A DNA stretch of 64,000 bases from Candidatus Multivoradales bacterium (GTDB taxonomy: Bacteria; Acidobacteriota; Thermoanaerobaculia; Multivoradales; J023): contig CBDFLE010000006.1 of the NCBI GenBank assembly GCA_965248925.1, positions 2,400,001 through 2,464,000 on the forward strand, written 5' to 3'. Shown here one piece after another: positions 1 to 64,000 of the stretch (positions within the stretch are counted from its first letter, which is position 1; the number at the start of each line of letters is the position of its first letter). Under the pieces are notes generated by a model. The model was not told the DNA's origin. It was given only the letters and a program-made list of their open reading frames with translations, and searched no databases. Both the position numbers and the translations under genes were made by a program.

Positions 1-1480
1 CCCACAATGCTCCAGCCGGCACCTGCAAGCGACGGCGAGACCGCTCCACCTCGAAGGCTTCGACCCGGTGCCGCCCCTGGTAGGGGAGAGGGGCAAATTG
101 GGGCTCTGACAAATGCGCAAGCTCAGCCTCCAGCTCGCATGGCTGCTCGATGCGCCGCCACTCGAGACCGTGCGCCGCCAGCCGCTGCTCGATCGCCGGC
201 CAACCCGGCAGGATCAAATAACCCCTGGGCCGGGGCAAAGTCAGTACCGCCTCGGCGATGTGGATCCACGGCACCTCGAGACCCACCGGGTCGAGCAGCT
301 CACCCCGCTGGTAGTGCAGCAGGGGCACTCCAAGCACCTTTGATGGCCGATGTTGCCAACGATAGACCGGCCAGCGGATGGTGTCGCCGGTGTCCTGCTG
401 CTGCCAGGAGACGACGATTTGCGAGGGCTCGGCCTGGGCCGCGCCGCGCTGTTTAGTCTCGTCTCTGGCGCGCAGAATCGCCCGCCGCAATGCAGCGCCA
501 TCGCTCGACAGTCGCGAGACCAGCGCGCGGAGAAACTCCGCCAGCGCCCCCACCCGCTGCCGGTAGGGTTTGTAAGAGTGCATTTCCACCAGGATCGAAG
601 GGCGGTGGCGGAGGGGGAAATAGCCACCCGAGTAGCGCGGTTCGCCGACCCAGGAACTGAAGCCGCGAGCGGGGTCGTTGCGGTCGTTCAGGCCGGCATA
701 GGGCCCGGTCGGATAACCCGCCGCTGTGACCCTCGCCAAGGCTGGCGGCAAGTTGGCTCGCAACCAGTGATCGATCGCCGGGTGAATCTGCGGCGCTTCG
801 ACCCACGACCAGGTGAGTACCCAGGCATGGTCCGAGCCATCGGTGACGTGGTTGTCGACATGCAGATCCGGCTGCCAGTCGGCGACCAGACGCAACAAGG
901 CGCGGGCTTCGACCGATTCGGCCTTCAAATGGTCGCGGTTGAGGTCGAGGCCAGCGGCGGTGGTGCGAAATCCCATGCCCTCGACCGGCCCGTCTTGATT
1001 GGGTCGGTTATGGGGGGAGACCCGCTCGTGGCCATCGACGTTGTAGATCGGAATGATCAGCAAGATCACCCCTCGGATCAACTCTGGCCGCCGCTCGAGG
1101 GCGATATCCCGCAACAGCTCGAGCGTGGCGTCCTTACCGTCGATCTCGCCCGCGTGGATACCGCTCTGGATTAGCAGGATCGGCTGGCCGCTACGCCGCG
1201 CCGCGGCGGCGGAGAAGTGGCCGTTCGCCGAGACCACCACCAAGGGCAGCGCCCGCCCCGAAGCCGAACGGCCGAAAGTGTCGAGATGGATCTTGGGCGA
1301 GTGGCTGGCCAAACGCTCGAGATAGGCCAGGGTCTCGGCATAAGAAGGGGTAGAACGGTAGGACGCCAACTCCGCCGGGGTGGCCCACTCCGGGTCGCTG
1401 GCTTGCGCGACAGCCACCCCTATTTCGGCAAGCAGACAGAACAAGACAAGAACCCGCAACAACATCGGCCGATTGAGCAT
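1..1480 (-). CDS. Secreted M14-family zinc carboxypeptidase (3' end runs off the window)
   Basis: Not in the ORF track. Manual minus-strand translation from ATG 1480 (AGGAGG RBS upstream) gives a signal peptide, then IQSGIHAGEIDG, IPIYNVDGHE, GLDLNRD and HVDNHVTDG, the M14 zinc-binding motifs. Confidence 0.85.
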   Translation of the reverse strand, partial: MLNRPMLLRVLVLFCLLAEIGVAVAQASDPEWATPAELASYRSTPSYAETLAYLERLASHSPKIHLDTFGRSASGRALPLVVVSANGHFSAAAARRSGQPILLIQSGIHAGEIDGKDATLELLRDIALERRPELIRGVILLIIPIYNVDGHERVSPHNRPNQDGPVEGMGFRTTAAGLDLNRDHLKAESVEARALLRLVADWQPDLHVDNHVTDGSDHAWVLTWSWVEAPQIHPAIDHWLRANLPPALARVTAAGYPTGPYAGLNDRNDPARGFSSWVGEPRYSGGYFPLRHRPSILVEMHSYKPYRQRVGALAEFLRALVSRLSSDGAALRRAILRARDETKQRGAAQAEPSQIVVSWQQQDTGDTIRWPVYRWQHRPSKVLGVPLLHYQRGELLDPVGLEVPWIHIAEAVLTLPRPRGYLILPGWPAIEQRLAAHGLEWRRIEQPCELEAELAHLSEPQFAPLPYQGRHRVEAFEVERSRRRLQVPAGALW

Positions 1481-1642
1481 GACAAGACCTCCTGATCCGG
1501 AAGCAACAAGAGCTGTACCGCGAGTGGACTCTACCCGGCTCTACGCCGTTTGCGGCCAGGAGTTGCGCGGTGCAGGGTTCTCATCGACCCGAGGCTCTGG
1601 CAGACTGCGTTTGCTGCCGCGCTCGATCTTTGGAGACCGTTG

Positions 1643-2653
1643 ATGCCCACCATCCCACGACCGCTTGTAACCCCTGAAGACGCCGCCGTCTGGGCCGCCG
1701 AGCACTATGGCATCGAAGGCCAAGTGAAGGAGCTGCCGAGCTACGCTGACCGCAACTTCATGATGGACTCCGCCGCCGGCCGGTACGTCCTGAAAATTTC
1801 CCACAACGACACCTTCCGGCAAGACCTGGAACTCGAGAACGCGATCATGGCTCGCCTCGCCGAGAGCGACTTGGGAGTTGCCGTAGCACGGGTCCTGCGG
1901 GATCGCGGCGGGCAGCGAATCGGCGAACTGGACACCGCGGAAAGCTCCTATCTAGCTCGAATGCTGACCTTCTTACCTGGCCGGCCGCTGGCCGAATCGC
2001 CGCCCAAAGAGCTACGCCAGTTCGAAAATCTGGGCGCCTTGGTCGGCCGCTTGGACGCGGCGCTGGAGGACTTCGTACATCCTCGGGACGGGCGGCGGCA
2101 CAGCTGGGATCTTCGTCACGGCGCCGCTCATCGCGATCTGGTGCGCTGGGTCGAAGATGGCGTGGATCGGCGGCTGGCCGAACGAGCCTTCACCCGCTTC
2201 ACCGACCTTGCCTGGCCGCGCCTACCCAGCCTGCGCCAGTCGGTCATCCACAACGACGTCAACGACTACAACCTGTTGCTCGACGACCCGGGTGAACTCT
2301 GCGGCCTGATCGACTTCGGCGATGTGGTGCGCACCGCAACGGTCTGCGACCTGGCCATCGCCTGCGCCTACGCCGCGTTACGCCAGCAAGAACCTTGGCC
2401 CGTGGTCGAGGCTGTGGCGCGGGGCTACCACGCCGTCTATCGCCTGCGAGAAGAAGAGATCGAGCTGCTCCACCCGCTGCTCCTCGGCCGGTTGGCGATC
2501 AGCGTGGTGATGTCCTTCAAAGAGCAACGGCAAGAACCCGACAACAAATACCTGACGGTCACCCAACGGCCGGCCCTGACCGCCCTGGCCAAGCTGATCG
2601 AACTGCCCCCGGCCGACGCCGCGAGCCGCTTTCGCCAGGCTTGCGGCGGATAG
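1643..2653 (+). CDS. Aminoglycoside phosphotransferase / hydroxylysine kinase-like protein
   Basis: Motifs YVLKI, IHNDVNDYNLL and GLIDFGD; GGAGA RBS before ATG 1643. Confidence 0.85.
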   Translation: MPTIPRPLVTPEDAAVWAAEHYGIEGQVKELPSYADRNFMMDSAAGRYVLKISHNDTFRQDLELENAIMARLAESDLGVAVARVLRDRGGQRIGELDTAESSYLARMLTFLPGRPLAESPPKELRQFENLGALVGRLDAALEDFVHPRDGRRHSWDLRHGAAHRDLVRWVEDGVDRRLAERAFTRFTDLAWPRLPSLRQSVIHNDVNDYNLLLDDPGELCGLIDFGDVVRTATVCDLAIACAYAALRQQEPWPVVEAVARGYHAVYRLREEEIELLHPLLLGRLAISVVMSFKEQRQEPDNKYLTVTQRPALTALAKLIELPPADAASRFRQACGG

Positions 2654-3069
2654 CGGCAGCACTTCAGAGCAGATCCAGCCAGCTGGCGTTGGCTCAAGGT
2701 AGCAGCTACTATCTGAGTAGCGGCCTTGATCGTCGTAGCTAACTTAGGGGAGTTCCCGGCTTCGCAGCGGCCGCAAAACCGTATAGCCTATGTGGTTATC
2801 TGCACTTTGGTTGATTTCGTTCGGTTCTTCTTCGGCAATATGGCGCGCTGAGCGCCTGCACTGAGTCGAGTTGCCTGGCGGCCATTCGACCGTGTTTCGC
2901 CCATAGTGGCCGCTTGTCGGTGGCCCAGCAGCGCTAGTAGAGCGTAAGAATCGTAACTATACGCAGATACATAATGCTAAGTGGCACACTGCGTACCACT
3001 TTCACCCTAAATGAAGCCACGGGTCTTGGGAGAGAACCCTGGCTTCCTCTTGCACTCAGGAGACGGCTC

Positions 3070-3147
3070 ATGATTCGCGTCAACCTTCAGCTCTGTCAGC
3101 CGAACACCCATCATAGCTACCATCCCAACTTCGATCCCCTCGGCTAG
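3070..3147 (+). CDS. Putative 25-aa micropeptide MIRVNLQLCQPNTHHSYHPNFDPLG
   Basis: AGGAGA RBS at 3058-3063, then ATG 3070 to TAG 3147. Lies upstream of a TPR gene. Its C-terminus resembles the peptide at 63275-63310. Confidence 0.5.
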   Translation: MIRVNLQLCQPNTHHSYHPNFDPLG

Positions 3148-3305
3148 TCTAAAGAAAAAACCAGAGACCGCTGAAAAGTCCTAGACTCAGGCCAGTTTCC
3201 GATTTGGCTTGGTGCTGGACGCAACTTCCGGTATACTTCCCGGAACTTAGTGTCCTGGAATTCCTCTCATCCGCTGTGATTGTGTCTAGTCTCGTTGCGT
3301 CAGTA

Positions 3306-4331
3306 ATGGAAGATCTAGTAGATAGCACTCGCCGAAGCCCGGCTTTTTTGGAGAGATACCTGAAAGCCGTTGAGTCTGTGCGCCTAGAGAATCCTAAAGA
3401 GGCTTTCGAGATGGCCGAGACGGGTCTTCAGCTGGCAGCGCAGATCTCCCAAACCGTCTACGGATATCAGACTTGCCAATTGGTGATCGCCAAAGCTTGG
3501 GGCGCGCTGGGCGGCACCTTTCGTGCGATAAACCGGTTTGACGAGGCCGAGTGGTCTTACCGTACAGCAGCCTGCTATCTGAGATGGGCCGCAGCAGGGA
3601 AAGTCGAGAAGGCTGAACTCTGCCGTCGTCTGGCATTCCTGAGAAGAGACCAGGGAAAATTCCGGGAATCACGCCGCTTGCTAACCCTTGCAATCGAATT
3701 CTACCGCTCGGAACACCAAACCAGCCTCCTCGGCCAAGCGTTCGCCGATATGGGCCGAGTCCTTCTTACCGAGAGTGAAGATCCTCGGACGACTGAGCGC
3801 TACCTACTGCGCGCTCTGGATTGCTTGTCCGAAGAAGACGAGGCGTACGTCCTCTCGGTCCGTTTCAGTTTGCTTGCCCTCTACTGTGAACACGGCGGCG
3901 GTTTGGGCGAGCCCCAAGCGCTTCTAGAGCTGGTGCAGGAGATCAAGACGCACCCCATGTTCACCGAAGGTTCGGCTCTCCAGGCCGATGTTTTGCGGCT
4001 AGAAGGCTTAGCCCTCAACCGGGCCGGCAGACCGACCGAAGCAATTCGGATACTCGGCAGGGCACGGGATCTATTCCTCTGTCACGAAAATGGACTGCAC
4101 GTCGCAATAACGTCTATGGAGTTGGCAATGATCTGGCTTCAGCTCGGTTCCTACGAGGAATGCCAGCGCCTCGCTGGCGAGCTGTTCCCAATCTACAAGT
4201 CCCTGAAGAAGGATCGTGAAGCAGCAGCGGCCCTTGCGCTTTTCATCAAGAGCGCAACCGACGGCCAACTGGATGCGGCGGTCACTCGTCAAGCGTTGGC
4301 ACGCCTACAAACGCAAGTCAAAAATTCCTGA
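3306..4331 (+). CDS. TPR-repeat protein (paralog 1 of the local family)
   Basis: Helical repeats (AKAWGALGGTFR, LAFLRRDQGKFRES) and a C-terminal LAGELFPIY..DREAAAALALF block shared with 62194-63204. Start uncertain; the ORF opens at 3204. Confidence 0.75.
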   Translation: MEDLVDSTRRSPAFLERYLKAVESVRLENPKEAFEMAETGLQLAAQISQTVYGYQTCQLVIAKAWGALGGTFRAINRFDEAEWSYRTAACYLRWAAAGKVEKAELCRRLAFLRRDQGKFRESRRLLTLAIEFYRSEHQTSLLGQAFADMGRVLLTESEDPRTTERYLLRALDCLSEEDEAYVLSVRFSLLALYCEHGGGLGEPQALLELVQEIKTHPMFTEGSALQADVLRLEGLALNRAGRPTEAIRILGRARDLFLCHENGLHVAITSMELAMIWLQLGSYEECQRLAGELFPIYKSLKKDREAAAALALFIKSATDGQLDAAVTRQALARLQTQVKNS

Positions 4332-4333
4332 CC

Positions 4334-4738
4334 TTATTCTCTCCTGATTTGCTGCGCCTCAAGCTTGGTCCTGAGCCATCGGACCTCATCCGGTGCCAAC
4401 CGACCTGCATACATCTGATCCAGTCTTTCTAGGGTCTTGGCCAGCGCCGCTCGGACCTCCGGATTGTCCTCGGGAGTCCCCATGAACTCATCCAGCCAAT
4501 CCACCGGAACAGTCTCGGGACTCGCGTCAATGCCTTCAAGCGCGTTCTGTAAATCATGAAAATCGTACCCTAGCACTTCAAGATAGGCATTCAGACTCAT
4601 CACGTCGGGGGTCTCTTCGCCGCTCTCCCAGCGCTCTAGAACCTCGGCACTAGGGGCCGTATCGGCCAGCGCCGAGGCCTCGGCGCGGGTCATCTTGATC
4701 GAATCTCTCAGGGCTTTCAAGGCTTCAGCAACTCGCAT
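4334..4738 (-). CDS. XRE-family HTH protein, convergent with the TPR gene
   Basis: ALKALRDSIKMTRAEAS...LERWESGEETPDVMSL..YLEVLG is an HTH_3-like pattern. Confidence 0.7.
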   Translation of the reverse strand: MRVAEALKALRDSIKMTRAEASALADTAPSAEVLERWESGEETPDVMSLNAYLEVLGYDFHDLQNALEGIDASPETVPVDWLDEFMGTPEDNPEVRAALAKTLERLDQMYAGRLAPDEVRWLRTKLEAQQIRRE

Positions 4739-4758
4739 CTTGACGATAGCCTAGCAGG

Positions 4759-7203
4759 GTGTCTCAACCGCCTGCCAAATCGACTCGCAGCTCTTCCTCC
4801 GTGAGCCCTGACGCTCTGCCGATCGAGGCTCTTCGTCAGCGTTTCCTGATCGCCCTGGAGCAGGGTCCAGTGGTGGTGACCTCCCCTACTGGTTCAGGCA
4901 AGTCCACCTGCGTGCCGCGCTGGTGCCCTGGCAGGGTGCTGGTGGTGGAACCGCGGCGGGTCGCTTGCCGGGCGTTGGCGCAGCGAGTGGCCGAACTCGA
5001 AGGCCGCAAGCTGGGACAAGAGGTCGGTTATCAGGTGCGCGACGAGCGTCGTTTCGGCCCCAACACCCGCATCGTCTTCGTCACTCCGGGCATCGCGCTG
5101 CGCCTCGGCGATGCCGCCTTGGCTCGCTTCAATACCGCCATCCTCGACGAGCTGCACGAGCGTAGCCTGGAGGTCGATCTGCTGCTGGCCTTGCTGCGCC
5201 AGCGCTTCGGCGGCAGGCTGGTGGCGATGTCGGCCACCATCGATGGCGAGCGGGTGGCGCGGTTCTTGGGCGGCGAGCACCTCCAGTCCGCGGGCCGGTT
5301 GTATCCGGTGGAAATCCATCACTTGGCGGGAAATGCGCTGCTGCCCGATTCTCGCGGCCTCGAGGAACGGCTGCAAGCAGCTCTCGCTCACAGCGGCCAG
5401 CTAGCCGGTGACGTGCTGGTGTTCTTGCCCGGCAAAGGCGAGATCGAGAACTGCGCGGCGATCCTGGCCGGGCGCGCCGAGATCGAGGTGCTCAAACTGC
5501 ACGGCGGTCTGAGCCTGGCGCAGCAGAACCGGATCTTCGCTCCATCGGCCAAGCGCAAGGTGGTGCTGTCGACCAACGTCGCCGAGACTTCAATCACCCT
5601 CCCCGGCACCACCGTGGTGATCGACTCGGGACTGGTACGCCAGACCCGCTACCACCGGGGCCGCGGTTTTCTCACTCTGGTGCCGATCGCCCGCGACAGC
5701 GCCGAACAACGGGCCGGCCGCGCCGGCCGCACCGCGCCAGGGGTGGCCTACCGACTGTGGGACTCCGCCGCACAGCTGGAGGCGCGCACGCCACCAGAGA
5801 TCTTCCGCGAGTCCTTGCTGCCGCTGGTGCTCGGCGCCGCCGAATGGGGCGTGCCGGCGGACCAGCTGACCATGCTCGATCCGCCGCCAAGCCACGCCCT
5901 CGAAGCTGCAACCGAGGAGCTTCGAGCCCTACAAGGCCTTGATTCGGCAGGCCGGATCACCGCGGTCGGCCACAAGCTTCACGGTCTGCCCCTCGACCCA
6001 TCGATGGGCCGCTGGCTGGTGGAGGCTCAGCGCCGCGATCCTGAGCAACAGCTCGGCCTGCTCGCCGACACGATCGACTTGACCGCCGCCCTGGCGGTGG
6101 ACCGGCCCCTGCTGCGCAAGCTGCGGCCGGACCCTGATGCCGACGATCCGATCGAACGGTCACCCTGCGATGCGGTGGCGTTGATCGCCGCGCTGCGCTG
6201 CCGCGAGTACGGAGCACTGCTGTGCTTCCCCTCTTCCTTGAACGAGGCCCAGCGCCATCGCCGCCGTCTGCGGCAAGTCTTCGCTATCGAAGGTCCGCTG
6301 ACCGAGCTAGCTCCCAAGGCCCTCGATCGGCAACGTCTAGCCGCCGCCCTACTGGCGGCCGACCCCCGCCTGGCCCATCTCGCCCGGGTCCGCGGCCGGC
6401 GCACCGGCTGGAGCAACGGCGGCACCGAGATCGAACTCGGCCGCGACAGTCGGGCCAAGGGCGCCGAGGGGGTCGAAGCCATCCTGGTGCTCGAAAGCCG
6501 GGCGCTGGGCCTCGCCGGCAAAGAGACGCGGATCCTGGCCAGCCGAGCGATGCCGGTGCCAATCCGCTGGCTGGCCGATGCTGGCCTGGGGCGTGAGAGG
6601 CTGGCCGAAGTGAGCCTGAAGGACCATCGGGTCGTCACCAAGATCGAACGGGTCTTCGCCCGCCGAACCCTGGGGACCCGCGAAGAAGTTCCCCAGGGTG
6701 CCCTCGCCCTGCAAGCGATGACCCAGCTCTACCTCAGCGGAAAGCTGTTCGCGGCCGCGGCCGAACGTAGCCGCCAGCGGCTCGCTACCGCCCGTCGTGG
6801 TCAGCTGGGAGCAGCTCTGCGAACGGGTCGTGAGCATTGGCGCGAGGCCGTGGGGGAGATCTTCGGCAAACCGGTCCCTGAGCTAGAACCCTGGGTGAGC
6901 GAGCGACTGGCCCAGCTCGGCGTCGAGCACGGCGAGGACCTGGCCCTGCTATCCCCCGGCGACCTGCTGGCACCTGAGCTGCCCACTTGGATCCACCAAG
7001 AGATCGAGCGCGAGCTGCCGGCTGAGATTCAGCTACCGACCGCCAGGTATGGCCTGGACTATGACTTCCCTGCCCGCCAAGTCACCCTGCGAGCGGTGGA
7101 GGGCAAGCCGCGCCAGCCTCCAGATCCGCTCTACCTACCGCGTCTGACCGGTCTCGCCGTGCTGTGCCTGCACCGCGGTAGCTTGCTAACCCTACGTTCT
7201 TGA
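4759..7203 (+). CDS. hrpB: HrpB-like DEAH-box ATP-dependent RNA helicase
   Basis: SPTGSGKST, EPRRVA, DELH, MSAT, STNVAETSITLPG and QRAGRAGR motifs, plus an HA2-like region. Confidence 0.85.
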   Translation: MSQPPAKSTRSSSSVSPDALPIEALRQRFLIALEQGPVVVTSPTGSGKSTCVPRWCPGRVLVVEPRRVACRALAQRVAELEGRKLGQEVGYQVRDERRFGPNTRIVFVTPGIALRLGDAALARFNTAILDELHERSLEVDLLLALLRQRFGGRLVAMSATIDGERVARFLGGEHLQSAGRLYPVEIHHLAGNALLPDSRGLEERLQAALAHSGQLAGDVLVFLPGKGEIENCAAILAGRAEIEVLKLHGGLSLAQQNRIFAPSAKRKVVLSTNVAETSITLPGTTVVIDSGLVRQTRYHRGRGFLTLVPIARDSAEQRAGRAGRTAPGVAYRLWDSAAQLEARTPPEIFRESLLPLVLGAAEWGVPADQLTMLDPPPSHALEAATEELRALQGLDSAGRITAVGHKLHGLPLDPSMGRWLVEAQRRDPEQQLGLLADTIDLTAALAVDRPLLRKLRPDPDADDPIERSPCDAVALIAALRCREYGALLCFPSSLNEAQRHRRRLRQVFAIEGPLTELAPKALDRQRLAAALLAADPRLAHLARVRGRRTGWSNGGTEIELGRDSRAKGAEGVEAILVLESRALGLAGKETRILASRAMPVPIRWLADAGLGRERLAEVSLKDHRVVTKIERVFARRTLGTREEVPQGALALQAMTQLYLSGKLFAAAAERSRQRLATARRGQLGAALRTGREHWREAVGEIFGKPVPELEPWVSERLAQLGVEHGEDLALLSPGDLLAPELPTWIHQEIERELPAEIQLPTARYGLDYDFPARQVTLRAVEGKPRQPPDPLYLPRLTGLAVLCLHRGSLLTLRS

Positions 7204-7264
7204 GCCTTCGCCGCGAATAGAAAGAGCCGCGGCCTTGGCGCCGAGGCTCGTTGGCCAGCACCCT

Positions 7265-7576
7265 CTAGCTGTCGTCGCTCGCTGACATCTCGGTGCTATC
7301 GCGAATTTTCTTCTGCACCGCATCACCGAGGAAGGGAGAAACATAAGCGGCAACGATCAGCGGCAGACCAAGAATCAAACCAAAGCCGGTCAGGCACAGC
7401 AGGAAGCCCACCATGATCAGGCAACCCGGATTGCAACCGCCGGCCTCATCCTCTTTGGCGCGACGCCTCCTTCTCTTGCGACGCTTTCCATCCCGCTCGT
7501 GGTCTACTTCCGCAACTTCGATTTCTTCGGGTTCTTCCATCGGCTGGGTCTCTCCGGCACTGGGGCCAGCGGCCAT
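7265..7576 (-). CDS. Small membrane protein of unknown function
   Basis: Acidic/basic N-terminus followed by a hydrophobic hairpin, GCLIMVGFLLCLTGFGLILGLPLIVAA. Confidence 0.55.
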   Translation of the reverse strand: MAAGPSAGETQPMEEPEEIEVAEVDHERDGKRRKRRRRRAKEDEAGGCNPGCLIMVGFLLCLTGFGLILGLPLIVAAYVSPFLGDAVQKKIRDSTEMSASDDS

Positions 7577-7677
7577 TGGTTGTCGCAGCTCTTGCAGGGT
7601 TCGGATGCAGGGTTAAACGCTGCCTCAGTCTAGCAGAGCGGCAGCTCTGAGCCGACCTTGGCCGGCGGTTCCAGGAG

Positions 7678-10600
7678 TCAAGGGGTAGCCTCGCCCGTGG
7701 CGCTCACCCGCAGTCGCGCACCGGCCGAATAAGCGGCGAATTCGGGCGCATACATCGACTGCACCTCGGCGGGGCCAACCCTGAAGGTGCCGGCATGAGT
7801 GGCTCGCAGTCGGTAGCGCAAGACCACCTCGCCGACCGGCAACCGCTCGAAGAAGAAGTTGGTAGCGCTGTCGCGCGGCTCCTCGTAATACCCCACACCC
7901 GTCTGCCAACGGTATCCCGAGCGTGGATTCTCGGGCTCGAATCCCGCCGCCCGCGGATCGCGCAGATGGACATACTCGGCGGCATGCTGGGTACGCAGCA
8001 CCAGCTCGACTTGCAGCTGGTCGCCGACCGCGATCTCGGCCGCGGCGACGAGCGGCTCGATCAACCACTCATGCCCATCGTGCCAACGGCGGAAGTAGCG
8101 ACGCTCGACGGCAAAGAAATCCCCCACCGCGGTTTCTGGCAAGCGTTCGCTAGAGAAATGCCAAGTCGCAGACGCGAACATCAAACCCGGGGTCTTCTTA
8201 GCCACCTCGATGCGGGCCATGGAAGGCTCGATCGCGGCTCCTTCGACCACCAACTGACGTCCTTTGCCGGTATAGCTATCGGGCTCGAAGACGAAGCGCC
8301 GGCGGCGTGAGCCGATTCGCACCACCGCTTCCTCGCGCACCGCCAGGCTCTGTTCGTCGGCCAAGTAGTGGGCCAGGGCGTAGACTACTTCGGCGGTGGC
8401 ACGGGTCGATTTCCAATGATTGAGCTTCTTGTTCAACATCAGCCATTGGGCTAGGCCGTGGCGGCGTGAGTCTTCGGGATCGATCTCCATCAGCGCGCGC
8501 AGGGCGAAAGCATGGCTCTCGATGGTGTCGTTGTACCACAGCCAAGAACGCTCCTCCGGCGCCCAATAAGTACCGAGTCGCGGATCGCTCTTGGCCGAAT
8601 CCATCAGACTGTCGAAAAGCAGCCGCGCATCCTGCTGCCGTCCCTGGCGATGGAGGGCCAAGGCCAGGTACGCCTTCAACCGCGGCGCCGCTTGGCGCCA
8701 GTGCTGGAAGCCGTGGTCGAGTAAGGCCCGCCGATCGTCATCGCTGAAGACTCCGTCGGTCCACGACGCGTCGGGATAGCTCGACAGCACGTAAGCCAGG
8801 TAGGCGCCAGTTGGCCAAGGTAAATTCTCGGCAAGACGCTCATCCCGGTCCAGGCGATAGCTCTGCTCGACATAGCGCCAGGCGCGGGCAACCAGCTGCC
8901 GCGGCACCTCGACGTCGTGTTCCAATGCCCGCGCTAGACCGTCGAGCAAATAGAGGGTGATGTAGGGCGAAGGCGGCCCGCCTGGCCACCAAGGGAAGCC
9001 GCCAGCGGCGGTCTGGACGCGCTCTAGTTCAGCCAAAGAAGTATCGCGCTGGGCGCGAGCGATCACCGGGTCCAACACCTTGATCAAGCCCTCGGCGGCG
9101 GCCTCGCCACCAGCTGCCGCCACCCTCCAGGGGGTTTCTTCGAGCAGCAACTGGCGGTTGGGATCCTCCTGCCGCCAAGCTTCCAGCCGCGTCTCGCGCT
9201 TCGCAAGATTCTCTGCCAGGCGGCTGATCGCCGGATATTGATCGAAGAGGGTGGCCACAATCCCGGTCGACAAGAAGCGATTCAGGGTTTGCTCGACACA
9301 CTCATAGGGGTATTCGACCAAGTAAGGCAAGGCGGCTAGTACGCCGTAGAAGAGCTGCCCGTCCAGGGTGACCACTAACTGCTCGTCGATCCGCGTCGGA
9401 TCGTCTTGGCGCGCCAAGTCGGCAAACTCCAACCGCTCGACCGCGTCACCCGACAGGGCGACGAAGCGACTTTGGGTCAAGTGCAAGCGGCTAGGCAGCA
9501 CCGCCAACGGCCGCACCTCGCCATCGCCCAGCGCACCCGCTCGAGCCATAACCCGCACCGCAAGGGGACCAATCCTTGGCGGTACGGTAAGCGCAAAGCG
9601 CAGCTCGCTGCCAGCGCCAGGTTCAACCGCGAAGGTCCGCCGCGCTTGCGCCGCGGTGAGGCCAAATTCCTCGAGCAAGCTGACCTCGGTCCGAGGATCA
9701 AAGAGCTCGAAGGTCAGCTCGCCGGCCAAGGGTCGGTCGCCAGCATTGTTGACCACAACCTCGATGGCGGTCTGGTCGCCGGCACGCAGGAAGCGCGGCA
9801 AGTAGGGCCGAACCAACAGATCCTTGACCGTCCGCGTCTCAGCCTGCGCTCGGCCCGAAGAAAACTCGCGGGTCAATGCGTGCGCCCAAACCCGCCACTC
9901 GGTCACCGAGTCCGGCACGGTGAACTGCAAAGCAACTCCTCCTTCCTCATCGGTCAGCAGATGGGGAAACCAGAAGGCGGTTTCGGAGAAATCACTGCGC
10001 AGTTCTGGCGCCGCGGTCGGCGGCGGCGCGGCGGGAGGGCGGGCCGATAAATCGGCCATTTCCGCTTGCACAACGACCGGAGTTTGGGCGCTGACCACCA
10101 CGGCCTCCGCCATCTCCTGCCCTTCTTGGGCCATCGCAGAAGAGCCGAAGACCTTCATTACCTGCCTTCCACGACGCCCGAAACCACCGATCGGATAGCT
10201 GTCGAAGAATTTCAGTCGATCGCCCTGAAAACTTGGAAAAGGAGGCAAATCGATCCACCCCTCGGCCCTATTCCACACCTGAGATGCATGGCCCAAAGAG
10301 CTACGAAAACCCAGACCACCGCCGTACACCGGATATACCGATCGCGGATCATGGGGGCGATGCTGAGCGAAGAGATCCAGACTGCGATCGTACATGTAGG
10401 CCAAGATCTCGGCCTCCCCAGCTCCTACCGGCTGTCCATCCTGGCGCCGCACCTCAAGTCGCCAGGTTTCGGCGCCGCCCGGCCGCAGGCGGTCGCGGAA
10501 GGTAGAGAAAGCCAGCTGCAAGTGACGGTTATCCCACGGCACGGCGATCTGCCGACTCAACGTCATCATTTGATGATCGCGCAGCGCTCGCAGCGTAACG

Positions 10601-13600
10601 CTGAACCCACCGCGCAGGCTGTCGTCGATAGATAGCTCTACAATTGCAGAGTCGTCGCCCGCCCGCAGCCGGCGGCGCTCGATCAGCGTTCCGTTACGCG
10701 CGATTTCGAGTTCGAGCGACAGGCCGTCCAGGGCCGAGAAGGCGAACACACGCAGCGTCTGGCCTACCCGCACCGTGCCTTCGTCGACCCCCAACAGCAG
10801 GGGCAAGGCCAGAGGCGTTGAGCGGTCGGCGACGACCACCAGTTCGCGCGCCACCTCGCAACGCTGGCCCCAGGCGTCGAGAGTCGAGTAGCGCAAGCGG
10901 TAGGCGCCCGGCGCCAAGTCACCAAGTTCGATCTCGGCCCGCCCACGCGCATCGTGGTTGAGTTCGCCCCGTGCCAACTCGGCACCATCCGGCCAACCGT
11001 GCAGCACCGCCTCGGGCTGGTAGGTAGGCTGCCAGCGAGGCCGCAGGAGATCGCCGGGGGTGTGAAACCAGTGCTCAACCGCGGCGCCGTGGGTTGGCGT
11101 AAAGGGCTGTTCGGCCGGCAACAGCGCTTCCTCTGGCTGCTGCAAACGCAGCAGTCGCCATTCCCCGCTGCCGGCTCGCGGCACCCTTTCGAGATCACGG
11201 CGCAAGACGCTCAGCGCCAGCGAGCGGCCGGCAAAGTGTGGGCTCGGACCTTCGATCTGCGCTTCGATGGCAATCAGGCCAAGGCGGAAAGCACGTTCTG
11301 CCGAGCGAGTCTCGCCACCTTCGTCGGTGACCTCGGCACTCAGCCGGTAGCGGTAGGAAAGCGCTTGATCTTCACCTTGCTCGTCTGCCTGCGGCAGAAA
11401 GCGCACCTCGAACCGACCCGCCGCGCTGAGTTCCGCGCGACCGGCGGCAACGGTCTGGGCCGGACCGCGCGGCCGGGGATTCCAGCCCCGCCACCAGGGC
11501 GGATAGACCGGCTCGCGCACCACCCGCCAATCGACCTTGCCAGCGCTGACTGGCAGGCCGAAGTAGTAGCGCGCGGAGCCTTCGAGCAGCGCTTCACGGT
11601 TGAGCCGCAAAGCACCGGGCGGATCGTCGATGGCGACCTCGAACGTGGGCCGCTTGTACTCCTCGACTTGCAGCGTGACCCAGCCGCCCAGGTCGGTGCC
11701 GAGGCTCCAGCTACCGAGCAAGCGACCCGCGGGCAAAGCAAACTCACCAGCGGCCGACCCAAAGGAGTTGGTCTCGGCCTCCACCTGGGCGATTTCCTCG
11801 CCATTGGCATCGCGCAGAACAACCTGCAAAGTGCGTTCGGGCAGCACTTCGAAACGCCCCGCCTCGCCGTTGCCGCCGTAGGCCACCACTTTCCACTTCA
11901 GCTGCTGGCCCGGCCGGTAGGCGCTGCGGTCGGTGTAGATCAGAACGTCTGTGCGTTGCTGCTGACCTACCCCCCGGTGCTGGCGGGGATAGGCATCGAG
12001 AAAGGCCACCTCGCGGCCACGCCGAGCCAGCAAGAACAGCTGGCCGCCGCCTCGCATCTCGGGCTGCGGCAGGATCAGAGAGCCGTCGCGGCGACTGCTC
12101 TGCTGCGCCAGTAAGCGCGGCGACCGCTGCCAGTCCATGACATAGAGCCCCACCTCGACGCCACCCACAGGCTCGCCGCTGGCTCCCGAACGCACCGCCA
12201 CCTCGGTGCGCCTCTCGGCGGTCGAAGTGCTCAACACCAGATCGCCAATGAAGATTTGAACGGCGGTCAATTGGTTGCGCTTGACCTCGAAATCGGCCCG
12301 AGCGGAGGCGACGACCAAGTAGGCGCCGGGCTCTTCGAAGGGAGGGTTGACGTAGGTGTGGTGGCGGCGCAAATCGAGGCTTTGAGGCAACTCGACGGAC
12401 CACTCGTGGATCGGCTGGCGCTTGGCAACCCACTGCCGCACCCGCTCGCCGCGGGGTAGCAGAGTACCCCGAGCATCGGCCAGCACACGATCCATGTCGA
12501 GCGCATAGGCGCGAAAAAATAGCCGTTCCAGATTGGCGTGGCCAAGCCGCATGGAGCGCTTATCCAATCCGTCCGAGAGCATCGCTTCGAGCTGGTAGGA
12601 CGGGGCGGTCAGCGACGCCATCAGATTCGCACAGCGGTGCCCACCCGGGCTCTGGGGATGCGCCTGCTGGCCTGCGCGGGCCACTTCGAGAGCCTGGACT
12701 AGGCTGTCCGGGGCGTTGCCGGAGCGGATCAACTCCGCCAGCTCCGCCTGACCCACCGCCCACCAGGGCAGGTGTCTACCGCTGCGCTTCAGGGCGGCTC
12801 GCAGATCAGCCTCGAGCAGCTGACGATCGGGCTGGCTGTCGAGATGAGGCCGCAGTCGCCGATGGCGCTCGAGGCGCGCCTCAAGAGCTGCTTCGGGCCG
12901 TTCGGCAGCAGCGTGCCAGGCCTCCAGATCACCCAAGATGGTGGCAACTTCGAGAAGTGGATGGGGGGCCGGCTCGGCCACCTTCGCGGTCGCTTGCGGC
13001 AACGAGCCAGCGGCGGCCAACAGGATCTTCCGGTCAAGACTGAAGACTCCATTGGCGGCAGCCGGACTCCATAATGAGGCGTCGGCGAGCAGCTCCACCC
13101 ACAGGTAGGTGAGGACATCGCGCAGCGTCCCTCGAATGCGCGGCGGATAGTCGTTGGACACCAGATACTCGGCCATTCGGCCCACCGGCCCGTCACCCCA
13201 CTGCTGGCGCCTGAGCCAGACCTTTTGGTAGCGGCGCTGGGCCGCGGTGACGATTTGCTCTTGGGTCCAGGTAGCTAGATCGATCTCCCCATCACCGGCC
13301 ACCCGCTCGCGCTGAGCAATCTCCCAGGAATAAGCGTGAAAGTAGTTCAGCAAGCTGCGGCCGACGAAGAGGTCCAGGGCTGACCGCTCGGGGTCGGCTT
13401 GCGGCCAAGACTCGGTGAGCAGCTGGCCCACCGCCTGCTCATAACCCCCCAACGAGGCGCGCAGCTGCGCCCCACGCACCAACGCCCGGCCCCAGGAACT
13501 TTGGTCACCGGCCGCGCGAGCCTTATCGAGCAGCCGCTCCACCCGCTCCAGCGCCGCCGCCATCTTCTGCTCAGAGATCAGCTGGTCGACCTGCTGCCAA

Positions 13601-13773
13601 TCGGCTTCGTACATCGAGCTTTCCCCCTGGCTCCGCGGACGGTGATCGAGCGGTTGACTTGCTTGGCTGACAGGTGCGGACTGGCAAGCAGCGAACAGCA
13701 GCCAAATCAGCCACCAACACCACCGCACGACGATCAACTCAGAACCTGACGAACGCACTCTCGATGATTTCAT
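7678..13773 (-). CDS. Bacterial alpha-2-macroglobulin family lipoprotein
   Basis: Lipobox LFAAC, MG2 motif YTDRSAYRPG, LRSDFSETAFW, thioester motif YPYECVEQ and C-terminal VQSMYAPEF. Start codon uncertain. Confidence 0.9.
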   Translation of the reverse strand: MKSSRVRSSGSELIVVRWCWWLIWLLFAACQSAPVSQASQPLDHRPRSQGESSMYEADWQQVDQLISEQKMAAALERVERLLDKARAAGDQSSWGRALVRGAQLRASLGGYEQAVGQLLTESWPQADPERSALDLFVGRSLLNYFHAYSWEIAQRERVAGDGEIDLATWTQEQIVTAAQRRYQKVWLRRQQWGDGPVGRMAEYLVSNDYPPRIRGTLRDVLTYLWVELLADASLWSPAAANGVFSLDRKILLAAAGSLPQATAKVAEPAPHPLLEVATILGDLEAWHAAAERPEAALEARLERHRRLRPHLDSQPDRQLLEADLRAALKRSGRHLPWWAVGQAELAELIRSGNAPDSLVQALEVARAGQQAHPQSPGGHRCANLMASLTAPSYQLEAMLSDGLDKRSMRLGHANLERLFFRAYALDMDRVLADARGTLLPRGERVRQWVAKRQPIHEWSVELPQSLDLRRHHTYVNPPFEEPGAYLVVASARADFEVKRNQLTAVQIFIGDLVLSTSTAERRTEVAVRSGASGEPVGGVEVGLYVMDWQRSPRLLAQQSSRRDGSLILPQPEMRGGGQLFLLARRGREVAFLDAYPRQHRGVGQQQRTDVLIYTDRSAYRPGQQLKWKVVAYGGNGEAGRFEVLPERTLQVVLRDANGEEIAQVEAETNSFGSAAGEFALPAGRLLGSWSLGTDLGGWVTLQVEEYKRPTFEVAIDDPPGALRLNREALLEGSARYYFGLPVSAGKVDWRVVREPVYPPWWRGWNPRPRGPAQTVAAGRAELSAAGRFEVRFLPQADEQGEDQALSYRYRLSAEVTDEGGETRSAERAFRLGLIAIEAQIEGPSPHFAGRSLALSVLRRDLERVPRAGSGEWRLLRLQQPEEALLPAEQPFTPTHGAAVEHWFHTPGDLLRPRWQPTYQPEAVLHGWPDGAELARGELNHDARGRAEIELGDLAPGAYRLRYSTLDAWGQRCEVARELVVVADRSTPLALPLLLGVDEGTVRVGQTLRVFAFSALDGLSLELEIARNGTLIERRRLRAGDDSAIVELSIDDSLRGGFSVTLRALRDHQMMTLSRQIAVPWDNRHLQLAFSTFRDRLRPGGAETWRLEVRRQDGQPVGAGEAEILAYMYDRSLDLFAQHRPHDPRSVYPVYGGGLGFRSSLGHASQVWNRAEGWIDLPPFPSFQGDRLKFFDSYPIGGFGRRGRQVMKVFGSSAMAQEGQEMAEAVVVSAQTPVVVQAEMADLSARPPAAPPPTAAPELRSDFSETAFWFPHLLTDEEGGVALQFTVPDSVTEWRVWAHALTREFSSGRAQAETRTVKDLLVRPYLPRFLRAGDQTAIEVVVNNAGDRPLAGELTFELFDPRTEVSLLEEFGLTAAQARRTFAVEPGAGSELRFALTVPPRIGPLAVRVMARAGALGDGEVRPLAVLPSRLHLTQSRFVALSGDAVERLEFADLARQDDPTRIDEQLVVTLDGQLFYGVLAALPYLVEYPYECVEQTLNRFLSTGIVATLFDQYPAISRLAENLAKRETRLEAWRQEDPNRQLLLEETPWRVAAAGGEAAAEGLIKVLDPVIARAQRDTSLAELERVQTAAGGFPWWPGGPPSPYITLYLLDGLARALEHDVEVPRQLVARAWRYVEQSYRLDRDERLAENLPWPTGAYLAYVLSSYPDASWTDGVFSDDDRRALLDHGFQHWRQAAPRLKAYLALALHRQGRQQDARLLFDSLMDSAKSDPRLGTYWAPEERSWLWYNDTIESHAFALRALMEIDPEDSRRHGLAQWLMLNKKLNHWKSTRATAEVVYALAHYLADEQSLAVREEAVVRIGSRRRRFVFEPDSYTGKGRQLVVEGAAIEPSMARIEVAKKTPGLMFASATWHFSSERLPETAVGDFFAVERRYFRRWHDGHEWLIEPLVAAAEIAVGDQLQVELVLRTQHAAEYVHLRDPRAAGFEPENPRSGYRWQTGVGYYEEPRDSATNFFFERLPVGEVVLRYRLRATHAGTFRVGPAEVQSMYAPEFAAYSAGARLRVSATGEATP

Positions 13774-14022
13774 GACCACGAGTCTATCGGCTGCATGCTG
13801 CCCCGGCTGGAGGAAGGTGATTCTGAGCCAGCCAGCGTAAACTTCCATGCCGCGATATTCAACGGCGTAAGCGGGCATCGGCGGCAATTACGCCTGTGGG
13901 TGACCTGCTGAATGGAAGATCAGCGTAAGTACCCGTTTACAGAAGAGGGTGGCTGCTGCTCAGGCACTCGCCGACATCGACACCCGCTCTGGAGCAAAGA
14001 AGCCAGCTTTGTCTTCACGATT

Positions 14023-15604
14023 CTAGAGCGGAGGGCAGCCACCGAGTGTCCGTGCATCCGCTATCTCGGTGTGGTAGCTCCTCAGCATTTCGGGAGTCAG
14101 TCTGCCGCAGACAGCATCTTGCCGCAGACGCACCAGCGTCGACGCCATCGTCCGATTGTGGTCCAAGGCACTGACTAGCTGCGGGGTCTGCTCGGTGGCT
14201 CTCTTCGCTTCGTGACTCTTCCCAGCCAAGAGGAAGCACTCTACTCGGTTGATGGTAGCCATTGTCGCAAGAAGTGGACTGGTCGCGCTCAATAGGCCAA
14301 TCGCTTTTTTCTGACTCTCCTCAACTTGCAGTGGGTGATTTCAGCCGGCAAGGGTAGAGAAATGCCCTGAACACCGGTGTTTACGGCACCTGAGCCTCTC
14401 CCAGCTCCTTGCACACACGCCTGAGCCCCGATCGCCGCCGCCGCCGGCCCTGTGGGAGGGGCGGTAAGCCGCGGCAGGGCGGGGGTCTCCGGCTTTCCGC
14501 GCCGTCCACAGGGCATCTGCAAAGCCACGAAGGAACCCACTCCTATTTGAGGAGAGCCTTTTTTCCGGTACCTAGTGGCACTGCCTGGCTCGCCGATCTT
14601 TCGCAGCCAGAGCCCTTTCGTCACCGCCACAATTCCTTGGCTGTACGAGTCGGCGATGGTAACGCAACCCTCTGCGGAATCCAGAGCACCTCGAGCTCCT
14701 TCCAAGTTCCCCAGCGAGACAAGAGCCGATGCCAGGTTGTTGTAGACTCCAGCCTCGAATCGGGGAAGTAGGCTTCCTAAGTTCGTTGCTGTGAGGAGGT
14801 GCAGTTGAGCTGTACCTTGAGTGTAATTCCCGGAGTAGATGTGGGCCAGCGCCGTTGCAAAACTTAACCTCATACTGGCCGGTGAGTTCGGCTGCAATGC
14901 AGCAGCCGTGGACAGTAGATTATGTGCAGAGGAACTCTCGCCCGAGTCCATCAGTAAGTAGGCTGCCCGCACTATCAAACTCAGCCGCGCCTCATTCGGG
15001 AAACGCCCAAGAACCGAGAACGCCACGAGCAGCATTCTTGCTGCCATTTCCAGTGCTCCGCCGATGCGGCAGCAGGAGCTGAGGACTACGGTCGCCCGTG
15101 CAAAGACCTCCAAGGCGCCAGGGCCCGTCAGTGTGGGTGCCACACATTCTCGGCCAGCGACAGCACCTGGCATGCGGCAATCCAAGGCATCTTGTAGCGT
15201 AGCTCATCAGCTTCTTCAATCGTGCCAAGGTGTGCAGCAACCAAGCCGCTTGCAGTGCTAGTGGGGACATTGGACTGACCCACCAGCCATCGTGCCTTCC
15301 GTTTCAGCCTCACGATCACCGGCGGATCTGATAAGCCGGGTGGCAGGAACGCCTCAAGGAGGCTTTCCGCATCATTAACCTCACTCTTAGTGGCTAGCTC
15401 GCTGAAGCTCAGATTTACGGCGTCGAGGATTTTCAACAGCTTCCTGAAGGTGGGATTCACTTTGCCGGCAAGTAGCTTCGGCAGGTAGGACTTCGAAACT
15501 CCCATATTGCGCCCCAACTGAAGCTGGCTCAGCGGATGTCGCCGGATATGCGCCGTCAGCACGACCAGAAGTCGTCGATACTCCTCGTCAGTGCGGTGTC
15601 CCAT
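14023..15604 (-). pseudogene. XRE-HTH-TPR fusion (paralog 2), broken by a frameshift near 15140 and a MITE
   Basis: The N-terminal HTH resembles 61766-62191. TPR repeats continue in another frame. Removing the MITE and one TSD copy restores ...YRKK-AIGLLSATSP... in frame. Confidence 0.75.
14313..14558. mobile_element. 246-bp ISL3-type MITE
   Basis: 24-bp TIRs GACTCTCCTCAACTTGCAGTGGGT / GGCTCTCCTCAAATAGGAGTGGGT match at 20/24. AT-rich 8-bp TSD TTTTTTCT (14305-14312) / TTTTTTCC (14559-14566). No transposase. Confidence 0.85.
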
Positions 15605-15865
15605 GTCCTGCCGTCCCCAAGATTTAAGTAGTGACCTGCATCTGCATGGCGGGAAATGCGGTGCTACTTCCCTCGTAGAGTCAAATCGCCAAGCCATTCC
15701 ATCAACAAACCCTCGCGAACTCGCTGCTGGCCGCAAGAAGTACGAAGTAGAGCTTTGGCACTATAGCAAGAGGGTAGACTGTACCCCACCAGGGTAAGAT
15801 TCAAGATCGTTGATTGGTTTCGACCTACCCTGCTCTAGGCTCCTCAAACCCCAAGAGGAGCCCCG

Positions 15866-16564
15866 ATGACCGACGACCAAATCCAAGCCGCCTTGAGCCC
15901 CCTAAGCGGCTGGCACCGCGCCGAAAACGTCCAAGCGATCGGCAAGCACTACCTGCTCGACACCTGGCGCGATGCCATGATCTTCGTCGACTTCGTGCTC
16001 TTCACCGGCGAGCGGCTGGCCATCACCCCGCGAATCGTCATCGTCGGCCGCCGGCTCAGTGTCCAGATCGGACCCCGACCCCCAGCCAGCCTGAACAGCA
16101 GGCATTTCGAATATGCCCACTCCCTCGACCTCCCATGCGGATCCGGCGAAGAAACCCTGAGGTCGCTGGAGCCCTCCCTCCGGGCCGGGCCTCTCTCCCG
16201 GCCCGGAGGCTCTTTTTTCACCCGGTCAGACCCTCACCAGGAGAACAGCGATGAAACCAGAACGCATCCAACTCGGCTTGCAGGGCTTGGTCCACTGGCG
16301 TCAACCCAGTACCGCAGATCAGGTCATCAGCCGGCAGATCGGCCTCGCCAACTTCACCAGCGCCAGCGACCTGCTGCGCAAGAGCCTCGTGCTGGCCAAA
16401 AGGCTGGAGATGCAGCTCGATCTGCACCTCCAAGGCAGCACCTTGAAAGTGCGCCTGCCCTGTGCTCCCGAAACCGAACTCACCGAGCGCCATCTCTCCC
16501 TGGCCCGCGCCATCGAGAGCCTCGCCGCCGAGGAAGAGCAGCGGGCACCCCGCCAAGTCAATGA
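15866..16564 (+). CDS. Pterin-4a-carbinolamine dehydratase (PCD)-like protein; domain ends near 16130 and the 3' extension is probably readthrough
   Basis: GAGGAG RBS. IQAALSPLSGW...IGKHYLLDTWRDAMIFV...V.I...LNSRHFEYAHSLD fits the PCD fold but lacks the HHP motif. The ORF runs through a terminator and overlaps the next gene. Confidence 0.55.
   Translation: MTDDQIQAALSPLSGWHRAENVQAIGKHYLLDTWRDAMIFVDFVLFTGERLAITPRIVIVGRRLSVQIGPRPPASLNSRHFEYAHSLDLPCGSGEETLRSLEPSLRAGPLSRPGGSFFTRSDPHQENSDETRTHPTRLAGLGPLASTQYRRSGHQPADRPRQLHQRQRPAAQEPRAGQKAGDAARSAPPRQHLESAPALCSRNRTHRAPSLPGPRHREPRRRGRAAGTPPSQ
16177..16218 (+). terminator. Rho-independent terminator
   Basis: Stem CCTCCGGGCCGGG / CCCGGCCCGGAGG followed by a T6 run. 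Confidence 0.7.
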
Positions 16565-16574
16565 CCGCCGGTGA
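16251..16574 (+). CDS. Second divergent PCD-like protein
   Basis: AGGAG RBS. LQGLVHW...ISRQIGLANFTSASDLL...LKVRL...LTERHLSLARAIE fits the PCD pattern without HHP. Confidence 0.55.
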   Translation: MKPERIQLGLQGLVHWRQPSTADQVISRQIGLANFTSASDLLRKSLVLAKRLEMQLDLHLQGSTLKVRLPCAPETELTERHLSLARAIESLAAEEEQRAPRQVNDRR

Positions 16575-16668
16575 GATTTTTCGACGCCCGTTGTAACGAA
16601 GCCATCCCATTTACGCCTATAGATACTGAAGCGACCGAAACCCGTGTCCGCGAAAGGACCAAACCCCA

Positions 16669-17340
16669 ATGCCGAGCCATCACCTCCCTCTTGCCCTACC
16701 GGTTCTTCTACTCACCGCCCTGCTCACCCTGCCATCCCCGACCCAGGCTCTCGACCTGACCTTCGACAGCCACGCGGCCACCGCCGCCGGTCTGGCCGCC
16801 GACACCCCGGTGGCCTGGCTGTGGACCGGGCGGGTGGTCGAGGGCTATTCCACCCGCGTCGAACTCGAAACCCGCGCCGGCCTGGCCGACCGCTCTGGGG
16901 CGGTGCGGCTCCAGAGTGAGCGCCCCTTGCCCGAGCAGTCGATCTGGGCATTGGCTGACCTCCGTAGCGGCGACCTGCTGCTCGACTGGCCAGCGGCCTC
17001 GCAAGCCAGTCTGCTGGAACTACCCGCCGTGGACCTAGAGCCCGACCGCCTGACCCTCGCCGGCCGCCGTTTCCAGGCCCTGCTGATCCGCCCCGGAGTC
17101 GGCGCTTGGACAGCCCTGGTGACCGATGGCGGCGACGCCGATGCCGACGGCGAGCAGAATGCCAGCGTCACCGTGGCGGTGGAGCACTTGCTGCCGCTGA
17201 ATGAGGAGACCCCCGCCGCCGCCGAGCGCTTGAAACCGGGTGATCGCCTGTTGCTGGCCGACCCCGACCACCTGCGGCTGTGGGTCGCCGCCATCGATCG
17301 CGAGTCGTTCAAGGACCCATCGCCCGACACTTCACGCTGA
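16669..17340 (+). CDS. Secreted beta-rich hypothetical protein directly upstream of RHS1
   Basis: Signal peptide ending TQA; LIRPGVGAW and DGGDADADGEQN (Ca-binding-like) segments. Confidence 0.7.
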   Translation: MPSHHLPLALPVLLLTALLTLPSPTQALDLTFDSHAATAAGLAADTPVAWLWTGRVVEGYSTRVELETRAGLADRSGAVRLQSERPLPEQSIWALADLRSGDLLLDWPAASQASLLELPAVDLEPDRLTLAGRRFQALLIRPGVGAWTALVTDGGDADADGEQNASVTVAVEHLLPLNEETPAAAERLKPGDRLLLADPDHLRLWVAAIDRESFKDPSPDTSR

Positions 17341-17357
17341 GCCCCGAGGAAAAGACT

Positions 17358-20193
17358 ATGAAAACCACCCCCCAGCCCTTCCGTCTGTTCTCCGCCGGCT
17401 GCCTGCCGGCTTTGATTCTGGCCCTGCTGCCAGTGCTCTTCCTCTTGTTCCCCGCGATCTCTCATGGCGCGCAGCAGCACCCCACCAGCGAGCGCGGCTT
17501 CGCCCCCGAGAAAGCCTACGCCTTTGGCGATATCGATCACGTAAGCCTCTACAACGGCGCCCTCACCCTGACCCTCCCCATCGGCCCCACCTACCGGGTG
17601 GGTCGCGGCCTGTCCTACTCGCTGACCTTGGTCTACAACTCCAAATTGTGGGATTGGGAGATCGAGTGCGGCACGGGTAACTGCGAGTCGGTGGCCTGGG
17701 CCAACCGCGATAGCAACGGTGGCTTGGGTTGGCAGCTTTCCCTCGGAAAACTAGTACCGCCGCTGACCCCGCCGCGCAACGACACGCCTCTCTGGCTGTT
17801 CGTCACAAGCGATGGCAGCGAGCACTTTTTTTACGACACGCTGGCCAACGAAGCCCCGGTGGCCAACGTCTACTACAGCCGCGACAGCACCTACTTGCGG
17901 CTGAAGAAGGCGGGTAGCCAGTGGAAGCTGGAGGACGGCGGCGGAGTGACCCACACCTTCAACGCCAACGGCGACCTGCGGCGGCAAGAGGACGCCTTCG
18001 GCAACTACCTGACCATCGGCTATGGCGCCAACACCTGGGATATCGCCGACAGCACCGGCCGCACCCACACCTTGACCTTCGCCAACAAGCTGCTCGACGG
18101 CGCCCAGGTACCGCATCTCATCCGCGCCGACTTGGCGGCCTTCGGCGGTCAGCGGGCGCTGTGGAGTTTCACCTACCAGCAAGCCACCGTCGACCGCCCC
18201 GCCCCATCGCCGAACGTGGGTGTCTACAGTCCGCCTGGGGCGCACTTCCTGACCAAGATTTCGCTGCCGCACGGCCAGAGCTACAACATGGGACCGGTGG
18301 CCCAGCGCTACCACTTGTCGCGGCTTGAGCACACTCGCAATGTCGGTCAGATCAAGGCCGTCGATCTACCCACCGGCGGCCAAGTGGCTTGGGAGTACAA
18401 GAACTACAATTTCTACACGTTGGGCGACCCGCCAATCGGCACTGGGCATCCGCGCCGTGAGTTGCAGCTTTCCTCCGGCGTCAAGTCCCGGCGCCTGATC
18501 GACACCACCGGCGGCGAGCTGGGCAAGTGGACCTACACCCAGGTACTGACCACCGAGGGCTTCGATCCAGCGGTCCAGTCGATCACCACGGTCAAGGCAC
18601 CTTCGGGACAAAGGTCGATCCACTACTTCTCGACCTACCAAGGTGGCCCCACCAGTGTCACCACCGCCAATGAACTCGATCTGGGGCTGCCCTTCACGCC
18701 GAAGAACCCGGTGGGTGAGCGGCGCCTGTCGCAGCGGGTACTCTCGGCCGGTGGCACCGACCTTCGCCGGGTCGAGGTGGGCTATCAACGCGACGCCGCC
18801 GCGCCGCTGGGTGAGGTGCATATCCGTGGTCAGCTCAACCCCGCGGCGCGCGATCGTAATCAACGAATGTTCGTTACCCGTACGATCTACAAGGACGACG
18901 GCAACCGGTACGCCGAGGACCGCATGTCGGGCTATGACGGCGTGGGCCACTATCGGCGCACGGTGCGCAAGGACAACTTCGACGGGGTGAAGACGCGCAA
19001 TCAGTTCACCCGCTACCATCCCGGCGGCATGCCCAACACCGGCCAAGCGTGGATCCTCGGCACCTACACTTACCAGACCACCGTCGACACCGGCGGCGCC
19101 ACCTTGCGCCGTGATACCTGCTTCGATTCCGCGACTGGCTTTTTGAAAGTGGAGCGGCTGCGCCAAGCCAACCCGGCGCCGAGTTCGGACGACGTGGTGC
19201 GCGCGATGAGCTACGTCCGCGATGCCGCGAGCAAGATCGAAACCGTGGTCGAGCGCCATTTCGGCGGAGATACGGGCGCCGTGGCGGCGCCCGGCGACGT
19301 CTGCGCGCTGAATCCGGCGCACAACACCAGCCACGTTGCCCTGGAGCACAAGTGGCAGTACGGCTCTGGCCGCTCAAGCCAATACTTGAAACTCGATGGC
19401 AGCCGCTTCCCCTTCTTCGAAGTGCTCCAGACGGTGGACCGGAAGACCGGCCTGATCAGTGCGAGCACCGACCGCGCGGCCTTAGTCACCGCTCTCAAGT
19501 ACGACTTTCTTGGCCGGCTAACCGAGTCCAAACCCTCCGCCGGCCACGGCGCCTGGACGCTCTACGCCTACACCAACACCTTCAACTCGGCCGGCCCCAA
19601 GGTCGAGATCCGTCAAATCGACCGCGATACCAGCGCCGCGTTGGCCAAGCGCGAGCTACGTTTCGACGGCATCGGCCGGCTGATCTTGGAGCGTCAGCGC
19701 CAGCCTAGCGGGCTGTGGGCCAAACGGGTAACCGCGCCTACAGCGGCGAAGGCTGGACCCAGAGCGAGTCCGAGTGGTACCGCTCCGCGGGCACCGTCCA
19801 CCGCACTTATTTCGACCACGATGCCTTTGGCCGGGTGACCAAGATCGTGCCGCCCGACGGCGCTACCCACGATGTGCGAGTGACCTACCTCGGCGACCGG
19901 CGAGTAGTGCGCCGGGGAAGGGTGGGCACTTCAGTAGCTGGCAACGGCAGCGTCAACCAAAGCCAGTTTGCCACCGAAGAGATCTACGATGCCTACGGCC
20001 GCCTGGTGCGGGTATCCGAGCCCGCGGGCGGCCTGCTGGCGACCTACTTCTACGACTCCGGCGATCGGTTGAAACAGGCTAATCTGAAGGGCGGAAGTAC
20101 CACCCAGATTCGCACCTTCGAGTACGATGGTCGAGGCTTTCTCCTCTCCGAGAATCACCCCGAGGCACAGCAGATCAACTACAGCAACTACGA
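17358..20193 (+). pseudogene. RHS/YD-repeat protein 1 with Sec signal peptide; frameshift near 19735, truncated by a group II intron
   Basis: N-terminus is homologous to 40015-45033 (VSLYNGALTLTLPIG). YD repeats present (YDFLGRL, YDAYGRL, YDGRGFL). Coding stops at ...NYSNY-GA, followed by GTGCG. Confidence 0.85.
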
Positions 20194-22462
20194 GTGCGGC
20201 AAGAAGCCGCTTTTCTATATGAAAGGAGTTGTCCTCCGAAATGCAATTATTTGATTTCCCATCCCATGAGCGAGGACCATCTGTACCGCCAGATGAACCT
20301 ACGGCCCTGAATAAAGAGCGGGCCAGACAATGCGCGAAGCACCTCGGTGCGGTCTTGACACCGCGAGGCGTCAAGGCTCCTGGGAGCCCCGATCCGGGAT
20401 AGCGTCTGGTAGTAGCCATGGCAAACACATGTGAATCAGCGCAGGGATCGTTATGATGAAGGGCCAAAGGGGCTGACAGGCCTGGCCAAACGGCAAGGTG
20501 GCAGGGGCCACGTTCTCGTAGTCGTGGCCCGCGGTCGTCGATCACCCGGTCTAAAGCTGATGCCTAAAGCTACGTACTCCGAAAGCGGAACTTGTAAACC
20601 TGGTATGTCCGCCTACGAAGGTGAGAGTCCGATCTTTCCCGCCCCACCGCGTCAGCGAACGGCCCGGGATCGTTCCGACTCCTATCGTCAACCAGGCAGG
20701 CTGACCGCAAGGGAGGCTATTGGATGTGCCGGAGTAGGACGCTGGAAGAAGCGAATGCCGGTCTGTAATGGATCGGATACGGGTTCGGAATTTGCCCGGC
20801 GCGAAAGCGAGCCAACGTCCAGCGGGTGTTTCTTTGTAAGAGCGCTTGGAGAACCGATTCTGCGGAGGAATGGCGATGGATGACCCGAAGAAATTCGCGG
20901 TCGGCGCACCTTCGGGCGGTGTCGAAAACTGGTCGGATATCGACTGGCGGTGGACGTACAAAACCGTTGAGCGGCTACAAGTTCGTATTGCGAAGGCAGC
21001 TCGGAAAGAACGCTGGGGGAAGGTGCGCTCCCTCCAGCGAATTTTGGTTCAGTCGCTGCCTGCGAAGCGGCTGGCGGTTCGTCGGGTGACGACGAACCAG
21101 GGAAAGCGCACGCCGGGAATCGACGGTGTTCTCTGGAACACCTCTCGGCAGAAGATGCAGGCCGTGGACGAGCTGAAGCGGCGAGGCTATCAGCCTCAGC
21201 CACTACGGCGAATCCACATTCCAAAACGCAACGGCGGAAAACGTCCGCTGAGTATCCCGTGTATGCACGATCGAGCGATGCAAGCTCTTCATCTGCTGGC
21301 TCTCGAGCCAGTAGCCGAGCAAAGGGCGGATCCAAATTCCTATGGATTCCGCAAAGCCCGTTCGATCCAAGATGCCCATGTGCGATGCCACATGGTATTG
21401 GCTAAGGGCAACGCAGCTGAATGGGTGCTCGACGCGGACATCGAAGCCTGTTTTGATCAAATCAGCCATCAATGGTTACTAGACCATATCCCGATGGATA
21501 GAAGTCTACTCCGGAAATGGCTGAAGGCCGGATATTTCGAAGGTGAGATGTTCCACCCCACTGAGCAAGGCACTCCCCAAGGAGGAATCCTCTCGCCAAC
21601 CTTGGCGAATATGACCTTGGACGGTTTAGAAGCTCATGTCCTTTCGGCGGTTCCACGCCCAAAAGGGAAGGAGCCCGCGGCCAAGGTCCATGTCATTCGG
21701 TACGCAGACGATCTCGTGGCCACGGCCAGAACCAGGGAACTCCTGGAAGAGAACGTCGTCCCCGCGGTTACCGCCTTTCTCAAAGAACGCGGTCTGAGAC
21801 TGTCCGAAAAGAAGTCCCAGATCGTGCATATCGACGACGGTTTCGATTTCCTTGGAGCCAATGTACGTAAGTACAACGGCAAGCTCCTGATGCGCCCAAT
21901 GCGGGCCAACGTCAAGGATCTCATCCAAAGAACGCGGAGCCTCATTCGTCGGAACTTCGGAACCAAGACGGAAAATCTACTGCACCAGCTCAACCGCGTC
22001 CTCCGCGGCTGGGCTCACCAGTTCCGTCATCTCGTTGCCTCGAAGACCTTCCAGAATATCGACCACTTCATCTTCGGACAGCTCTGGAGATGGGCGCGAA
22101 GGCGCCACAACAACAAAGGGCTACGATGGATCAAGACGCGATACTTTTCTCGCGTGGGAAACGCCAGGTGGCTACTCAATGCCAAGCAAATCCGAGCTGG
22201 AAGACGTCCACAGACGATCGTTCAGTTTCGAACGAGCAGCCTGAGAATCCGTCGGCACATCAAAGTTCGGGCCGAAGCTAGGTATCACGATGCCCGTTAC
22301 GCGGAGTACTTCAAAGAACGCTGGAGGCAGCGTCGCCGCCGCGAGCATTGGGACCGCCAAAGAACGAGGCCTGGGCAACTGGAGCTGTCATTCTGAACCC
22401 ACAAGCCCGACAAGCCGGGTCGGCAAGCAGCCGGCCTTTGGAATGCCTGAGCCGATTTAGGG
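20194..22462 (+). mobile_element. Group II intron (probably class CL/IIB) with a defective 3' end
   Basis: 5' GTGCG. EBS1 loop TCGTAGT (20516-20522), in stem GGGCCACG/CGTGGCCC, is complementary to exon end ACTACGA. Domain V starts GAGCCG but collapses to ATTTAGGG. No 3' exon found. The 3' boundary is approximate. Confidence 0.85.
20876..22396 (+). CDS. ltrA: Group II intron reverse transcriptase/maturase without HNH endonuclease
   Basis: RVT_N-like WSDIDW..LQVRIAKA, RPLSIP, SYGFR, GTPQGGILSP, RYADD, GFDFLG and maturase LNRVLRGW. Confidence 0.92.
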   Translation: MDDPKKFAVGAPSGGVENWSDIDWRWTYKTVERLQVRIAKAARKERWGKVRSLQRILVQSLPAKRLAVRRVTTNQGKRTPGIDGVLWNTSRQKMQAVDELKRRGYQPQPLRRIHIPKRNGGKRPLSIPCMHDRAMQALHLLALEPVAEQRADPNSYGFRKARSIQDAHVRCHMVLAKGNAAEWVLDADIEACFDQISHQWLLDHIPMDRSLLRKWLKAGYFEGEMFHPTEQGTPQGGILSPTLANMTLDGLEAHVLSAVPRPKGKEPAAKVHVIRYADDLVATARTRELLEENVVPAVTAFLKERGLRLSEKKSQIVHIDDGFDFLGANVRKYNGKLLMRPMRANVKDLIQRTRSLIRRNFGTKTENLLHQLNRVLRGWAHQFRHLVASKTFQNIDHFIFGQLWRWARRRHNNKGLRWIKTRYFSRVGNARWLLNAKQIRAGRRPQTIVQFRTSSLRIRRHIKVRAEARYHDARYAEYFKERWRQRRRREHWDRQRTRPGQLELSF

Positions 22463-22524
22463 TGCCAGCCTCGTCGCACTGCCGTAGTTTCAATGGTTTA
22501 CGCCACTCATTTGCCTGGACAAGT

Positions 22525-23135
22525 TGAGGTGCTCCTCGGATTCTGGTCCAGTCAGAATGAGAGGCTGGGCATGAGGAAGAGCCGATGCGCAAAAGCCGAT
22601 TTAGGGAAGAGCAGATCAACCATAGGCGCGTCTATCGGCTCTTCAAAGCCCTGGGGCTCGCTGTGCGGCGCAAGAAGCGAGCGGGTAGCACAAGGCGAAT
22701 CGGCATGCCGTGAGTCGTACCTCAGCTAGCCAATGAGCTGTGGTCGGTGGACTTCATCAGTGACAATTTGGCGGGCGGACGCAATTTCCGAGTTCTCGAC
22801 GTTGTGGACGATACAACGAGAGTGTGTGTGGCTATCGAGGTCGATTCGTCCCTGTCGGGTCATCGTGTAGCACGGGTGCTTGATCACTTTGCCGAGAGTC
22901 GTGGATACCCTCACAGGATAGTCGTGAACAACGGCCCGAAGTTCAACAGCAGAGCCTTGGAGGAGTGGGCCTACGAACACGCCGTCACCTTGCTGTTTGT
23001 TCGGCCAGGCAAGCCCATCGAAAGCTGTATTGCAGAGAGCCTCAATGGCCGCCAACGGGATGGGTGTCTCACACCTGCACCAGTTTACGAACTTGGCAGA
23101 CGCTGGCCGCAAGATCGAGCACTACCGACCGTCCC
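22525..23135 (+). mobile_element. Degenerate IS3-family remnant
   Basis: orfA start MRKSRFREEQI is joined to orfB pieces NHRRVYRLFKALGL and WSVDFISDNL..RVLDVVDD..VNNGPKF..PGKP..IAESLNG, with stops and deletions. Confidence 0.8.
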
Positions 23136-23136
23136 G

Positions 23137-23462
23137 GCCTGACCACCGATCTGGATCATGGACCTCTCGGGCGGCCGACCGGGTCCAAACCTGCCGCCGG
23201 CCACGGTGCTCAGGTGATTTTCGCCTACAGCAACGCCGGTGTCTCTGGCGGTCCCAGGGTGGACATCCGCCAAGTCGATCGCAACACCACCGCCTCATTG
23301 GCTAAGCGTCTGCTACGACTCGATGGCAGCGGCCGCTCGATCCTCGAGCATCAGCGGCATCCCGGCGCGCTGCGAGCACACCGCCTGACCGCCCACAGCG
23401 GCGAAGGCTCGGCTCGGAGCGTGTCCGAGTGGTTCCGCGAGGGGGCGGACACCGTCCATCGC
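23137..23462 (+). pseudogene. Diverged RHS fragment homologous to RHS1 ~19485-19805
   Basis: SKPAAGHGA..GPRVDIRQVDRNTTASLAKR..RLTAHSGEG..SEW aligns with RHS1 SKPSAGHGA..GPKVEIRQIDRDTSAALAKR..RVTA/YSGEG..SEW. Confidence 0.75.
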
Positions 23463-23494
23463 CCATCTTTGAGCGCTCCAGCCCTGGCGAACCC

Positions 23495-23530
23495 AAAAAA
23501 AAGCGGGACCAGACTCTCATCTGATCCCGG
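23495..23530 (-). terminator. Rho-independent terminator (minus strand)
   Basis: On the minus strand, CGGGATCAGA...TCTGGTCCCG followed by a T8 run. Confidence 0.65.
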
Positions 23531-23993
23531 TTCAACTCGCATTTAAGCGAGCTTTCTAGCAACCGTCAGTGCCTATCGAGAAAGATCACAATGTCTTTCT
23601 GCAAATCATCCTTCCCAATTACTTTTCCGCTGGAACTCCAGCGAGGTATGAGACGCGACGAAAGCCTGTTTGCCCTTGGCTCCTTGTTTGCCGAAGTTGG
23701 GGGGACCGCAACAAACTTAAAAGGGGGGACAGCCATCAGGCACACCGCCAAAGAATCTGGCCCAGCGCAGCAGGTCTGGAAGCCGTCGCCGCTCTCTCAA
23801 CAGGGCTCTATCTTAGAAAAGGTGCTATGACCAGGTGAATCGGACAGAACACCATCCGCATGTCGGACATCTTCCCGGCAGCATAGGAAACATCCTACTT
23901 ATTACACATTCCGAATAAGACAGAGTTCACTCCCCGCTTCCCCACAGCTCAGGTGGCCAGGAAGTTCAGCGAACTGATCGAGTTGCGGGTCGA

Positions 23994-24293
23994 CTAGCCG
24001 CCGACAAAGACAAAACTGCGGGTGAGATAGTCACAGAGAGTGAAGACGAAGAGGATCGCCAGCCAGAAAACACCGCCCAAGACGGTCAACTTGACCACCG
24101 AGGTACTGCCCTTCACATGCATGAAGAAGAGCACCACCAGGGTGGCCTTGCTCAGCGCGATAGCCAGAGCCACCAAGTCGCTCCAGGGCTTGCCAAAATC
24201 GATCACCGCCGCGCCGACGGTCGCCGCGGTGAGGCCAAAGAGTGCCAACAGCACCAGGGCGTAGGGCTTGAGAGAGTGAGATTGCTCGGACAT
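23994..24293 (-). CDS. ctaF: Cytochrome c oxidase subunit IV
   Basis: Three TM helices, KATLVVLFFMHVK and DYLTR. Confidence 0.85.
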   Translation of the reverse strand: MSEQSHSLKPYALVLLALFGLTAATVGAAVIDFGKPWSDLVALAIALSKATLVVLFFMHVKGSTSVVKLTVLGGVFWLAILFVFTLCDYLTRSFVFVGG

Positions 24294-24305
24294 CAGCTGG
24301 ACTCC

Positions 24306-24983
24306 TCAGGCGCCGCTCAGGCCAATCAAGTAGAGGAAGGGAAAGAGGAAGATCCACACCAAATCGACGAAATGCCAATAAAGGCCGAACCCTTCGACAA
24401 AATTGTAGTTCTTCGGCCCCCAGCGTCCAGCCAGAGCCGGGCGCAGCATGAACAGCATGATGCAGATACCCACCACCATGTGCAGGGCGTGCATGCCGGT
24501 CATGACGAAGTAGAGGGAAAAGAAGATCTGCACCGACGCACCCACTGGCTCACCATGCCACTCGAAGTGGTCGCCGGGCACCAAATGATGCTCCCATTTG
24601 CCTTTGTACTCGAAGTACTTAACGCCGAGAAAGACTCCACCGAGCAAAATGGTCAGGATCAGGCCAATCGCGATCAGCTTGCGCTTATTCTGCTGGGCCG
24701 CTCAAACCGCCATCACCATGGTGAAGCTGGAACCCAACAAGACGGCGGTGTTGAAGGTGCTGTTGAAGGTGCCAATCTTCCAGTTGAGCTGCCGGCTACC
24801 AGCCATGAAGGCTTCCGAGTACATAGATCGGTACACCACGTAGGTGATGAACAGGCCGCCGAAGAACATCGTCTCCTGCACCAGAAAGAGCCACATGCCG
24901 AGAAAGGAGGACTCCCTCTGCTGCTCATGGCTCTCGAAGTGATGCGCCAGTCCTGCGACATGTTGGGGGTGCGAATCGGACAA
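24306..24983 (-). pseudogene. ctaE: Cytochrome c oxidase subunit III with an in-frame TGA at 24702 and a 12-bp tandem duplication
   Basis: GMWLFLVQETMFFGGLF, TGMHALH and GLYWHFVDLVWIFLFP; duplication gives GTFNSTFNT (24748-24773). Confidence 0.88.
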
Positions 24984-25000
24984 CGGCTGATCTCCTTGAC

Positions 25001-26398
25001 TCAGGTCCCAGAACCGGCCACTCGGGGTTTGAGATTCTGACGGTCCGGCAACACCGGCTCCACGTACTGATAAGGCTCGAAGTCGACCACCGGCATCTGG
25101 TCGAAGTTATGCAGCGGCGGCGAGGTGGTTTCCCACTCCAGGCCGACGGCACCCCAAGGATTGCGCCCCGCCACTTCGCCCCACTTCAGCGACCAGATGA
25201 AGTACACCGTCGGAATCACATAGCCGACCGCGAGAATCGAAGCACCGGCGGTCGACATCACGTTCAGCACTTGAAATTCCTCTGGATAGACGTGGTAGCG
25301 CCGCGGCATGCCCAGGTAGCCGAGAATGAACTGGGGCAAGAAGGTCAGATTGAAGCCGACAAAGATAAACAGCGCCGACGGCACCGCGACCAGCATCGTC
25401 AGGATCGAGAAAACAGTGGCGGCGTAGGGGGCCTGGCTGGAGACGAACATATGGTGCCCCCAGACCAGAAAACCGAGCACGGCGATGGCGATCGAGGCAA
25501 AGGCGACGAACTTGTAGCCAAAAATCGGCTTGCGGGTAAAAGCAGCGATGATGTCGCTGATCACCCCCAACGACGGCAAGATCATGATGTAGACCGCCGG
25601 ATGAGAGTAGAACCAGAACAGGTGCTGGAAGAGCACCGGATCGCCGCCCAGAGCCGGATCGAAGATGCCCAGCCCGAAGGCACGCTCCAGGGCCAGCAAG
25701 GCGATGGTGATAGCCAGCACCGGCGTTCCCAGCACCATGATCAAGCTGGTGGCGTAATGCGCCCAGATGAACAGCGGCAGGCGGAACCAGGTCATGCCCG
25801 GCGCCCGCATGCGGTGGATGGTGACGATGAAGTTGACGCCGGTGAAGATCGACGAGAAGCCGTTGACGAAGATACCCAAGCCAACAGCCGTCACATGGCT
25901 GTTCGAGTAGGCGGTTGAATACGGCGTGTAGAAAGTCTAGCCGGTGTCGATACCTCCCGAGATCAGCGCGTACATGGTCAAGCTAGCGCCGATCATGTAC
26001 ATGTACCAGCTAGCCAGGTTGAGCTTCGGAAAGGCAACGTCCTTGGCACCGATCTGCAGCGGAATCAAGAAGTTCCCCAGCACCGCTGGAATCGACGGCA
26101 AGAGGAAGAAGATAATCATGACCACGCCATGCATGGTGAACATGCGGTTGTAGAGGTCGGGCTGTAGCAGATCCCCTTCCGGAGTCAGCAACTCGAGGTG
26201 GATGAGCGAGGCGTAGATCCCGCCGATGGCGACAAAGAAAGTGATCGACGCCAGGTATAGCAAGCCGATGCGCTTGTGATCGGTGGTCAACAACCACGAC
26301 TTCAAGCCGTGAGAGACGTTCAGGTAGTGCTCCCGGAGTAGCCTGCGAGCCGCTGCCGGCACAGCGTCCGAGAGGGAGCTGATCTCTGTGGTACTCAT
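25001..26398 (-). pseudogene. ctaD: Cytochrome c oxidase subunit I with an in-frame TAG at 25937 and an internal deletion near 25375
   Basis: [32 protein letters not shown] and [11 protein letters not shown] joins directly to [11 protein letters not shown], so the helix X HFH heme ligands are missing. Confidence 0.9.
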
Positions 26399-26403
26399 CG
26401 CTG

Positions 26404-27399
26404 TCAGTTCCTCGTCGGCGAGGACGGTTCGGCGGCGGCCGGAGCACCAGCACTGTCGTCGGAACCTTCGCCAAGTGATTTGATGTAGGCCACTAAGTGC
26501 TGCACTCCCTCTTCGCCGATCTGACCTTGGAAGGTCGGCATCAGCAGCGGATAGCCAGCGACCAGATGAGCACCCGGATTGAGGATCGACAGGCGGAGAT
26601 AGCTCGCATCACGAGCCACTTGGTGACCTCCGGCGAGGGCCACCGGCTGGCCCTAAATGCCATGCAGCGAGGGCCCGCGACCGCTTCCCCGCCGTTCATG
26701 ACAGGTGTTGCAGGCGTACTTCTTGAACAGCTGCTCGCCAGAAGCGATCGGGGTTAACCCGCCCGTGCCGCCGGCCAGCCAATCTTGATATTCGTCGGCC
26801 TGGAGCACGGTCACCGAGCCGATCATCTTGGAGTGCTCGACGCCGCAATATTCGGTGCAAAACAGGTGGTAGGTGCCCAATTTGGTGGCCTCGAACCAGA
26901 CCTCGGTGTAACGCCCCGGCAACACATCCTGCTTGACCCGGAAGGCGGGCACCGAGAAACTGTGGATCACGTCCTCCGAGGTCATCAACAACTTGATCTT
27001 CTGCCCGATGGGGATATGCAGCTGATTGATTTCTCGCGGTCCCTCGGGGTGCTGGAACTTCCACATCCACTGCTTGGCGGTGGCGTAGTATTCGATCGCA
27101 TCCTCGGGCGGAGTCACGGCGTGGAAAAAGACCTTGATGCCCCACACGCAGAGGATCAACGACACCACTAGCGGAATCACCGACCAGACGATTTCCAGCA
27201 GCACCGAACCACGGATCTCGGTACCCGCCTCGGTGTGCTCGCGGCGCCGGTATTTGACGAAGAAAAAGAAGATAAAGCCAGCGATCGCCAGGGAGCTGAT
27301 GGCGCTGATCGCCAAGGCGAAGAAGTAGATCGCATCTACTTCCCCGGCAATCGTCGAAGCGGCCTCGGGAAAGATTGGAAAATCGAAGATATCTATCAC
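26404..27399 (-). pseudogene. ctaC: Cytochrome c oxidase subunit II with a C-terminal cytochrome c (caa3 type); in-frame TAG at 26653
   Basis: DVIHSF, CuA motif CTEYCGVEHSKM and heme motif CNTCH; GPSLHGI*GQPV. Confidence 0.88.
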
Positions 27400-27410
27400 C
27401 TATGGCATTC

Positions 27411-28307
27411 CTAACGCGCGATCGCGCTCGGCGTTTCGGATCTTTCGCGGCGCCACATAAGCCACAGGAAAGACGCCATGAAAAGGGCGAAGGCGGCACC
27501 GGCGACGCGCAAGACGCGCATCGCCACCATGGTGTACTTACCGAGCTGCGGATCGTATTGGAAACAGTAGAGCAGAACCTGATCGATCAGCGACCCTCTC
27601 TTCTCCTCAGCAGCATCCACCAGCGCCAGCCGAATGCTCTTGGGGGAGTATTCGATGCCGTAGAAGTACTGCGCCACTTTGCCTTCGGGAGTCGCTATCA
27701 AGATCCCCGCGGCATGGGCGTATTCATCTTCGTCGGGTAAGTAAACAAAGCGAAATCCGGCCACTTCGGAGGTCCGGCTGACGCTGTCTTGGTCACCGAC
27801 CAGAAAGTGCCAATTGGCCTCGATCTCAGGTCGGCCATAGCGCTCGACCGCGGCGGCGCGAGCCTGCCGCGCCATCTCCGGCGTCTCCCCGGGATCGATC
27901 GAAATCGCCACCACATCGAACTCCCGGCCGACCTCGAAAGGCAGCACATCGAGAGACTTGGCAACCCCGTTCATCACCAGTGAGCAGAGCATCGGACGCT
28001 CGTAGTAGACGAAGGCCAGAACCACCGGGCGCTGGCCAATGACCTCGCCGAGTTGCAAGCGGCGACCCTCGGCGTCGGTAAACCAGGCATCGAGAGGCAA
28101 CTGGCCACCGAGATGCTGATCGAAGCCAACATCTTTCAGCGGCCCCGGCATATTCTCCGGCGCGATCCGACCGACCGCGGTCGACGGCGCTGGCGGATCC
28201 GGCGGCGCGGCTGGTTGGTCGGCGAATAGCTGGCCGCCACCGATCAAGCTCAGCAGGGCAGCCAAGGTCAACCAGCCGGGTAAGGCTCGCCGTGGCTGCT
28301 TATTCAT
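27411..28307 (-). CDS. SCO1/SenC copper chaperone; first Cys of the CxxxC motif replaced (YYERPMLC)
   Basis: SCO fold motifs ISIDP, WHFLVG, EYAHAAG and LLYCFQYDP. Confidence 0.85.
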   Translation of the reverse strand: MNKQPRRALPGWLTLAALLSLIGGGQLFADQPAAPPDPPAPSTAVGRIAPENMPGPLKDVGFDQHLGGQLPLDAWFTDAEGRRLQLGEVIGQRPVVLAFVYYERPMLCSLVMNGVAKSLDVLPFEVGREFDVVAISIDPGETPEMARQARAAAVERYGRPEIEANWHFLVGDQDSVSRTSEVAGFRFVYLPDEDEYAHAAGILIATPEGKVAQYFYGIEYSPKSIRLALVDAAEEKRGSLIDQVLLYCFQYDPQLGKYTMVAMRVLRVAGAAFALFMASFLWLMWRRERSETPSAIAR

Positions 28308-28803
28308 CGTTGGGAGGCTCCACCGCCACCGGCTCGGCATGCTCGCCGACGGCATTGGCCGGTGGCTCCAGACGCAGTGACGCTTGCTGTTCGAGCAGCA
28401 GGTCCATGGCTTCATAGATCGGCATATGCACCACCCCGGCAGCCTGGTCGACCCAACCCCAGCCGGCGCCGCTGTTGGCTAGCGGCTTCTTTGGACCAAC
28501 CGGCGCTCCGAGGTGGAAGGCCATCTCCTGCCACAGCGCCGCCATCTCGGCCTCCGGCTTGGGCTGGAGCAAGGGACCGGACAGCCGCGCGAGGTGCTCG
28601 ACGGCGAGCAGGGGTGAGGCCGTGGTCGGCTGCCGGCGCCCTTCGAGAAAGTTCAACACCCCCCAGGCCAGGACGATGCCCAGCAGACACATCAGGACCA
28701 GCGCGAGAGCTATCTGCAGCAGACTCTTGGTACTGATCTCGGCACCGAAGGTGTCGCCGAAACGTCCGTCCCAACCTGCCGGTACTTTCTCTTGCTCAGC
28801 CAC
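28300..28803 (-). CDS. actG: ActG-like small membrane subunit of alternative complex III
   Basis: One TM helix, P.LQP.P and GWVDQAAGVVHMPI.EAM; position in the act operon. Confidence 0.7.
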   Translation of the reverse strand: MAEQEKVPAGWDGRFGDTFGAEISTKSLLQIALALVLMCLLGIVLAWGVLNFLEGRRQPTTASPLLAVEHLARLSGPLLQPKPEAEMAALWQEMAFHLGAPVGPKKPLANSGAGWGWVDQAAGVVHMPIYEAMDLLLEQQASLRLEPPANAVGEHAEPVAVEPPNDE

Positions 28804-29995
28804 GGGCCACCGCCTGTTTAAGCAGCGGGTCCTCTACCGGCAGCGCCGGCCGGCCCTTGAACTGAGCCACCAACAACCACACCCAGATGCCGCCAATGGC
28901 GGCCGGCGCGGCCAAATCGAGCCAGTGAAAAGCAACTTTCTGATGGCTGAAGTTGGGCGTCACCTGCCAGTAGAAATCGAGCCAACGCATGGCCAACACC
29001 CATATCGCCACCCAGCGCAACCGCTTGGCGTGGGACTTCAGATCCTGCGATAGCAACAGGCCGAAGGGCAGTGCGAAATGCCCCACCACCAACAGCACTG
29101 AAATCAACTTCCAGCCATTGGCGTTGCGATCGATGTACCAGGTGATCTCCTCCGGCAAGTTGCCGGACCAGATAATCAGGTACTGCGACACCACGAAGTA
29201 GGCCCACAGCATGATGAAGGCGAGCATCAGCTTGCCGTAATCGTGAAAGAGCTTCGGCTTGACCAATTGGTCAAAGGGCTTGCCGCGGCGCAGGAAAAGC
29301 ATGAACAAGACAATGAAACAGAGGCCCGACAAGCCTTGACCAGCGACGAAGGAAATGCCGAAGAGGCTCGAGAACCAATGGGGGTCCAGGGACATCACCC
29401 AGTCCACCGAAGCCAGGGTGGAGGTCAGCATCCACAGCACCAAGCCGGCCGCGCTGAGTTTCTTCAGCCGCAGCCGAATTGCCTCGCTCGGCGCACTGTC
29501 TTGCCGCCGTGACAGGCTCGAGACAAGAAAAGCCAAGCCGCTCCAAATGGCGAAGAAGACCACCATCCGCACGGTGAAAGCGGTGGGATTCAGATAGCTC
29601 GCCTTATGCTGGATCAGGGGGTCATTCGCCGCTTCCGGGGTGGCCCAGGGAAAGAGTTCCTCCAACCCCAGCAGCAGGGGAATCGAAGCGATCAAGAAGA
29701 ACGGCAAGGTGCGTCCCGCGGCTTCCGTGACCCGGCGCATCATCACTCCCCACAGACCACCGGACACATGATTCAACATACCGAGCATGAAAAGGCCGGC
29801 AGCAACCCCGAACCACAGCAGCCAGCCCGTCAAGTAGGCGTGGTAGAAGTGCTCCGGCGCCAGAAAATAGCCCGCCGCAAGAGCTGCCGTGCCGACAGCG
29901 CCAACACCCAGGGCTCGGGCCTGCAGGCCGGTCAACTGAGCCTGGGGCTCGAAGATCGCTTGCTCGATCGTCAGGGTCTTCGCCTGATCACTCAT
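28796..29995 (-). CDS. actF: Alternative complex III subunit ActF
   Basis: Polytopic; DWVMSLDPHWFSSLFG and HDYGKLMLAF..QYLIIWSGNLPEE. Confidence 0.85.
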   Translation of the reverse strand: MSDQAKTLTIEQAIFEPQAQLTGLQARALGVGAVGTAALAAGYFLAPEHFYHAYLTGWLLWFGVAAGLFMLGMLNHVSGGLWGVMMRRVTEAAGRTLPFFLIASIPLLLGLEELFPWATPEAANDPLIQHKASYLNPTAFTVRMVVFFAIWSGLAFLVSSLSRRQDSAPSEAIRLRLKKLSAAGLVLWMLTSTLASVDWVMSLDPHWFSSLFGISFVAGQGLSGLCFIVLFMLFLRRGKPFDQLVKPKLFHDYGKLMLAFIMLWAYFVVSQYLIIWSGNLPEEITWYIDRNANGWKLISVLLVVGHFALPFGLLLSQDLKSHAKRLRWVAIWVLAMRWLDFYWQVTPNFSHQKVAFHWLDLAAPAAIGGIWVWLLVAQFKGRPALPVEDPLLKQAVARG

Positions 29996-30674
29996 GGTGA
30001 TCTCCCGCGGCGTCTGCATGCCCGTCGTCTCCTACTTCAGCCGCAGCAGCTTGCTGCTGCAAAGCGTCTTGGAAGTCTTGCTGCAAATGGCTCGGCAAGT
30101 CGGCCAACACCACGCTCTGACTCAATTGCAAAGCTTGAATGTAGGCCGCGACCGCCCAGCGATCCGCCACCGGCAACTGGCGGCGATAGCCCGACATGAC
30201 GCCGAATCCATTGCTAATCACGTCGTAGTAATAGCCCACCGGCATCTGCCGTAACCGCTCCTCGTGCATCGAGGAGGGCTGCTTGAAGCCGCGCCGCACG
30301 ATCATGCCGCGGCCACGGCCGGTGCTGTCGTGGCAGACGCCGCAGTAGATCTCAAAGCGACCGCGACCCCGTAACAGCAACTCACGAGTGAGCGGCAGCG
30401 GCAGCTCGGTGAGCAGTTCGCCAGCATCGTCTTTGCCGAGATACAGCCGGCGGTCAGCACGCAAGTGGCCACGCGCCACCGTGCCGGCGGGAATCGGCCG
30501 CGATGCCATGCCGTTGGCGAACAGCTCGCTGGCTTCGAAGGGCTCCAGCTTGGGTTGATCCTGCATGTCTTGCCGGCAGCCAGCCAGCAGCAGAACCAGC
30601 CAAGGCAACCCGGCCAGCGCCCATTTGCAGAGCCCGGACTTGGCGGCGGATTGTGCTCTACCAATCAACGTCAT
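29988..30674 (-). CDS. actE: ActE monoheme cytochrome c lipoprotein
   Basis: Lipobox LLAGC followed by RQDMQDQP; CGVCH heme motif; DRWAVAAYI. Confidence 0.85.
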   Translation of the reverse strand: MTLIGRAQSAAKSGLCKWALAGLPWLVLLLAGCRQDMQDQPKLEPFEASELFANGMASRPIPAGTVARGHLRADRRLYLGKDDAGELLTELPLPLTRELLLRGRGRFEIYCGVCHDSTGRGRGMIVRRGFKQPSSMHEERLRQMPVGYYYDVISNGFGVMSGYRRQLPVADRWAVAAYIQALQLSQSVVLADLPSHLQQDFQDALQQQAAAAEVGDDGHADAAGDHHE

Positions 30675-31209
30675 GCACCTCGCTGGCACCGAGCTGCTCA
30701 AGGAAGTCGCAGGTCGACTCACTATCGAAACGCGAGTCTGCGGCCTCGATGAGCAGGAAGTAGGCATCCTGGGTGGCGCGCTCGAAGCGATCCACGTTGA
30801 ACACCGGGTGATAGGGCTGCGGCAGATTGTTGAGGGTGAACATGCCGATCACCGCGGCAAAGGCGGCGAACAGAATGGTGGTCTCAAGAGTCATTGGAAC
30901 AAAGGCTGGCCAGCTGAAGTAGGGCCGGCCACCCACATTGAGTGGATAGGCCACCACCGATACCCAGGTCTGCAACCCAAAGCCAAAGACCGCGCCAACG
31001 ATGCCGCCGAGCAAGACAAAGAGTGAAACCTTCGACTTCCTATGCCGCGCCACCAGATGGCAGACCTCCTCGATCGGATAAGGAGTGAAGGCGTCGAGAC
31101 GCTCGTATCCCACTTCCTGCGCTCGCTCGACCGCTCTTAGTAGCTGTCGCGGACCCGGCAGCTCGGCCAAGAGACCGTAGGTCGGCGTCGGATATTCGTC
31201 GTGCGCCAT
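30658..31209 (-). CDS. actD: ActD (DUF3341)
   Basis: DAFTPYP, YPLNVGGRP.FSWPAFVP and LPQPYHP. Confidence 0.88.
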   Translation of the reverse strand: MAHDEYPTPTYGLLAELPGPRQLLRAVERAQEVGYERLDAFTPYPIEEVCHLVARHRKSKVSLFVLLGGIVGAVFGFGLQTWVSVVAYPLNVGGRPYFSWPAFVPMTLETTILFAAFAAVIGMFTLNNLPQPYHPVFNVDRFERATQDAYFLLIEAADSRFDSESTCDFLEQLGASEVHDVDW

Positions 31210-31212
31210 CGC

Positions 31213-32031
31213 TCAGCTCTCCTCGTGCCGGCCCGGACCCACCTCGGCCTCGGGCAGCATCATCTTCATCTCAGACATGGCGATCATCGGCACGAAACGG
31301 ACAAAAAGGAACATCAAACTGAGGAAGAAGCCAATGGTACCGAGGTACAGCGCCCAATCCCAGAAAGTGCCGGAATAATAGTCCCATGAGGACGGCAAGA
31401 AGTCGCGAGACAGGCTCAGCACGCAAATCACCAAGCGCTCCAGCCACATGCCGACACTGATGATCGCCGAAATCACCCACAGCCAGACGGTCGAGGTTCG
31501 CACCTTCTTGAACCACAAGACCTGCACCGCCAGGAAGTTGCAGAAGATCAACGCCATCCACTGCACCCGATAAGGCCCAAAGGGACGATTCTCGGCAATG
31601 GCGAAGATCTCGTAGGGGTTGCCGCTATACCAGGCGAAGAAGAACTCCATCACGTAGCCGTAGGCGACGATCAGACCGGTCACCAACATCAACTTGGCCA
31701 TGTTCTGCAAATGGCGAGAGGTGATGAAATCTTCCAGCTTGAGGGCCTTGCGGATCGGGATGATCAGCAGCAGCACCATGGCGAAACCGGCGAACACCGC
31801 GCCGGCGACAAAATAAGGCGGAAAAATCGTCGCGTGCCCAGATCCGGCACCAGGCCGACGAACCAAAACATCAGCGACACCGTGCCATAGGTACTGATCG
31901 CGAACACATCCCAGATCAGCGGGCTGCGAAAGTTGGGCCAGATGTTCAGTATGGCCCGGCGCCAGGACGGCCCGGTCGAGATCGACCTCGGCCACCGGGG
32001 CGGGCGCCGCGGAATGATCGGGGGTAGCCAT
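31213..32031 (-). pseudogene. actC: ActC (NrfD family) with two internal deletions
   Basis: N-terminus ...APGHT is joined to an out-of-frame [23 protein letters not shown] block, which is joined to [20 protein letters not shown]. Far shorter than a full ActC. Confidence 0.85.
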
Positions 32032-32057
32032 TGCGTGGGTCTCTCCGTTCTCTCTTC

Positions 32058-34105
32058 TCAAGCGCCCGGCGCGTCGCCGACGTTACTGTGCCCGTTCTTA
32101 CCGGGCTCGTTCTTGCCGGGCCCCGAGTGAGCCGCTGGCGCCGTGCGAGCAAGCCGCGGATTGGGGTTGCGGATCCGCGCCAAATAGGAAGTCCGCGGCC
32201 GATTGCCGAGTTCCTCAAGCAGGGTGTAGTTCAAAGCAACCCCCTTGCGCTGAGCGACTGCCGAATGCGGATCGTTGATATCGCCAAATATAATCGCCTC
32301 CGACGGGCAGGCTTGCTGGCATGCGGTGATGATCTCACCGTCGCGAATCTGACGCCCTTCGACCTTCGCCTCGATGCGCGCATGATTGATCCGCTGCACG
32401 CAGTAGGTACATTTCTCCATCACCCCGTGCGAGCGCACCGTGACATCCGGATTGCGCCGCAGCTGGAGTTCCGGCGTGGTGAAATCTTGGTAGAGATAAA
32501 AATTGAATCGCCGCACCTTATAGGGGCAGTTGTTGGAGCAGTAGCGAGTGCCGACACAGCGGTTGTAGACCATGTCGTTGAGCCCCTCGTCACAATGCAC
32601 CGTCGCCGCCACCGGACAGACCACCTCGCAGGGTGCTTCCTCGCACTGCATGCAGGGAACCGGCTGGTGGAAGATCTCGTCGACTTGATCCGCCGACTCG
32701 CCACCAAAGTAGCGGTCGATACGGATCCAATGCAGCTCCCGGCCGCGGCCGACTTGATCCTTGCCCACCACCGGAATGTTGTTCTCCGACTGGCAGGCCA
32801 CCAAGCAGGCATTGCAGCCGGTGCAGGTCGACAGGTCGATGGTCAACCCCCAGGCATAGCCGTCATCGGGGTGATCCTTGCCGTCCATCAAGGAGATGTC
32901 GAGCGGTCCGTGTGATGCACCGGCAGGTATTGGGCGCCCTGGCCACTGGCCGGTGCCGCCCCCCTCTCGTCGGCCCCATGGCCACCACCAGCGACATGCT
33001 CGACGAGAAAATCGCGATAGCCGGCCAAGGTGCCCCCACGCACCAGATTGCGACCTTCCATGTTGTGGTGGTCCTGGGTCGAAGCCAGCTGATAGGTGCC
33101 GGCGATCGGCGTCACCGACACCGCCGCGCCAACATTCCAGGGGGCGCTGCTGGTGAGCAGAGGGTTGGCGTCGAAACCCAGGCCATCGGCCACCCGACCC
33201 GCCCGCCAACGGCCGTAGCCGAGGTGCAGGGTCAGGCTGTCTTCGGCTTGGCCGGGCAACACCCAAACCGGCAGTTCGAGCGCCCGCTCGGCCACCGTCA
33301 GCAGCACCCGCGGCGCATCGGCAGCCTGGTCGTCACCCTGCACCAGATCGCCGAGACCGAGGCGGCGGGCGGTAGCCGGCGCCAGCAGCAGGGCATTGTC
33401 CCAGGTCAGCTTGGTCAGCGGCTTGGGACACTCCTGCAGCCAGGTGTTGTTGGCCTGAGCGCCGTCCCCCACCGTCGGATCGGGACGGAATTGAAGCTCC
33501 AATCCCGCCGCGCCCCGTTTGGCCAGAGTCAGTGCCGCCGCCGCTGCCGCCGACCGGTCGGCAGAGGCCGTCCTCGGCGCCGCCGCGGTAGCCGGATCGA
33601 GGCCATCGTGCAGCAGCCGCCGCCAATAGCTGTCGAAGCTGCCGCTGCCGTCCCAGAAGCCGCGCCAGGTCTCGCGCACCAGCTGTTCGACCGGCTCGGT
33701 ACCACGGCCGAGCAGCAGCGCCATCATCTCGACCGGCGTCTTGCCGCCGAACAAAGGCTCGATGATCGGCTGATCGTCGCGAAAACTGGCCCGCACCGGC
33801 TCTAGCATGGGACTGTCCTGCCAGATCATCTTGTGGCAATTCATGCAGGTCTCAGTCGGCGGCATGCCCGCCGAAGCGGCGCGCTCGACCGAGGTGTGGC
33901 AGTAACGACAGTCGATGCCCATGGCCGCCGTGTGGTGGTCGTGGCTGAACGGTACCGGCTGTTCGTAGACCAAACCCTCGTTAGTCTTCAGCGGCGAACG
34001 CTCGAAACCCATCACCAGGGTAATAGCGCCGCTGGCCACGACGATCAAACCCAGCAAGCTCAGCCGGGAGAGGACATTGCTGCGAGGACTGAAGATTTGC
34101 GCCAT
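32058..34105 (-). pseudogene. actAB: actA-actB deletion fusion: N-terminal half of the multiheme ActA joined to mid-ActB, then frameshifted into the ActB Fe-S domain
   Basis: Only two CxxCH motifs (CRYCH, CMNCH), then DQPI joined to IEPLFGGKT near 33765. NNTWLQECPKPLTKLTWDN follows. After a frameshift near 32920: [44 protein letters not shown]. Confidence 0.88.
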
Positions 34106-34190
34106 CTGAATGCTCTCGCCGACGCTCGACCCAGATTCGGAAAGGCGGTGACCGGCGGTCAGAATGAAGCTAGCGACCCCCAGAAATCAC

Positions 34191-34208
34191 TTGTGAAGAA
34201 TTTCACAA
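34191..34208. promoter_or_regulatory. Rex-type operator TTGTGAA-GAAT-TTCACAA upstream of actA
   Basis: Perfect match to the established Rex consensus TTGTGAAnnnnTTCACAA, about 85 bp upstream of a respiratory operon. Confidence 0.8.
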
Positions 34209-34252
34209 GCTCATTATTCGGGGAACTGCAAATGTACCGTGAGAATTGTCAA

Positions 34253-34280
34253 CAAGAAAGTCCTGAGATGGCATCCCGCC
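34253..34280 (+). repeat. 28-bp direct repeat, copy 1 (CAAGAAAGTCCTGAGATGGCATCCCGCC)
   Basis: Identical to 58791-58818, with partial similarity in the flanks (CGTGAGA before, CCGGCT after). Confidence 0.9.
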
Positions 34281-34458
34281 ATCCCCGGCTGCTTGAGCTT
34301 CGCAGCCGGCCATGAAGACACCAGCCAGCGATCAGCGCCACCGACAACACCCCATTCATCGCCGGCTCCACCAGGCACCGGCGCGCCAACCGTGGTGGCT
34401 ACGGTTCGCCAGTGGCAGGCACTCTGCTAAAGTCCCGGCAACTCTGTATGGGGGATGC

Positions 34459-36033
34459 ATGGATTGGGATCAAGCTCTGGTGTTGCGCCAGGCTGCGGCG
34501 CGAGAGAGTCTGCAACGGATTCGCGGTGATCAGGTCGGCGCGCCGGCCGATGTTGGGCGTGCTCTCGAGGTTATTGCAGAGCGGCTGTTCGACGCGAAGC
34601 TGAAGGTCAAGAGCCTCAAGCTAGCCTGTCAGATCCGCGACAACTCCTTCTCCCTGCGTTTTCACCAGCATTGCGGCAGGCCACCGGTGGACTACCTGGC
34701 CAAGCGGCGTATCGATACCGCGGCGGTGTTGTTGGAGAGCGAACCGATCTCAGTGGGTCAGGTCGCCGAGCTGACCGGTTTCAACTCGCTTCAAGTCTTC
34801 AGCGATGCCTTCCTGCGCTGGATGGAGGCTCGGCCGCTGGCCTATCGCCAAGGCGTGCAACGCCTAGTTTCTGTCGCCAACCTAGAGCTGCTCAATCCGG
34901 GGACTCTACGGCTGGCGTGTCTCGGTAGGTTGGAGCCCAAGCCAGCGCGGCGATTGATCGGGCATTTGCAGGATCTGTACGCCACCGACGAACCGGTCGC
35001 GGGACCGGATGCAGCGGCGTCAGAGATCTGCGACAGCGAGCAGCAGCTTGCCACTGGACATTGGCGGGTGTTGCAGGATCTGCCGCCCGGCGAGCAGCAG
35101 AACTTAGTAAAAAGCCTTCCGCTACGCTCAGCAGCGCTGTTTCACCTGCTGCTCCAGCAATGTCGCTCGGAAGGGCGCCAAGATCGCAAGCGCGGCGTAC
35201 AGATTGCTGAACTGGCTCTCGACGCATTGCATGCAACGGGTCGCTACCTACCGCCCAAGAAGCTCCTCGAGCTGAAGGCGAAAGGCTGGGCATGGCTGGG
35301 AAATGCGCAGCGGCTGAACCTGGACTTGAAGAAGGCCGAGGCTTCGTTCGCCACCTCAGCCTGGCACCTTCCAGCTCCGAACACTGATAGGCGTATCTTG
35401 GCCGAGCATTGCGAGCTACTTGCTTCTCTTCGCTGGTATCAGCGACGGATGGATACGGCGGCAGAGCTTCAAGACCGAGCTGTGGCCCTACAGCGAACAA
35501 TTGGGGATCTAGTACCGCTAGCAAAAGCACTAATAGTTCGCGGGATTCTCTCTGCCTACTCCGGTCAAACTCCGTGGCGAGACCCGAATTCCCAGGAAGC
35601 TCTGCTGCTCCTCGATCCGTCGACGCAGCCGCTCCTCTCATTTGCCGCCCAATTCAACCTCGCGGTTGGGCAACTCTGCTCAGGAGAGCATGAAGTAGTT
35701 TGGGACCTACTGCCGCAGGCTCAAGAACTCGCGAGCCAAGTGCCCGGTACCTCCGCTAGCCTCCGCTTACGATGGTTGGAGGGCCTGCTCCACCATGCTA
35801 ACGGTGACAGCACGGCGGCCGTTCGCATCCTGGACGAGGTTTGTTGCAGTTTTTTCGATGCAGAAGATACGGGGCATTTTGAGGCGGCCAGAATTGACCT
35901 GGCAGCTGCAAAGAAAAATCTCTCACAGCCCCTTATCTTGAATCTGCGAACTCGCCGCAACTTTGCCGCAGCGCATCTCGCCACACCTCCTCCATCCGCG
36001 AGTGAAGCAGGAAAACACCGGCCACCCCGGTAG
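34459..36033 (+). CDS. AraC-HTH + TPR protein (paralog 3)
   Basis: YLAKRRIDTAAVLL..SVGQVAELTGFNSLQVFSDAF (AraC), then TPR (AKGWAWLGNAQRL, LASLRWYQRR, LRLRWLEG). C-terminus appears degenerate. Confidence 0.8.
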   Translation: MDWDQALVLRQAAARESLQRIRGDQVGAPADVGRALEVIAERLFDAKLKVKSLKLACQIRDNSFSLRFHQHCGRPPVDYLAKRRIDTAAVLLESEPISVGQVAELTGFNSLQVFSDAFLRWMEARPLAYRQGVQRLVSVANLELLNPGTLRLACLGRLEPKPARRLIGHLQDLYATDEPVAGPDAAASEICDSEQQLATGHWRVLQDLPPGEQQNLVKSLPLRSAALFHLLLQQCRSEGRQDRKRGVQIAELALDALHATGRYLPPKKLLELKAKGWAWLGNAQRLNLDLKKAEASFATSAWHLPAPNTDRRILAEHCELLASLRWYQRRMDTAAELQDRAVALQRTIGDLVPLAKALIVRGILSAYSGQTPWRDPNSQEALLLLDPSTQPLLSFAAQFNLAVGQLCSGEHEVVWDLLPQAQELASQVPGTSASLRLRWLEGLLHHANGDSTAAVRILDEVCCSFFDAEDTGHFEAARIDLAAAKKNLSQPLILNLRTRRNFAAAHLATPPPSASEAGKHRPPR

Positions 36034-36386
36034 CCGAGCAGCTTGATTCGTAAGCCTCTGACTGGCCTTGGCCTGCCGCCGCCCTGTCGCATAGCAGCAA
36101 AGCATCAGCCCTCCCACCATAGAAAAAAGCTCCGCTGCAGCGGCAGAGGTGGTTCTCCTCAGCCTCGTCCATCCTCAAAAACCTTCACCTAGACGGATTC
36201 CGAAGACAACTACCGAAATCTATTCCGCGAACGTTGGTGAAATGCCTGGTTGGAGGCTCAACCCTGGGAACTGCGGGTCAGAATCCGAAGACGTTCTCAG
36301 TAGCGGGCGGGTTGGACATCGGCGAGAGTGAGCTTCGCCATCGGGGCAGTGCAGCAGAACTGGGGTCCTTCTCATCCCATCCCGTC

Positions 36387-36443
36387 GGCGGTCGGAGCAG
36401 TCTCTACACCCCTCGCTAGTGCTCCGGCCGCCGCGTCTTTTTT
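36387..36443 (+). terminator. Terminator/attenuator-like hairpin upstream of 36468
   Basis: GGCGGTCGGAGCA...TGCTCCGGCCGCC followed by a T6 run. Confidence 0.5.
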
Positions 36444-36467
36444 GCTGCTGCCCCGGTTGGAGAATCC

Positions 36468-36947
36468 ATGAAGGTCTTCTCACCCAAAATCAACCACCTG
36501 GCCGACCTCCTCTACGCGGCGGAAGAACAGGACGCAGAGGTTTGCAGCCTGGCCTGGTACCTGCTGGGTCGCGATCCGCTGACCGGACCCTTGTTGAGTG
36601 AGTTATTGATGCTGGCGGCCGACGCTCAAATCAAAGTCGGCAGCCAGCATTGGAGCCTGTCCGTGGTGGCGCTCAACCAGCAGGTCGACCGCCTGCTCAG
36701 TGCGGATGGGCGCATCTGGAAGATCGCCGCCGATCTGCTCGATCCCGATCGCGAAATAGGAACCGATCACGCGGGACTGATCGCGGTGCTCGATGCCCGC
36801 ATCTGCCGTTTCCGCGGCGACAGCTCGCGAATGCGCCGCCTCCGCCGCCGGCTGATCCGGGATTTAGAAAAGGAGTGGGGAAACCGAAAAGGGCTGGTAG
36901 GGCCTAGTGCCGAGGCAAAACGACGGACAAAAGAGCAGATTGTATAA
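36468..36947 (+). CDS. Hypothetical helical protein
   Basis: GGAGA RBS and GC3-biased codons; no recognised motif. Confidence 0.55.
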   Translation: MKVFSPKINHLADLLYAAEEQDAEVCSLAWYLLGRDPLTGPLLSELLMLAADAQIKVGSQHWSLSVVALNQQVDRLLSADGRIWKIAADLLDPDREIGTDHAGLIAVLDARICRFRGDSSRMRRLRRRLIRDLEKEWGNRKGLVGPSAEAKRRTKEQIV

Positions 36948-37362
36948 ATAGCTACTTCTGCTCGCTCAAATACTCCGGGAACCGATTTGTCGGATTGAGA
37001 GTCCAAACAGCTATGCAACGGAACCAACTGAAGGATGAAGACATGCATCGAAGATTCTGCCTGACTACCGTATCTCTCCTGCTCTTGACCTGCCTGGCCA
37101 CGGCCCCACTCCTCGCCCAATGCGACAACAATCCGATCGCCATCGACGACGAAGTGCTGCTCGCCGCCACTCCAGTGCTGATCGACGTGCTGGCCAATGA
37201 CCAAGAGCCCGACGGCGAGGCCCTCAGCCTGACGGTCCTCTCGACCACTTGTCCACTGACCTTCGAGGTGCTTTTTGATGTCGTCCGGCTGACCCCGACC
37301 CCAGACCTCCTGACCTACCCCTCCTAACCCTCTGAAAACACAGGACCGCCCCTCAGAGGTGG

Positions 37363-38040
37363 TGCGGACCCAAAACTGTCCGCTTTTTTCGGTGCCGAGG
37401 CATGATCGAGCATGGCACTGACGAGCGAGCACACCGTCCTGTTCCCAGACCACGCCGGGGTCCCCGATGGGGTTGTGGTGATCAACGACCGCTGCCGCCT
37501 CCAGCAGAGGGGCGGCTATCGGGTGGTGGTGGTCAGCGGCATGCCGCTCGCTCACTTCGCTGCCGGCGACAGGACAGGCGAGGCCCACGCGATGGTGAGT
37601 CTCGTTGAATTGGGCTGGGCACAGCAACGCGAGGTGGCCCTTGCGTTCGCTTGTGATGTGCGGACTGTGCGCCGGAATCAGCGCCGCTTCGAAGAAGGTG
37701 GGCTGGCTGCTCTGGGCCGGCCGCGCGGTTTTCCCCGGGGTCAGTCTCGGGTAGCGCAGGGCCGCCTGGACGCGGTCAACGGCTGGAAGGCCGAGGGTGT
37801 GTCGAATCGCGAGATTGGCCGGCGGCTGGGCATCGATGAGAAGGCCGTTCGCAAGCTCGCCAAGCGCCTGGGCTGGAAAGAGCGGTCGGTAGTGCAGATG
37901 ACGATGCCCTTCGAGAGTGCGGACCCAAAACTGTCCGCCTCTGATGAGCAGCAGGTCGACGGCCCCCTGAAAACTGCGGATCTTGCGCTCGACGCTGAGG
38001 GTGGCGGTGACCCAGCGGCTGCGGACCCAAAACTGTCCGC
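37363..38040 (+). repeat. Three identical 21-bp palindromic repeats TGCGGACCCAAAACTGTCCGC
   Basis: At 37363-37383, 37918-37938 and 38020-38040; inverted core GCGGAC-n8-GTCCGC. Confidence 0.9.
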
Positions 38041-39805
38041 TTCTGCGTCCGAGCAAGATCAGGTTCCCCTCTCGCTGGACCTCGATCCAGCGGATCGCGC
38101 CAGCGATCGGCTGCTGGCGAGGCTGGGATTCCTCGATGATGCGGCGCCGATCTTCGGAGCGGCGACCCAGCTACCGGGCGCCGGTGCTCTGCTGGCGATT
38201 CCCGCCCTGGTGGACAGCGGCGTGCTCTCCATCGCGCAGGAGCTGTACGGCAGCATCGGGCCGGCCTTCTATGGGCTGCGCACCACTCTGGTAACCCTGC
38301 TGCTGATGGCACTGTTGCGGGTCAAGCGACCCGAAGGGCTCAAGGAGCGCTCACCCCGGCATTTGGGTCAGCTTCTCGGGCTCGACCGAGCGCCGGAAGT
38401 GAAAACCTTGCGCAACAAGCTCGCTCGGCTGGCCGCGCATGGCCTGGCCGCGGATCTCGGTCGCGCCCTCGCTCAGCGCCGGGTCGCCACCAGGGGCCAT
38501 GCCATGGGCTTCCTCTACGTGGACGGGCATGTGCGCGCCTACCACGGTGGCCGAGAGATTCCCAAGACACACGTAGCGCGGATGCGGATCGCGATGCCGG
38601 CCACCACCGACTACTGGGTCAACGATGCTGAGAGCGAGCCTCTCTTCGTGGTCCCCACCGAGGCCAACAAGGGGCTTGCGACGATGCTTCCCCTCATTCT
38701 CGAAGAGGTACGAAAGCTACTCGGAGACCGGCGAGTCACCGTCGTCTTCGACCGTGGGGGTTGGAGCCCGAAGCTGTTTGCGAAGCTCATCGCCAAGAAG
38801 TTCGACATCCTCACATACCGAAAGGCCCCCTTTCGTCCGGTGCCGTTGAGCAAGTTCGGGCAGATCAAGGACACGATCCACGGGCGGAAGCTCGAGTACC
38901 TCCTCGCCGATCAGCGTATCTACCTCGAGTATGGCCCGAGGAAGAAGCGCAAGCGGCTGTACCTGCGCCAGGTCACCCGCCTCTGCGACAACGGCCACCA
39001 GACGTCCATCATCACCTCCCGCCGCGACCTCTCCACACTCGAGGTCGCCTACCGCATGTTCGATCGTTGGAGGCAAGAGAACTTCTTCAAATACCTGCGC
39101 GAAGAATTCGCACTCGATGCCCTGGTGGACTATGGCACCGAGCCAGCGGACGCTGCCCGCGATGTGCCGAATCCCGAGCGCGGCAAGATCAATGCAGAGC
39201 TGCGCAAAGCTCACGCACATCTCGAGCAGCTCCGGGCCCACATCGGGATCGCTGCTCTTGAAAACCGCGAGGATCGGCGGCGCACGATGCGCGGATTCAA
39301 GATCGCCAACGCCGCCATCTCCGCCAGGGTCCGGGCAGCGATAGAGCAGATCACCGAACTCGAGAACCAGCGCGCGACCCTCCCCGTCCGCGTCCCCGTC
39401 CAAGAGGTCGTCGAAGCGGATGTCATCAAGCTGTCCGTCGAGCGCAAGCACCTCACCGATATTCTCAAGATGGTCGCCTACCAGGCCGAAGGTGATCTTC
39501 TCCGGCTCCTATCACCCCACTACCGCCGCACCGAGCAGGAGGGACGCACCCTGATCCAAAGCGCTTTCGCGGCCGGCGGCGATATGGAGGTTACCGACAC
39601 CGTGCTGCTCCTTTCCATCGACCCGCTCAGCTCTCCCCACAAGACGGCGGCGATCGCCGCCGTCTGCGAAGAACTCAACGCTACCGCCACCCACTTCCCC
39701 GGCACCGAGCTACGGATGCGGTTCGCGATCAAGAAGGCGCCACCCCGGAGCCTGGCCTTCCCAGGGCCTCGGAACACCTCCGGAGAGGCTCAACCGGACA
39801 TTTGA
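37412..39805 (+). CDS. Transposase, 797 aa, with two N-terminal HTHs
   Basis: YVDGH, VFDRGG and RWRQENFFKYLR (DDE); HTH segments QREVALAFACDVRTV and SNREIGRRLGIDEKAV. Confidence 0.9.
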   Translation: MALTSEHTVLFPDHAGVPDGVVVINDRCRLQQRGGYRVVVVSGMPLAHFAAGDRTGEAHAMVSLVELGWAQQREVALAFACDVRTVRRNQRRFEEGGLAALGRPRGFPRGQSRVAQGRLDAVNGWKAEGVSNREIGRRLGIDEKAVRKLAKRLGWKERSVVQMTMPFESADPKLSASDEQQVDGPLKTADLALDAEGGGDPAAADPKLSASASEQDQVPLSLDLDPADRASDRLLARLGFLDDAAPIFGAATQLPGAGALLAIPALVDSGVLSIAQELYGSIGPAFYGLRTTLVTLLLMALLRVKRPEGLKERSPRHLGQLLGLDRAPEVKTLRNKLARLAAHGLAADLGRALAQRRVATRGHAMGFLYVDGHVRAYHGGREIPKTHVARMRIAMPATTDYWVNDAESEPLFVVPTEANKGLATMLPLILEEVRKLLGDRRVTVVFDRGGWSPKLFAKLIAKKFDILTYRKAPFRPVPLSKFGQIKDTIHGRKLEYLLADQRIYLEYGPRKKRKRLYLRQVTRLCDNGHQTSIITSRRDLSTLEVAYRMFDRWRQENFFKYLREEFALDALVDYGTEPADAARDVPNPERGKINAELRKAHAHLEQLRAHIGIAALENREDRRRTMRGFKIANAAISARVRAAIEQITELENQRATLPVRVPVQEVVEADVIKLSVERKHLTDILKMVAYQAEGDLLRLLSPHYRRTEQEGRTLIQSAFAAGGDMEVTDTVLLLSIDPLSSPHKTAAIAAVCEELNATATHFPGTELRMRFAIKKAPPRSLAFPGPRNTSGEAQPDI

Positions 39806-40014
39806 GAAAAAGGGTATGTCAGGAGTTCTGGACCCCGGCGGTGCGAACGGCTTGCACGGTGACCTACCGAATCGAAGATGAGTCGCAGAATGTAGCCACG
39901 GCCACTATCGAGGTGACCCCGAACGGACCCTTATTTGCCGACGGCTTCGAGACCGGGAATAGCTCGCAGTGGACCGAAACTTGCGCCAGCGCCAGCTGCT
40001 AGGGGAGAACAATC

Positions 40015-43000
40015 ATGCGAATTAGACCTCTCAGCCTCATCCTTCTCGGCCTCTGCATCGCCCTGCCGCTGACCGCACAACTCCCCCCAAGCCATCAGCG
40101 CGGAGTGACCGCCGACACTGCCTACCAAATCGGCGACCTGGATCAGATAAATCTTTTCAACGGCAGCCTAACGGTATCTCTGCCGATCGGAATCACCTAC
40201 CCCGTCGGCCCGTCGCTGAGCTTCAGCCTGACCGCCTCGTACAGCTCCGGTGGCTGGGAGTACGATGAGAATCACCAATGTCAAGACATCAATCCACCCT
40301 TCGCGCTGCGTACCTACAGCCTGCCGATCCAGGATCTCAAGACGCAGGCCGGCTTCGGCTGGAGAGTCAGCCTCGGAGAGCTGATCGCACCACGTAACAG
40401 TCCGACGACAACGCCTGAGATTTACGTCGATCCAAGTGGCGGCGAGCACAGGTTTTATACCGAGCTGCATCCCGGCGGTTTTCCAGCGACACCGCAGCCC
40501 AGCACCTGGTTCACCAACGACAGTACCTATTTGCGTCTACGCAAGCGCAATCCGGGGGTGTGCGAGCTGCCGTCTGGCACCTTTGTCGATCAGAGCTGCT
40601 ACACGGTAGAATTTTCTGGCGGCGAGTTGCATGAGTTCCATAACTACGCCTCCGTCGGCGATCTCTGGCGCCTGACTCGGATGGAGGATCGCTTCGGCAA
40701 TTGGATCAATGTGCGCTATGCCAACGATGGCGACTGGACATTGACCGACAGCCAAGGGCGCACTCACACGGTGGACTTTGTCGGTGGCAGAGTCGCCACC
40801 GTGAGGCTCGAAGCCTTCGGCAGCCAAAGCAACTCGACCTTCCTCTTTCAGTACCGCACCGAGACCCTCGAACGGCAGTTCGGTTTCCGCCCCGGCTGCG
40901 TGCCGATAGCCGAGCACACCCTCACCACCCAGGTGCTCGACCGGGTGGTGTTGCCCGATGGTTCGTTCTACGAGATGGACTACCTGACCGTCGACAACCT
41001 GCTCTCGGGCGGCTTGTCGAAGCTGCGCCTGCCCACCGGCGGCGCCTACGGCTACGACTACCAGCTCTTCCCCTTCCAGACCCAGCTGGCCGACCTCTTC
41101 CACGCTCCCGATTGGGGCACGGTGGCGCGGGGAGTCAAGAGCAAGCATCTCTTCCTCGACGACGGCGACACCACCCCCTACGCCACCTGGAGCTACACCT
41201 ACGACACCGCAAATCCGCAAGCCCCCGGCGATCCGCTGGGCCACCCCTGCTTCCACTCGATGAAAGTGACTGATCCGCTGGGCTTCGAGACGGTGAGCTA
41301 TTTCTCCACCGTTGGCGCCAACAATCGCTGGTCCTACGGCCTGCCCTACACCTACTGCGATCCCATCAGTGGCAGCTTCTCAGAAGCCGGCCCCTTCCTT
41401 TCCCAAGAACTCTTCAACGCTGGCGGAACCAAGCTCCGCTCGATCTTCGTTGAGTTCGACAGCGATGGCCGCGACGCCGGCAACTACAACGAGAAGGCCC
41501 ACCGCTTGCGCTATCGCAAGGAGACCTTCCACGACGACGGCGGCAAGTTCCGCGAAGTCACCTTCTCGGACTTCGATGGCCTGGGCCACTTCCGCACCAT
41601 GACCACCGGCGGCAACTTCGGCGCTGCTGACGTCCGCACCAGCAGCACCACCTACAACGCCAACAGCGGCACCTACATCATCGCCAACCCCGACGACAGC
41701 TCGATTGATCCGGCAACCGATTTCGTGCTGCCAAGCCACAACGCACGCTGGATCTTGGAGACCTGGGACGAGCAGTCGGTGAGCGAAGGCGGGACCACCG
41801 AGAAAGCCGAGTTCTGCTTCAGTAGCACCACCGGCTTCCTCGAACGCCGCCGCCAGCTGGCTGGCAGCAGCCGTCAGAGCCGCGACGTGGTGAGCCTCCT
41901 CACCTCGACCGACGGCTTCGTCACCGGCGAGCGGGTCTATGGCGGCGACACCCAGAACCTCGGCACCGGCTCCTTGTGCGGCCTCGGCTTGTCCGGCCCT
42001 ACTTACCGCACCGACCACGTCTACGCCAGCGGCAGCCTGCGCAAGTCGACGGCGGTGGACTGCACAGGCACCGCGATCCTCACCCTGGCCGACTACGACA
42101 TCGACTCAGACACCGGCCTGGTGGCCACCAGCCGCGACGCGGCCGGCCTGGGCACCAGCTTCACTTACGATCGCTTGGGCCGCTTGACCGGCCAGCGCCC
42201 GGCCGAGCTGGGCTGGACCCAGTGGACCTACACCCTGCCCACCACCGCCAACCCCAGTCTTGCGCCCAAGCTCACCGAGCAACAGTGCCAGCCCTTCCAG
42301 ACCTCCTGCAGCGGCACCGATCTGATGAGCTTCCGCGAGCACCGCTACGACGGCCTCGGCCGGCGGCTGCAACAGACCGTGCGCATCCCCGTCGCCAACG
42401 CTGGCCAGACCGAGCTCTGGCATCGCTACACAACCTGGAACCCCCGTCACTGGAAGACGGACGAGTCGGTGTGGACCACCGCCTCCGCGGCCGGCGAGAG
42501 CCGGCGCACGACCTACATCGCCTACGATCGCTTCGGCCGCCCCGGCCGGGTCAAGCCGCCAGAACAGCCGGCGACCTTCTTCACCTACCAAGGCGACCGG
42601 GTGCAGACCCGGCGCTTCAAAGTGCAGCTGACCAGTGGCCAGCAAGACACCCACGTCACCGAGATCATGGACGGCCAGGGCCGTCTGGCCGAGGTCTGCG
42701 AGGGCAGTTCCGCCCCCTGGTCAGGGAGCTGTGGCGGTGGCGGTCTGCTGACTCGCTACTCATATGACGATGGTGGCAGACTGACCAAAGTGTGCCAGAA
42801 CCTCGCCGGCTCGACCTGCGGCCAGACCCGCTTGTTCGACTATGACGGTCGCGGCTTCCTACTCTCCGAGACCCATCCCGAGATCGGCCCCTCGGGCAAT
42901 GGCCGCAGCGATTACCGCTATGACGCCGGCGGCAACGCCACCTCCAAAGATCTGATCGGCAGCACCGCCTTCGATCTGAGCTTCGATTTCGACGCCGCCG

Positions 43001-45033
43001 GCCGACTGATCAGAGTCCTCGAATCGAGCAATGGCGTGGGGAGCACCCCGCGCTTGCAGAAGCAGTTCCGCTACGCCCGCGCCAACTCTGGCAGCGACCA
43101 CCGGGCCGGCAAGCTGGTGCAGACCGTGCGCCACAACTGGGTCGACATCCAGAGTCCCCTGGCCCCCGAGCCCGGCTTCCTCGACGTCAAGCTCTCCGAG
43201 AGCTTCCGCTACACCGGTCGTCAGGGGCTGATGTCGGAGAAGCAGACCCGCTACCAATTCTTCGCCGGCAACTACGCCTTCACCACCGGTTTCGTCTATG
43301 ACACCCAGGGCAATTTGTCGCAACTCGACTACCCCAGCTGCCAACACGCCGACGGCGGCTGCGCCACCAACGATCCACAGCGCACAGTGAATTTCAACTA
43401 CGAGAAGGGTATGCTCAGGTCCGTGCCTGGCTTCGCCAACAACCTCACCTACCAGAGCGGTGGCATGCTGCACCAGCTCACCCACGGCGATGGTGTGGTC
43501 GACACCCAGGAAATCAGCAGCTCCAACGGCCTCGCCCGGCCGCATCAGCTGACCACCTCCGCGGGCTGGAGCACCGACATCTTTTCCTACGACGGAGCCG
43601 GCAACATCTCGGCCATCGGCAACTTGGCCTACCGTTATGACCGCCTCGGCAGATTAATCTCTGGCCAGACCTCGGTCGGTGCCACCCTCTTCACCCAGAC
43701 CGCGAGCTACGACAATTTCGGCAATATCCAGCAGCTGTCGACGCCAGGTTTCTCAGCTCTCAACCTCAACCCCAGCGCCAGCACCAACCGCCTCGGCCTC
43801 TCAGGCGCCCAGTACGACGCTGCCGGCAACCTGACCGACATCACGATCGGCAGCGAGAGCTTCGACTACGCCTTCGATGGCGCCAACATGATGAAGCACT
43901 TGCGCTCGAACACCGATCAAGCGCGGGTCTACATCTACAACGCCAGCGACGAGCGGATCCTCACCTTCGACTGCTTCGGCGCCGGCGCGACCAGCACCTG
44001 CACCACCCAGCCCGCCAGTCTCACCTGGACCCTGCGCGGGCTCGGCAACGAAGTCCTGCGAGTCTACGATCAGCCGGCTGGCGGCGCCTTCAGCTGGAGT
44101 CGAGACTACGTTCATCGCGGCGGGCAGCCGCTAGCCACCATCGAGCCCAATGGCAGCGGCGGCGAGATGACGTCGCATCTCCACCTTGATCATTTGGGTA
44201 CGCCAAGGCAGATCACTCGTGGTAGCCAACAAGTGGCGTTGCACAACTACTACCCGTTTGGTCAGGAGGCGACCAGCGCGGCCCAGGACGAGGTCGTGCT
44301 GAAGTTTACCGGGCATGAGAGGGATAAGACCGGCACAGGCAGCCGTAGCGAGTTGGACTACATGCATGCTCGGCATTGTAGCCCGGTGGTGGGGCGATTC
44401 TTGAGTGTCGATCCGGCGAAATCTTCTGCGAAGGTGATGCCGCAGAGTTGGAACCGGTATAGCTATTCCTTGAACAGCCCTCTGAAATACTACGACCCGG
44501 ACGGACAAGTTCTTAGACTTGCTTCAGACACGAAGACCCAAAAGAAGGTGCTCCCGATGTTGATTGAAACCATGAGAAGACCTGGCGGCCGAGCATCGCT
44601 CGGGGGGCTTGCCAAGTCGGACATCGTTTTTATGATAGCGAATGAGGCGCTAAATAGACCAGTCGACATTATGAGCGTAAAAAGAGGAGGCTCAAGCAGA
44701 ATAACATTTGGCAAAAACAAGAACTTGAAAGTGAAGGACGGCAGGATTGTAAGCATTGACATCGTGCTTGACACTGCTGCAATTTCGGTTCATCCAGTCG
44801 CTACTAATGGAGTAGCTACCGTGGCGCATGAAGGGTCTCACGGGAACAGTATCGCCAGCGCTCAGGCTAGAGGGATTAGCCCGTATAGCGCATGGGCAGC
44901 AGGCGTCAATGGGGACAAGCCGAAAAGCGCCACTGGCCCGGCAGCTCAGGACGGGGCCGCAGTTGCTGCTGAGAGACGGGACCTTACTGCCGTAGAGGCA
45001 GAAGCCCTTCTAATGCAAATCATTCTTCCATAA
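40015..45033 (+). CDS. RHS/YD polymorphic toxin 2 (1672 aa): Sec signal, SpvB-like N-terminus, RHS core, C-terminal HExxH domain
   Basis: Signal peptide ending LTA; HLDHLGTPR, KFTGHERD, DYMHAR, RFLSVDP and PLKYYDPDG; C-terminal VAHEGSHG. Confidence 0.92.
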   Translation: MRIRPLSLILLGLCIALPLTAQLPPSHQRGVTADTAYQIGDLDQINLFNGSLTVSLPIGITYPVGPSLSFSLTASYSSGGWEYDENHQCQDINPPFALRTYSLPIQDLKTQAGFGWRVSLGELIAPRNSPTTTPEIYVDPSGGEHRFYTELHPGGFPATPQPSTWFTNDSTYLRLRKRNPGVCELPSGTFVDQSCYTVEFSGGELHEFHNYASVGDLWRLTRMEDRFGNWINVRYANDGDWTLTDSQGRTHTVDFVGGRVATVRLEAFGSQSNSTFLFQYRTETLERQFGFRPGCVPIAEHTLTTQVLDRVVLPDGSFYEMDYLTVDNLLSGGLSKLRLPTGGAYGYDYQLFPFQTQLADLFHAPDWGTVARGVKSKHLFLDDGDTTPYATWSYTYDTANPQAPGDPLGHPCFHSMKVTDPLGFETVSYFSTVGANNRWSYGLPYTYCDPISGSFSEAGPFLSQELFNAGGTKLRSIFVEFDSDGRDAGNYNEKAHRLRYRKETFHDDGGKFREVTFSDFDGLGHFRTMTTGGNFGAADVRTSSTTYNANSGTYIIANPDDSSIDPATDFVLPSHNARWILETWDEQSVSEGGTTEKAEFCFSSTTGFLERRRQLAGSSRQSRDVVSLLTSTDGFVTGERVYGGDTQNLGTGSLCGLGLSGPTYRTDHVYASGSLRKSTAVDCTGTAILTLADYDIDSDTGLVATSRDAAGLGTSFTYDRLGRLTGQRPAELGWTQWTYTLPTTANPSLAPKLTEQQCQPFQTSCSGTDLMSFREHRYDGLGRRLQQTVRIPVANAGQTELWHRYTTWNPRHWKTDESVWTTASAAGESRRTTYIAYDRFGRPGRVKPPEQPATFFTYQGDRVQTRRFKVQLTSGQQDTHVTEIMDGQGRLAEVCEGSSAPWSGSCGGGGLLTRYSYDDGGRLTKVCQNLAGSTCGQTRLFDYDGRGFLLSETHPEIGPSGNGRSDYRYDAGGNATSKDLIGSTAFDLSFDFDAAGRLIRVLESSNGVGSTPRLQKQFRYARANSGSDHRAGKLVQTVRHNWVDIQSPLAPEPGFLDVKLSESFRYTGRQGLMSEKQTRYQFFAGNYAFTTGFVYDTQGNLSQLDYPSCQHADGGCATNDPQRTVNFNYEKGMLRSVPGFANNLTYQSGGMLHQLTHGDGVVDTQEISSSNGLARPHQLTTSAGWSTDIFSYDGAGNISAIGNLAYRYDRLGRLISGQTSVGATLFTQTASYDNFGNIQQLSTPGFSALNLNPSASTNRLGLSGAQYDAAGNLTDITIGSESFDYAFDGANMMKHLRSNTDQARVYIYNASDERILTFDCFGAGATSTCTTQPASLTWTLRGLGNEVLRVYDQPAGGAFSWSRDYVHRGGQPLATIEPNGSGGEMTSHLHLDHLGTPRQITRGSQQVALHNYYPFGQEATSAAQDEVVLKFTGHERDKTGTGSRSELDYMHARHCSPVVGRFLSVDPAKSSAKVMPQSWNRYSYSLNSPLKYYDPDGQVLRLASDTKTQKKVLPMLIETMRRPGGRASLGGLAKSDIVFMIANEALNRPVDIMSVKRGGSSRITFGKNKNLKVKDGRIVSIDIVLDTAAISVHPVATNGVATVAHEGSHGNSIASAQARGISPYSAWAAGVNGDKPKSATGPAAQDGAAVAAERRDLTAVEAEALLMQIILP

Positions 45034-45059
45034 ACTGAGGCACAGGACCTGGGGTAAAC

Positions 45060-45671
45060 ATGAGTGATGAACTCTGTCGATTTCTTTCTGGCTCTGCAGT
45101 GCTCTTGCTTTGCTTGGCTTGCACAACAGATCGATATTCAACCAAAGCGAGAACGGCTGGCCGGGGGCCGCTCGAGATCTACCAGGAGCAAGATCATCCC
45201 TTGGGCGACGAGACGGCGTCCGTTAACGGGCCAAGGGCCGACTCTGAGCAAGGGAAAAACATTCAGGCGATTGGGCTCGAGCTCACGTCCTGCTATGGCT
45301 ATTGCCCAGAGTTCACGGCCCTCTTCTGCGCAGATGGTTCTGCGTGGTATTGCGGCAGAGCAAACACGAATCCTTTGGGGTGCCACTCTGGATCTGTGAC
45401 GTTAGACGAATATCGTATAGTTGCCGCTGCTATGGACGATATTGGATATTTTGAGATGAATCATACTTATGTTGCATTAGAGACCGACGAGTCTTCGGTG
45501 TTGGTGTTTGGTAAACGCTACAACAAGATAAAAATGATTCGAGACTACGCAGAGAGTGGTCCTCCCCGCCTGTGGTTGTTGGAATTCCTTCTCGGTGCGA
45601 TGGTCGATCGAATCCACTGGAGTCCGAGTGATGTCACAGGATTAGATTTGGAGCGTTGTTCTTCGCCGTAG
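45060..45671 (+). CDS. Putative immunity lipoprotein, DUF6438-like
   Basis: Lipobox CLAC and IGLELTSCYGYCPEF..DG; directly after the toxin; lower GC. Confidence 0.7.
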   Translation: MSDELCRFLSGSAVLLLCLACTTDRYSTKARTAGRGPLEIYQEQDHPLGDETASVNGPRADSEQGKNIQAIGLELTSCYGYCPEFTALFCADGSAWYCGRANTNPLGCHSGSVTLDEYRIVAAAMDDIGYFEMNHTYVALETDESSVLVFGKRYNKIKMIRDYAESGPPRLWLLEFLLGAMVDRIHWSPSDVTGLDLERCSSP

Positions 45672-45980
45672 TTGGTTGGAACCGCTGGTGCTAGAGGCGG
45701 AGTCGATGGCGTGCCCGACTCTCGTGCCGTCAGACTACGACAGCGGGCTCAAAGCCCATAGGTGTATTCGGCCCGCCCCGAGGTGTTCGATCCTTCCAAC
45801 TCTTTGTTCTTGGCCGTGAGGCACCTCGTCCCTTACCTGGTCAAGACCAGGAGATCATAGGGCCCTCGGCCGATTCAACAGATGCAGGTCTCAGCGCACA
45901 ACCCGCCCGACGCCTCGAATCCCAGCTCAAAACGGAGTGAGAGCGGGCGCCTGTTTTCCTGTGGCCTTGGTTATACCTGG

Positions 45981-47366
45981 TACGACGATTTCGGCAACAT
46001 CCAGCAGCTATCAACACCCGGTTTCGCGGCTCTCAACCTCAACCCCAGCGCCACCACCAACCGCCTCGGCCTCTCAGGCGCTCGATACGACGCAGCCGGC
46101 AACTTGACCGACATCACAATCGGCAGCGAGAGCTTCGACTACGCCTTCGACGGCGCCACCATGATGAAGCATTTGCGCTCGAACACCGATCAAGCGCGGG
46201 TCTTCATCTACAACGCCAGCGACGAGCGGATCCTCACCTTCGACTGCTTCGGCCCCGGCGCCACCAGCACCTGCACCACCCAGCCCGCCAGCCTCACCTG
46301 GACCCTGCGTGGCTTACAGAACGAGGTTCTGCGAGTCTACGATCAGCCAGCTGGAGGTTCATTCGGCTGGACCCGAGACTATGTGCACCGAGGCGGCCAG
46401 ACGCTAGCCACCATCGAGCCCGACGGCAGCGGAGGTGAGCTGACTTCGCACCTGCACCTTGATCACCTGGGCACCCCCCTGCAGATCACGCGTGGTGGTC
46501 AGCAGGTGGCATTGCACAACTACTACCCCTTTGGTCAAGAGGCGACCAGCGCGGGGGCTGACGAGATTCAGCTGAAGTTTACCGGGCATGAGCGGGACAA
46601 GACGGGGACGGGAGTGAGGAGCGAGCTGGACTACATGCATGCTCGGTACTGTAGCCCGGTGCTAGGGCGGTTCCTGAGCGTTGATCCGGCGAAGTCTTCC
46701 GTTTTGACCCAGAGCACAACCTGGAACCGGTACTCCTACGTTTCCAACAATCCGCTGCGCTACAATGATCCTTCGGGTCTACGCCAGAACCCAGTAACTG
46801 GAAGAAAGGGAATCAGTCCAAGGCCCGCCAGCGCCGTTCTTGGGAGAATCAGGAGCAATGACAACAATCGCAGAGTTGGACTCTTTGGAATGACGCGCCA
46901 TTTCGCAGATGGGACAGAGAGATTTCACCCTGGCATCGACATCAATGCACCAGCCGGAACCCGGTTGTTTGCGGCAGAAGGGGGGACAGTCAGCCGTCGG
47001 CGAAATGCTCTCGCAGGTAACCAGATCGTAATCAAGACTTCTTCTGGAACCCAGTTGTTCTACTCTCATCTTGATAGCTTTGCGCCCGGACTGAAGAGCG
47101 GAGCAACAGTAGTTGAGGGTGAAATCATCGGAACAGCAGGGACCACAGGGAACGCAATGGGTATTCTGAGTCAAGAGGAGCATCTACACCTCACTGTTAA
47201 GAATCCAAAAGGCGTGAGGGTAGATCCGCTAATCTGGCTCAATGACCCTTTTGCAGCCGACCCCAGAATCCACTCAGAACCAGCATCCACACCATGTCAA
47301 TGCAGTTCAGGTCCGCCTAATGTTCCGGGTATGCTGATACAGCTCTATCTCAGAGGGCCATCGTGA
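45981..47366 (+). CDS. Orphan RHS cassette 1: core fragment + M23 peptidase C-terminus
   Basis: Near-identical RHS core DNA, DPSG, then HPGID and HLH zinc motifs. No native start. Confidence 0.85.
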   Translation, partial: YDDFGNIQQLSTPGFAALNLNPSATTNRLGLSGARYDAAGNLTDITIGSESFDYAFDGATMMKHLRSNTDQARVFIYNASDERILTFDCFGPGATSTCTTQPASLTWTLRGLQNEVLRVYDQPAGGSFGWTRDYVHRGGQTLATIEPDGSGGELTSHLHLDHLGTPLQITRGGQQVALHNYYPFGQEATSAGADEIQLKFTGHERDKTGTGVRSELDYMHARYCSPVLGRFLSVDPAKSSVLTQSTTWNRYSYVSNNPLRYNDPSGLRQNPVTGRKGISPRPASAVLGRIRSNDNNRRVGLFGMTRHFADGTERFHPGIDINAPAGTRLFAAEGGTVSRRRNALAGNQIVIKTSSGTQLFYSHLDSFAPGLKSGATVVEGEIIGTAGTTGNAMGILSQEEHLHLTVKNPKGVRVDPLIWLNDPFAADPRIHSEPASTPCQCSSGPPNVPGMLIQLYLRGPS

Positions 47367-47959
47367 ATCTTGTAATAGCAATCGTCCTTGCGTCCTTTAG
47401 TTGCTCGCAGCTCACGGGCAATTCGACCCTGCCAAACTTTCTGGAGATCGTTCAGCTCTCTGAGATGCTACTCGTTCCTCCCAATCGTCTGATCTTCGAA
47501 CTGGGCTCGCCGGAGGCGGTTTTCCTCGAAGGTGCAGACTCAGAAGGGCCACCAACACCTCAAGACGGTCTAGAGCTTCGCTACTCGATCATTCTCCGTG
47601 TTGGGAAACACTATCCGGCCACGGCGTGGTTTCACCTCGACGGACAATCTTTCCTTGTGAGGGGGATCCATCTTGATTTCCCTGGCGCAAAGCCCGAACT
47701 GGCGGAGCTGGAGCTGGCAGCTGGCGGCCCGAAGCGCCTAGTTGAGCACGTGGTGATCTGGGATGAGGGTGAGCTGGATGGGTGGTTAAGCAAATGCCAC
47801 CATTCCGGAGGCCCCATTCAAAGCTGGGTTTTTCAGGATCTTGGACTTCAAATTCGCCTAGAAGACAGTATTGGCTCAGAGAAGTCGGCCGTGGGAGGGA
47901 TCTCGTTCGTGGCGGAGATCAAGTCTGGCGATCGCAGCTTTCCACCGTGCAAAGAATAA
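47363..47959 (+). CDS. Putative immunity lipoprotein for the M23 toxin
   Basis: GTGA overlap with the toxin stop; lipobox-like LASFSC; paralog at 57561. Confidence 0.7.
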   Translation: MNLVIAIVLASFSCSQLTGNSTLPNFLEIVQLSEMLLVPPNRLIFELGSPEAVFLEGADSEGPPTPQDGLELRYSIILRVGKHYPATAWFHLDGQSFLVRGIHLDFPGAKPELAELELAAGGPKRLVEHVVIWDEGELDGWLSKCHHSGGPIQSWVFQDLGLQIRLEDSIGSEKSAVGGISFVAEIKSGDRSFPPCKE

Positions 47960-48046
47960 TCGATTTTTTCCCATCTGCTAGCCACTACGGGGCCCAGCAG
48001 TACCGGTGGCGAAAAGATTTCCCTCTTGATGTAGTTGCTTGTACCG

Positions 48047-49935
48047 ACATTCAGAATCCCCTGGCCCCCGAGCCCGGCTCCCTCGATGTCAAACTCTCCG
48101 AGAGCTTCCGCTACACCGGTCGCCAGGGGCTGATGTCGGAGAAGCAGACTCGCTACCAATTCTTCGCCGGCAACTACGCCTTCACCACCGGCTTCGCCTT
48201 CGACACCCAGGGCAATCTGTCACAGCTCGATTACCCCAGCTGTCAGCACGCCGACGGTGGCTGCGCCACCAACGATCCGCAGCGCACGGTGAATTTCAAC
48301 TACGAGAAGGGTATGCTGAGGTCCGTGCCTGGATTCGCCAACAACCTCACCTACCAGAGCGGTGGCATGCTGCACCAGCTCACCCACGGCGATGGTGTGG
48401 TCGACACCCAAGAAGTCAGCAGCTCCAACGGCCTCGCCCGGCCGCACCAGCTGACCACCTCCGCGGGCTGGAGCACCGACATCTTTTCCTACGACGGAGC
48501 CGGCAACATCTCGGCCATCGGCAACTTGGCCTACCGTTATGACCGCCTCGGCAGATTAATCTCTGGCCAGACCTCGGTCGGTGCCACCCTCTTCACCCAG
48601 ACCGCGAGCTTCGACAATTTCGGCAATATCCAGCAGCTGTCGACGCCAGGTTTCTCAGCTCTCAACCTCAACCCCAGCGCCACCACTAACCGCCTCGGCC
48701 TCTCAGGCGCCCAGTACGACGCTGCCGGCAATCTGACCGACATCACAATCGGCAGCGAGAGCTTCGATTATGCCTTCGACGGTGCCAACATGATGAAGCA
48801 CCTGCGCTCGAACACCGATCAAGCACGGGTCTACATCTACAACGCAGAGGACGAGCGGATCCTCACCTTCGACTGCTTCGGCCCCGGCGCCACCAGCACC
48901 TGCACCACCCAACCAGCCAGCCTCACCTGGACTTTGCGCGGGCTCGGCAACGAGGTCCTGCGGGTCTACGATCAGCCAGCTGGCGGCGCCTTCAGCTGGA
49001 GCCGAGATTATGTGCACCGAGGCGGCCAGCCGCTAGCCACCATCGAGCCCGATGGCAGCGGAGGTGAGCTGACGTCGCACCTGCACCTTGATCATTTGGG
49101 TACACCTCGGCAGATCACCCGAGGCGGACAGCAGGTGGCGCTCCACAACTACTACCCGTTTGGTCAGGAAGCGACCAGCGCGGGTGCTGACGAGATCCAG
49201 CTGAAATTCACTGGTCATGAGCGGGACAAGACCGGGACCGGGGCAAGGAGCGAGCTGGACTACATGCATGCGCGGCATTGCAGCCCGGTAGTAGGGAGGT
49301 TCCTGAGTGTTGATCCAGTAGTTGGAGCTACACGGCAACCTCAGTCCTGGAACCGCTATGCCTACGTGACTAACAATCCGCTGAACCTCGTCGACCCTAA
49401 CGGTCTCGAAGCCAAATGCGTTACAACTACCCACGAAGATGGTTCTCAGGATATCGTCTGCGGCGAAAGGATTGAGGTGGTCGATGGCACGGTGGAAGAG
49501 GTCGACTCGGAAGAGCCTGCCCAGGGTTTTCCGACCCTTGTTGCATTTATCGAAGTTGCCAGTCTCCCTGCCGTTACACCCCTCTCAACTCGAGATCGAA
49601 TTCTGAGTTCTGTGCCGATTGATGGTATGGACTATGCTCGCTGTGTTCGCAAGAATAGGGCTAAACCAGTAGCAGCTCTCGTTGCCCTGGGCTCCGGAGT
49701 ACCAAAGCGCTTGGTTCCGCCGTTTCGCGTTCCAAATCCCAAGCAACCTTTGACCAATCCTGCCAGGGCCTTCGTGGGCTCTCCAATTAAGCGAGCATTC
49801 CCCAGTTCACCACTTGCCAGAAGAGTCTCTGGAAGGATCAGGATCGGCGGCAGGTTCGTTTCCAGGATCGCCACGCCCTTAACTCTCGCAGAGGGCTACT
49901 ACGACATTGCAGTCTTGGGCGCCTGCTCGTTTTGA
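48047..49935 (+). CDS. Orphan RHS cassette 2: long core fragment + unknown basic/hydrophobic C-terminus
   Basis: Repeats RHS2 from DIQ.PLAPEPG; NPLNLVDPNG, then a novel C-terminal domain. Confidence 0.85.
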
Positions 49936-49960
49936 CATACAAGAACTGAGGAGAATTCCT

Positions 49961-50401
49961 GTGAACTCGTGGACGGCAACAGATTTCTTGCTTCTGGGCA
50001 TAGCTCTGGCGGCACTTGGAAAAGTATACGAAAAGGTGCGGTCGAAGAAACTCCCCGTTGTAACAGAGGATGATTTTCTGGCACACTTTCAAGGCAGCCT
50101 GGCCCAGGAACATACAGCCAATATTCTTCGAGAAAGGAGAAACATTGCGCGAACACTCGGCGTTCCCGTAGAACGACTTTCCCCCACGGCAACTTTCTCA
50201 AGCATCATAAAGAGAGTGAATTATCTTGGAAGCGCAAATCTCGCATATTCCGACTTGGTAGAGGACTTGCAGGATAATCTAATACAAGCTAACATCGATA
50301 TAGATCCCAGCGAGTTGGAAACTGTTGGGGCGTTCATTCAGGCGACTATCCAATCATTGGCGCGAGCGTCCAAGAGCGGAGCTGTTCAGGTGCCACCCTA
50401 G
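49961..50401 (+). CDS. Putative immunity protein: N-terminal TM + ACP-like helical domain
   Basis: GAGGAG RBS and GTG start; IARTLGVPVERLSPTATF...IDIDPSELETVGAFIQ. Confidence 0.6.
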   Translation: MNSWTATDFLLLGIALAALGKVYEKVRSKKLPVVTEDDFLAHFQGSLAQEHTANILRERRNIARTLGVPVERLSPTATFSSIIKRVNYLGSANLAYSDLVEDLQDNLIQANIDIDPSELETVGAFIQATIQSLARASKSGAVQVPP

Positions 50402-50430
50402 TCGAATCACATATCTTCAGTAGCTTACGC

Positions 50431-51282
50431 CACGTTGATCATTCGGGCACACCGCGGCAGATCACCCGAGGTGGACAGCAGGTGGCGTTGCACAACTACT
50501 ACCCGTTTGGTCAAGAAGCCACCAGCGCCGGGCAAGATGAGGTCGGGCTGAAGTTCACTGGGCATGAGCGGGACAAGACCGGGACTGGGGTGCGGAGTGA
50601 GCTGGATTACATGCATGCTCGGCATTGCAGCCCGGTGGTGGGGCGGTTCGTGAGTGTGGATCCGGCGAGATCGGCAGAATCCAGGGCGCCACAAAGTTGG
50701 AATCGATATAGCTACGGGCTGAATAGCCCTCTCAAGTATACTGATCCAGATGGCCGGGTTCTGAAGATAGCAAAGGACAGCAAGACGCAAAGGCGCATCG
50801 TCCCTGTGCTCGTGAGAACACTGAGAAGACCCTCGGGCCGTAAACTTGTCTCGGATCTCGCGAAGTCCGATATAGTCTTCACATTTTCTGAAGGTAAATT
50901 GAATAAGCCCGTGGACATCATCAGTTTTAGAAGAGGCCGGGCCGGCTCACTACGATTCGGTGTCAATCAGAACATGAAGCATAGCAATGGGAGGATCGTG
51001 AGCATCGATATTGTCCTGGATTCAGCGGCTATATCTGCGCATCCTATCGACACGACAGGCGTGACCACTGCAGCTCATGAATCATCTCACGGGAGCAGTA
51101 TTGCTGCCGGCCAAGCCAGTGGGTTAGTTTGGCACAAAGCCTGGGCCGAGGGGGTCAGAGGTGATCAGCCCGACAGCGCAACCGGACCAGCATCCCAAGA
51201 AGCGGCATCAGTGTTAAACGAACGTCGGGATATCAGCGCCAAGGATGCGAAGGCACTTTTGATGCAGTTCCTAACGCCGTAG
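50431..51282 (+). CDS. Orphan RHS cassette 3: HExxH C-terminus paralogous to that of RHS2
   Basis: PLKYTDPDG, LAKSDIVF, GRIVSIDIVLD and AAHESSHG. Confidence 0.85.
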   Translation, partial: HVDHSGTPRQITRGGQQVALHNYYPFGQEATSAGQDEVGLKFTGHERDKTGTGVRSELDYMHARHCSPVVGRFVSVDPARSAESRAPQSWNRYSYGLNSPLKYTDPDGRVLKIAKDSKTQRRIVPVLVRTLRRPSGRKLVSDLAKSDIVFTFSEGKLNKPVDIISFRRGRAGSLRFGVNQNMKHSNGRIVSIDIVLDSAAISAHPIDTTGVTTAAHESSHGSSIAAGQASGLVWHKAWAEGVRGDQPDSATGPASQEAASVLNERRDISAKDAKALLMQFLTP

Positions 51283-51297
51283 CAGAAAGGAGGAGAG

Positions 51298-51906
51298 ATG
51301 CAATACGTCATGTGCCGGACCCTACTTGTGTGCTTGCTTGCTCTTGTTATTTTTGGATGTTCTCATGGGGCGAAGCGGGATGTTATCTCTGGAGGAACTG
51401 GACCTCTTGATACCTATCATCTTGAACGCCATCCATGGGGAGACGACGCTACGATATTTGGAGGACCAAGGTCAGAATCTCTGCAAGGTCAAGGGGTGGA
51501 GGGGGTTGGCTTGGAGATGACCTCCTGCTACGGATTTTGCCCTCAGTTTACAGTAATATTCTGCGTGGATGGCACGGCCTGGTACTGTGGCAGAGCAAAC
51601 ACGGAGCCGCTAGGGTGCTACACTGGCAAGGTCCCGATCTCGGAGTTTAAAATCGTTGCTGCTGCGATGGAAGATGTCGGATTCTTCGAACTCGATCATA
51701 CTTACGCTGACCTCAAGACCGACGATTCTTCCGCGCTGGTTGCAGGGCTCAAAGAGGGAAGGGTCGTTGTAGTTAGAGACTATGCGGAGAGCGCACCTCC
51801 TCGGCTGTGGCTGCTTGAGTTTCTTCTTGGTTCAATGGTCGATCGTGTCACTTGGGATCCTATCGATGCAAAGACTGTTGACTTCAACCAATGCGACTCG
51901 GGTTAG
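51298..51906 (+). CDS. Putative immunity lipoprotein, DUF6438-like (paralog of 45060)
   Basis: VIFGC lipobox; VGLEMTSCYGFCPQF; RDYAESAPPRLWLLEFLLG. Confidence 0.75.
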   Translation: MQYVMCRTLLVCLLALVIFGCSHGAKRDVISGGTGPLDTYHLERHPWGDDATIFGGPRSESLQGQGVEGVGLEMTSCYGFCPQFTVIFCVDGTAWYCGRANTEPLGCYTGKVPISEFKIVAAAMEDVGFFELDHTYADLKTDDSSALVAGLKEGRVVVVRDYAESAPPRLWLLEFLLGSMVDRVTWDPIDAKTVDFNQCDSG

Positions 51907-52005
51907 GAGTTTAGGGACGCGATCAAGATCGTATCGAAGGAGGCTCGTGACAATGCTTGGAACAAGAGCTAAACGCTGTCTTGTGCCCGACTAGCGTTCA
52001 GATTA

Positions 52006-53746
52006 CGCCACCAACGATCCGCAGCGCACGGTGAATTTCAACTACGAGAAGGGTATGCTCAGGTCCGTGCCTGGATTCGCCAACAACCTCACCTACCAGA
52101 GCGGCGACATGCTGCATCAGCTCACCCACAGCGATGGTGTGGTCGACACCCAACAAGTCAGCAGCTCCAACGGCCTAGCCAGGCCGCACCAGCTGACCAC
52201 CTCCGCGGGCTGGAGCAGCGGTAAGTTCTCCTACGACGGAGCCGGCAACATCTCGGCCATCGGCAACCTGGCCTACCGTTATGACCGCCTCGGCCGATTA
52301 CGCTCCGGCCAGACCTCCGTCGGCGCCACCCTCTTCACCCAGACCGCGAGCTACGACAATTTCGGCAACATCCAGCAGCTGTCGACGCCAGGTTTCTCAG
52401 CTCTCAACCTCAACCCCAGCGCCACCACCAACCGCTTCGGCCTCTCAGGCGCCCAGTACGACGCTGCCGGCAACCTGACCGACATCACGATCGGCAGCGA
52501 GAGCTTCGACTACGCCTTCGATGGCGCCAACATGATGAAGCACTTGCGCTCGAACACCGATCAAGCGCGGGTCTACATCTACAACGCCAGCGACGAGCGG
52601 ATCCTCACCTTCGACTGCTTCGGCGCCGGCGCGACCAGCACCTGCACCACCCAGCCCGCCAGTCTCACCTGGACCCTGCGCGGGCTCGGCAACGAAGTCC
52701 TGCGAGTCTACGATCAGCCGGCTGGCGGCGCCTTCAGCTGGAGTCGAGACTACGTCCATCGCGGCGGGCAACCGCTAGCCACCATCGAGCCCGACGGCAG
52801 CGGCGGCGAGATGACCTCACATCTCCATCTTGATCATTTGGGCACCCCCCGGCAGATCACCCGTGGTGGTCAGCAGGTTGCGTTGCACAACTACTACCCG
52901 TTTGGTCAGGAAGCGACCAGCGCGGCCCAGGACGAGGTCGTGCTGAAGTTTACCGGGCATGAGCGGGACAAGACGGGGACGGGGGCGAGGAGCGAGCTGG
53001 ACTACATGCATGCTCGGCATTGTAGTCCGGTGGTGGGGCGGTTCTTGAGTGTCGATCCGGCGAAGTCTGCTAAGACTGGCACACCACAAGGTTGGAATCG
53101 ATATATCTATGGTGCCAACAGCCCAATGACCTTCGTAGATTCAGACGGACTGGCACCAACTGCTGCCCAAGTGGCCTCGAGTGCCAGTGAAACGGCTAAG
53201 AAGCACATAGTTGCCGCTGCTGGGTTGGGGGGAGGATTCCACCCTGGGTTCGCCAATTTCATTGTTGGCGCTACTCTCGATGTTTTTTCGATGGGCGACG
53301 CGACCGGCGAGGCGATCGGGACAGGTGAGGGCCTTGCGGGTGCCGTAGTCTCTGACACGCTGAGAGTGGCTGCTCTTGCGGGAGGTCTTGGAGCGACCGG
53401 CAGGGCCCTTTCCCGAGGCGCAGCATCAGCGCGTACATTCCTAGGGGGCAGGCTCGTCGCCAATGAAGTATTTGTTGGGGAGATCGGCACCGCCAGAAAA
53501 CCTGTTGAGATATTTGCGAAAGTCACATTCGAAGGAAAGACTCTTCGCCTGGACAAATTGGCTATCTTCCCAAAAGGAGCTGAAAGCCTTCAGTTGGGTC
53601 CACGGCAAATCTTGGCAGCAAGGAAAGCCCTTGAAGCAGAGGCAAGGCGACTAGGGTTTACGAAAATACGGCTCACGGTGAGCCGCCTAAGCGGCGCCAA
53701 CCCAGGAAGAACTTTCGACTTAGTCATTGACCTAGTGAGGCAATAA
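52006..53746 (+). CDS. Orphan RHS cassette 4: Gly/Ala-rich linker + small basic C-terminal domain
   Basis: Core repeat, PMTFVDSDG, then an unknown C-terminus ending GANPGRTFDLVIDLVRQ. Confidence 0.85.
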
Positions 53747-53759
53747 GAGGCGTGTTAAA

Positions 53760-53978
53760 ATGAACTACGAGAGATTACTAACAAGGCTTCGTAGCGAAGG
53801 CAATTCCAAGATTCAATCGATGAAGATACTTGTTGAAACAACAGATATTTCCATTGACGAGGTGAAGAATGTTGTTCACAGAAGTAGGACTTGGAAGGAT
53901 GTTGAGTCTCAAGATGATAACTTTCATGACGCGCTGGAAAGATCGAGCGATTTCTTAGCTCGGGTATCCACCGACTAG
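53760..53978 (+). CDS. Small cytoplasmic putative immunity protein
   Basis: Follows cassette 4; low GC; SKIQSMKIL..ISIDEVKNVVHRSRTW. Confidence 0.65.
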   Translation: MNYERLLTRLRSEGNSKIQSMKILVETTDISIDEVKNVVHRSRTWKDVESQDDNFHDALERSSDFLARVSTD

Positions 53979-54009
53979 GTGCTGAGAAGTGCTGCCGCCG
54001 AGAGCGTGC

Positions 54010-55048
54010 CACCCACCTCGGCAAGACCCTGCGTGGGCTCGGCAACGAAATCCTGCGAGTCTACGATCAGCCAGCTGGCGGCGCATTCGGCTGGGCCCGA
54101 GACTATGTTCATCGAGGCGCACAGCTGCTAGCCACCATCGAGCCCGACGGCAGCGGCGGCGAGATGACCTCGCACCTGCACCTTGATCATTTGGGTACGC
54201 CTCGGCAGATCACTCGGGGTGGTCAGCAGGTGGCGTTGCACAGCTACTACCCCTTTGGTCAGGAGGCGACCAGCGCGGGTGCTGATGAGATTCAGCTTAA
54301 GTTCACCGGCCATGAGCGAGACAAGACCGGAACCGGGGCGAGGAGCGAGCTGGACTATATGCACGCACGGTATTGCAGTCCGGTGCTGGGGCGGTTCTTG
54401 AGTGTCGATCCTGTAGCCAAGGGTGAGGAGAGCAGACCACAGAGCTGGAATCTGTTTTCATACGCAGGGAATAGTCCGACAAACAGACTCGATCCCGATG
54501 GTAGAAAGGATCGAAGGACAAGCCAAGAAGTAGTGCTGACGGAGGACGCGGACGTTCAGATTGCGATTTTAGAGATTCTTAGGCAGACGCTCTTAGATAG
54601 GCCGGTGCTCCAGCGTCAAGAGGCTGGCGTAGTAGTCACAGAGGATGGTCCAAATGACTTCGGGCTAGACACGGGTGGAGTAAAGACAGATGGGAACCTT
54701 ACTCAAATTACCTTTCGTCTTCGCAAGAAAGCAGACGGCGCGATCGTTGGATTGAATAACAATCGGGTAGCTGCAACGATCCATAGTCATGTAGGAACAG
54801 CTAGAGTGGTCATAGATGGGCAGAGAAAAACGTTGGCCGGAGGGATTCCCAGCCCAGCAGATCGAAGTCAAGCCAAGGCGATCGGCGTGCCAGTTCTGAT
54901 TCTCAACGGGGAGAGGAGTATCATCAAGGTCGAGTCTGTTGGAAACAGCACGCGGTCTACGGTGATCCTCTCTGGTCGAGACATGAGGAGCTACCTACAA
55001 CGAGCGCGTGCCGCTGCCGCACCGCCAACTGGAGACCTAAATGATTGA
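54010..55048 (+). CDS. Orphan RHS cassette 5: JAB/MPN-like C-terminus
   Basis: Frameshifted core fragment, PTNRLDPDG, then QEAG...TIHSH...PSPAD. Confidence 0.75.
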
Positions 55049-55544
55049 TTCGAGAATTGTCTTTCTGGCTCTAGCTCTAGTGGCTTTCCAGTCTTGGCCT
55101 TGCTTTCTCTCCGCGACCGAGGAAGAGAGCATCGGCGACCCAGGGTGCCCTGTCAGGTTCGGTCGAGTTTATAGAAATGAGGGCGCCACCATACTGGAAG
55201 TATTACCTTCAGATCTGCCAGAAACAATCGAGATTCTCGACCAGCCAGATGGTGCCGCGATCTTCAGAGCAGAGTCCGAAGACCCCACCGCAGTCTACGG
55301 CACCTTTTTCCTAGAACCACCAGTTGCAACCAAGACAAGCTTCTTTCCGAGATCAGGACTGAGCGCAGCGACTTGGGTCACGGTAACGTCAAATATTGGT
55401 CTTGTGGAACAGATTCCAGCAGGGATCTACCGACTGAAATTACAATATATAGGTCGTCATGAAAATGGAAGCAAGATCAAAGTTTGCCTTGCAATCTCCC
55501 CGACATTTGTCGAAGACGAGGAGTCGTTATATACGTTTCACTGA
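55041..55544 (+). CDS. Putative secreted immunity protein
   Basis: Overlaps the toxin stop; signal peptide; paired Cys residues. Confidence 0.65.
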   Translation: MIDSRIVFLALALVAFQSWPCFLSATEEESIGDPGCPVRFGRVYRNEGATILEVLPSDLPETIEILDQPDGAAIFRAESEDPTAVYGTFFLEPPVATKTSFFPRSGLSAATWVTVTSNIGLVEQIPAGIYRLKLQYIGRHENGSKIKVCLAISPTFVEDEESLYTFH

Positions 55545-55639
55545 AGCGGGGTGGCAGCAAGCACGAAGACGGAGATGCCGATCGCGGGTCAGAGCTTTTG
55601 GCCTGTGCTAGTCTTGAAATGAAGGCGTCAGGGGAGATC

Positions 55640-55875
55640 AGGAGGATATAACCAGGAAGAGCCCTCGGTCTGGTCGTTGACATTGTCAAGCAAGGGAAGC
55701 ATATCCACATGAAGGATGAAAAACTTCGGAGGCAACTCAGGGCGAAGATAAATTCAACGATTCAATCCATGAATATACTCTTCGGGACAAGTAAGTGCCT
55801 CGTTTGGCGAAGTTAAGGGCATGGTTCACAGAAGTGGAGATTGGCAAGAAGTCGAGCCTCAAGTGATAGTTCTAA
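55640..55875 (+). pseudogene. Eroded copy of the cassette-4 toxin tip and its immunity gene
   Basis: CCAGGAAGA..GTCGTTGAC, GATTCAATC.ATGAA.ATACT and GTTCACAGAAGT match 53700-53925, with indels. Confidence 0.65.
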
Positions 55876-56140
55876 CGGCCATCAGAAACCGGTGTAGTTT
55901 GGCCACTTCGCTCTTTTTTCCCAAGAACGGACTATGGTCTACGGCCATAGCAAACGCTGGCGGGCGGCCTCAATGACGAAGGTGGATCAGAGGCCGGAGC
56001 ATCGAAAAGTCCAAGATTTTCGGCGTCTTGGGAACTCTGAAAGGAAGAATTCGCGCCTGACCAACTTGCATCGAGCTGAACGAACTGAACCGAGCATGTA
56101 TGGGAGGGTCCAATCTTGGCTCGCCAGTTGCGTAGAAACC

Positions 56141-57561
56141 CCTCAGTCGGTGCCACCCTCTTCACCCAGACCGCGAGCTACGACAATTTCGGCAACATCC
56201 AGCAGCTGTCGACGCCAGGTTTCTCAGCTCTCAACCTCAACCCCAGCGCCACCACCAACCGCCTCGGCCTCTCAGGCGCCCAGTACGACGCTGCCGGCAA
56301 CCTGACCGACATCACGATCGGCAGCGAGAGCTTCGACTACGCCTTCGATGGCGCCAACATGATGAAGCACTTGCGCTCGAACACCGATCAAGCGCGGGTC
56401 TACATCTACAACGCCAGCGACGAGCGGATCCTCACCTTCGACTGCTTCGGCGCCGGCGCGACCAGCACCTGCACCACCCAGCCCGCCAGTCTCACCTGGA
56501 CCCTGCGCGGGCTCGGCAACGAAGTCCTGCGAGTCTACGATCAGCCGGCTGGCGGCGCCTTCAGCTGGAGTCGAGACTACGTCCATCGCGGCGGGCAACC
56601 GCTAGCCACTATCGAGCCCGATGGCAACGGCGGCGAGATGACCTCACAGTTGCACCTTGATCATTTGGGCACTCCCCGGCAGATCACGCGTGGTGGTCAG
56701 CAGGTGGCATTGCACAACTATTACCCGTTTGGTCAAGAGGCGACCAGCGCGGGGGCTGACGAGATTCAGCTGAAGTTTACCGGGCATGAGCGGGACAAGA
56801 CGGGGACGGGAGTGAGGAGCGAGCTGGACTACATGCATGCTCGGTACTGTAGCCCGGTGCTAGGGCGGTTCCTGAGCGTTGATCCGGCGAAGTCTTCCGT
56901 TTTGACCCAGAGCACAACCTGGAACCGGTACTCCTACGTTTCCAACAATCCGCTGCGCTACAATGATCCTTCGGGTCTACGCCAGAACCCAGTGACTGGA
57001 GGCAGGGGGATCAACTCAAAACCTGCCAACGGCGTTTTTGGAAGGATCAGGAGAAATAGCTCAAACCCGAGAATCGGTCTCTTCGGGAGAACACGGCGTT
57101 TCGCAAGTGGGAAACCTCGCCCTCACTCTGGCCTCGACATCAACGCGCCTGTTGGAACCCGCTTGTTCGCGGCAGAGGGGGGAACAGTCAGTCTCCGAAC
57201 GAATGTTCTTGCTGGTAACCAGCTCGTGATCAGGACATCCTCGGGTACCCAATTGTTCTATTCTCATCTCAATGGCTTCGCACCAGGATTGAAGAACGGA
57301 GCTACCGTGCTCGAGGGTGAAGTCATCGGAGCGTCAGGCACCACGGGAAACGCAATGGGTATAGCAACTTCGGAGGAGCATCTACATTTCACAGTCAAGG
57401 GTCCTGGTGGCGTAAGAGTAGATCCGTTGATCTGGCTCAATGACCCATACGAGGCCGATCCTAGAATCTCTTCAGAGCCACCGCCTGCACCATGTCAATG
57501 CAGTACAAACCCTCCAGACCTTCAAGGAGCGCTGATCCAGCTCTATCTCCAGGAGCCATAG
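56141..57561 (+). CDS. Orphan RHS cassette 6: M23 peptidase C-terminus (paralog of cassette 1)
   Basis: DPSG, HSGLD and HLH motifs. Confidence 0.85.
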
Positions 57562-58157
57562 TGAGACATTTGGCAATAATCGTCCTCGCGGCCTTTGGCT
57601 GCTCACAAATCTTGGGCCAGTCTACGTCGCCGACTAGTTTGGACATCCATCAACTCTCAGAATTGTTACTTGTACCTCCCAACCGACTGGTCTACGAGCT
57701 GGGTTCCCCAGAGTTGGTTTTTCTCGATGGAGCTGACTCAGAAGGCCCTCCAACGCCTCATGATGGTCTTGAATTTCGCTACTCGATTGTTCTCTGGGCA
57801 AAGAGGCCCTATCCGGCCACGGTGTGGGTTCACCTTGACGCAAACTCCTTTCTTGTGAAGGCGATCAACCTTGAATTCTCCGGCCCAAGACCCGAGTTAG
57901 CAGAGTTGGAGACAGCAGCTGATGCACCAAAGCGCATAGTAGAGCATGTGATGATCTGGGATGAAGGCGAGCTGGAGGGCTGGCTGAGCGAGTGCCACCA
58001 TCCTGGCGGCCCAATTCAGAGCTGGGTGTTTCAGGATCTCGGGCTTCAGGTTCTGTTGGAAGAGGGTGCTGGCTCTGAGAAGCCGGTCGTAGACCTACTC
58101 TCGTTCTCGGCGCAGATCAAGTCTGGCGGACTTAGCTTTCCACCCTGCGACGACTAA
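57561..58157 (+). CDS. Putative immunity lipoprotein (paralog of 47363)
   Basis: LAAFGC lipobox; GADSEGPPTP and IWDEGEL.GWLS.CHH. Confidence 0.72.
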   Translation: MRHLAIIVLAAFGCSQILGQSTSPTSLDIHQLSELLLVPPNRLVYELGSPELVFLDGADSEGPPTPHDGLEFRYSIVLWAKRPYPATVWVHLDANSFLVKAINLEFSGPRPELAELETAADAPKRIVEHVMIWDEGELEGWLSECHHPGGPIQSWVFQDLGLQVLLEEGAGSEKPVVDLLSFSAQIKSGGLSFPPCDD

Positions 58158-58187
58158 GGGCCCGCGAAAAGACAACTTCCGAGTACC

Positions 58188-58402
58188 GACATCCAGAATC
58201 CCCTGGCCCCCGAGCCCGGCTCCCTCGACGTCAAGCTCTCAGAGAGCTTCCGCTACACCGGTCGTCAGGGCCTGATGTCGGAGAAGCAGACCCGCTATCA
58301 GTTCTTCGCCGGCAACTACGCCTTCACCACTGGCTTTGGCTATGACACCCAGGGCAACTTGTCGCAACTCGACTACCCCGACTGCCAGCAGGCCGATGGC
58401 GG
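58188..58402 (+). pseudogene. Truncated RHS core fragment
   Basis: Starts at the same junction as cassette 2 (GTACCGACATyCAGAATCCC) and ends after QADGG. Confidence 0.75.
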
Positions 58403-58431
58403 CTTAGGGGTTCTTCGGAGGGTCAAACGAA

Positions 58432-58734
58432 GTGAAACGACTTATCCTCGTCATAACACTGCTCGCGTTTTCACTTGTAGCGTATGCCGAGCACACACCG
58501 GTTGCGGAGTGGCTGAAGACATACAACAACTCGGTCGATCAGCCCTTCTTGACTGCGGTCGAGCTGAGGGCAGAGCAAGCGCTGACTATTCTCGAACGGC
58601 TGGGTATCGAGCCCGGTAAGGCTCAGACACCTAACTCTACGTCGATACGGGCGACTGCCGATGCCTGGGAAACAACGTTCCAATCTCCCTTTCGTCGAGC
58701 TGGATGGCCAGCGGCCAGCGGAAACCGCTGGTGA
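58432..58734 (+). CDS. Small secreted hypothetical protein (possible orphan immunity, possibly truncated)
   Basis: GGAGG RBS; signal peptide MKRLILVITLLAFSLVAYA. Confidence 0.5.
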   Translation: MKRLILVITLLAFSLVAYAEHTPVAEWLKTYNNSVDQPFLTAVELRAEQALTILERLGIEPGKAQTPNSTSIRATADAWETTFQSPFRRAGWPAASGNRW

Positions 58735-58790
58735 GATTATTCACCAGCTCGTCTGTTGGGAGACGTAGTCCCGTACGTGAGACCCGTTGG

Positions 58791-58818
58791 CAAGAAAGTC
58801 CTGAGATGGCATCCCGCC
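58791..58818 (+). repeat. 28-bp direct repeat, copy 2
   Basis: Identical to 34253-34280. Confidence 0.9.
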
Positions 58819-59204
58819 GACTCCGGCTACTCGCCGTCCTTCGGTAGAGTTGCCTATTCCGACGAAACTGACCAGCCATTCCGATCGAAACCGACCACTT
58901 GTCGGAGCGAAGCGACGCTGGCGCTCTCCTCAGTTGTAGGTGTCCACTTTCGCTGTAGCTGGAGCCCTCCTTCCGGTTCTTCTTCTTGGTTGATTGTATT
59001 CAAATAACCCGTCGTCGGGGCTGTGCGTAGCTGTGGGAAACGCGGGTGGGTGGCCGGGGGGCGTTTTCCAAGCGGCTGTGGGAATCGCAGAGCGATTTCC
59101 ACAGCCGCGGCAGCTTCCACAGTCCATCTTGGGTCGGGTCCGGATCGGGCCGCAGGCCCGCTGATGGGTCAGGATCGGCGATCGCTTCAGCATGCTCTTG
59201 GATC

Positions 59205-59969
59205 TCACCTTGCCTCTCGCTGGGCGGCCTTGCGAATACCGCCGGCTCTCTTCGCCCGCATGGAGTCACCGTCCACCGCGAGCTTGTAGGCGCCGTGGAC
59301 AATGCGATCGAGGATGGCGTCGGCCAAGGTCGGATCGCCGATGACCTCGTACCAGCTCTCAACCGGTAGCTGGGAGGTCACCAGCGTGGAGCGGTTGCCG
59401 TAGCGGTCCTCAAGAATCTCGAGCAGGTCGCGCCGCTCGCTGGCCCCGATCGGCGCCAGCCCCCAGTCGTCGAGGATGAGCAGGTCTGTGCGAGCATAGC
59501 TCTTGAGCAGCTTCTCGTAGCTACCATCACCCCGCGCGATGGCGAGCTGGCGAAACAGCCTCGGCACCCGCAGGTACAAAGCGGTGTAACCCTCCCGACA
59601 TGCCTTGTGCGCGAAGGCGCAGGCGAGAAAGGTCTTGCCCACCCCGGCCTTGCCGGTGATCAGCACGTTGAGATGCTCGGCGATCCACTGGCACGAGGCC
59701 AGGCGCAGGATCTGGCCTTTGTCCAGGCCCCTCTTGGCTCGCCAGTCGATGTCTTCGATGGCCGCCTGCTCGCGCAGCTTGGCTTTTCGCAACCGCGCTA
59801 TCAAGCGGCGGCTGGATCGCTCGGTCGCTTCGCGCTCGACCAGCAGCCCGAGGCGCTCTTCGAAGGAGAGCTCTGAGACATCGACCATCGACAGCTGCTC
59901 CTCAAAGGCTTTGGCCATACCGTGGAGCTTGAGCGCGGCGAGTTGATCGAGCGTCGCGTGCCTCAGCAT
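59205..59969 (-). CDS. istB: IS21 helper ATPase
   Basis: GKAGVGKT, LLILDDWG and DAILDRIVH. Confidence 0.95.
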   Translation of the reverse strand: MLRHATLDQLAALKLHGMAKAFEEQLSMVDVSELSFEERLGLLVEREATERSSRRLIARLRKAKLREQAAIEDIDWRAKRGLDKGQILRLASCQWIAEHLNVLITGKAGVGKTFLACAFAHKACREGYTALYLRVPRLFRQLAIARGDGSYEKLLKSYARTDLLILDDWGLAPIGASERRDLLEILEDRYGNRSTLVTSQLPVESWYEVIGDPTLADAILDRIVHGAYKLAVDGDSMRAKRAGGIRKAAQREAR

Positions 59970-61537
59970 GGCGGCGTCTCCTCGCGGCGCGCGGCACTGT
60001 AGTAGCTGGCGCCGCGGACGTTGTGGTGCTCGATCGGCGCCGTCACTTCGGTGGGCTCGGGCGCTGCTTGCTGGTCCAGGCCGCTCTTCAGGATCGACTT
60101 CACGCTCTTGTAGGACAGGCCGTGAATGGCGAGCGCGCGGCGGCACGCAGCCTCCAAACGATTGGCACCATAGGTCTTGCCCAGGCGCATCAGCCCCAGA
60201 CACGAGCGAAAGCCGTGCTGAGGATGGGAGCGGTTAAGCATGATGGTCTCCACCAGTTCGGCCGTCGCCTGGCCTGTTTTCGCCGCCCAGCTGATCAGCC
60301 GTGTCGGTGTCCACTCCAGGTACGCCTGGTGCGCTTTGGGCATGTGCTCGCTCTGGGTCGTGTGCCGACCCCGACACCGATTGCGACGATGAGCAGCCAC
60401 ACGCTTGCCGCGATCGAGCACCTCCACCAGTTGCGCCGTCGCCCGCAGATCGAGCTGCTTCTTGATCAGCTGGTACGGCACACTGTAATAGTGGCCCTCG
60501 AACTCGACGTGGTAGTCCGGGGCAACGCGTACCTTCTTCCATTCGGCAAGCTCGTAGGGCTGGAGCGGCAAAGCACCCAGAGCAGGACGATCGACCTGCT
60601 CGAACAGCGCTCGGCGCGAGACGCCCAACACCTTCAGCGGACGGTCGTTAAGCTCGACCAGAAGCTTCGCGATGCTCTCGTTGAGCTCTCGCAGGCTGAA
60701 GAACTGCTGGTTACGCAGCCGGGCCAGAATCCAGCGCTCCACTTGCAATACACCGTTTTCGACCTTCGCCTTGCCTTGGGGCTTCCTCACCCGCGCCGGC
60801 ACCACCGCCACGCCGTAGTGCTCGGCCAACTCCGCGTAGGTGCGATTGATCTCCGGCTCGTAGCGGCACGGGCTGGTCACGCCGCTCTTCAGATTGTCCG
60901 GCACCACCAGCTCGCTCACCCCGCCCAGAGCCGCGAAGGTCCGCACATGAGAGCCGATCCAGTCCTCCAGGCCCTGGCTCCACGTTGATTCGGCATAGGT
61001 GTAGTTGCTCGCCCCCAGCACCGCCACGAAGATCTGCGCTTCGCGCGCTTTGCCAGTCGCCGGGTCGATCACCCTCACGGTCTGTCCGGCATAGTCGACG
61101 AACAGCTTCTCGCCCGCCCGGTAGGCTTGGCGCAGGCACACATCCAGGCGCCCTTCCCAGATCCGGTACAGCTGACAGAAGCGGCTGAAACCGTAGCCGT
61201 CAGGATGGTCCTCCCGGTACTCTTGCCACAGCAGCGACAGGGTTACGCCCTTCTTCTTCAGCTCGCCATGCACCTTGGTCCAGTCGGGCAAGGCTCGCTG
61301 ACCACCCCTCCGAAGCGGCTGCGGCCGAGGGTACAGGCGTTGCTCCAGCTCAGCGTCGCTCAAAGCTGCTACTTGCTCCCAGCTCAGGCCTTCAACCTTG
61401 GCTCGCAGCAGGTAGTTGCACACCGTCCCGTGGCCCAGCCGAACCGACCGTCCGATCTGGCGGTGCGACAGGCCATGCTGCCATTTCAGTCTCAGTACCT
61501 CGCGTATCTTGCGCATCGATGTCCTCACTCTCGGCAT
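59963..61537 (-). CDS. istA: IS21 transposase
   Basis: FVDYAG, VPDNLKSGV and KAKVE. Confidence 0.95.
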   Translation of the reverse strand: MPRVRTSMRKIREVLRLKWQHGLSHRQIGRSVRLGHGTVCNYLLRAKVEGLSWEQVAALSDAELEQRLYPRPQPLRRGGQRALPDWTKVHGELKKKGVTLSLLWQEYREDHPDGYGFSRFCQLYRIWEGRLDVCLRQAYRAGEKLFVDYAGQTVRVIDPATGKAREAQIFVAVLGASNYTYAESTWSQGLEDWIGSHVRTFAALGGVSELVVPDNLKSGVTSPCRYEPEINRTYAELAEHYGVAVVPARVRKPQGKAKVENGVLQVERWILARLRNQQFFSLRELNESIAKLLVELNDRPLKVLGVSRRALFEQVDRPALGALPLQPYELAEWKKVRVAPDYHVEFEGHYYSVPYQLIKKQLDLRATAQLVEVLDRGKRVAAHRRNRCRGRHTTQSEHMPKAHQAYLEWTPTRLISWAAKTGQATAELVETIMLNRSHPQHGFRSCLGLMRLGKTYGANRLEAACRRALAIHGLSYKSVKSILKSGLDQQAAPEPTEVTAPIEHHNVRGASYYSAARREETPPC

Positions 61538-61765
61538 CCAATTCTCCTTTCAAGGAGGCTGGAATACCCCAATTGTGAGGAGCGCGCTACCGTCGAACTC
61601 CGCCGTGGCCAGGATTCCGATCCAATCTGACCACCCATTCCGATCGACCCGGAAAAGTGGTCACTTTCGATCGGAATCGATGGTCAGATTCCGTTGGAAT
61701 CACTGGTCACTTTCAATCGGAATCGGTGGTCGGTTTCCGTCGGTGCAGGCAGTAGAGTAGGCCGC

Positions 61766-62191
61766 ATGAAGGCCGAACAGGAAACCCAGCGGGTTCTTGC
61801 TGCACTCCGCGGGAGAATCAAGGGCTCGCCCTACAGCCAACGCCAGATAGAAATCAGCGTCGGATTCTCGCGCGGTTACCTGTCCCAGCTTCTGGCGGCC
61901 AGCGTGGAACTCAAGTTCCGGCATCTGATCGCCATCCTCAATGGTTTGGGTGAGGCCCCCAAGAACTTCTTTGCCGAACTCTATCCGCCAGGACGACTGG
62001 CTAGTTTGGAGCAGTTCAAAGCGAACTCCAAGCCCCTACCCGAGTCCATGGACCGCCTGCTGGGTAGCCTCTATGAACTCGGCCTCGACTCATTGGCCGA
62101 CTTGCGCCAGCGGGTAGAGTCCTGCGAGAGCAACATTGAGCGGCTAAAAAAGCGGCGGATCGCTGGCGACCGCGACTCCGGGGGCGGCTGA
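61766..62191 (+). CDS. XRE-family HTH regulator, directly upstream of the TPR gene
   Basis: SQRQIEISVGFSRGYLSQLLAASVELKFRHLIAILNGLG. Confidence 0.8.
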   Translation: MKAEQETQRVLAALRGRIKGSPYSQRQIEISVGFSRGYLSQLLAASVELKFRHLIAILNGLGEAPKNFFAELYPPGRLASLEQFKANSKPLPESMDRLLGSLYELGLDSLADLRQRVESCESNIERLKKRRIAGDRDSGGG

Positions 62192-62193
62192 AA

Positions 62194-63204
62194 GTGGAGC
62201 CACTCAACGTCGATGGGTGCCGGCGGCTACTCGGCGAGGTCGAGGAGGTACGCCAGCATAGCCCCGGTCTGAGCTTGCAGATGGCGACGGAAGTGCGCCA
62301 ACTGGCGGCCGGACTGGATCGGTCCGAGGCCGGAGAGAGCAGTTGGTTGGAACTCCAGGCTGAAGTGTGGATCGTGCTGGCCGGGATCTACCGCTCGCTC
62401 GACGACCTCGGGCAAACCGAAGCGGCCCTCAACGTGGCGCTTGCCTTCCTCGATCAACGGCAGCAGCCGGCCAGCTGCTCGCCAATCCACGCTCGCCTGG
62501 CCTGTCGCGCCGCCTACCTGCGGTGCGACCAGGGCAGAACGGCCGAAGCCCTGGCTTTGATCGATGAAGCGATCGGCATCTACCGGCGACTGGGTTTGCT
62601 GGTGTCCGCGGCTCGGGTCGACCGGGCGGTCATCTTGACTCGGGCGGGGCGACCCACGGCAGCGATCGACGCCTTATGTAGCGCCCTCGACACCCCTGGA
62701 ATCGGCTCCCAACCCCTCATTTTTCTGGCCGCCATCCACAATATGTCCTGGCTGTTGCAGCAGCTGGCCAGCACCACCGCCGAGACCCGCGAGGCACTCG
62801 GTTGGCTGCGCTTGGCGGTGAGATTGCACACCTTAGTGCCTGAGAAGCTCAACCTGTTCAAGCTGCATGGATTGCTCGGCATCACCGCCTTCAAGCTCGG
62901 AGCGGTCGACGAGGCCACCGAGCACCTATGGTTGGCCCACGGCGGTTTCCGCCGTCTGGGAGCCACCCGCGAACAGGCAGGGGCGTTGCTCGAGATCGCC
63001 GCCATTGAACTGTCGCGGGGTGCGGCTCAAGCGGTCAAACGGCTGGCTGGGCACCTGTTCTCGATCCTCCGTCACCCAGCTCTTCCCCGCGACTGCGCTG
63101 CCGGCCTACTGCTCTTTGCCCGCGCCGCCCAAGCAGAGCGCGCCACTCCCGAACTGGTCCGTGGAGTCCAAGCGCGACTCGATCGCTGGGACGATCCGGG
63201 CTGA
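62194..63204 (+). CDS. TPR-repeat protein (paralog 4)
   Basis: AEVWIVLAGIYRS, AYLRCDQGRTAEA and LAGHLFSIL..PRDCAAGLLLF; same family as 3306. Confidence 0.8.
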   Translation: MEPLNVDGCRRLLGEVEEVRQHSPGLSLQMATEVRQLAAGLDRSEAGESSWLELQAEVWIVLAGIYRSLDDLGQTEAALNVALAFLDQRQQPASCSPIHARLACRAAYLRCDQGRTAEALALIDEAIGIYRRLGLLVSAARVDRAVILTRAGRPTAAIDALCSALDTPGIGSQPLIFLAAIHNMSWLLQQLASTTAETREALGWLRLAVRLHTLVPEKLNLFKLHGLLGITAFKLGAVDEATEHLWLAHGGFRRLGATREQAGALLEIAAIELSRGAAQAVKRLAGHLFSILRHPALPRDCAAGLLLFARAAQAERATPELVRGVQARLDRWDDPG

Positions 63205-63220
63205 GGACGACTCCGGGTAG

Positions 63221-63268
63221 GGAGTGAAGAGTTCGGGCCACGGACCGCCGTGGCCCGAACTCCACTCC
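63221..63268. terminator. Long hairpin between the converging TPR and micropeptide genes
   Basis: Perfect inverted arms GAGTTCGGGCCACGG / CCGTGGCCCGAACTC, extended by GGAGTG / CACTCC. Confidence 0.7.
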
Positions 63269-63274
63269 GAGGGC

Positions 63275-63310
63275 TCAACCGCCTGGTTCGATCATGAACG
63301 GATGTTTCAT
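63275..63310 (-). CDS. Putative 11-aa micropeptide MKHPFMIEPGG
   Basis: GAGGAG RBS (63317-63322) 6 nt before ATG; TGA is followed within 6 nt by the long hairpin; AT-rich region upstream. Confidence 0.55.
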   Translation of the reverse strand: MKHPFMIEPGG

Positions 63311-63614
63311 CGACTGCTCCTCGTGGTTGGTTGATAGATCTCTGGAAACCCGCTGCGAGTTGCCAAAACCTAGTCACCCAGAGCCAAATTTGCGACGGAA
63401 GAACCTATTAAATAAGAAATATTTGGTTTATTCAGAGATTATCTTGAAATACTTAATTCTCTCGCCTATGATCCGAGCAGGCCAACCAAGCAATATTGAG
63501 ACGCACTATTTGGCCAGCGTCTTGGAGCGGACAACGTCTTGGATCGAGTGGGATGGTGAAGCGTGCGGGGGTTGCAGTTCAACCGCCGGCTTCAGCCCCC
63601 GAAGGAGGGATGAG

Positions 63615-64000
63615 ATGCCGGAATCCGGCCGCCTGTGGGTCGATCGGAACTTTGTATCGAGGCTGCTGCTCGGAGCTCTTAGCGAGCACGAACAGCGCCT
63701 CCTGGTAACCCGCCTACTGCCCCACGACGCTCAGCTTCGGCAACAGATCCTGTCGCTCGTCGGCCCCTTTCAGAGTTTCGATGGCGACCTGATGGAGCGC
63801 TTCTCCACCAGCCTGACAGAGGATTTGGACTCCACCGAAGTGCGCCGCGAACTGATTGACCTAGGCCGCGCCCGAGCGCCGGACTTGGAAAGGTTGCTAC
63901 GCGACTTCTCCTTTGGCGACCTGTTCCGACTCGGCCCGGCCACCCAGCGCATCTTCTCCTGGACGACGGCCGAGCTTCTGCTGAGCCGCAGCTGCGAGCA
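63615..64000 (+). CDS. Probable TPR-family paralog 5 (N-terminus only; runs off the window)
   Basis: AAGGAGG RBS. RLLLGALSEHEQRLLVTRLL and FSWTTAELLLSRSCE resemble RLACLGRLEPKPARRLIGHL and ALFHLLLQQCRSE of the 34459 protein. Confidence 0.55.
   Translation, partial: MPESGRLWVDRNFVSRLLLGALSEHEQRLLVTRLLPHDAQLRQQILSLVGPFQSFDGDLMERFSTSLTEDLDSTEVRRELIDLGRARAPDLERLLRDFSFGDLFRLGPATQRIFSWTTAELLLSRSCE

Follow-up and report, generated by a model that had tools for sequence, protein, structure and literature searches.

Four genes in the window, the 64,000-nucleotide stretch of DNA analysed here, belong to one large, uncurated family whose members share, at the C-terminus, a TPR superhelix about 320 residues long (T1 to T4; Table 1). 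The genomic context is best read as one lineage-specific clade of these regulators that is wired to RHS cassettes, with a putative role in the control of the RHS genes. The earlier note on this DNA had counted five paralogous TPR genes. T1, T2, T3 and T4 are indeed homologous, T2 being a pseudogene, but the fifth ORF, at 63615, does not encode a TPR protein.

Table 1. Features of the window, with positions counted from its first nucleotide.
Feature	Position	Strand	Evidence or remark
T1, TPR-only member	3306..4331 (341 aa from Met 3306; ORF opens 3204)	+	TPR_12 36.6 bits, cut-off 30.1
X1, small probable XRE-type HTH protein	4334..4738	-	HTH_3 20.7 bits, cut-off 23
T2, XRE-TPR pseudogene	14023..15604	-	HTH_3 31.7 bits, above cut-off 23
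247-bp multi-copy repeat inserted in T2	14312..14558		99% identical to C6:4919212-4919458
orfA, DCoH / pterin-4a-dehydratase-like small protein	15866..16180	+	Pterin_4a 29.1 bits, cut-off 26
orfB, 223-aa protein between orfA and RHS gene	16669..17340	+	paralogous copies
RHS gene 1 (N-terminal parts)	17280..20254	+	RHS_repeat matches; cut off by group II intron
Group II intron RT/maturase	20846-22396		interrupts RHS gene 1
T3, AraC-HTH fused to family TPR domain	34459..36033 (ORF opens 34312)	+	HTH_18 49.9 bits, residues 111-180, cut-off 33.6
orf159, small helical protein 3' of T3	36468..36947	+	found repeatedly with AraC-TPR members
Transposase between T3/orf159 and RHS gene 2	37412..39805	+	Transposase_29 257.6 bits; 34 genome copies
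RHS gene 2 (1672 aa)	40015..45033	+	RHS_repeat matches
IS21 element (IstB 59205-60203, IstA 59963-61537)	59205..61537	-	IstB_IS21 256 bits; rve, Mu-transposase C-terminal domain
X4, divergent XRE-like HTH protein	61760..62191 (long ORF from 61694)	+	36% identity over 61 aa to T2 HTH
T4, TPR-only member	62194..63204	+	TPR_12 30.7 bits
T5, 190-aa ORF, not a family member	63615..64000 (ends 64187, outside the window)	+	hhalign 0.2%

BLASTP aligns T1 with T4 at 27% identity over 332 aa (E 3e-15) and with T3 at 23% identity over 316 aa (E 1e-6). The 324 positions of the family profile A1 are covered from 1 to 317 by T1 (E 1.3e-74), from 3 to 316 by T4 and from 2 to 259 by T3 (E 1e-64). T2 is tied to the family through three intermediate paralogues (C6:3821932, C6:3817833 and C6:619021), each of which matches both T1 and T2; it is also recovered by the family profile, and its fragments are collinear with intact paralogues. 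The C-terminal TPR domain comprises 17 helices in roughly 8 repeats, and the AF2 model of the T4 domain, with the same number of helices, has a mean pLDDT of 94.2. In the model of a full-length XRE-TPR paralogue (pLDDT 87.7), an N-terminal helical domain precedes the TPR domain. The C-terminal block previously described for T1 and T4 as LAG.LF.I...R..AA.L.LF is real (LAGELFPI-7 residues-REAAAALALF in T1, LAGHLFSI-7 residues-RDCAAGLLLF in T4), but the isoleucine and the arginine are separated by seven residues rather than three.

A profile search of the 8-Mb genome revealed 45 full-length copies of the family, with membership defined by a near full-length match, a C-terminal position and a protein of <650 aa. 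An unrestrained iterative profile had drifted to 208-227 generic TPR proteins in the genome and was replaced by this coverage filter. Counting this genome itself, 20 of 21 related genomes contain the family, with 2-79 profile matches per related genome, and in public data it forms thousands of clusters at 50% identity. Pfam and NCBIfam contain no dedicated model for it; only generic TPR and HTH models were matched. A homologue search with the family profile A2 gave eight matches, the one named coming from a Thermoanaerobaculia MAG; the same kind of search with the intact paralogue L040 returned own-genome records only, and a related-locus search with T3 alone found no relatives. The best matches of ActD from this genome are Thermoanaerobaculia and other Acidobacteriota MAGs (54-59% identity), and the host organism is probably an acidobacterium.

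The N-termini of the 43 strict members in this genome fall into 19 XRE-like, 10 AraC, five of a second, unnamed type, one ECF sigma (r2 and r4), three unclassified (including T1) and five TPR-only. The XRE-like module is fused in T2, is encoded by the abutting gene X4 in the case of T4, and by the convergent gene X1 in that of T1. AraC-fused members were found at 15 of 40 loci in relatives; at 5 of 40 loci the family gene directly follows an ECF sigma gene. The sigma module is fused in a single copy here (C6:2668857-2670197), which joins sigma70 r2 and r4 to the family TPR domain. In architecture this copy resembles the ECF42 sigma factors, whose C-terminal TPR extensions are regarded in one account as built-in regulators (PMC7826278); unlike in these, an HTH takes the place of the sigma module in most members here, and relatives often have sigma as a separate upstream gene. 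The interchangeable DNA-binding partners that the earlier note had seen, XRE and AraC, are joined by ECF sigma, each module being either fused or in an adjacent gene, and its expanded, modular family of one-component regulators is borne out by the copy number and by N-terminal modules that vary or are absent. The family may be regarded as a portable sensor module, with one domain reused for XRE, AraC and sigma outputs, that is abundant in an under-studied phylum and uncurated.

The best structural matches of the TPR domain include peptide-binding TPR proteins, namely Rap (Z 21.0, rmsd 3.9 over 275 residues), LGN (18.1), NprR (18.0), MalT domain III (17.2, chain 1hz4), PlcR (16.3) and AimR (15.9). 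The comparison with RRNPP and MalT domains proposed earlier therefore finds them among the best matches, but the unrelated eukaryotic APPBP2 scores equally high (Z 23.8), and any TPR superhelix would be expected to give matches of this kind. T2 and its intact paralogues resemble the RRNPP receptors (Rap, NprR, PlcR, PrgX and AimR) in having an N-terminal XRE HTH and a C-terminal TPR sensor, and by analogy a partner in the TPR groove may switch DNA binding in this family too. Unlike these receptors, the family matches no RRNPP family model in Pfam or NCBIfam, T1 and T4 are without a fused HTH, the same TPR domain also occurs on AraC or ECF sigma modules or alone, and the host is a probable acidobacterium rather than a Firmicute or its phage. 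In MalT, a TPR-like sensor is likewise part of a transcription factor, and many family members have sub-threshold matches to TPR_MalT (PF17874; best 32.6 bits against a cut-off of 45), with no window member among those listed; but the NTPase (NB-ARC/AAA) and the LuxR-type HTH of MalT and STAND proteins are absent in T1-T4 and in 35 paralogues scanned. T3 and 10 paralogues share with AraC/XylS proteins an HTH_18 match above the cut-off. In typical AraC proteins the N-terminal part is a cupin or some other ligand domain, the reverse of the order in the aligned family members, with the AraC HTH N-terminal and the TPR superhelix C-terminal.

At the first locus, T1 starts with an N-terminal lead of 50 residues, and X1 is convergent with it, the two genes ending 2 bp apart. 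A TPR gene with a separate convergent gene, as read earlier, is indeed present, and this gene, X1, is probably of XRE type, with a weak HTH_3 match. A match of X1 to an MqsA-family HTH is also below the cut-off (E 3e-6), and its one paralogue (C6:967293) is followed by a TPR ORF. The nearest RHS gene is 12.9 kb from T1.

T2 had been taken for a fused XRE-TPR gene. The XRE fusion and the family domain are both present, but the gene is encoded on the minus strand and is disrupted by one frameshift and by the 247-bp insertion. Its HTH part (15604-15143) is in frame -1, the TPR part (15149-14607) in frame -3 and the C-terminal part (14340-14026) in frame -2, and a tblastn search with L040, an intact paralogue, matches at 61% and 44% identity in two separate frames. 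Contigs assembled from four runs of one sample match 14474-15800 exactly and without a gap, and the frameshift is therefore reproduced. The inserted repeat, with other copies at C6:1479834-1480697 and C6:423564, has a contig depth of 47-87 compared to 16-20 in its flanks. Divergent from T2 is orfA, the ORF of which continues to 16564 through a low-complexity tail, followed by orfB, which has no Pfam match and is 96-97% identical to copies at C6:1049236 and C6:4913333, both directly 5' of an RHS gene. RHS gene 1, located 2.1 kb from T2 and divergent from it, is 86-89% identical to the RHS genes C6:1049847 and C6:4913944.

T3, for which the public gene call has 524 aa (record P0113), has about 20 paralogues and is a fused AraC-TPR protein as noted before, with HTH_18 well above the cut-off and then the TPR domain. 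It is positioned 4.0 kb upstream of RHS gene 2, with orf159 and the transposase in between; 3' of this RHS gene lie genes for DUF6438 and Peptidase_M23 proteins and orphan RHS fragments (47782-49935 and 52031-53746). T4 comes 8.4 kb after the last RHS ORF that is at least 500 aa long, with the IS21 element in between. The stop codon of X4 lies 2 bp before the T4 start, in keeping with the adjacent XRE gene ascribed to T4, and the HTH of X4 is divergent: no HTH_3 match was found at E <= 1, and the best HTH model (HTH_31) reaches 13.5 bits against a cut-off of 27. The phmmer matches of X4 are the N-termini of fused XRE-TPR members, and an X4 paralogue just outside the window matches HTH_3 at 25.3 bits (cut-off 23). 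A complex prediction for T4 and X4 (score 0.05 against a mark of 0.32) weighs neither way on their pairing. An inverted-repeat search placed the terminal repeats of the IS21 element at 61613-61724, where they reach into the 5' end of the long X4 ORF, and the first 20 codons of this ORF recur at more than 25 places with 90-100% identity.

Association with RHS genes, defined as ORFs of at least 500 aa, is strong in this genome. Of the 45 family copies, 17 have an RHS ORF within 3 kb, 22 within 5 kb and 24 within 10 kb, compared to 4.6%, 6.5% (186/2879) and 10.9% of background ORFs (n=2879). At 5 kb, the value is 12 of 76 (16%) for mobile-element genes (IS21 6/33, Transposase_29 4/34, group II RT 2/9) and 6 of 164 for generic TPR proteins; the enrichment of the family is significant against the background (Fisher p 2e-14) and against mobile-element genes (p 1e-4). 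Nineteen of the 22 copies within 5 kb are upstream of the RHS gene; 12 of them share its strand, at distances of 97-3982 bp, and seven are divergent. Nine of the 22 are tandem units (contigs C4/C5), each with a regulator and then a giant RHS gene. An RHS-adjacent member occurs in 13 of 30 clusters at >=50% identity and, by single linkage at 35% identity, in 5 of 16, many adjacent pairs being recent co-duplicates. AraC-type members are barely enriched (3/11 within 5 kb), and among the five named genes only T2 and T3 are within this distance.

The association fails in the relatives. An RHS gene was found within 9 kb of 1 of 40 top family loci and of none of 20 XRE-TPR loci, and none of 20 RHS loci in relatives has a full-length family member nearby; RHS matches themselves are present in 18 of the 21 searched genomes, this one counted. 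The RHS link is unreplicated there and therefore remains a lineage-specific observation. The proposed association of the family with RHS genes thus stands within this genome but not beyond it, and the same applies to the suggestion that the regulators may control RHS toxins, for which control is itself a matter of inference. That these toxins are contact-dependent is not established: delivery of the RHS proteins by a T6SS was considered and set aside, with no TssC match in this 96.9%-complete genome.

Two small proteins recur beside the regulators. Of the 20 DCoH-like genes in the genome, 16 have a family member within 2 kb and three more adjoin family fragments. Their products match Pterin_4a (40.5 and 29.1 bits, above the cut-off) and solved PCD chains, and they differ from DCoH/PCD proteins in being linked to HTH-TPR regulators and not to aromatic amino-acid metabolism. 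The His-His-Pro motif of PDB entry 2ebb, the histidines of which we take to be catalytic, aligns to Leu-Glu-Pro in a DCoH-like copy on C4 (ITP, by eye, in the window copy), and because of this replacement the DCoH-like partner is unlikely to catalyse. The orf159 family comprises 11 ORFs at 10 loci; eight of these ORFs have a strict member of the TPR family no more than about 2.1 kb away, and a ninth adjoins a fragment of that family. orf159 has no Pfam match, and its best score in the ESM Atlas (0.88, to unnamed clusters) is a lead only. In relatives, DCoH-like and orf159 genes were each found at 2 of 60 loci, counts that may understate the true number because the profiles were built from the paralogues of this genome alone.

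Palindromes are found in the intergenic regions between DCoH-like and regulator genes. GAGGACT-N3-AGTCCTC occurs seven times in 8 Mb, always in such regions, three of which contain two exact copies 33 bp apart. TCAGCA-N4-TGCTGA also occurs seven times in the genome; six of these sites form pairs, at a distance of 43 bp, in three such regions. The palindromes, found in two cassette subtypes, are subtype-specific, paired and located in a divergent region of 160-260 bp. The window's own intergenic regions (upstream of T1, T3, orf159 and X4, and between T2 and orfA) contain nothing clearly operator-like save the IS21 terminal repeats; GGGTA-N5-TACCC at 15772 has just three copies in the genome.

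We give about an even chance to the following reading, in which the family consists of one-component-type regulators and one clade has been built into RHS cassettes with a DCoH-like gene, a divergent promoter and paired palindromes. The HTH or sigma module would bind DNA, and the TPR groove would bind a peptide or protein partner that switches the regulator. Regulator and DCoH-like gene diverge from the 160-260-bp region, which holds the two palindromes in the two subtypes named above, and the RHS gene follows either the regulator, as in the nine C4/C5 units, or the DCoH-like gene, as in the T2-type cassettes, including the decayed copy in the window. Family membership, architectures, copy numbers, enrichment near RHS genes, partner genes and palindromes are observed; that the regulators bind the palindromes and govern RHS expression, and what kind of signal they sense, we infer.

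The most serious alternative, to which we assign a smaller though substantial probability, is that control by the regulators extends no further than their own genes and those of their small partners, that RHS expression is independent of them, and that proximity arose by amplification of cassettes in plastic, IS-rich regions. It would account for the relatives without the link, for the closer attachment of the small partners than of RHS genes, for palindromes that lie between regulator and DCoH-like gene and not directly 5' of RHS, for the mild enrichment of mobile-element genes near RHS, and for the single tandem array that supplies nine of the 22 adjacent copies. Against it, regulators adjoin RHS genes more often than mobile-element genes do, several regulator clades (XRE-like and AraC) and three RHS size classes are involved, the order is consistent, and T2-type cassettes have the DCoH-like gene, orfB and the RHS gene in head-to-tail order on a single strand, starting from the divergent promoter. 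That all this similarity reflects whatever any TPR proteins share, so that there is no single family, is very improbable. The drift of the iterative profile to more than 200 TPR proteins and the low identities to T4 (13-27%) speak for it, but the matches are collinear over 310-324 positions and always C-terminal in proteins of 300-600 aa, non-repeat features such as the C-terminal block are common to members, and generic TPR proteins, unlike the family, are not concentrated near RHS genes.

Two further alternatives concern what the TPR domain holds. Instead of sensing a small ligand, it may retain and release a protein in the manner of an anti-sigma factor: the DNA-binding module fused to it, one encoded next to it (X4 or an ECF sigma), or the DCoH-like protein. 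Split pairs would then consist of a regulator and its anti-regulator; this we consider unlikely. Mammalian DCoH is a protein-binding transcription cofactor, and the DCoH-like protein weakly matches the 80-residue PDB chain 1uso, titled hepatocyte nuclear factor 1-alpha (E 0.95). The same alternative draws on the ECF sigma genes abutting family genes in relatives, the classical anti-sigma position, on the one sigma-TPR fusion with its ECF42 counterparts, and on the spacing of X4 and T4; but Pfam detects no anti-sigma domain in the N-terminal regions here and in relatives, and most members have their own HTH. An RRNPP-like receptor of a secreted peptide encoded by an adjacent micro-ORF would fit the XRE-HTH and TPR architecture of PlcR, NprR and AimR and the prominence of these and of Rap among the structural matches. 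It appears a good deal less probable still: no RRNPP-specific family is matched, the conserved small neighbours are the DCoH-like and the 159-aa helical proteins, unlike short propeptide genes, and RRNPP systems are described in one source from Firmicutes and their mobile elements (PMC10075063), as opposed to the Acidobacteriota MAGs nearest to this genome by ActD.

Within the reading of RHS-linked one-component regulators, a bolder version, which we regard as rather unlikely, is that a dedicated two-gene switch, made up of the HTH-TPR regulator and a DCoH-like cofactor without catalytic function, acts at paired subtype-specific palindromes, with one such switch before each of at least nine giant RHS genes (2,500-5,100 aa) in a tandem array. 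If this is true, the cell could choose which RHS toxin of its arsenal is expressed, in a bacterial counterpart of the DCoH/HNF1 cofactor principle. The regulation of RHS and other polymorphic toxin loci is poorly understood; a 2012 comparative survey of polymorphic toxin systems records no transcription-factor function for the immunity proteins (PMC3482391), and a literature search found nothing connecting TPR-HTH regulators or DCoH-like proteins to RHS genes. This genome offers a tractable case: its regulator/RHS units, about nine in number and nearly identical, each come with candidate operators visible in the sequence, and there are decayed copies, one of them in the window.

T5 was rejected as a TPR paralogue or truncated TPR protein, having no Pfam or NCBIfam match, no paralogue and a negligible hhalign probability against the family profile (Table 1); it was rejected as a sigma factor or HTH protein as well. 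On its 3' side, beyond the window, lie an X4-like HTH gene and an ABC transporter.

Four of the five genes that the earlier note had read as TPR paralogues (T1 to T5) carry the same C-terminal TPR domain of about 320 residues, which T1 and T4 share at 27% identity across 332 residues. The C-terminal block described for these two proteins is present, in a part of the domain that is also conserved in the family consensus, but the spacing from I to R is seven residues and not three. T5 is not a TPR protein: searches gave it neither a family match nor a paralogue, and hhalign assigns it a probability of 0.2% when compared with the family profile. An HTH gene resembling X4, the small HTH gene beside T4, is found downstream of T5 and is followed by an ABC transporter. 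In the long ORF of X4 itself, the first 20 codons lie within the terminal repeats of the adjoining IS21 copy.

Features in and next to the window (C6:2400001-2464000), in window numbering
Feature	Coordinates	Strand	Description
T1	3204-4331 (Met at 3306)	+	TPR-only; TPR_12 above cut-off
X1	4334-4738	-	Weak HTH_3 match; convergent with T1
Alpha-2-macroglobulin gene	7678-13887	-	Bacterial type, 2,069 aa; MG2, A2M and bMG10 domains; between T1/helicase and T2
T2	15604-14026	-	XRE-TPR pseudogene in three frames plus repeat
T2, HTH half	15604-15143	-	Frame -1
T2, first TPR half	15149-14607	-	Frame -3
T2, repeat	14312-14558		247 bp, multi-copy
T2, C-terminal part	14340-14026	-	Frame -2
orfA	15866-16180	+	DCoH/pterin-4a-dehydratase-like; divergent from T2
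orfB	16669-17340	+	Between orfA and RHS gene 1
RHS gene 1	17280-20254	+	Decayed
Group II intron reverse transcriptase/maturase	20846-22396		RVT_N, RVT_1, GIIM; after N-terminal parts of RHS gene 1; 9 genome copies
Alternative complex III-like operon	26696-34105	-	ActD, NrfD-like, 4Fe-4S and multihaem cytochrome genes; divergent from T3
T3	34312/34459-36033	+	AraC HTH_18 domain, then same TPR domain as T1/T4
orf159	36468-36947	+	159-aa helical protein; after T3
Orphan RHS array	45060-58619		RHS C-terminal fragments alternating with DUF6438 (45060, 51298), M23 peptidases (45882, 56116) and small unknown ORFs
X4	From Met 61760	+	Divergent XRE-like HTH protein; stop codon 2 bp before T4 start
T4	62194-63204	+	TPR-only; TPR_12 above cut-off
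T5	63615-64187 (end beyond window)	+	Not a TPR protein
Second X4-like HTH gene	64230-64703 (L001:1230-1703; outside window)		After T5, before ABC transporter; no TPR neighbour

The disrupted state of T2 recurs in the contigs of four runs on a single sample, which show zero differences across region 14474-15800. In contigs of this sample, the depth of the 247-bp repeat is three to five times that of its flanks. Near-identical copies of the repeat are located at C6:4919212, C6:1479834-1480697 and C6:423564, and it is possibly a MITE-like element.

The proposal of an expanded, modular family is borne out well beyond the window. Because an unrestrained iterative profile drifts, drawing in generic TPR proteins, of which this genome has more than 200, a strict coverage filter was adopted that demands a near full-length domain match, C-terminal placement and a protein shorter than 650 aa. 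This filter retains 43 ORFs, to which T2 and T3 are added for a total of 45 copies. The N-terminal regions of the 43 strict members fall into an XRE-like cluster (19), an AraC cluster (10), a second, unnamed cluster (5) and a single ECF sigma fusion (r2+r4); three are unclassified, including the 50-residue lead of T1, and five are TPR-only. TPR extensions are described for ECF42 in passages of the ECF re-classification (PMC7826278). The domain was found in 20 of 21 related genomes, our own counted, with 2-79 matches each (profile search, E <= 1e-10), and a profile search of 1.84 billion proteins returned 4,817 representative clusters at E <= 1e-30. In many of the clusters, the match is one continuous stretch at the C-terminus of a 440-600-aa protein; the others are long multi-repeat TPR proteins. 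Neither Pfam nor NCBIfam holds a dedicated model, matches being confined to generic TPR models and, below threshold, TPR_MalT. We regard the family as, most plausibly, a portable TPR domain, for sensing or for interaction, that serves one-component-type regulators.

The predicted model of the T4 domain comprises 17 helices with a mean pLDDT of 94.2, and that of a full-length XRE-TPR paralogue has a pLDDT of 87.7. The comparison with RRNPP and MalT TPR domains proposed in the earlier note shows a likeness, in an all-against-representatives structure alignment, to Rap (Z 21.0), NprR (18.0), MalT domain III (17.2), PlcR (16.3) and AimR (15.9), but APPBP2 scores higher still (23.8), and the top Foldseek matches are LGN/Pins (TM 0.70) and Rap proteins (TM 0.58-0.61). 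The domain is thus predicted to resemble peptide-binding TPR sensors, yet unrelated TPR superhelices match equally well. RRNPP systems are ascribed to Firmicutes and their mobile elements in the RRNPP_Detector abstract (PMC10075063).

The suspected enrichment near RHS genes is strong within this genome, which contains 94 RHS-related ORFs at approximately 40 loci. Almost half of the family copies lie within 5 kb of an RHS ORF, with Fisher p values of 2e-14 against background ORFs and 1e-4 against pooled mobile-element genes, although duplication inflates these adjacency counts. When members are clustered at >= 50% identity, 13 of 30 clusters have an RHS-adjacent member, and 5 of 16 do so at 35% identity with single linkage. 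Among the 22 copies counted at 5 kb, 19 lie on the upstream side of the RHS gene, 12 of them co-oriented (nine at 97-564 bp) and 7 divergent. A T6SS sheath gene was searched for in this genome, with no match, so contact dependence of the toxins is only a possibility.

Numbers of genes close to an RHS ORF of at least 500 aa
Gene set	n	Within 3 kb	Within 5 kb	Within 10 kb
Family	45	17	22	24
Background ORFs, 300-650 aa	2879	133	186	315
Generic TPR proteins	164	3	6	12
IS21	33	4	6	13
Transposase_29	34	3	4	7
Group II RT	9	1	2	4

RHS-linked copies are densest outside the window, in nine tandem units (C4:167608-284747 and C5:5-60994). In each unit a DCoH-like gene and an XRE-TPR gene diverge, and in most units an RHS ORF, at most 5,114 aa long, follows the regulator. 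Contigs C4 and C5 may join, since the end of the former and the start of the latter both lie inside RHS ORFs. Within the window, the placement of copies beside RHS loci holds for T2, which diverges from a decayed RHS operon interrupted in turn by a group II intron, and for T3, 4.0 kb upstream of an RHS gene with orf159 and a transposase intervening, but not for T4 or T1, whose nearest RHS genes are 8.4 kb and 12.9 kb away.

Two recurrent partner genes, more tightly linked to the family than RHS genes are, were found. In T2-type cassettes, the regulator is divergent from a DCoH-like gene that is followed by orfB and the RHS gene. The DCoH-like product of orfA scores 29.1 bits and a C4 copy 40.5 bits (Pterin_4a, cut-off 26). 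The small protein lacks the His-His-Pro motif: that of the solved enzyme 2ebb is aligned with Leu-Glu-Pro in the C4 copy. Sixteen of the 20 DCoH-like genes in the genome have a strict family member within 2 kb, and family fragments lie beside three more. The orf159 family (11 ORFs at 10 loci, 8 of the ORFs no more than about 2.1 kb from a TPR-family member) is nearly always placed just downstream of AraC-TPR members; orf159 has no Pfam match, and its ESM Atlas matches are unnamed clusters (best score 0.88).

The intergenic regions of two cassette subtypes contain paired, subtype-specific palindromes. The 8 Mb contain GAGGACT-N3-AGTCCTC in 7 exact copies, every one in a cassette intergenic region, and in three of these regions there are two exact copies at a distance of 33 bp. 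TCAGCA-N4-TGCTGA is likewise present in 7 copies, six of which form pairs at a distance of 43 bp, in three such regions. The candidate binders are 445-aa-type XRE-TPR proteins for the former and the C6:1046875-type protein for the latter. As the cassettes are recent duplicates, their sole possession of the palindromes does not count as independent support. The arrangement in helically phased pairs would fit candidate operators, as expected for HTH dimers. We infer that the regulators may control the RHS genes, that they may bind the palindromes and that the DCoH-like protein may have a part in this.

In relatives, the RHS association is not recovered. An RHS gene lies near only one of 60 family loci: one (L080) of the 40 best matches, drawn from 18 related genomes and taken with 9-kb flanks on both sides wherever the contig was long enough, and none of 20 further full-length XRE-TPR matches. 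Conversely, no full-length member was found near any of 20 RHS loci in eight related genomes (about 20 kb fetched). Fragmentation affects many of the assemblies, and RHS genes are difficult to assemble, but full flanks were still obtained for most loci. The missing link favors the main rival explanation, co-amplification of regulator and RHS genes without regulatory coupling. The pattern in this genome is best seen as one clade of the family built into RHS cassettes in this lineage. A full-text search of main texts found no literature linking TPR-HTH regulators or DCoH-like proteins to RHS genes, and a passage of the 2012 polymorphic toxin survey gives immunity proteins with transcription-factor function as not known (PMC3482391).

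Other neighbours recur in the relatives, in a scan that took in 145 of the 150 neighbour ORFs, all but the five longest, which exceeded a size limit. An ECF sigma gene abuts the start of the family gene on the same strand at five of the 40 loci (L042, L051, L064, L077, L079), a position typical of anti-sigma factors, with several sigma genes in a row at L042 and L064. At five loci (L047, L048, L057, L065, L076), a Kdo/WaaP-like kinase of about 740-790 aa precedes an AraC-TPR gene. Synteny there is kept across genera in the order RNase E/G, kinase, AraC-TPR gene and sulfatase, and the AraC-TPR genes at these loci appear to be orthologues, a non-RHS type within the family.

The genome measures 8.0 Mb in six contigs, with 62% G+C. 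The closest relatives of its ActD are from Thermoanaerobaculia and other Acidobacteriota MAGs (54-59% identity), and the single named family homologue is from a Thermoanaerobaculia MAG; on these matches, the organism is taken to be an acidobacterium, probably of the class Thermoanaerobaculia. The promoter of the alternative complex III-like operon that includes ActD could be an equally possible target of T3.
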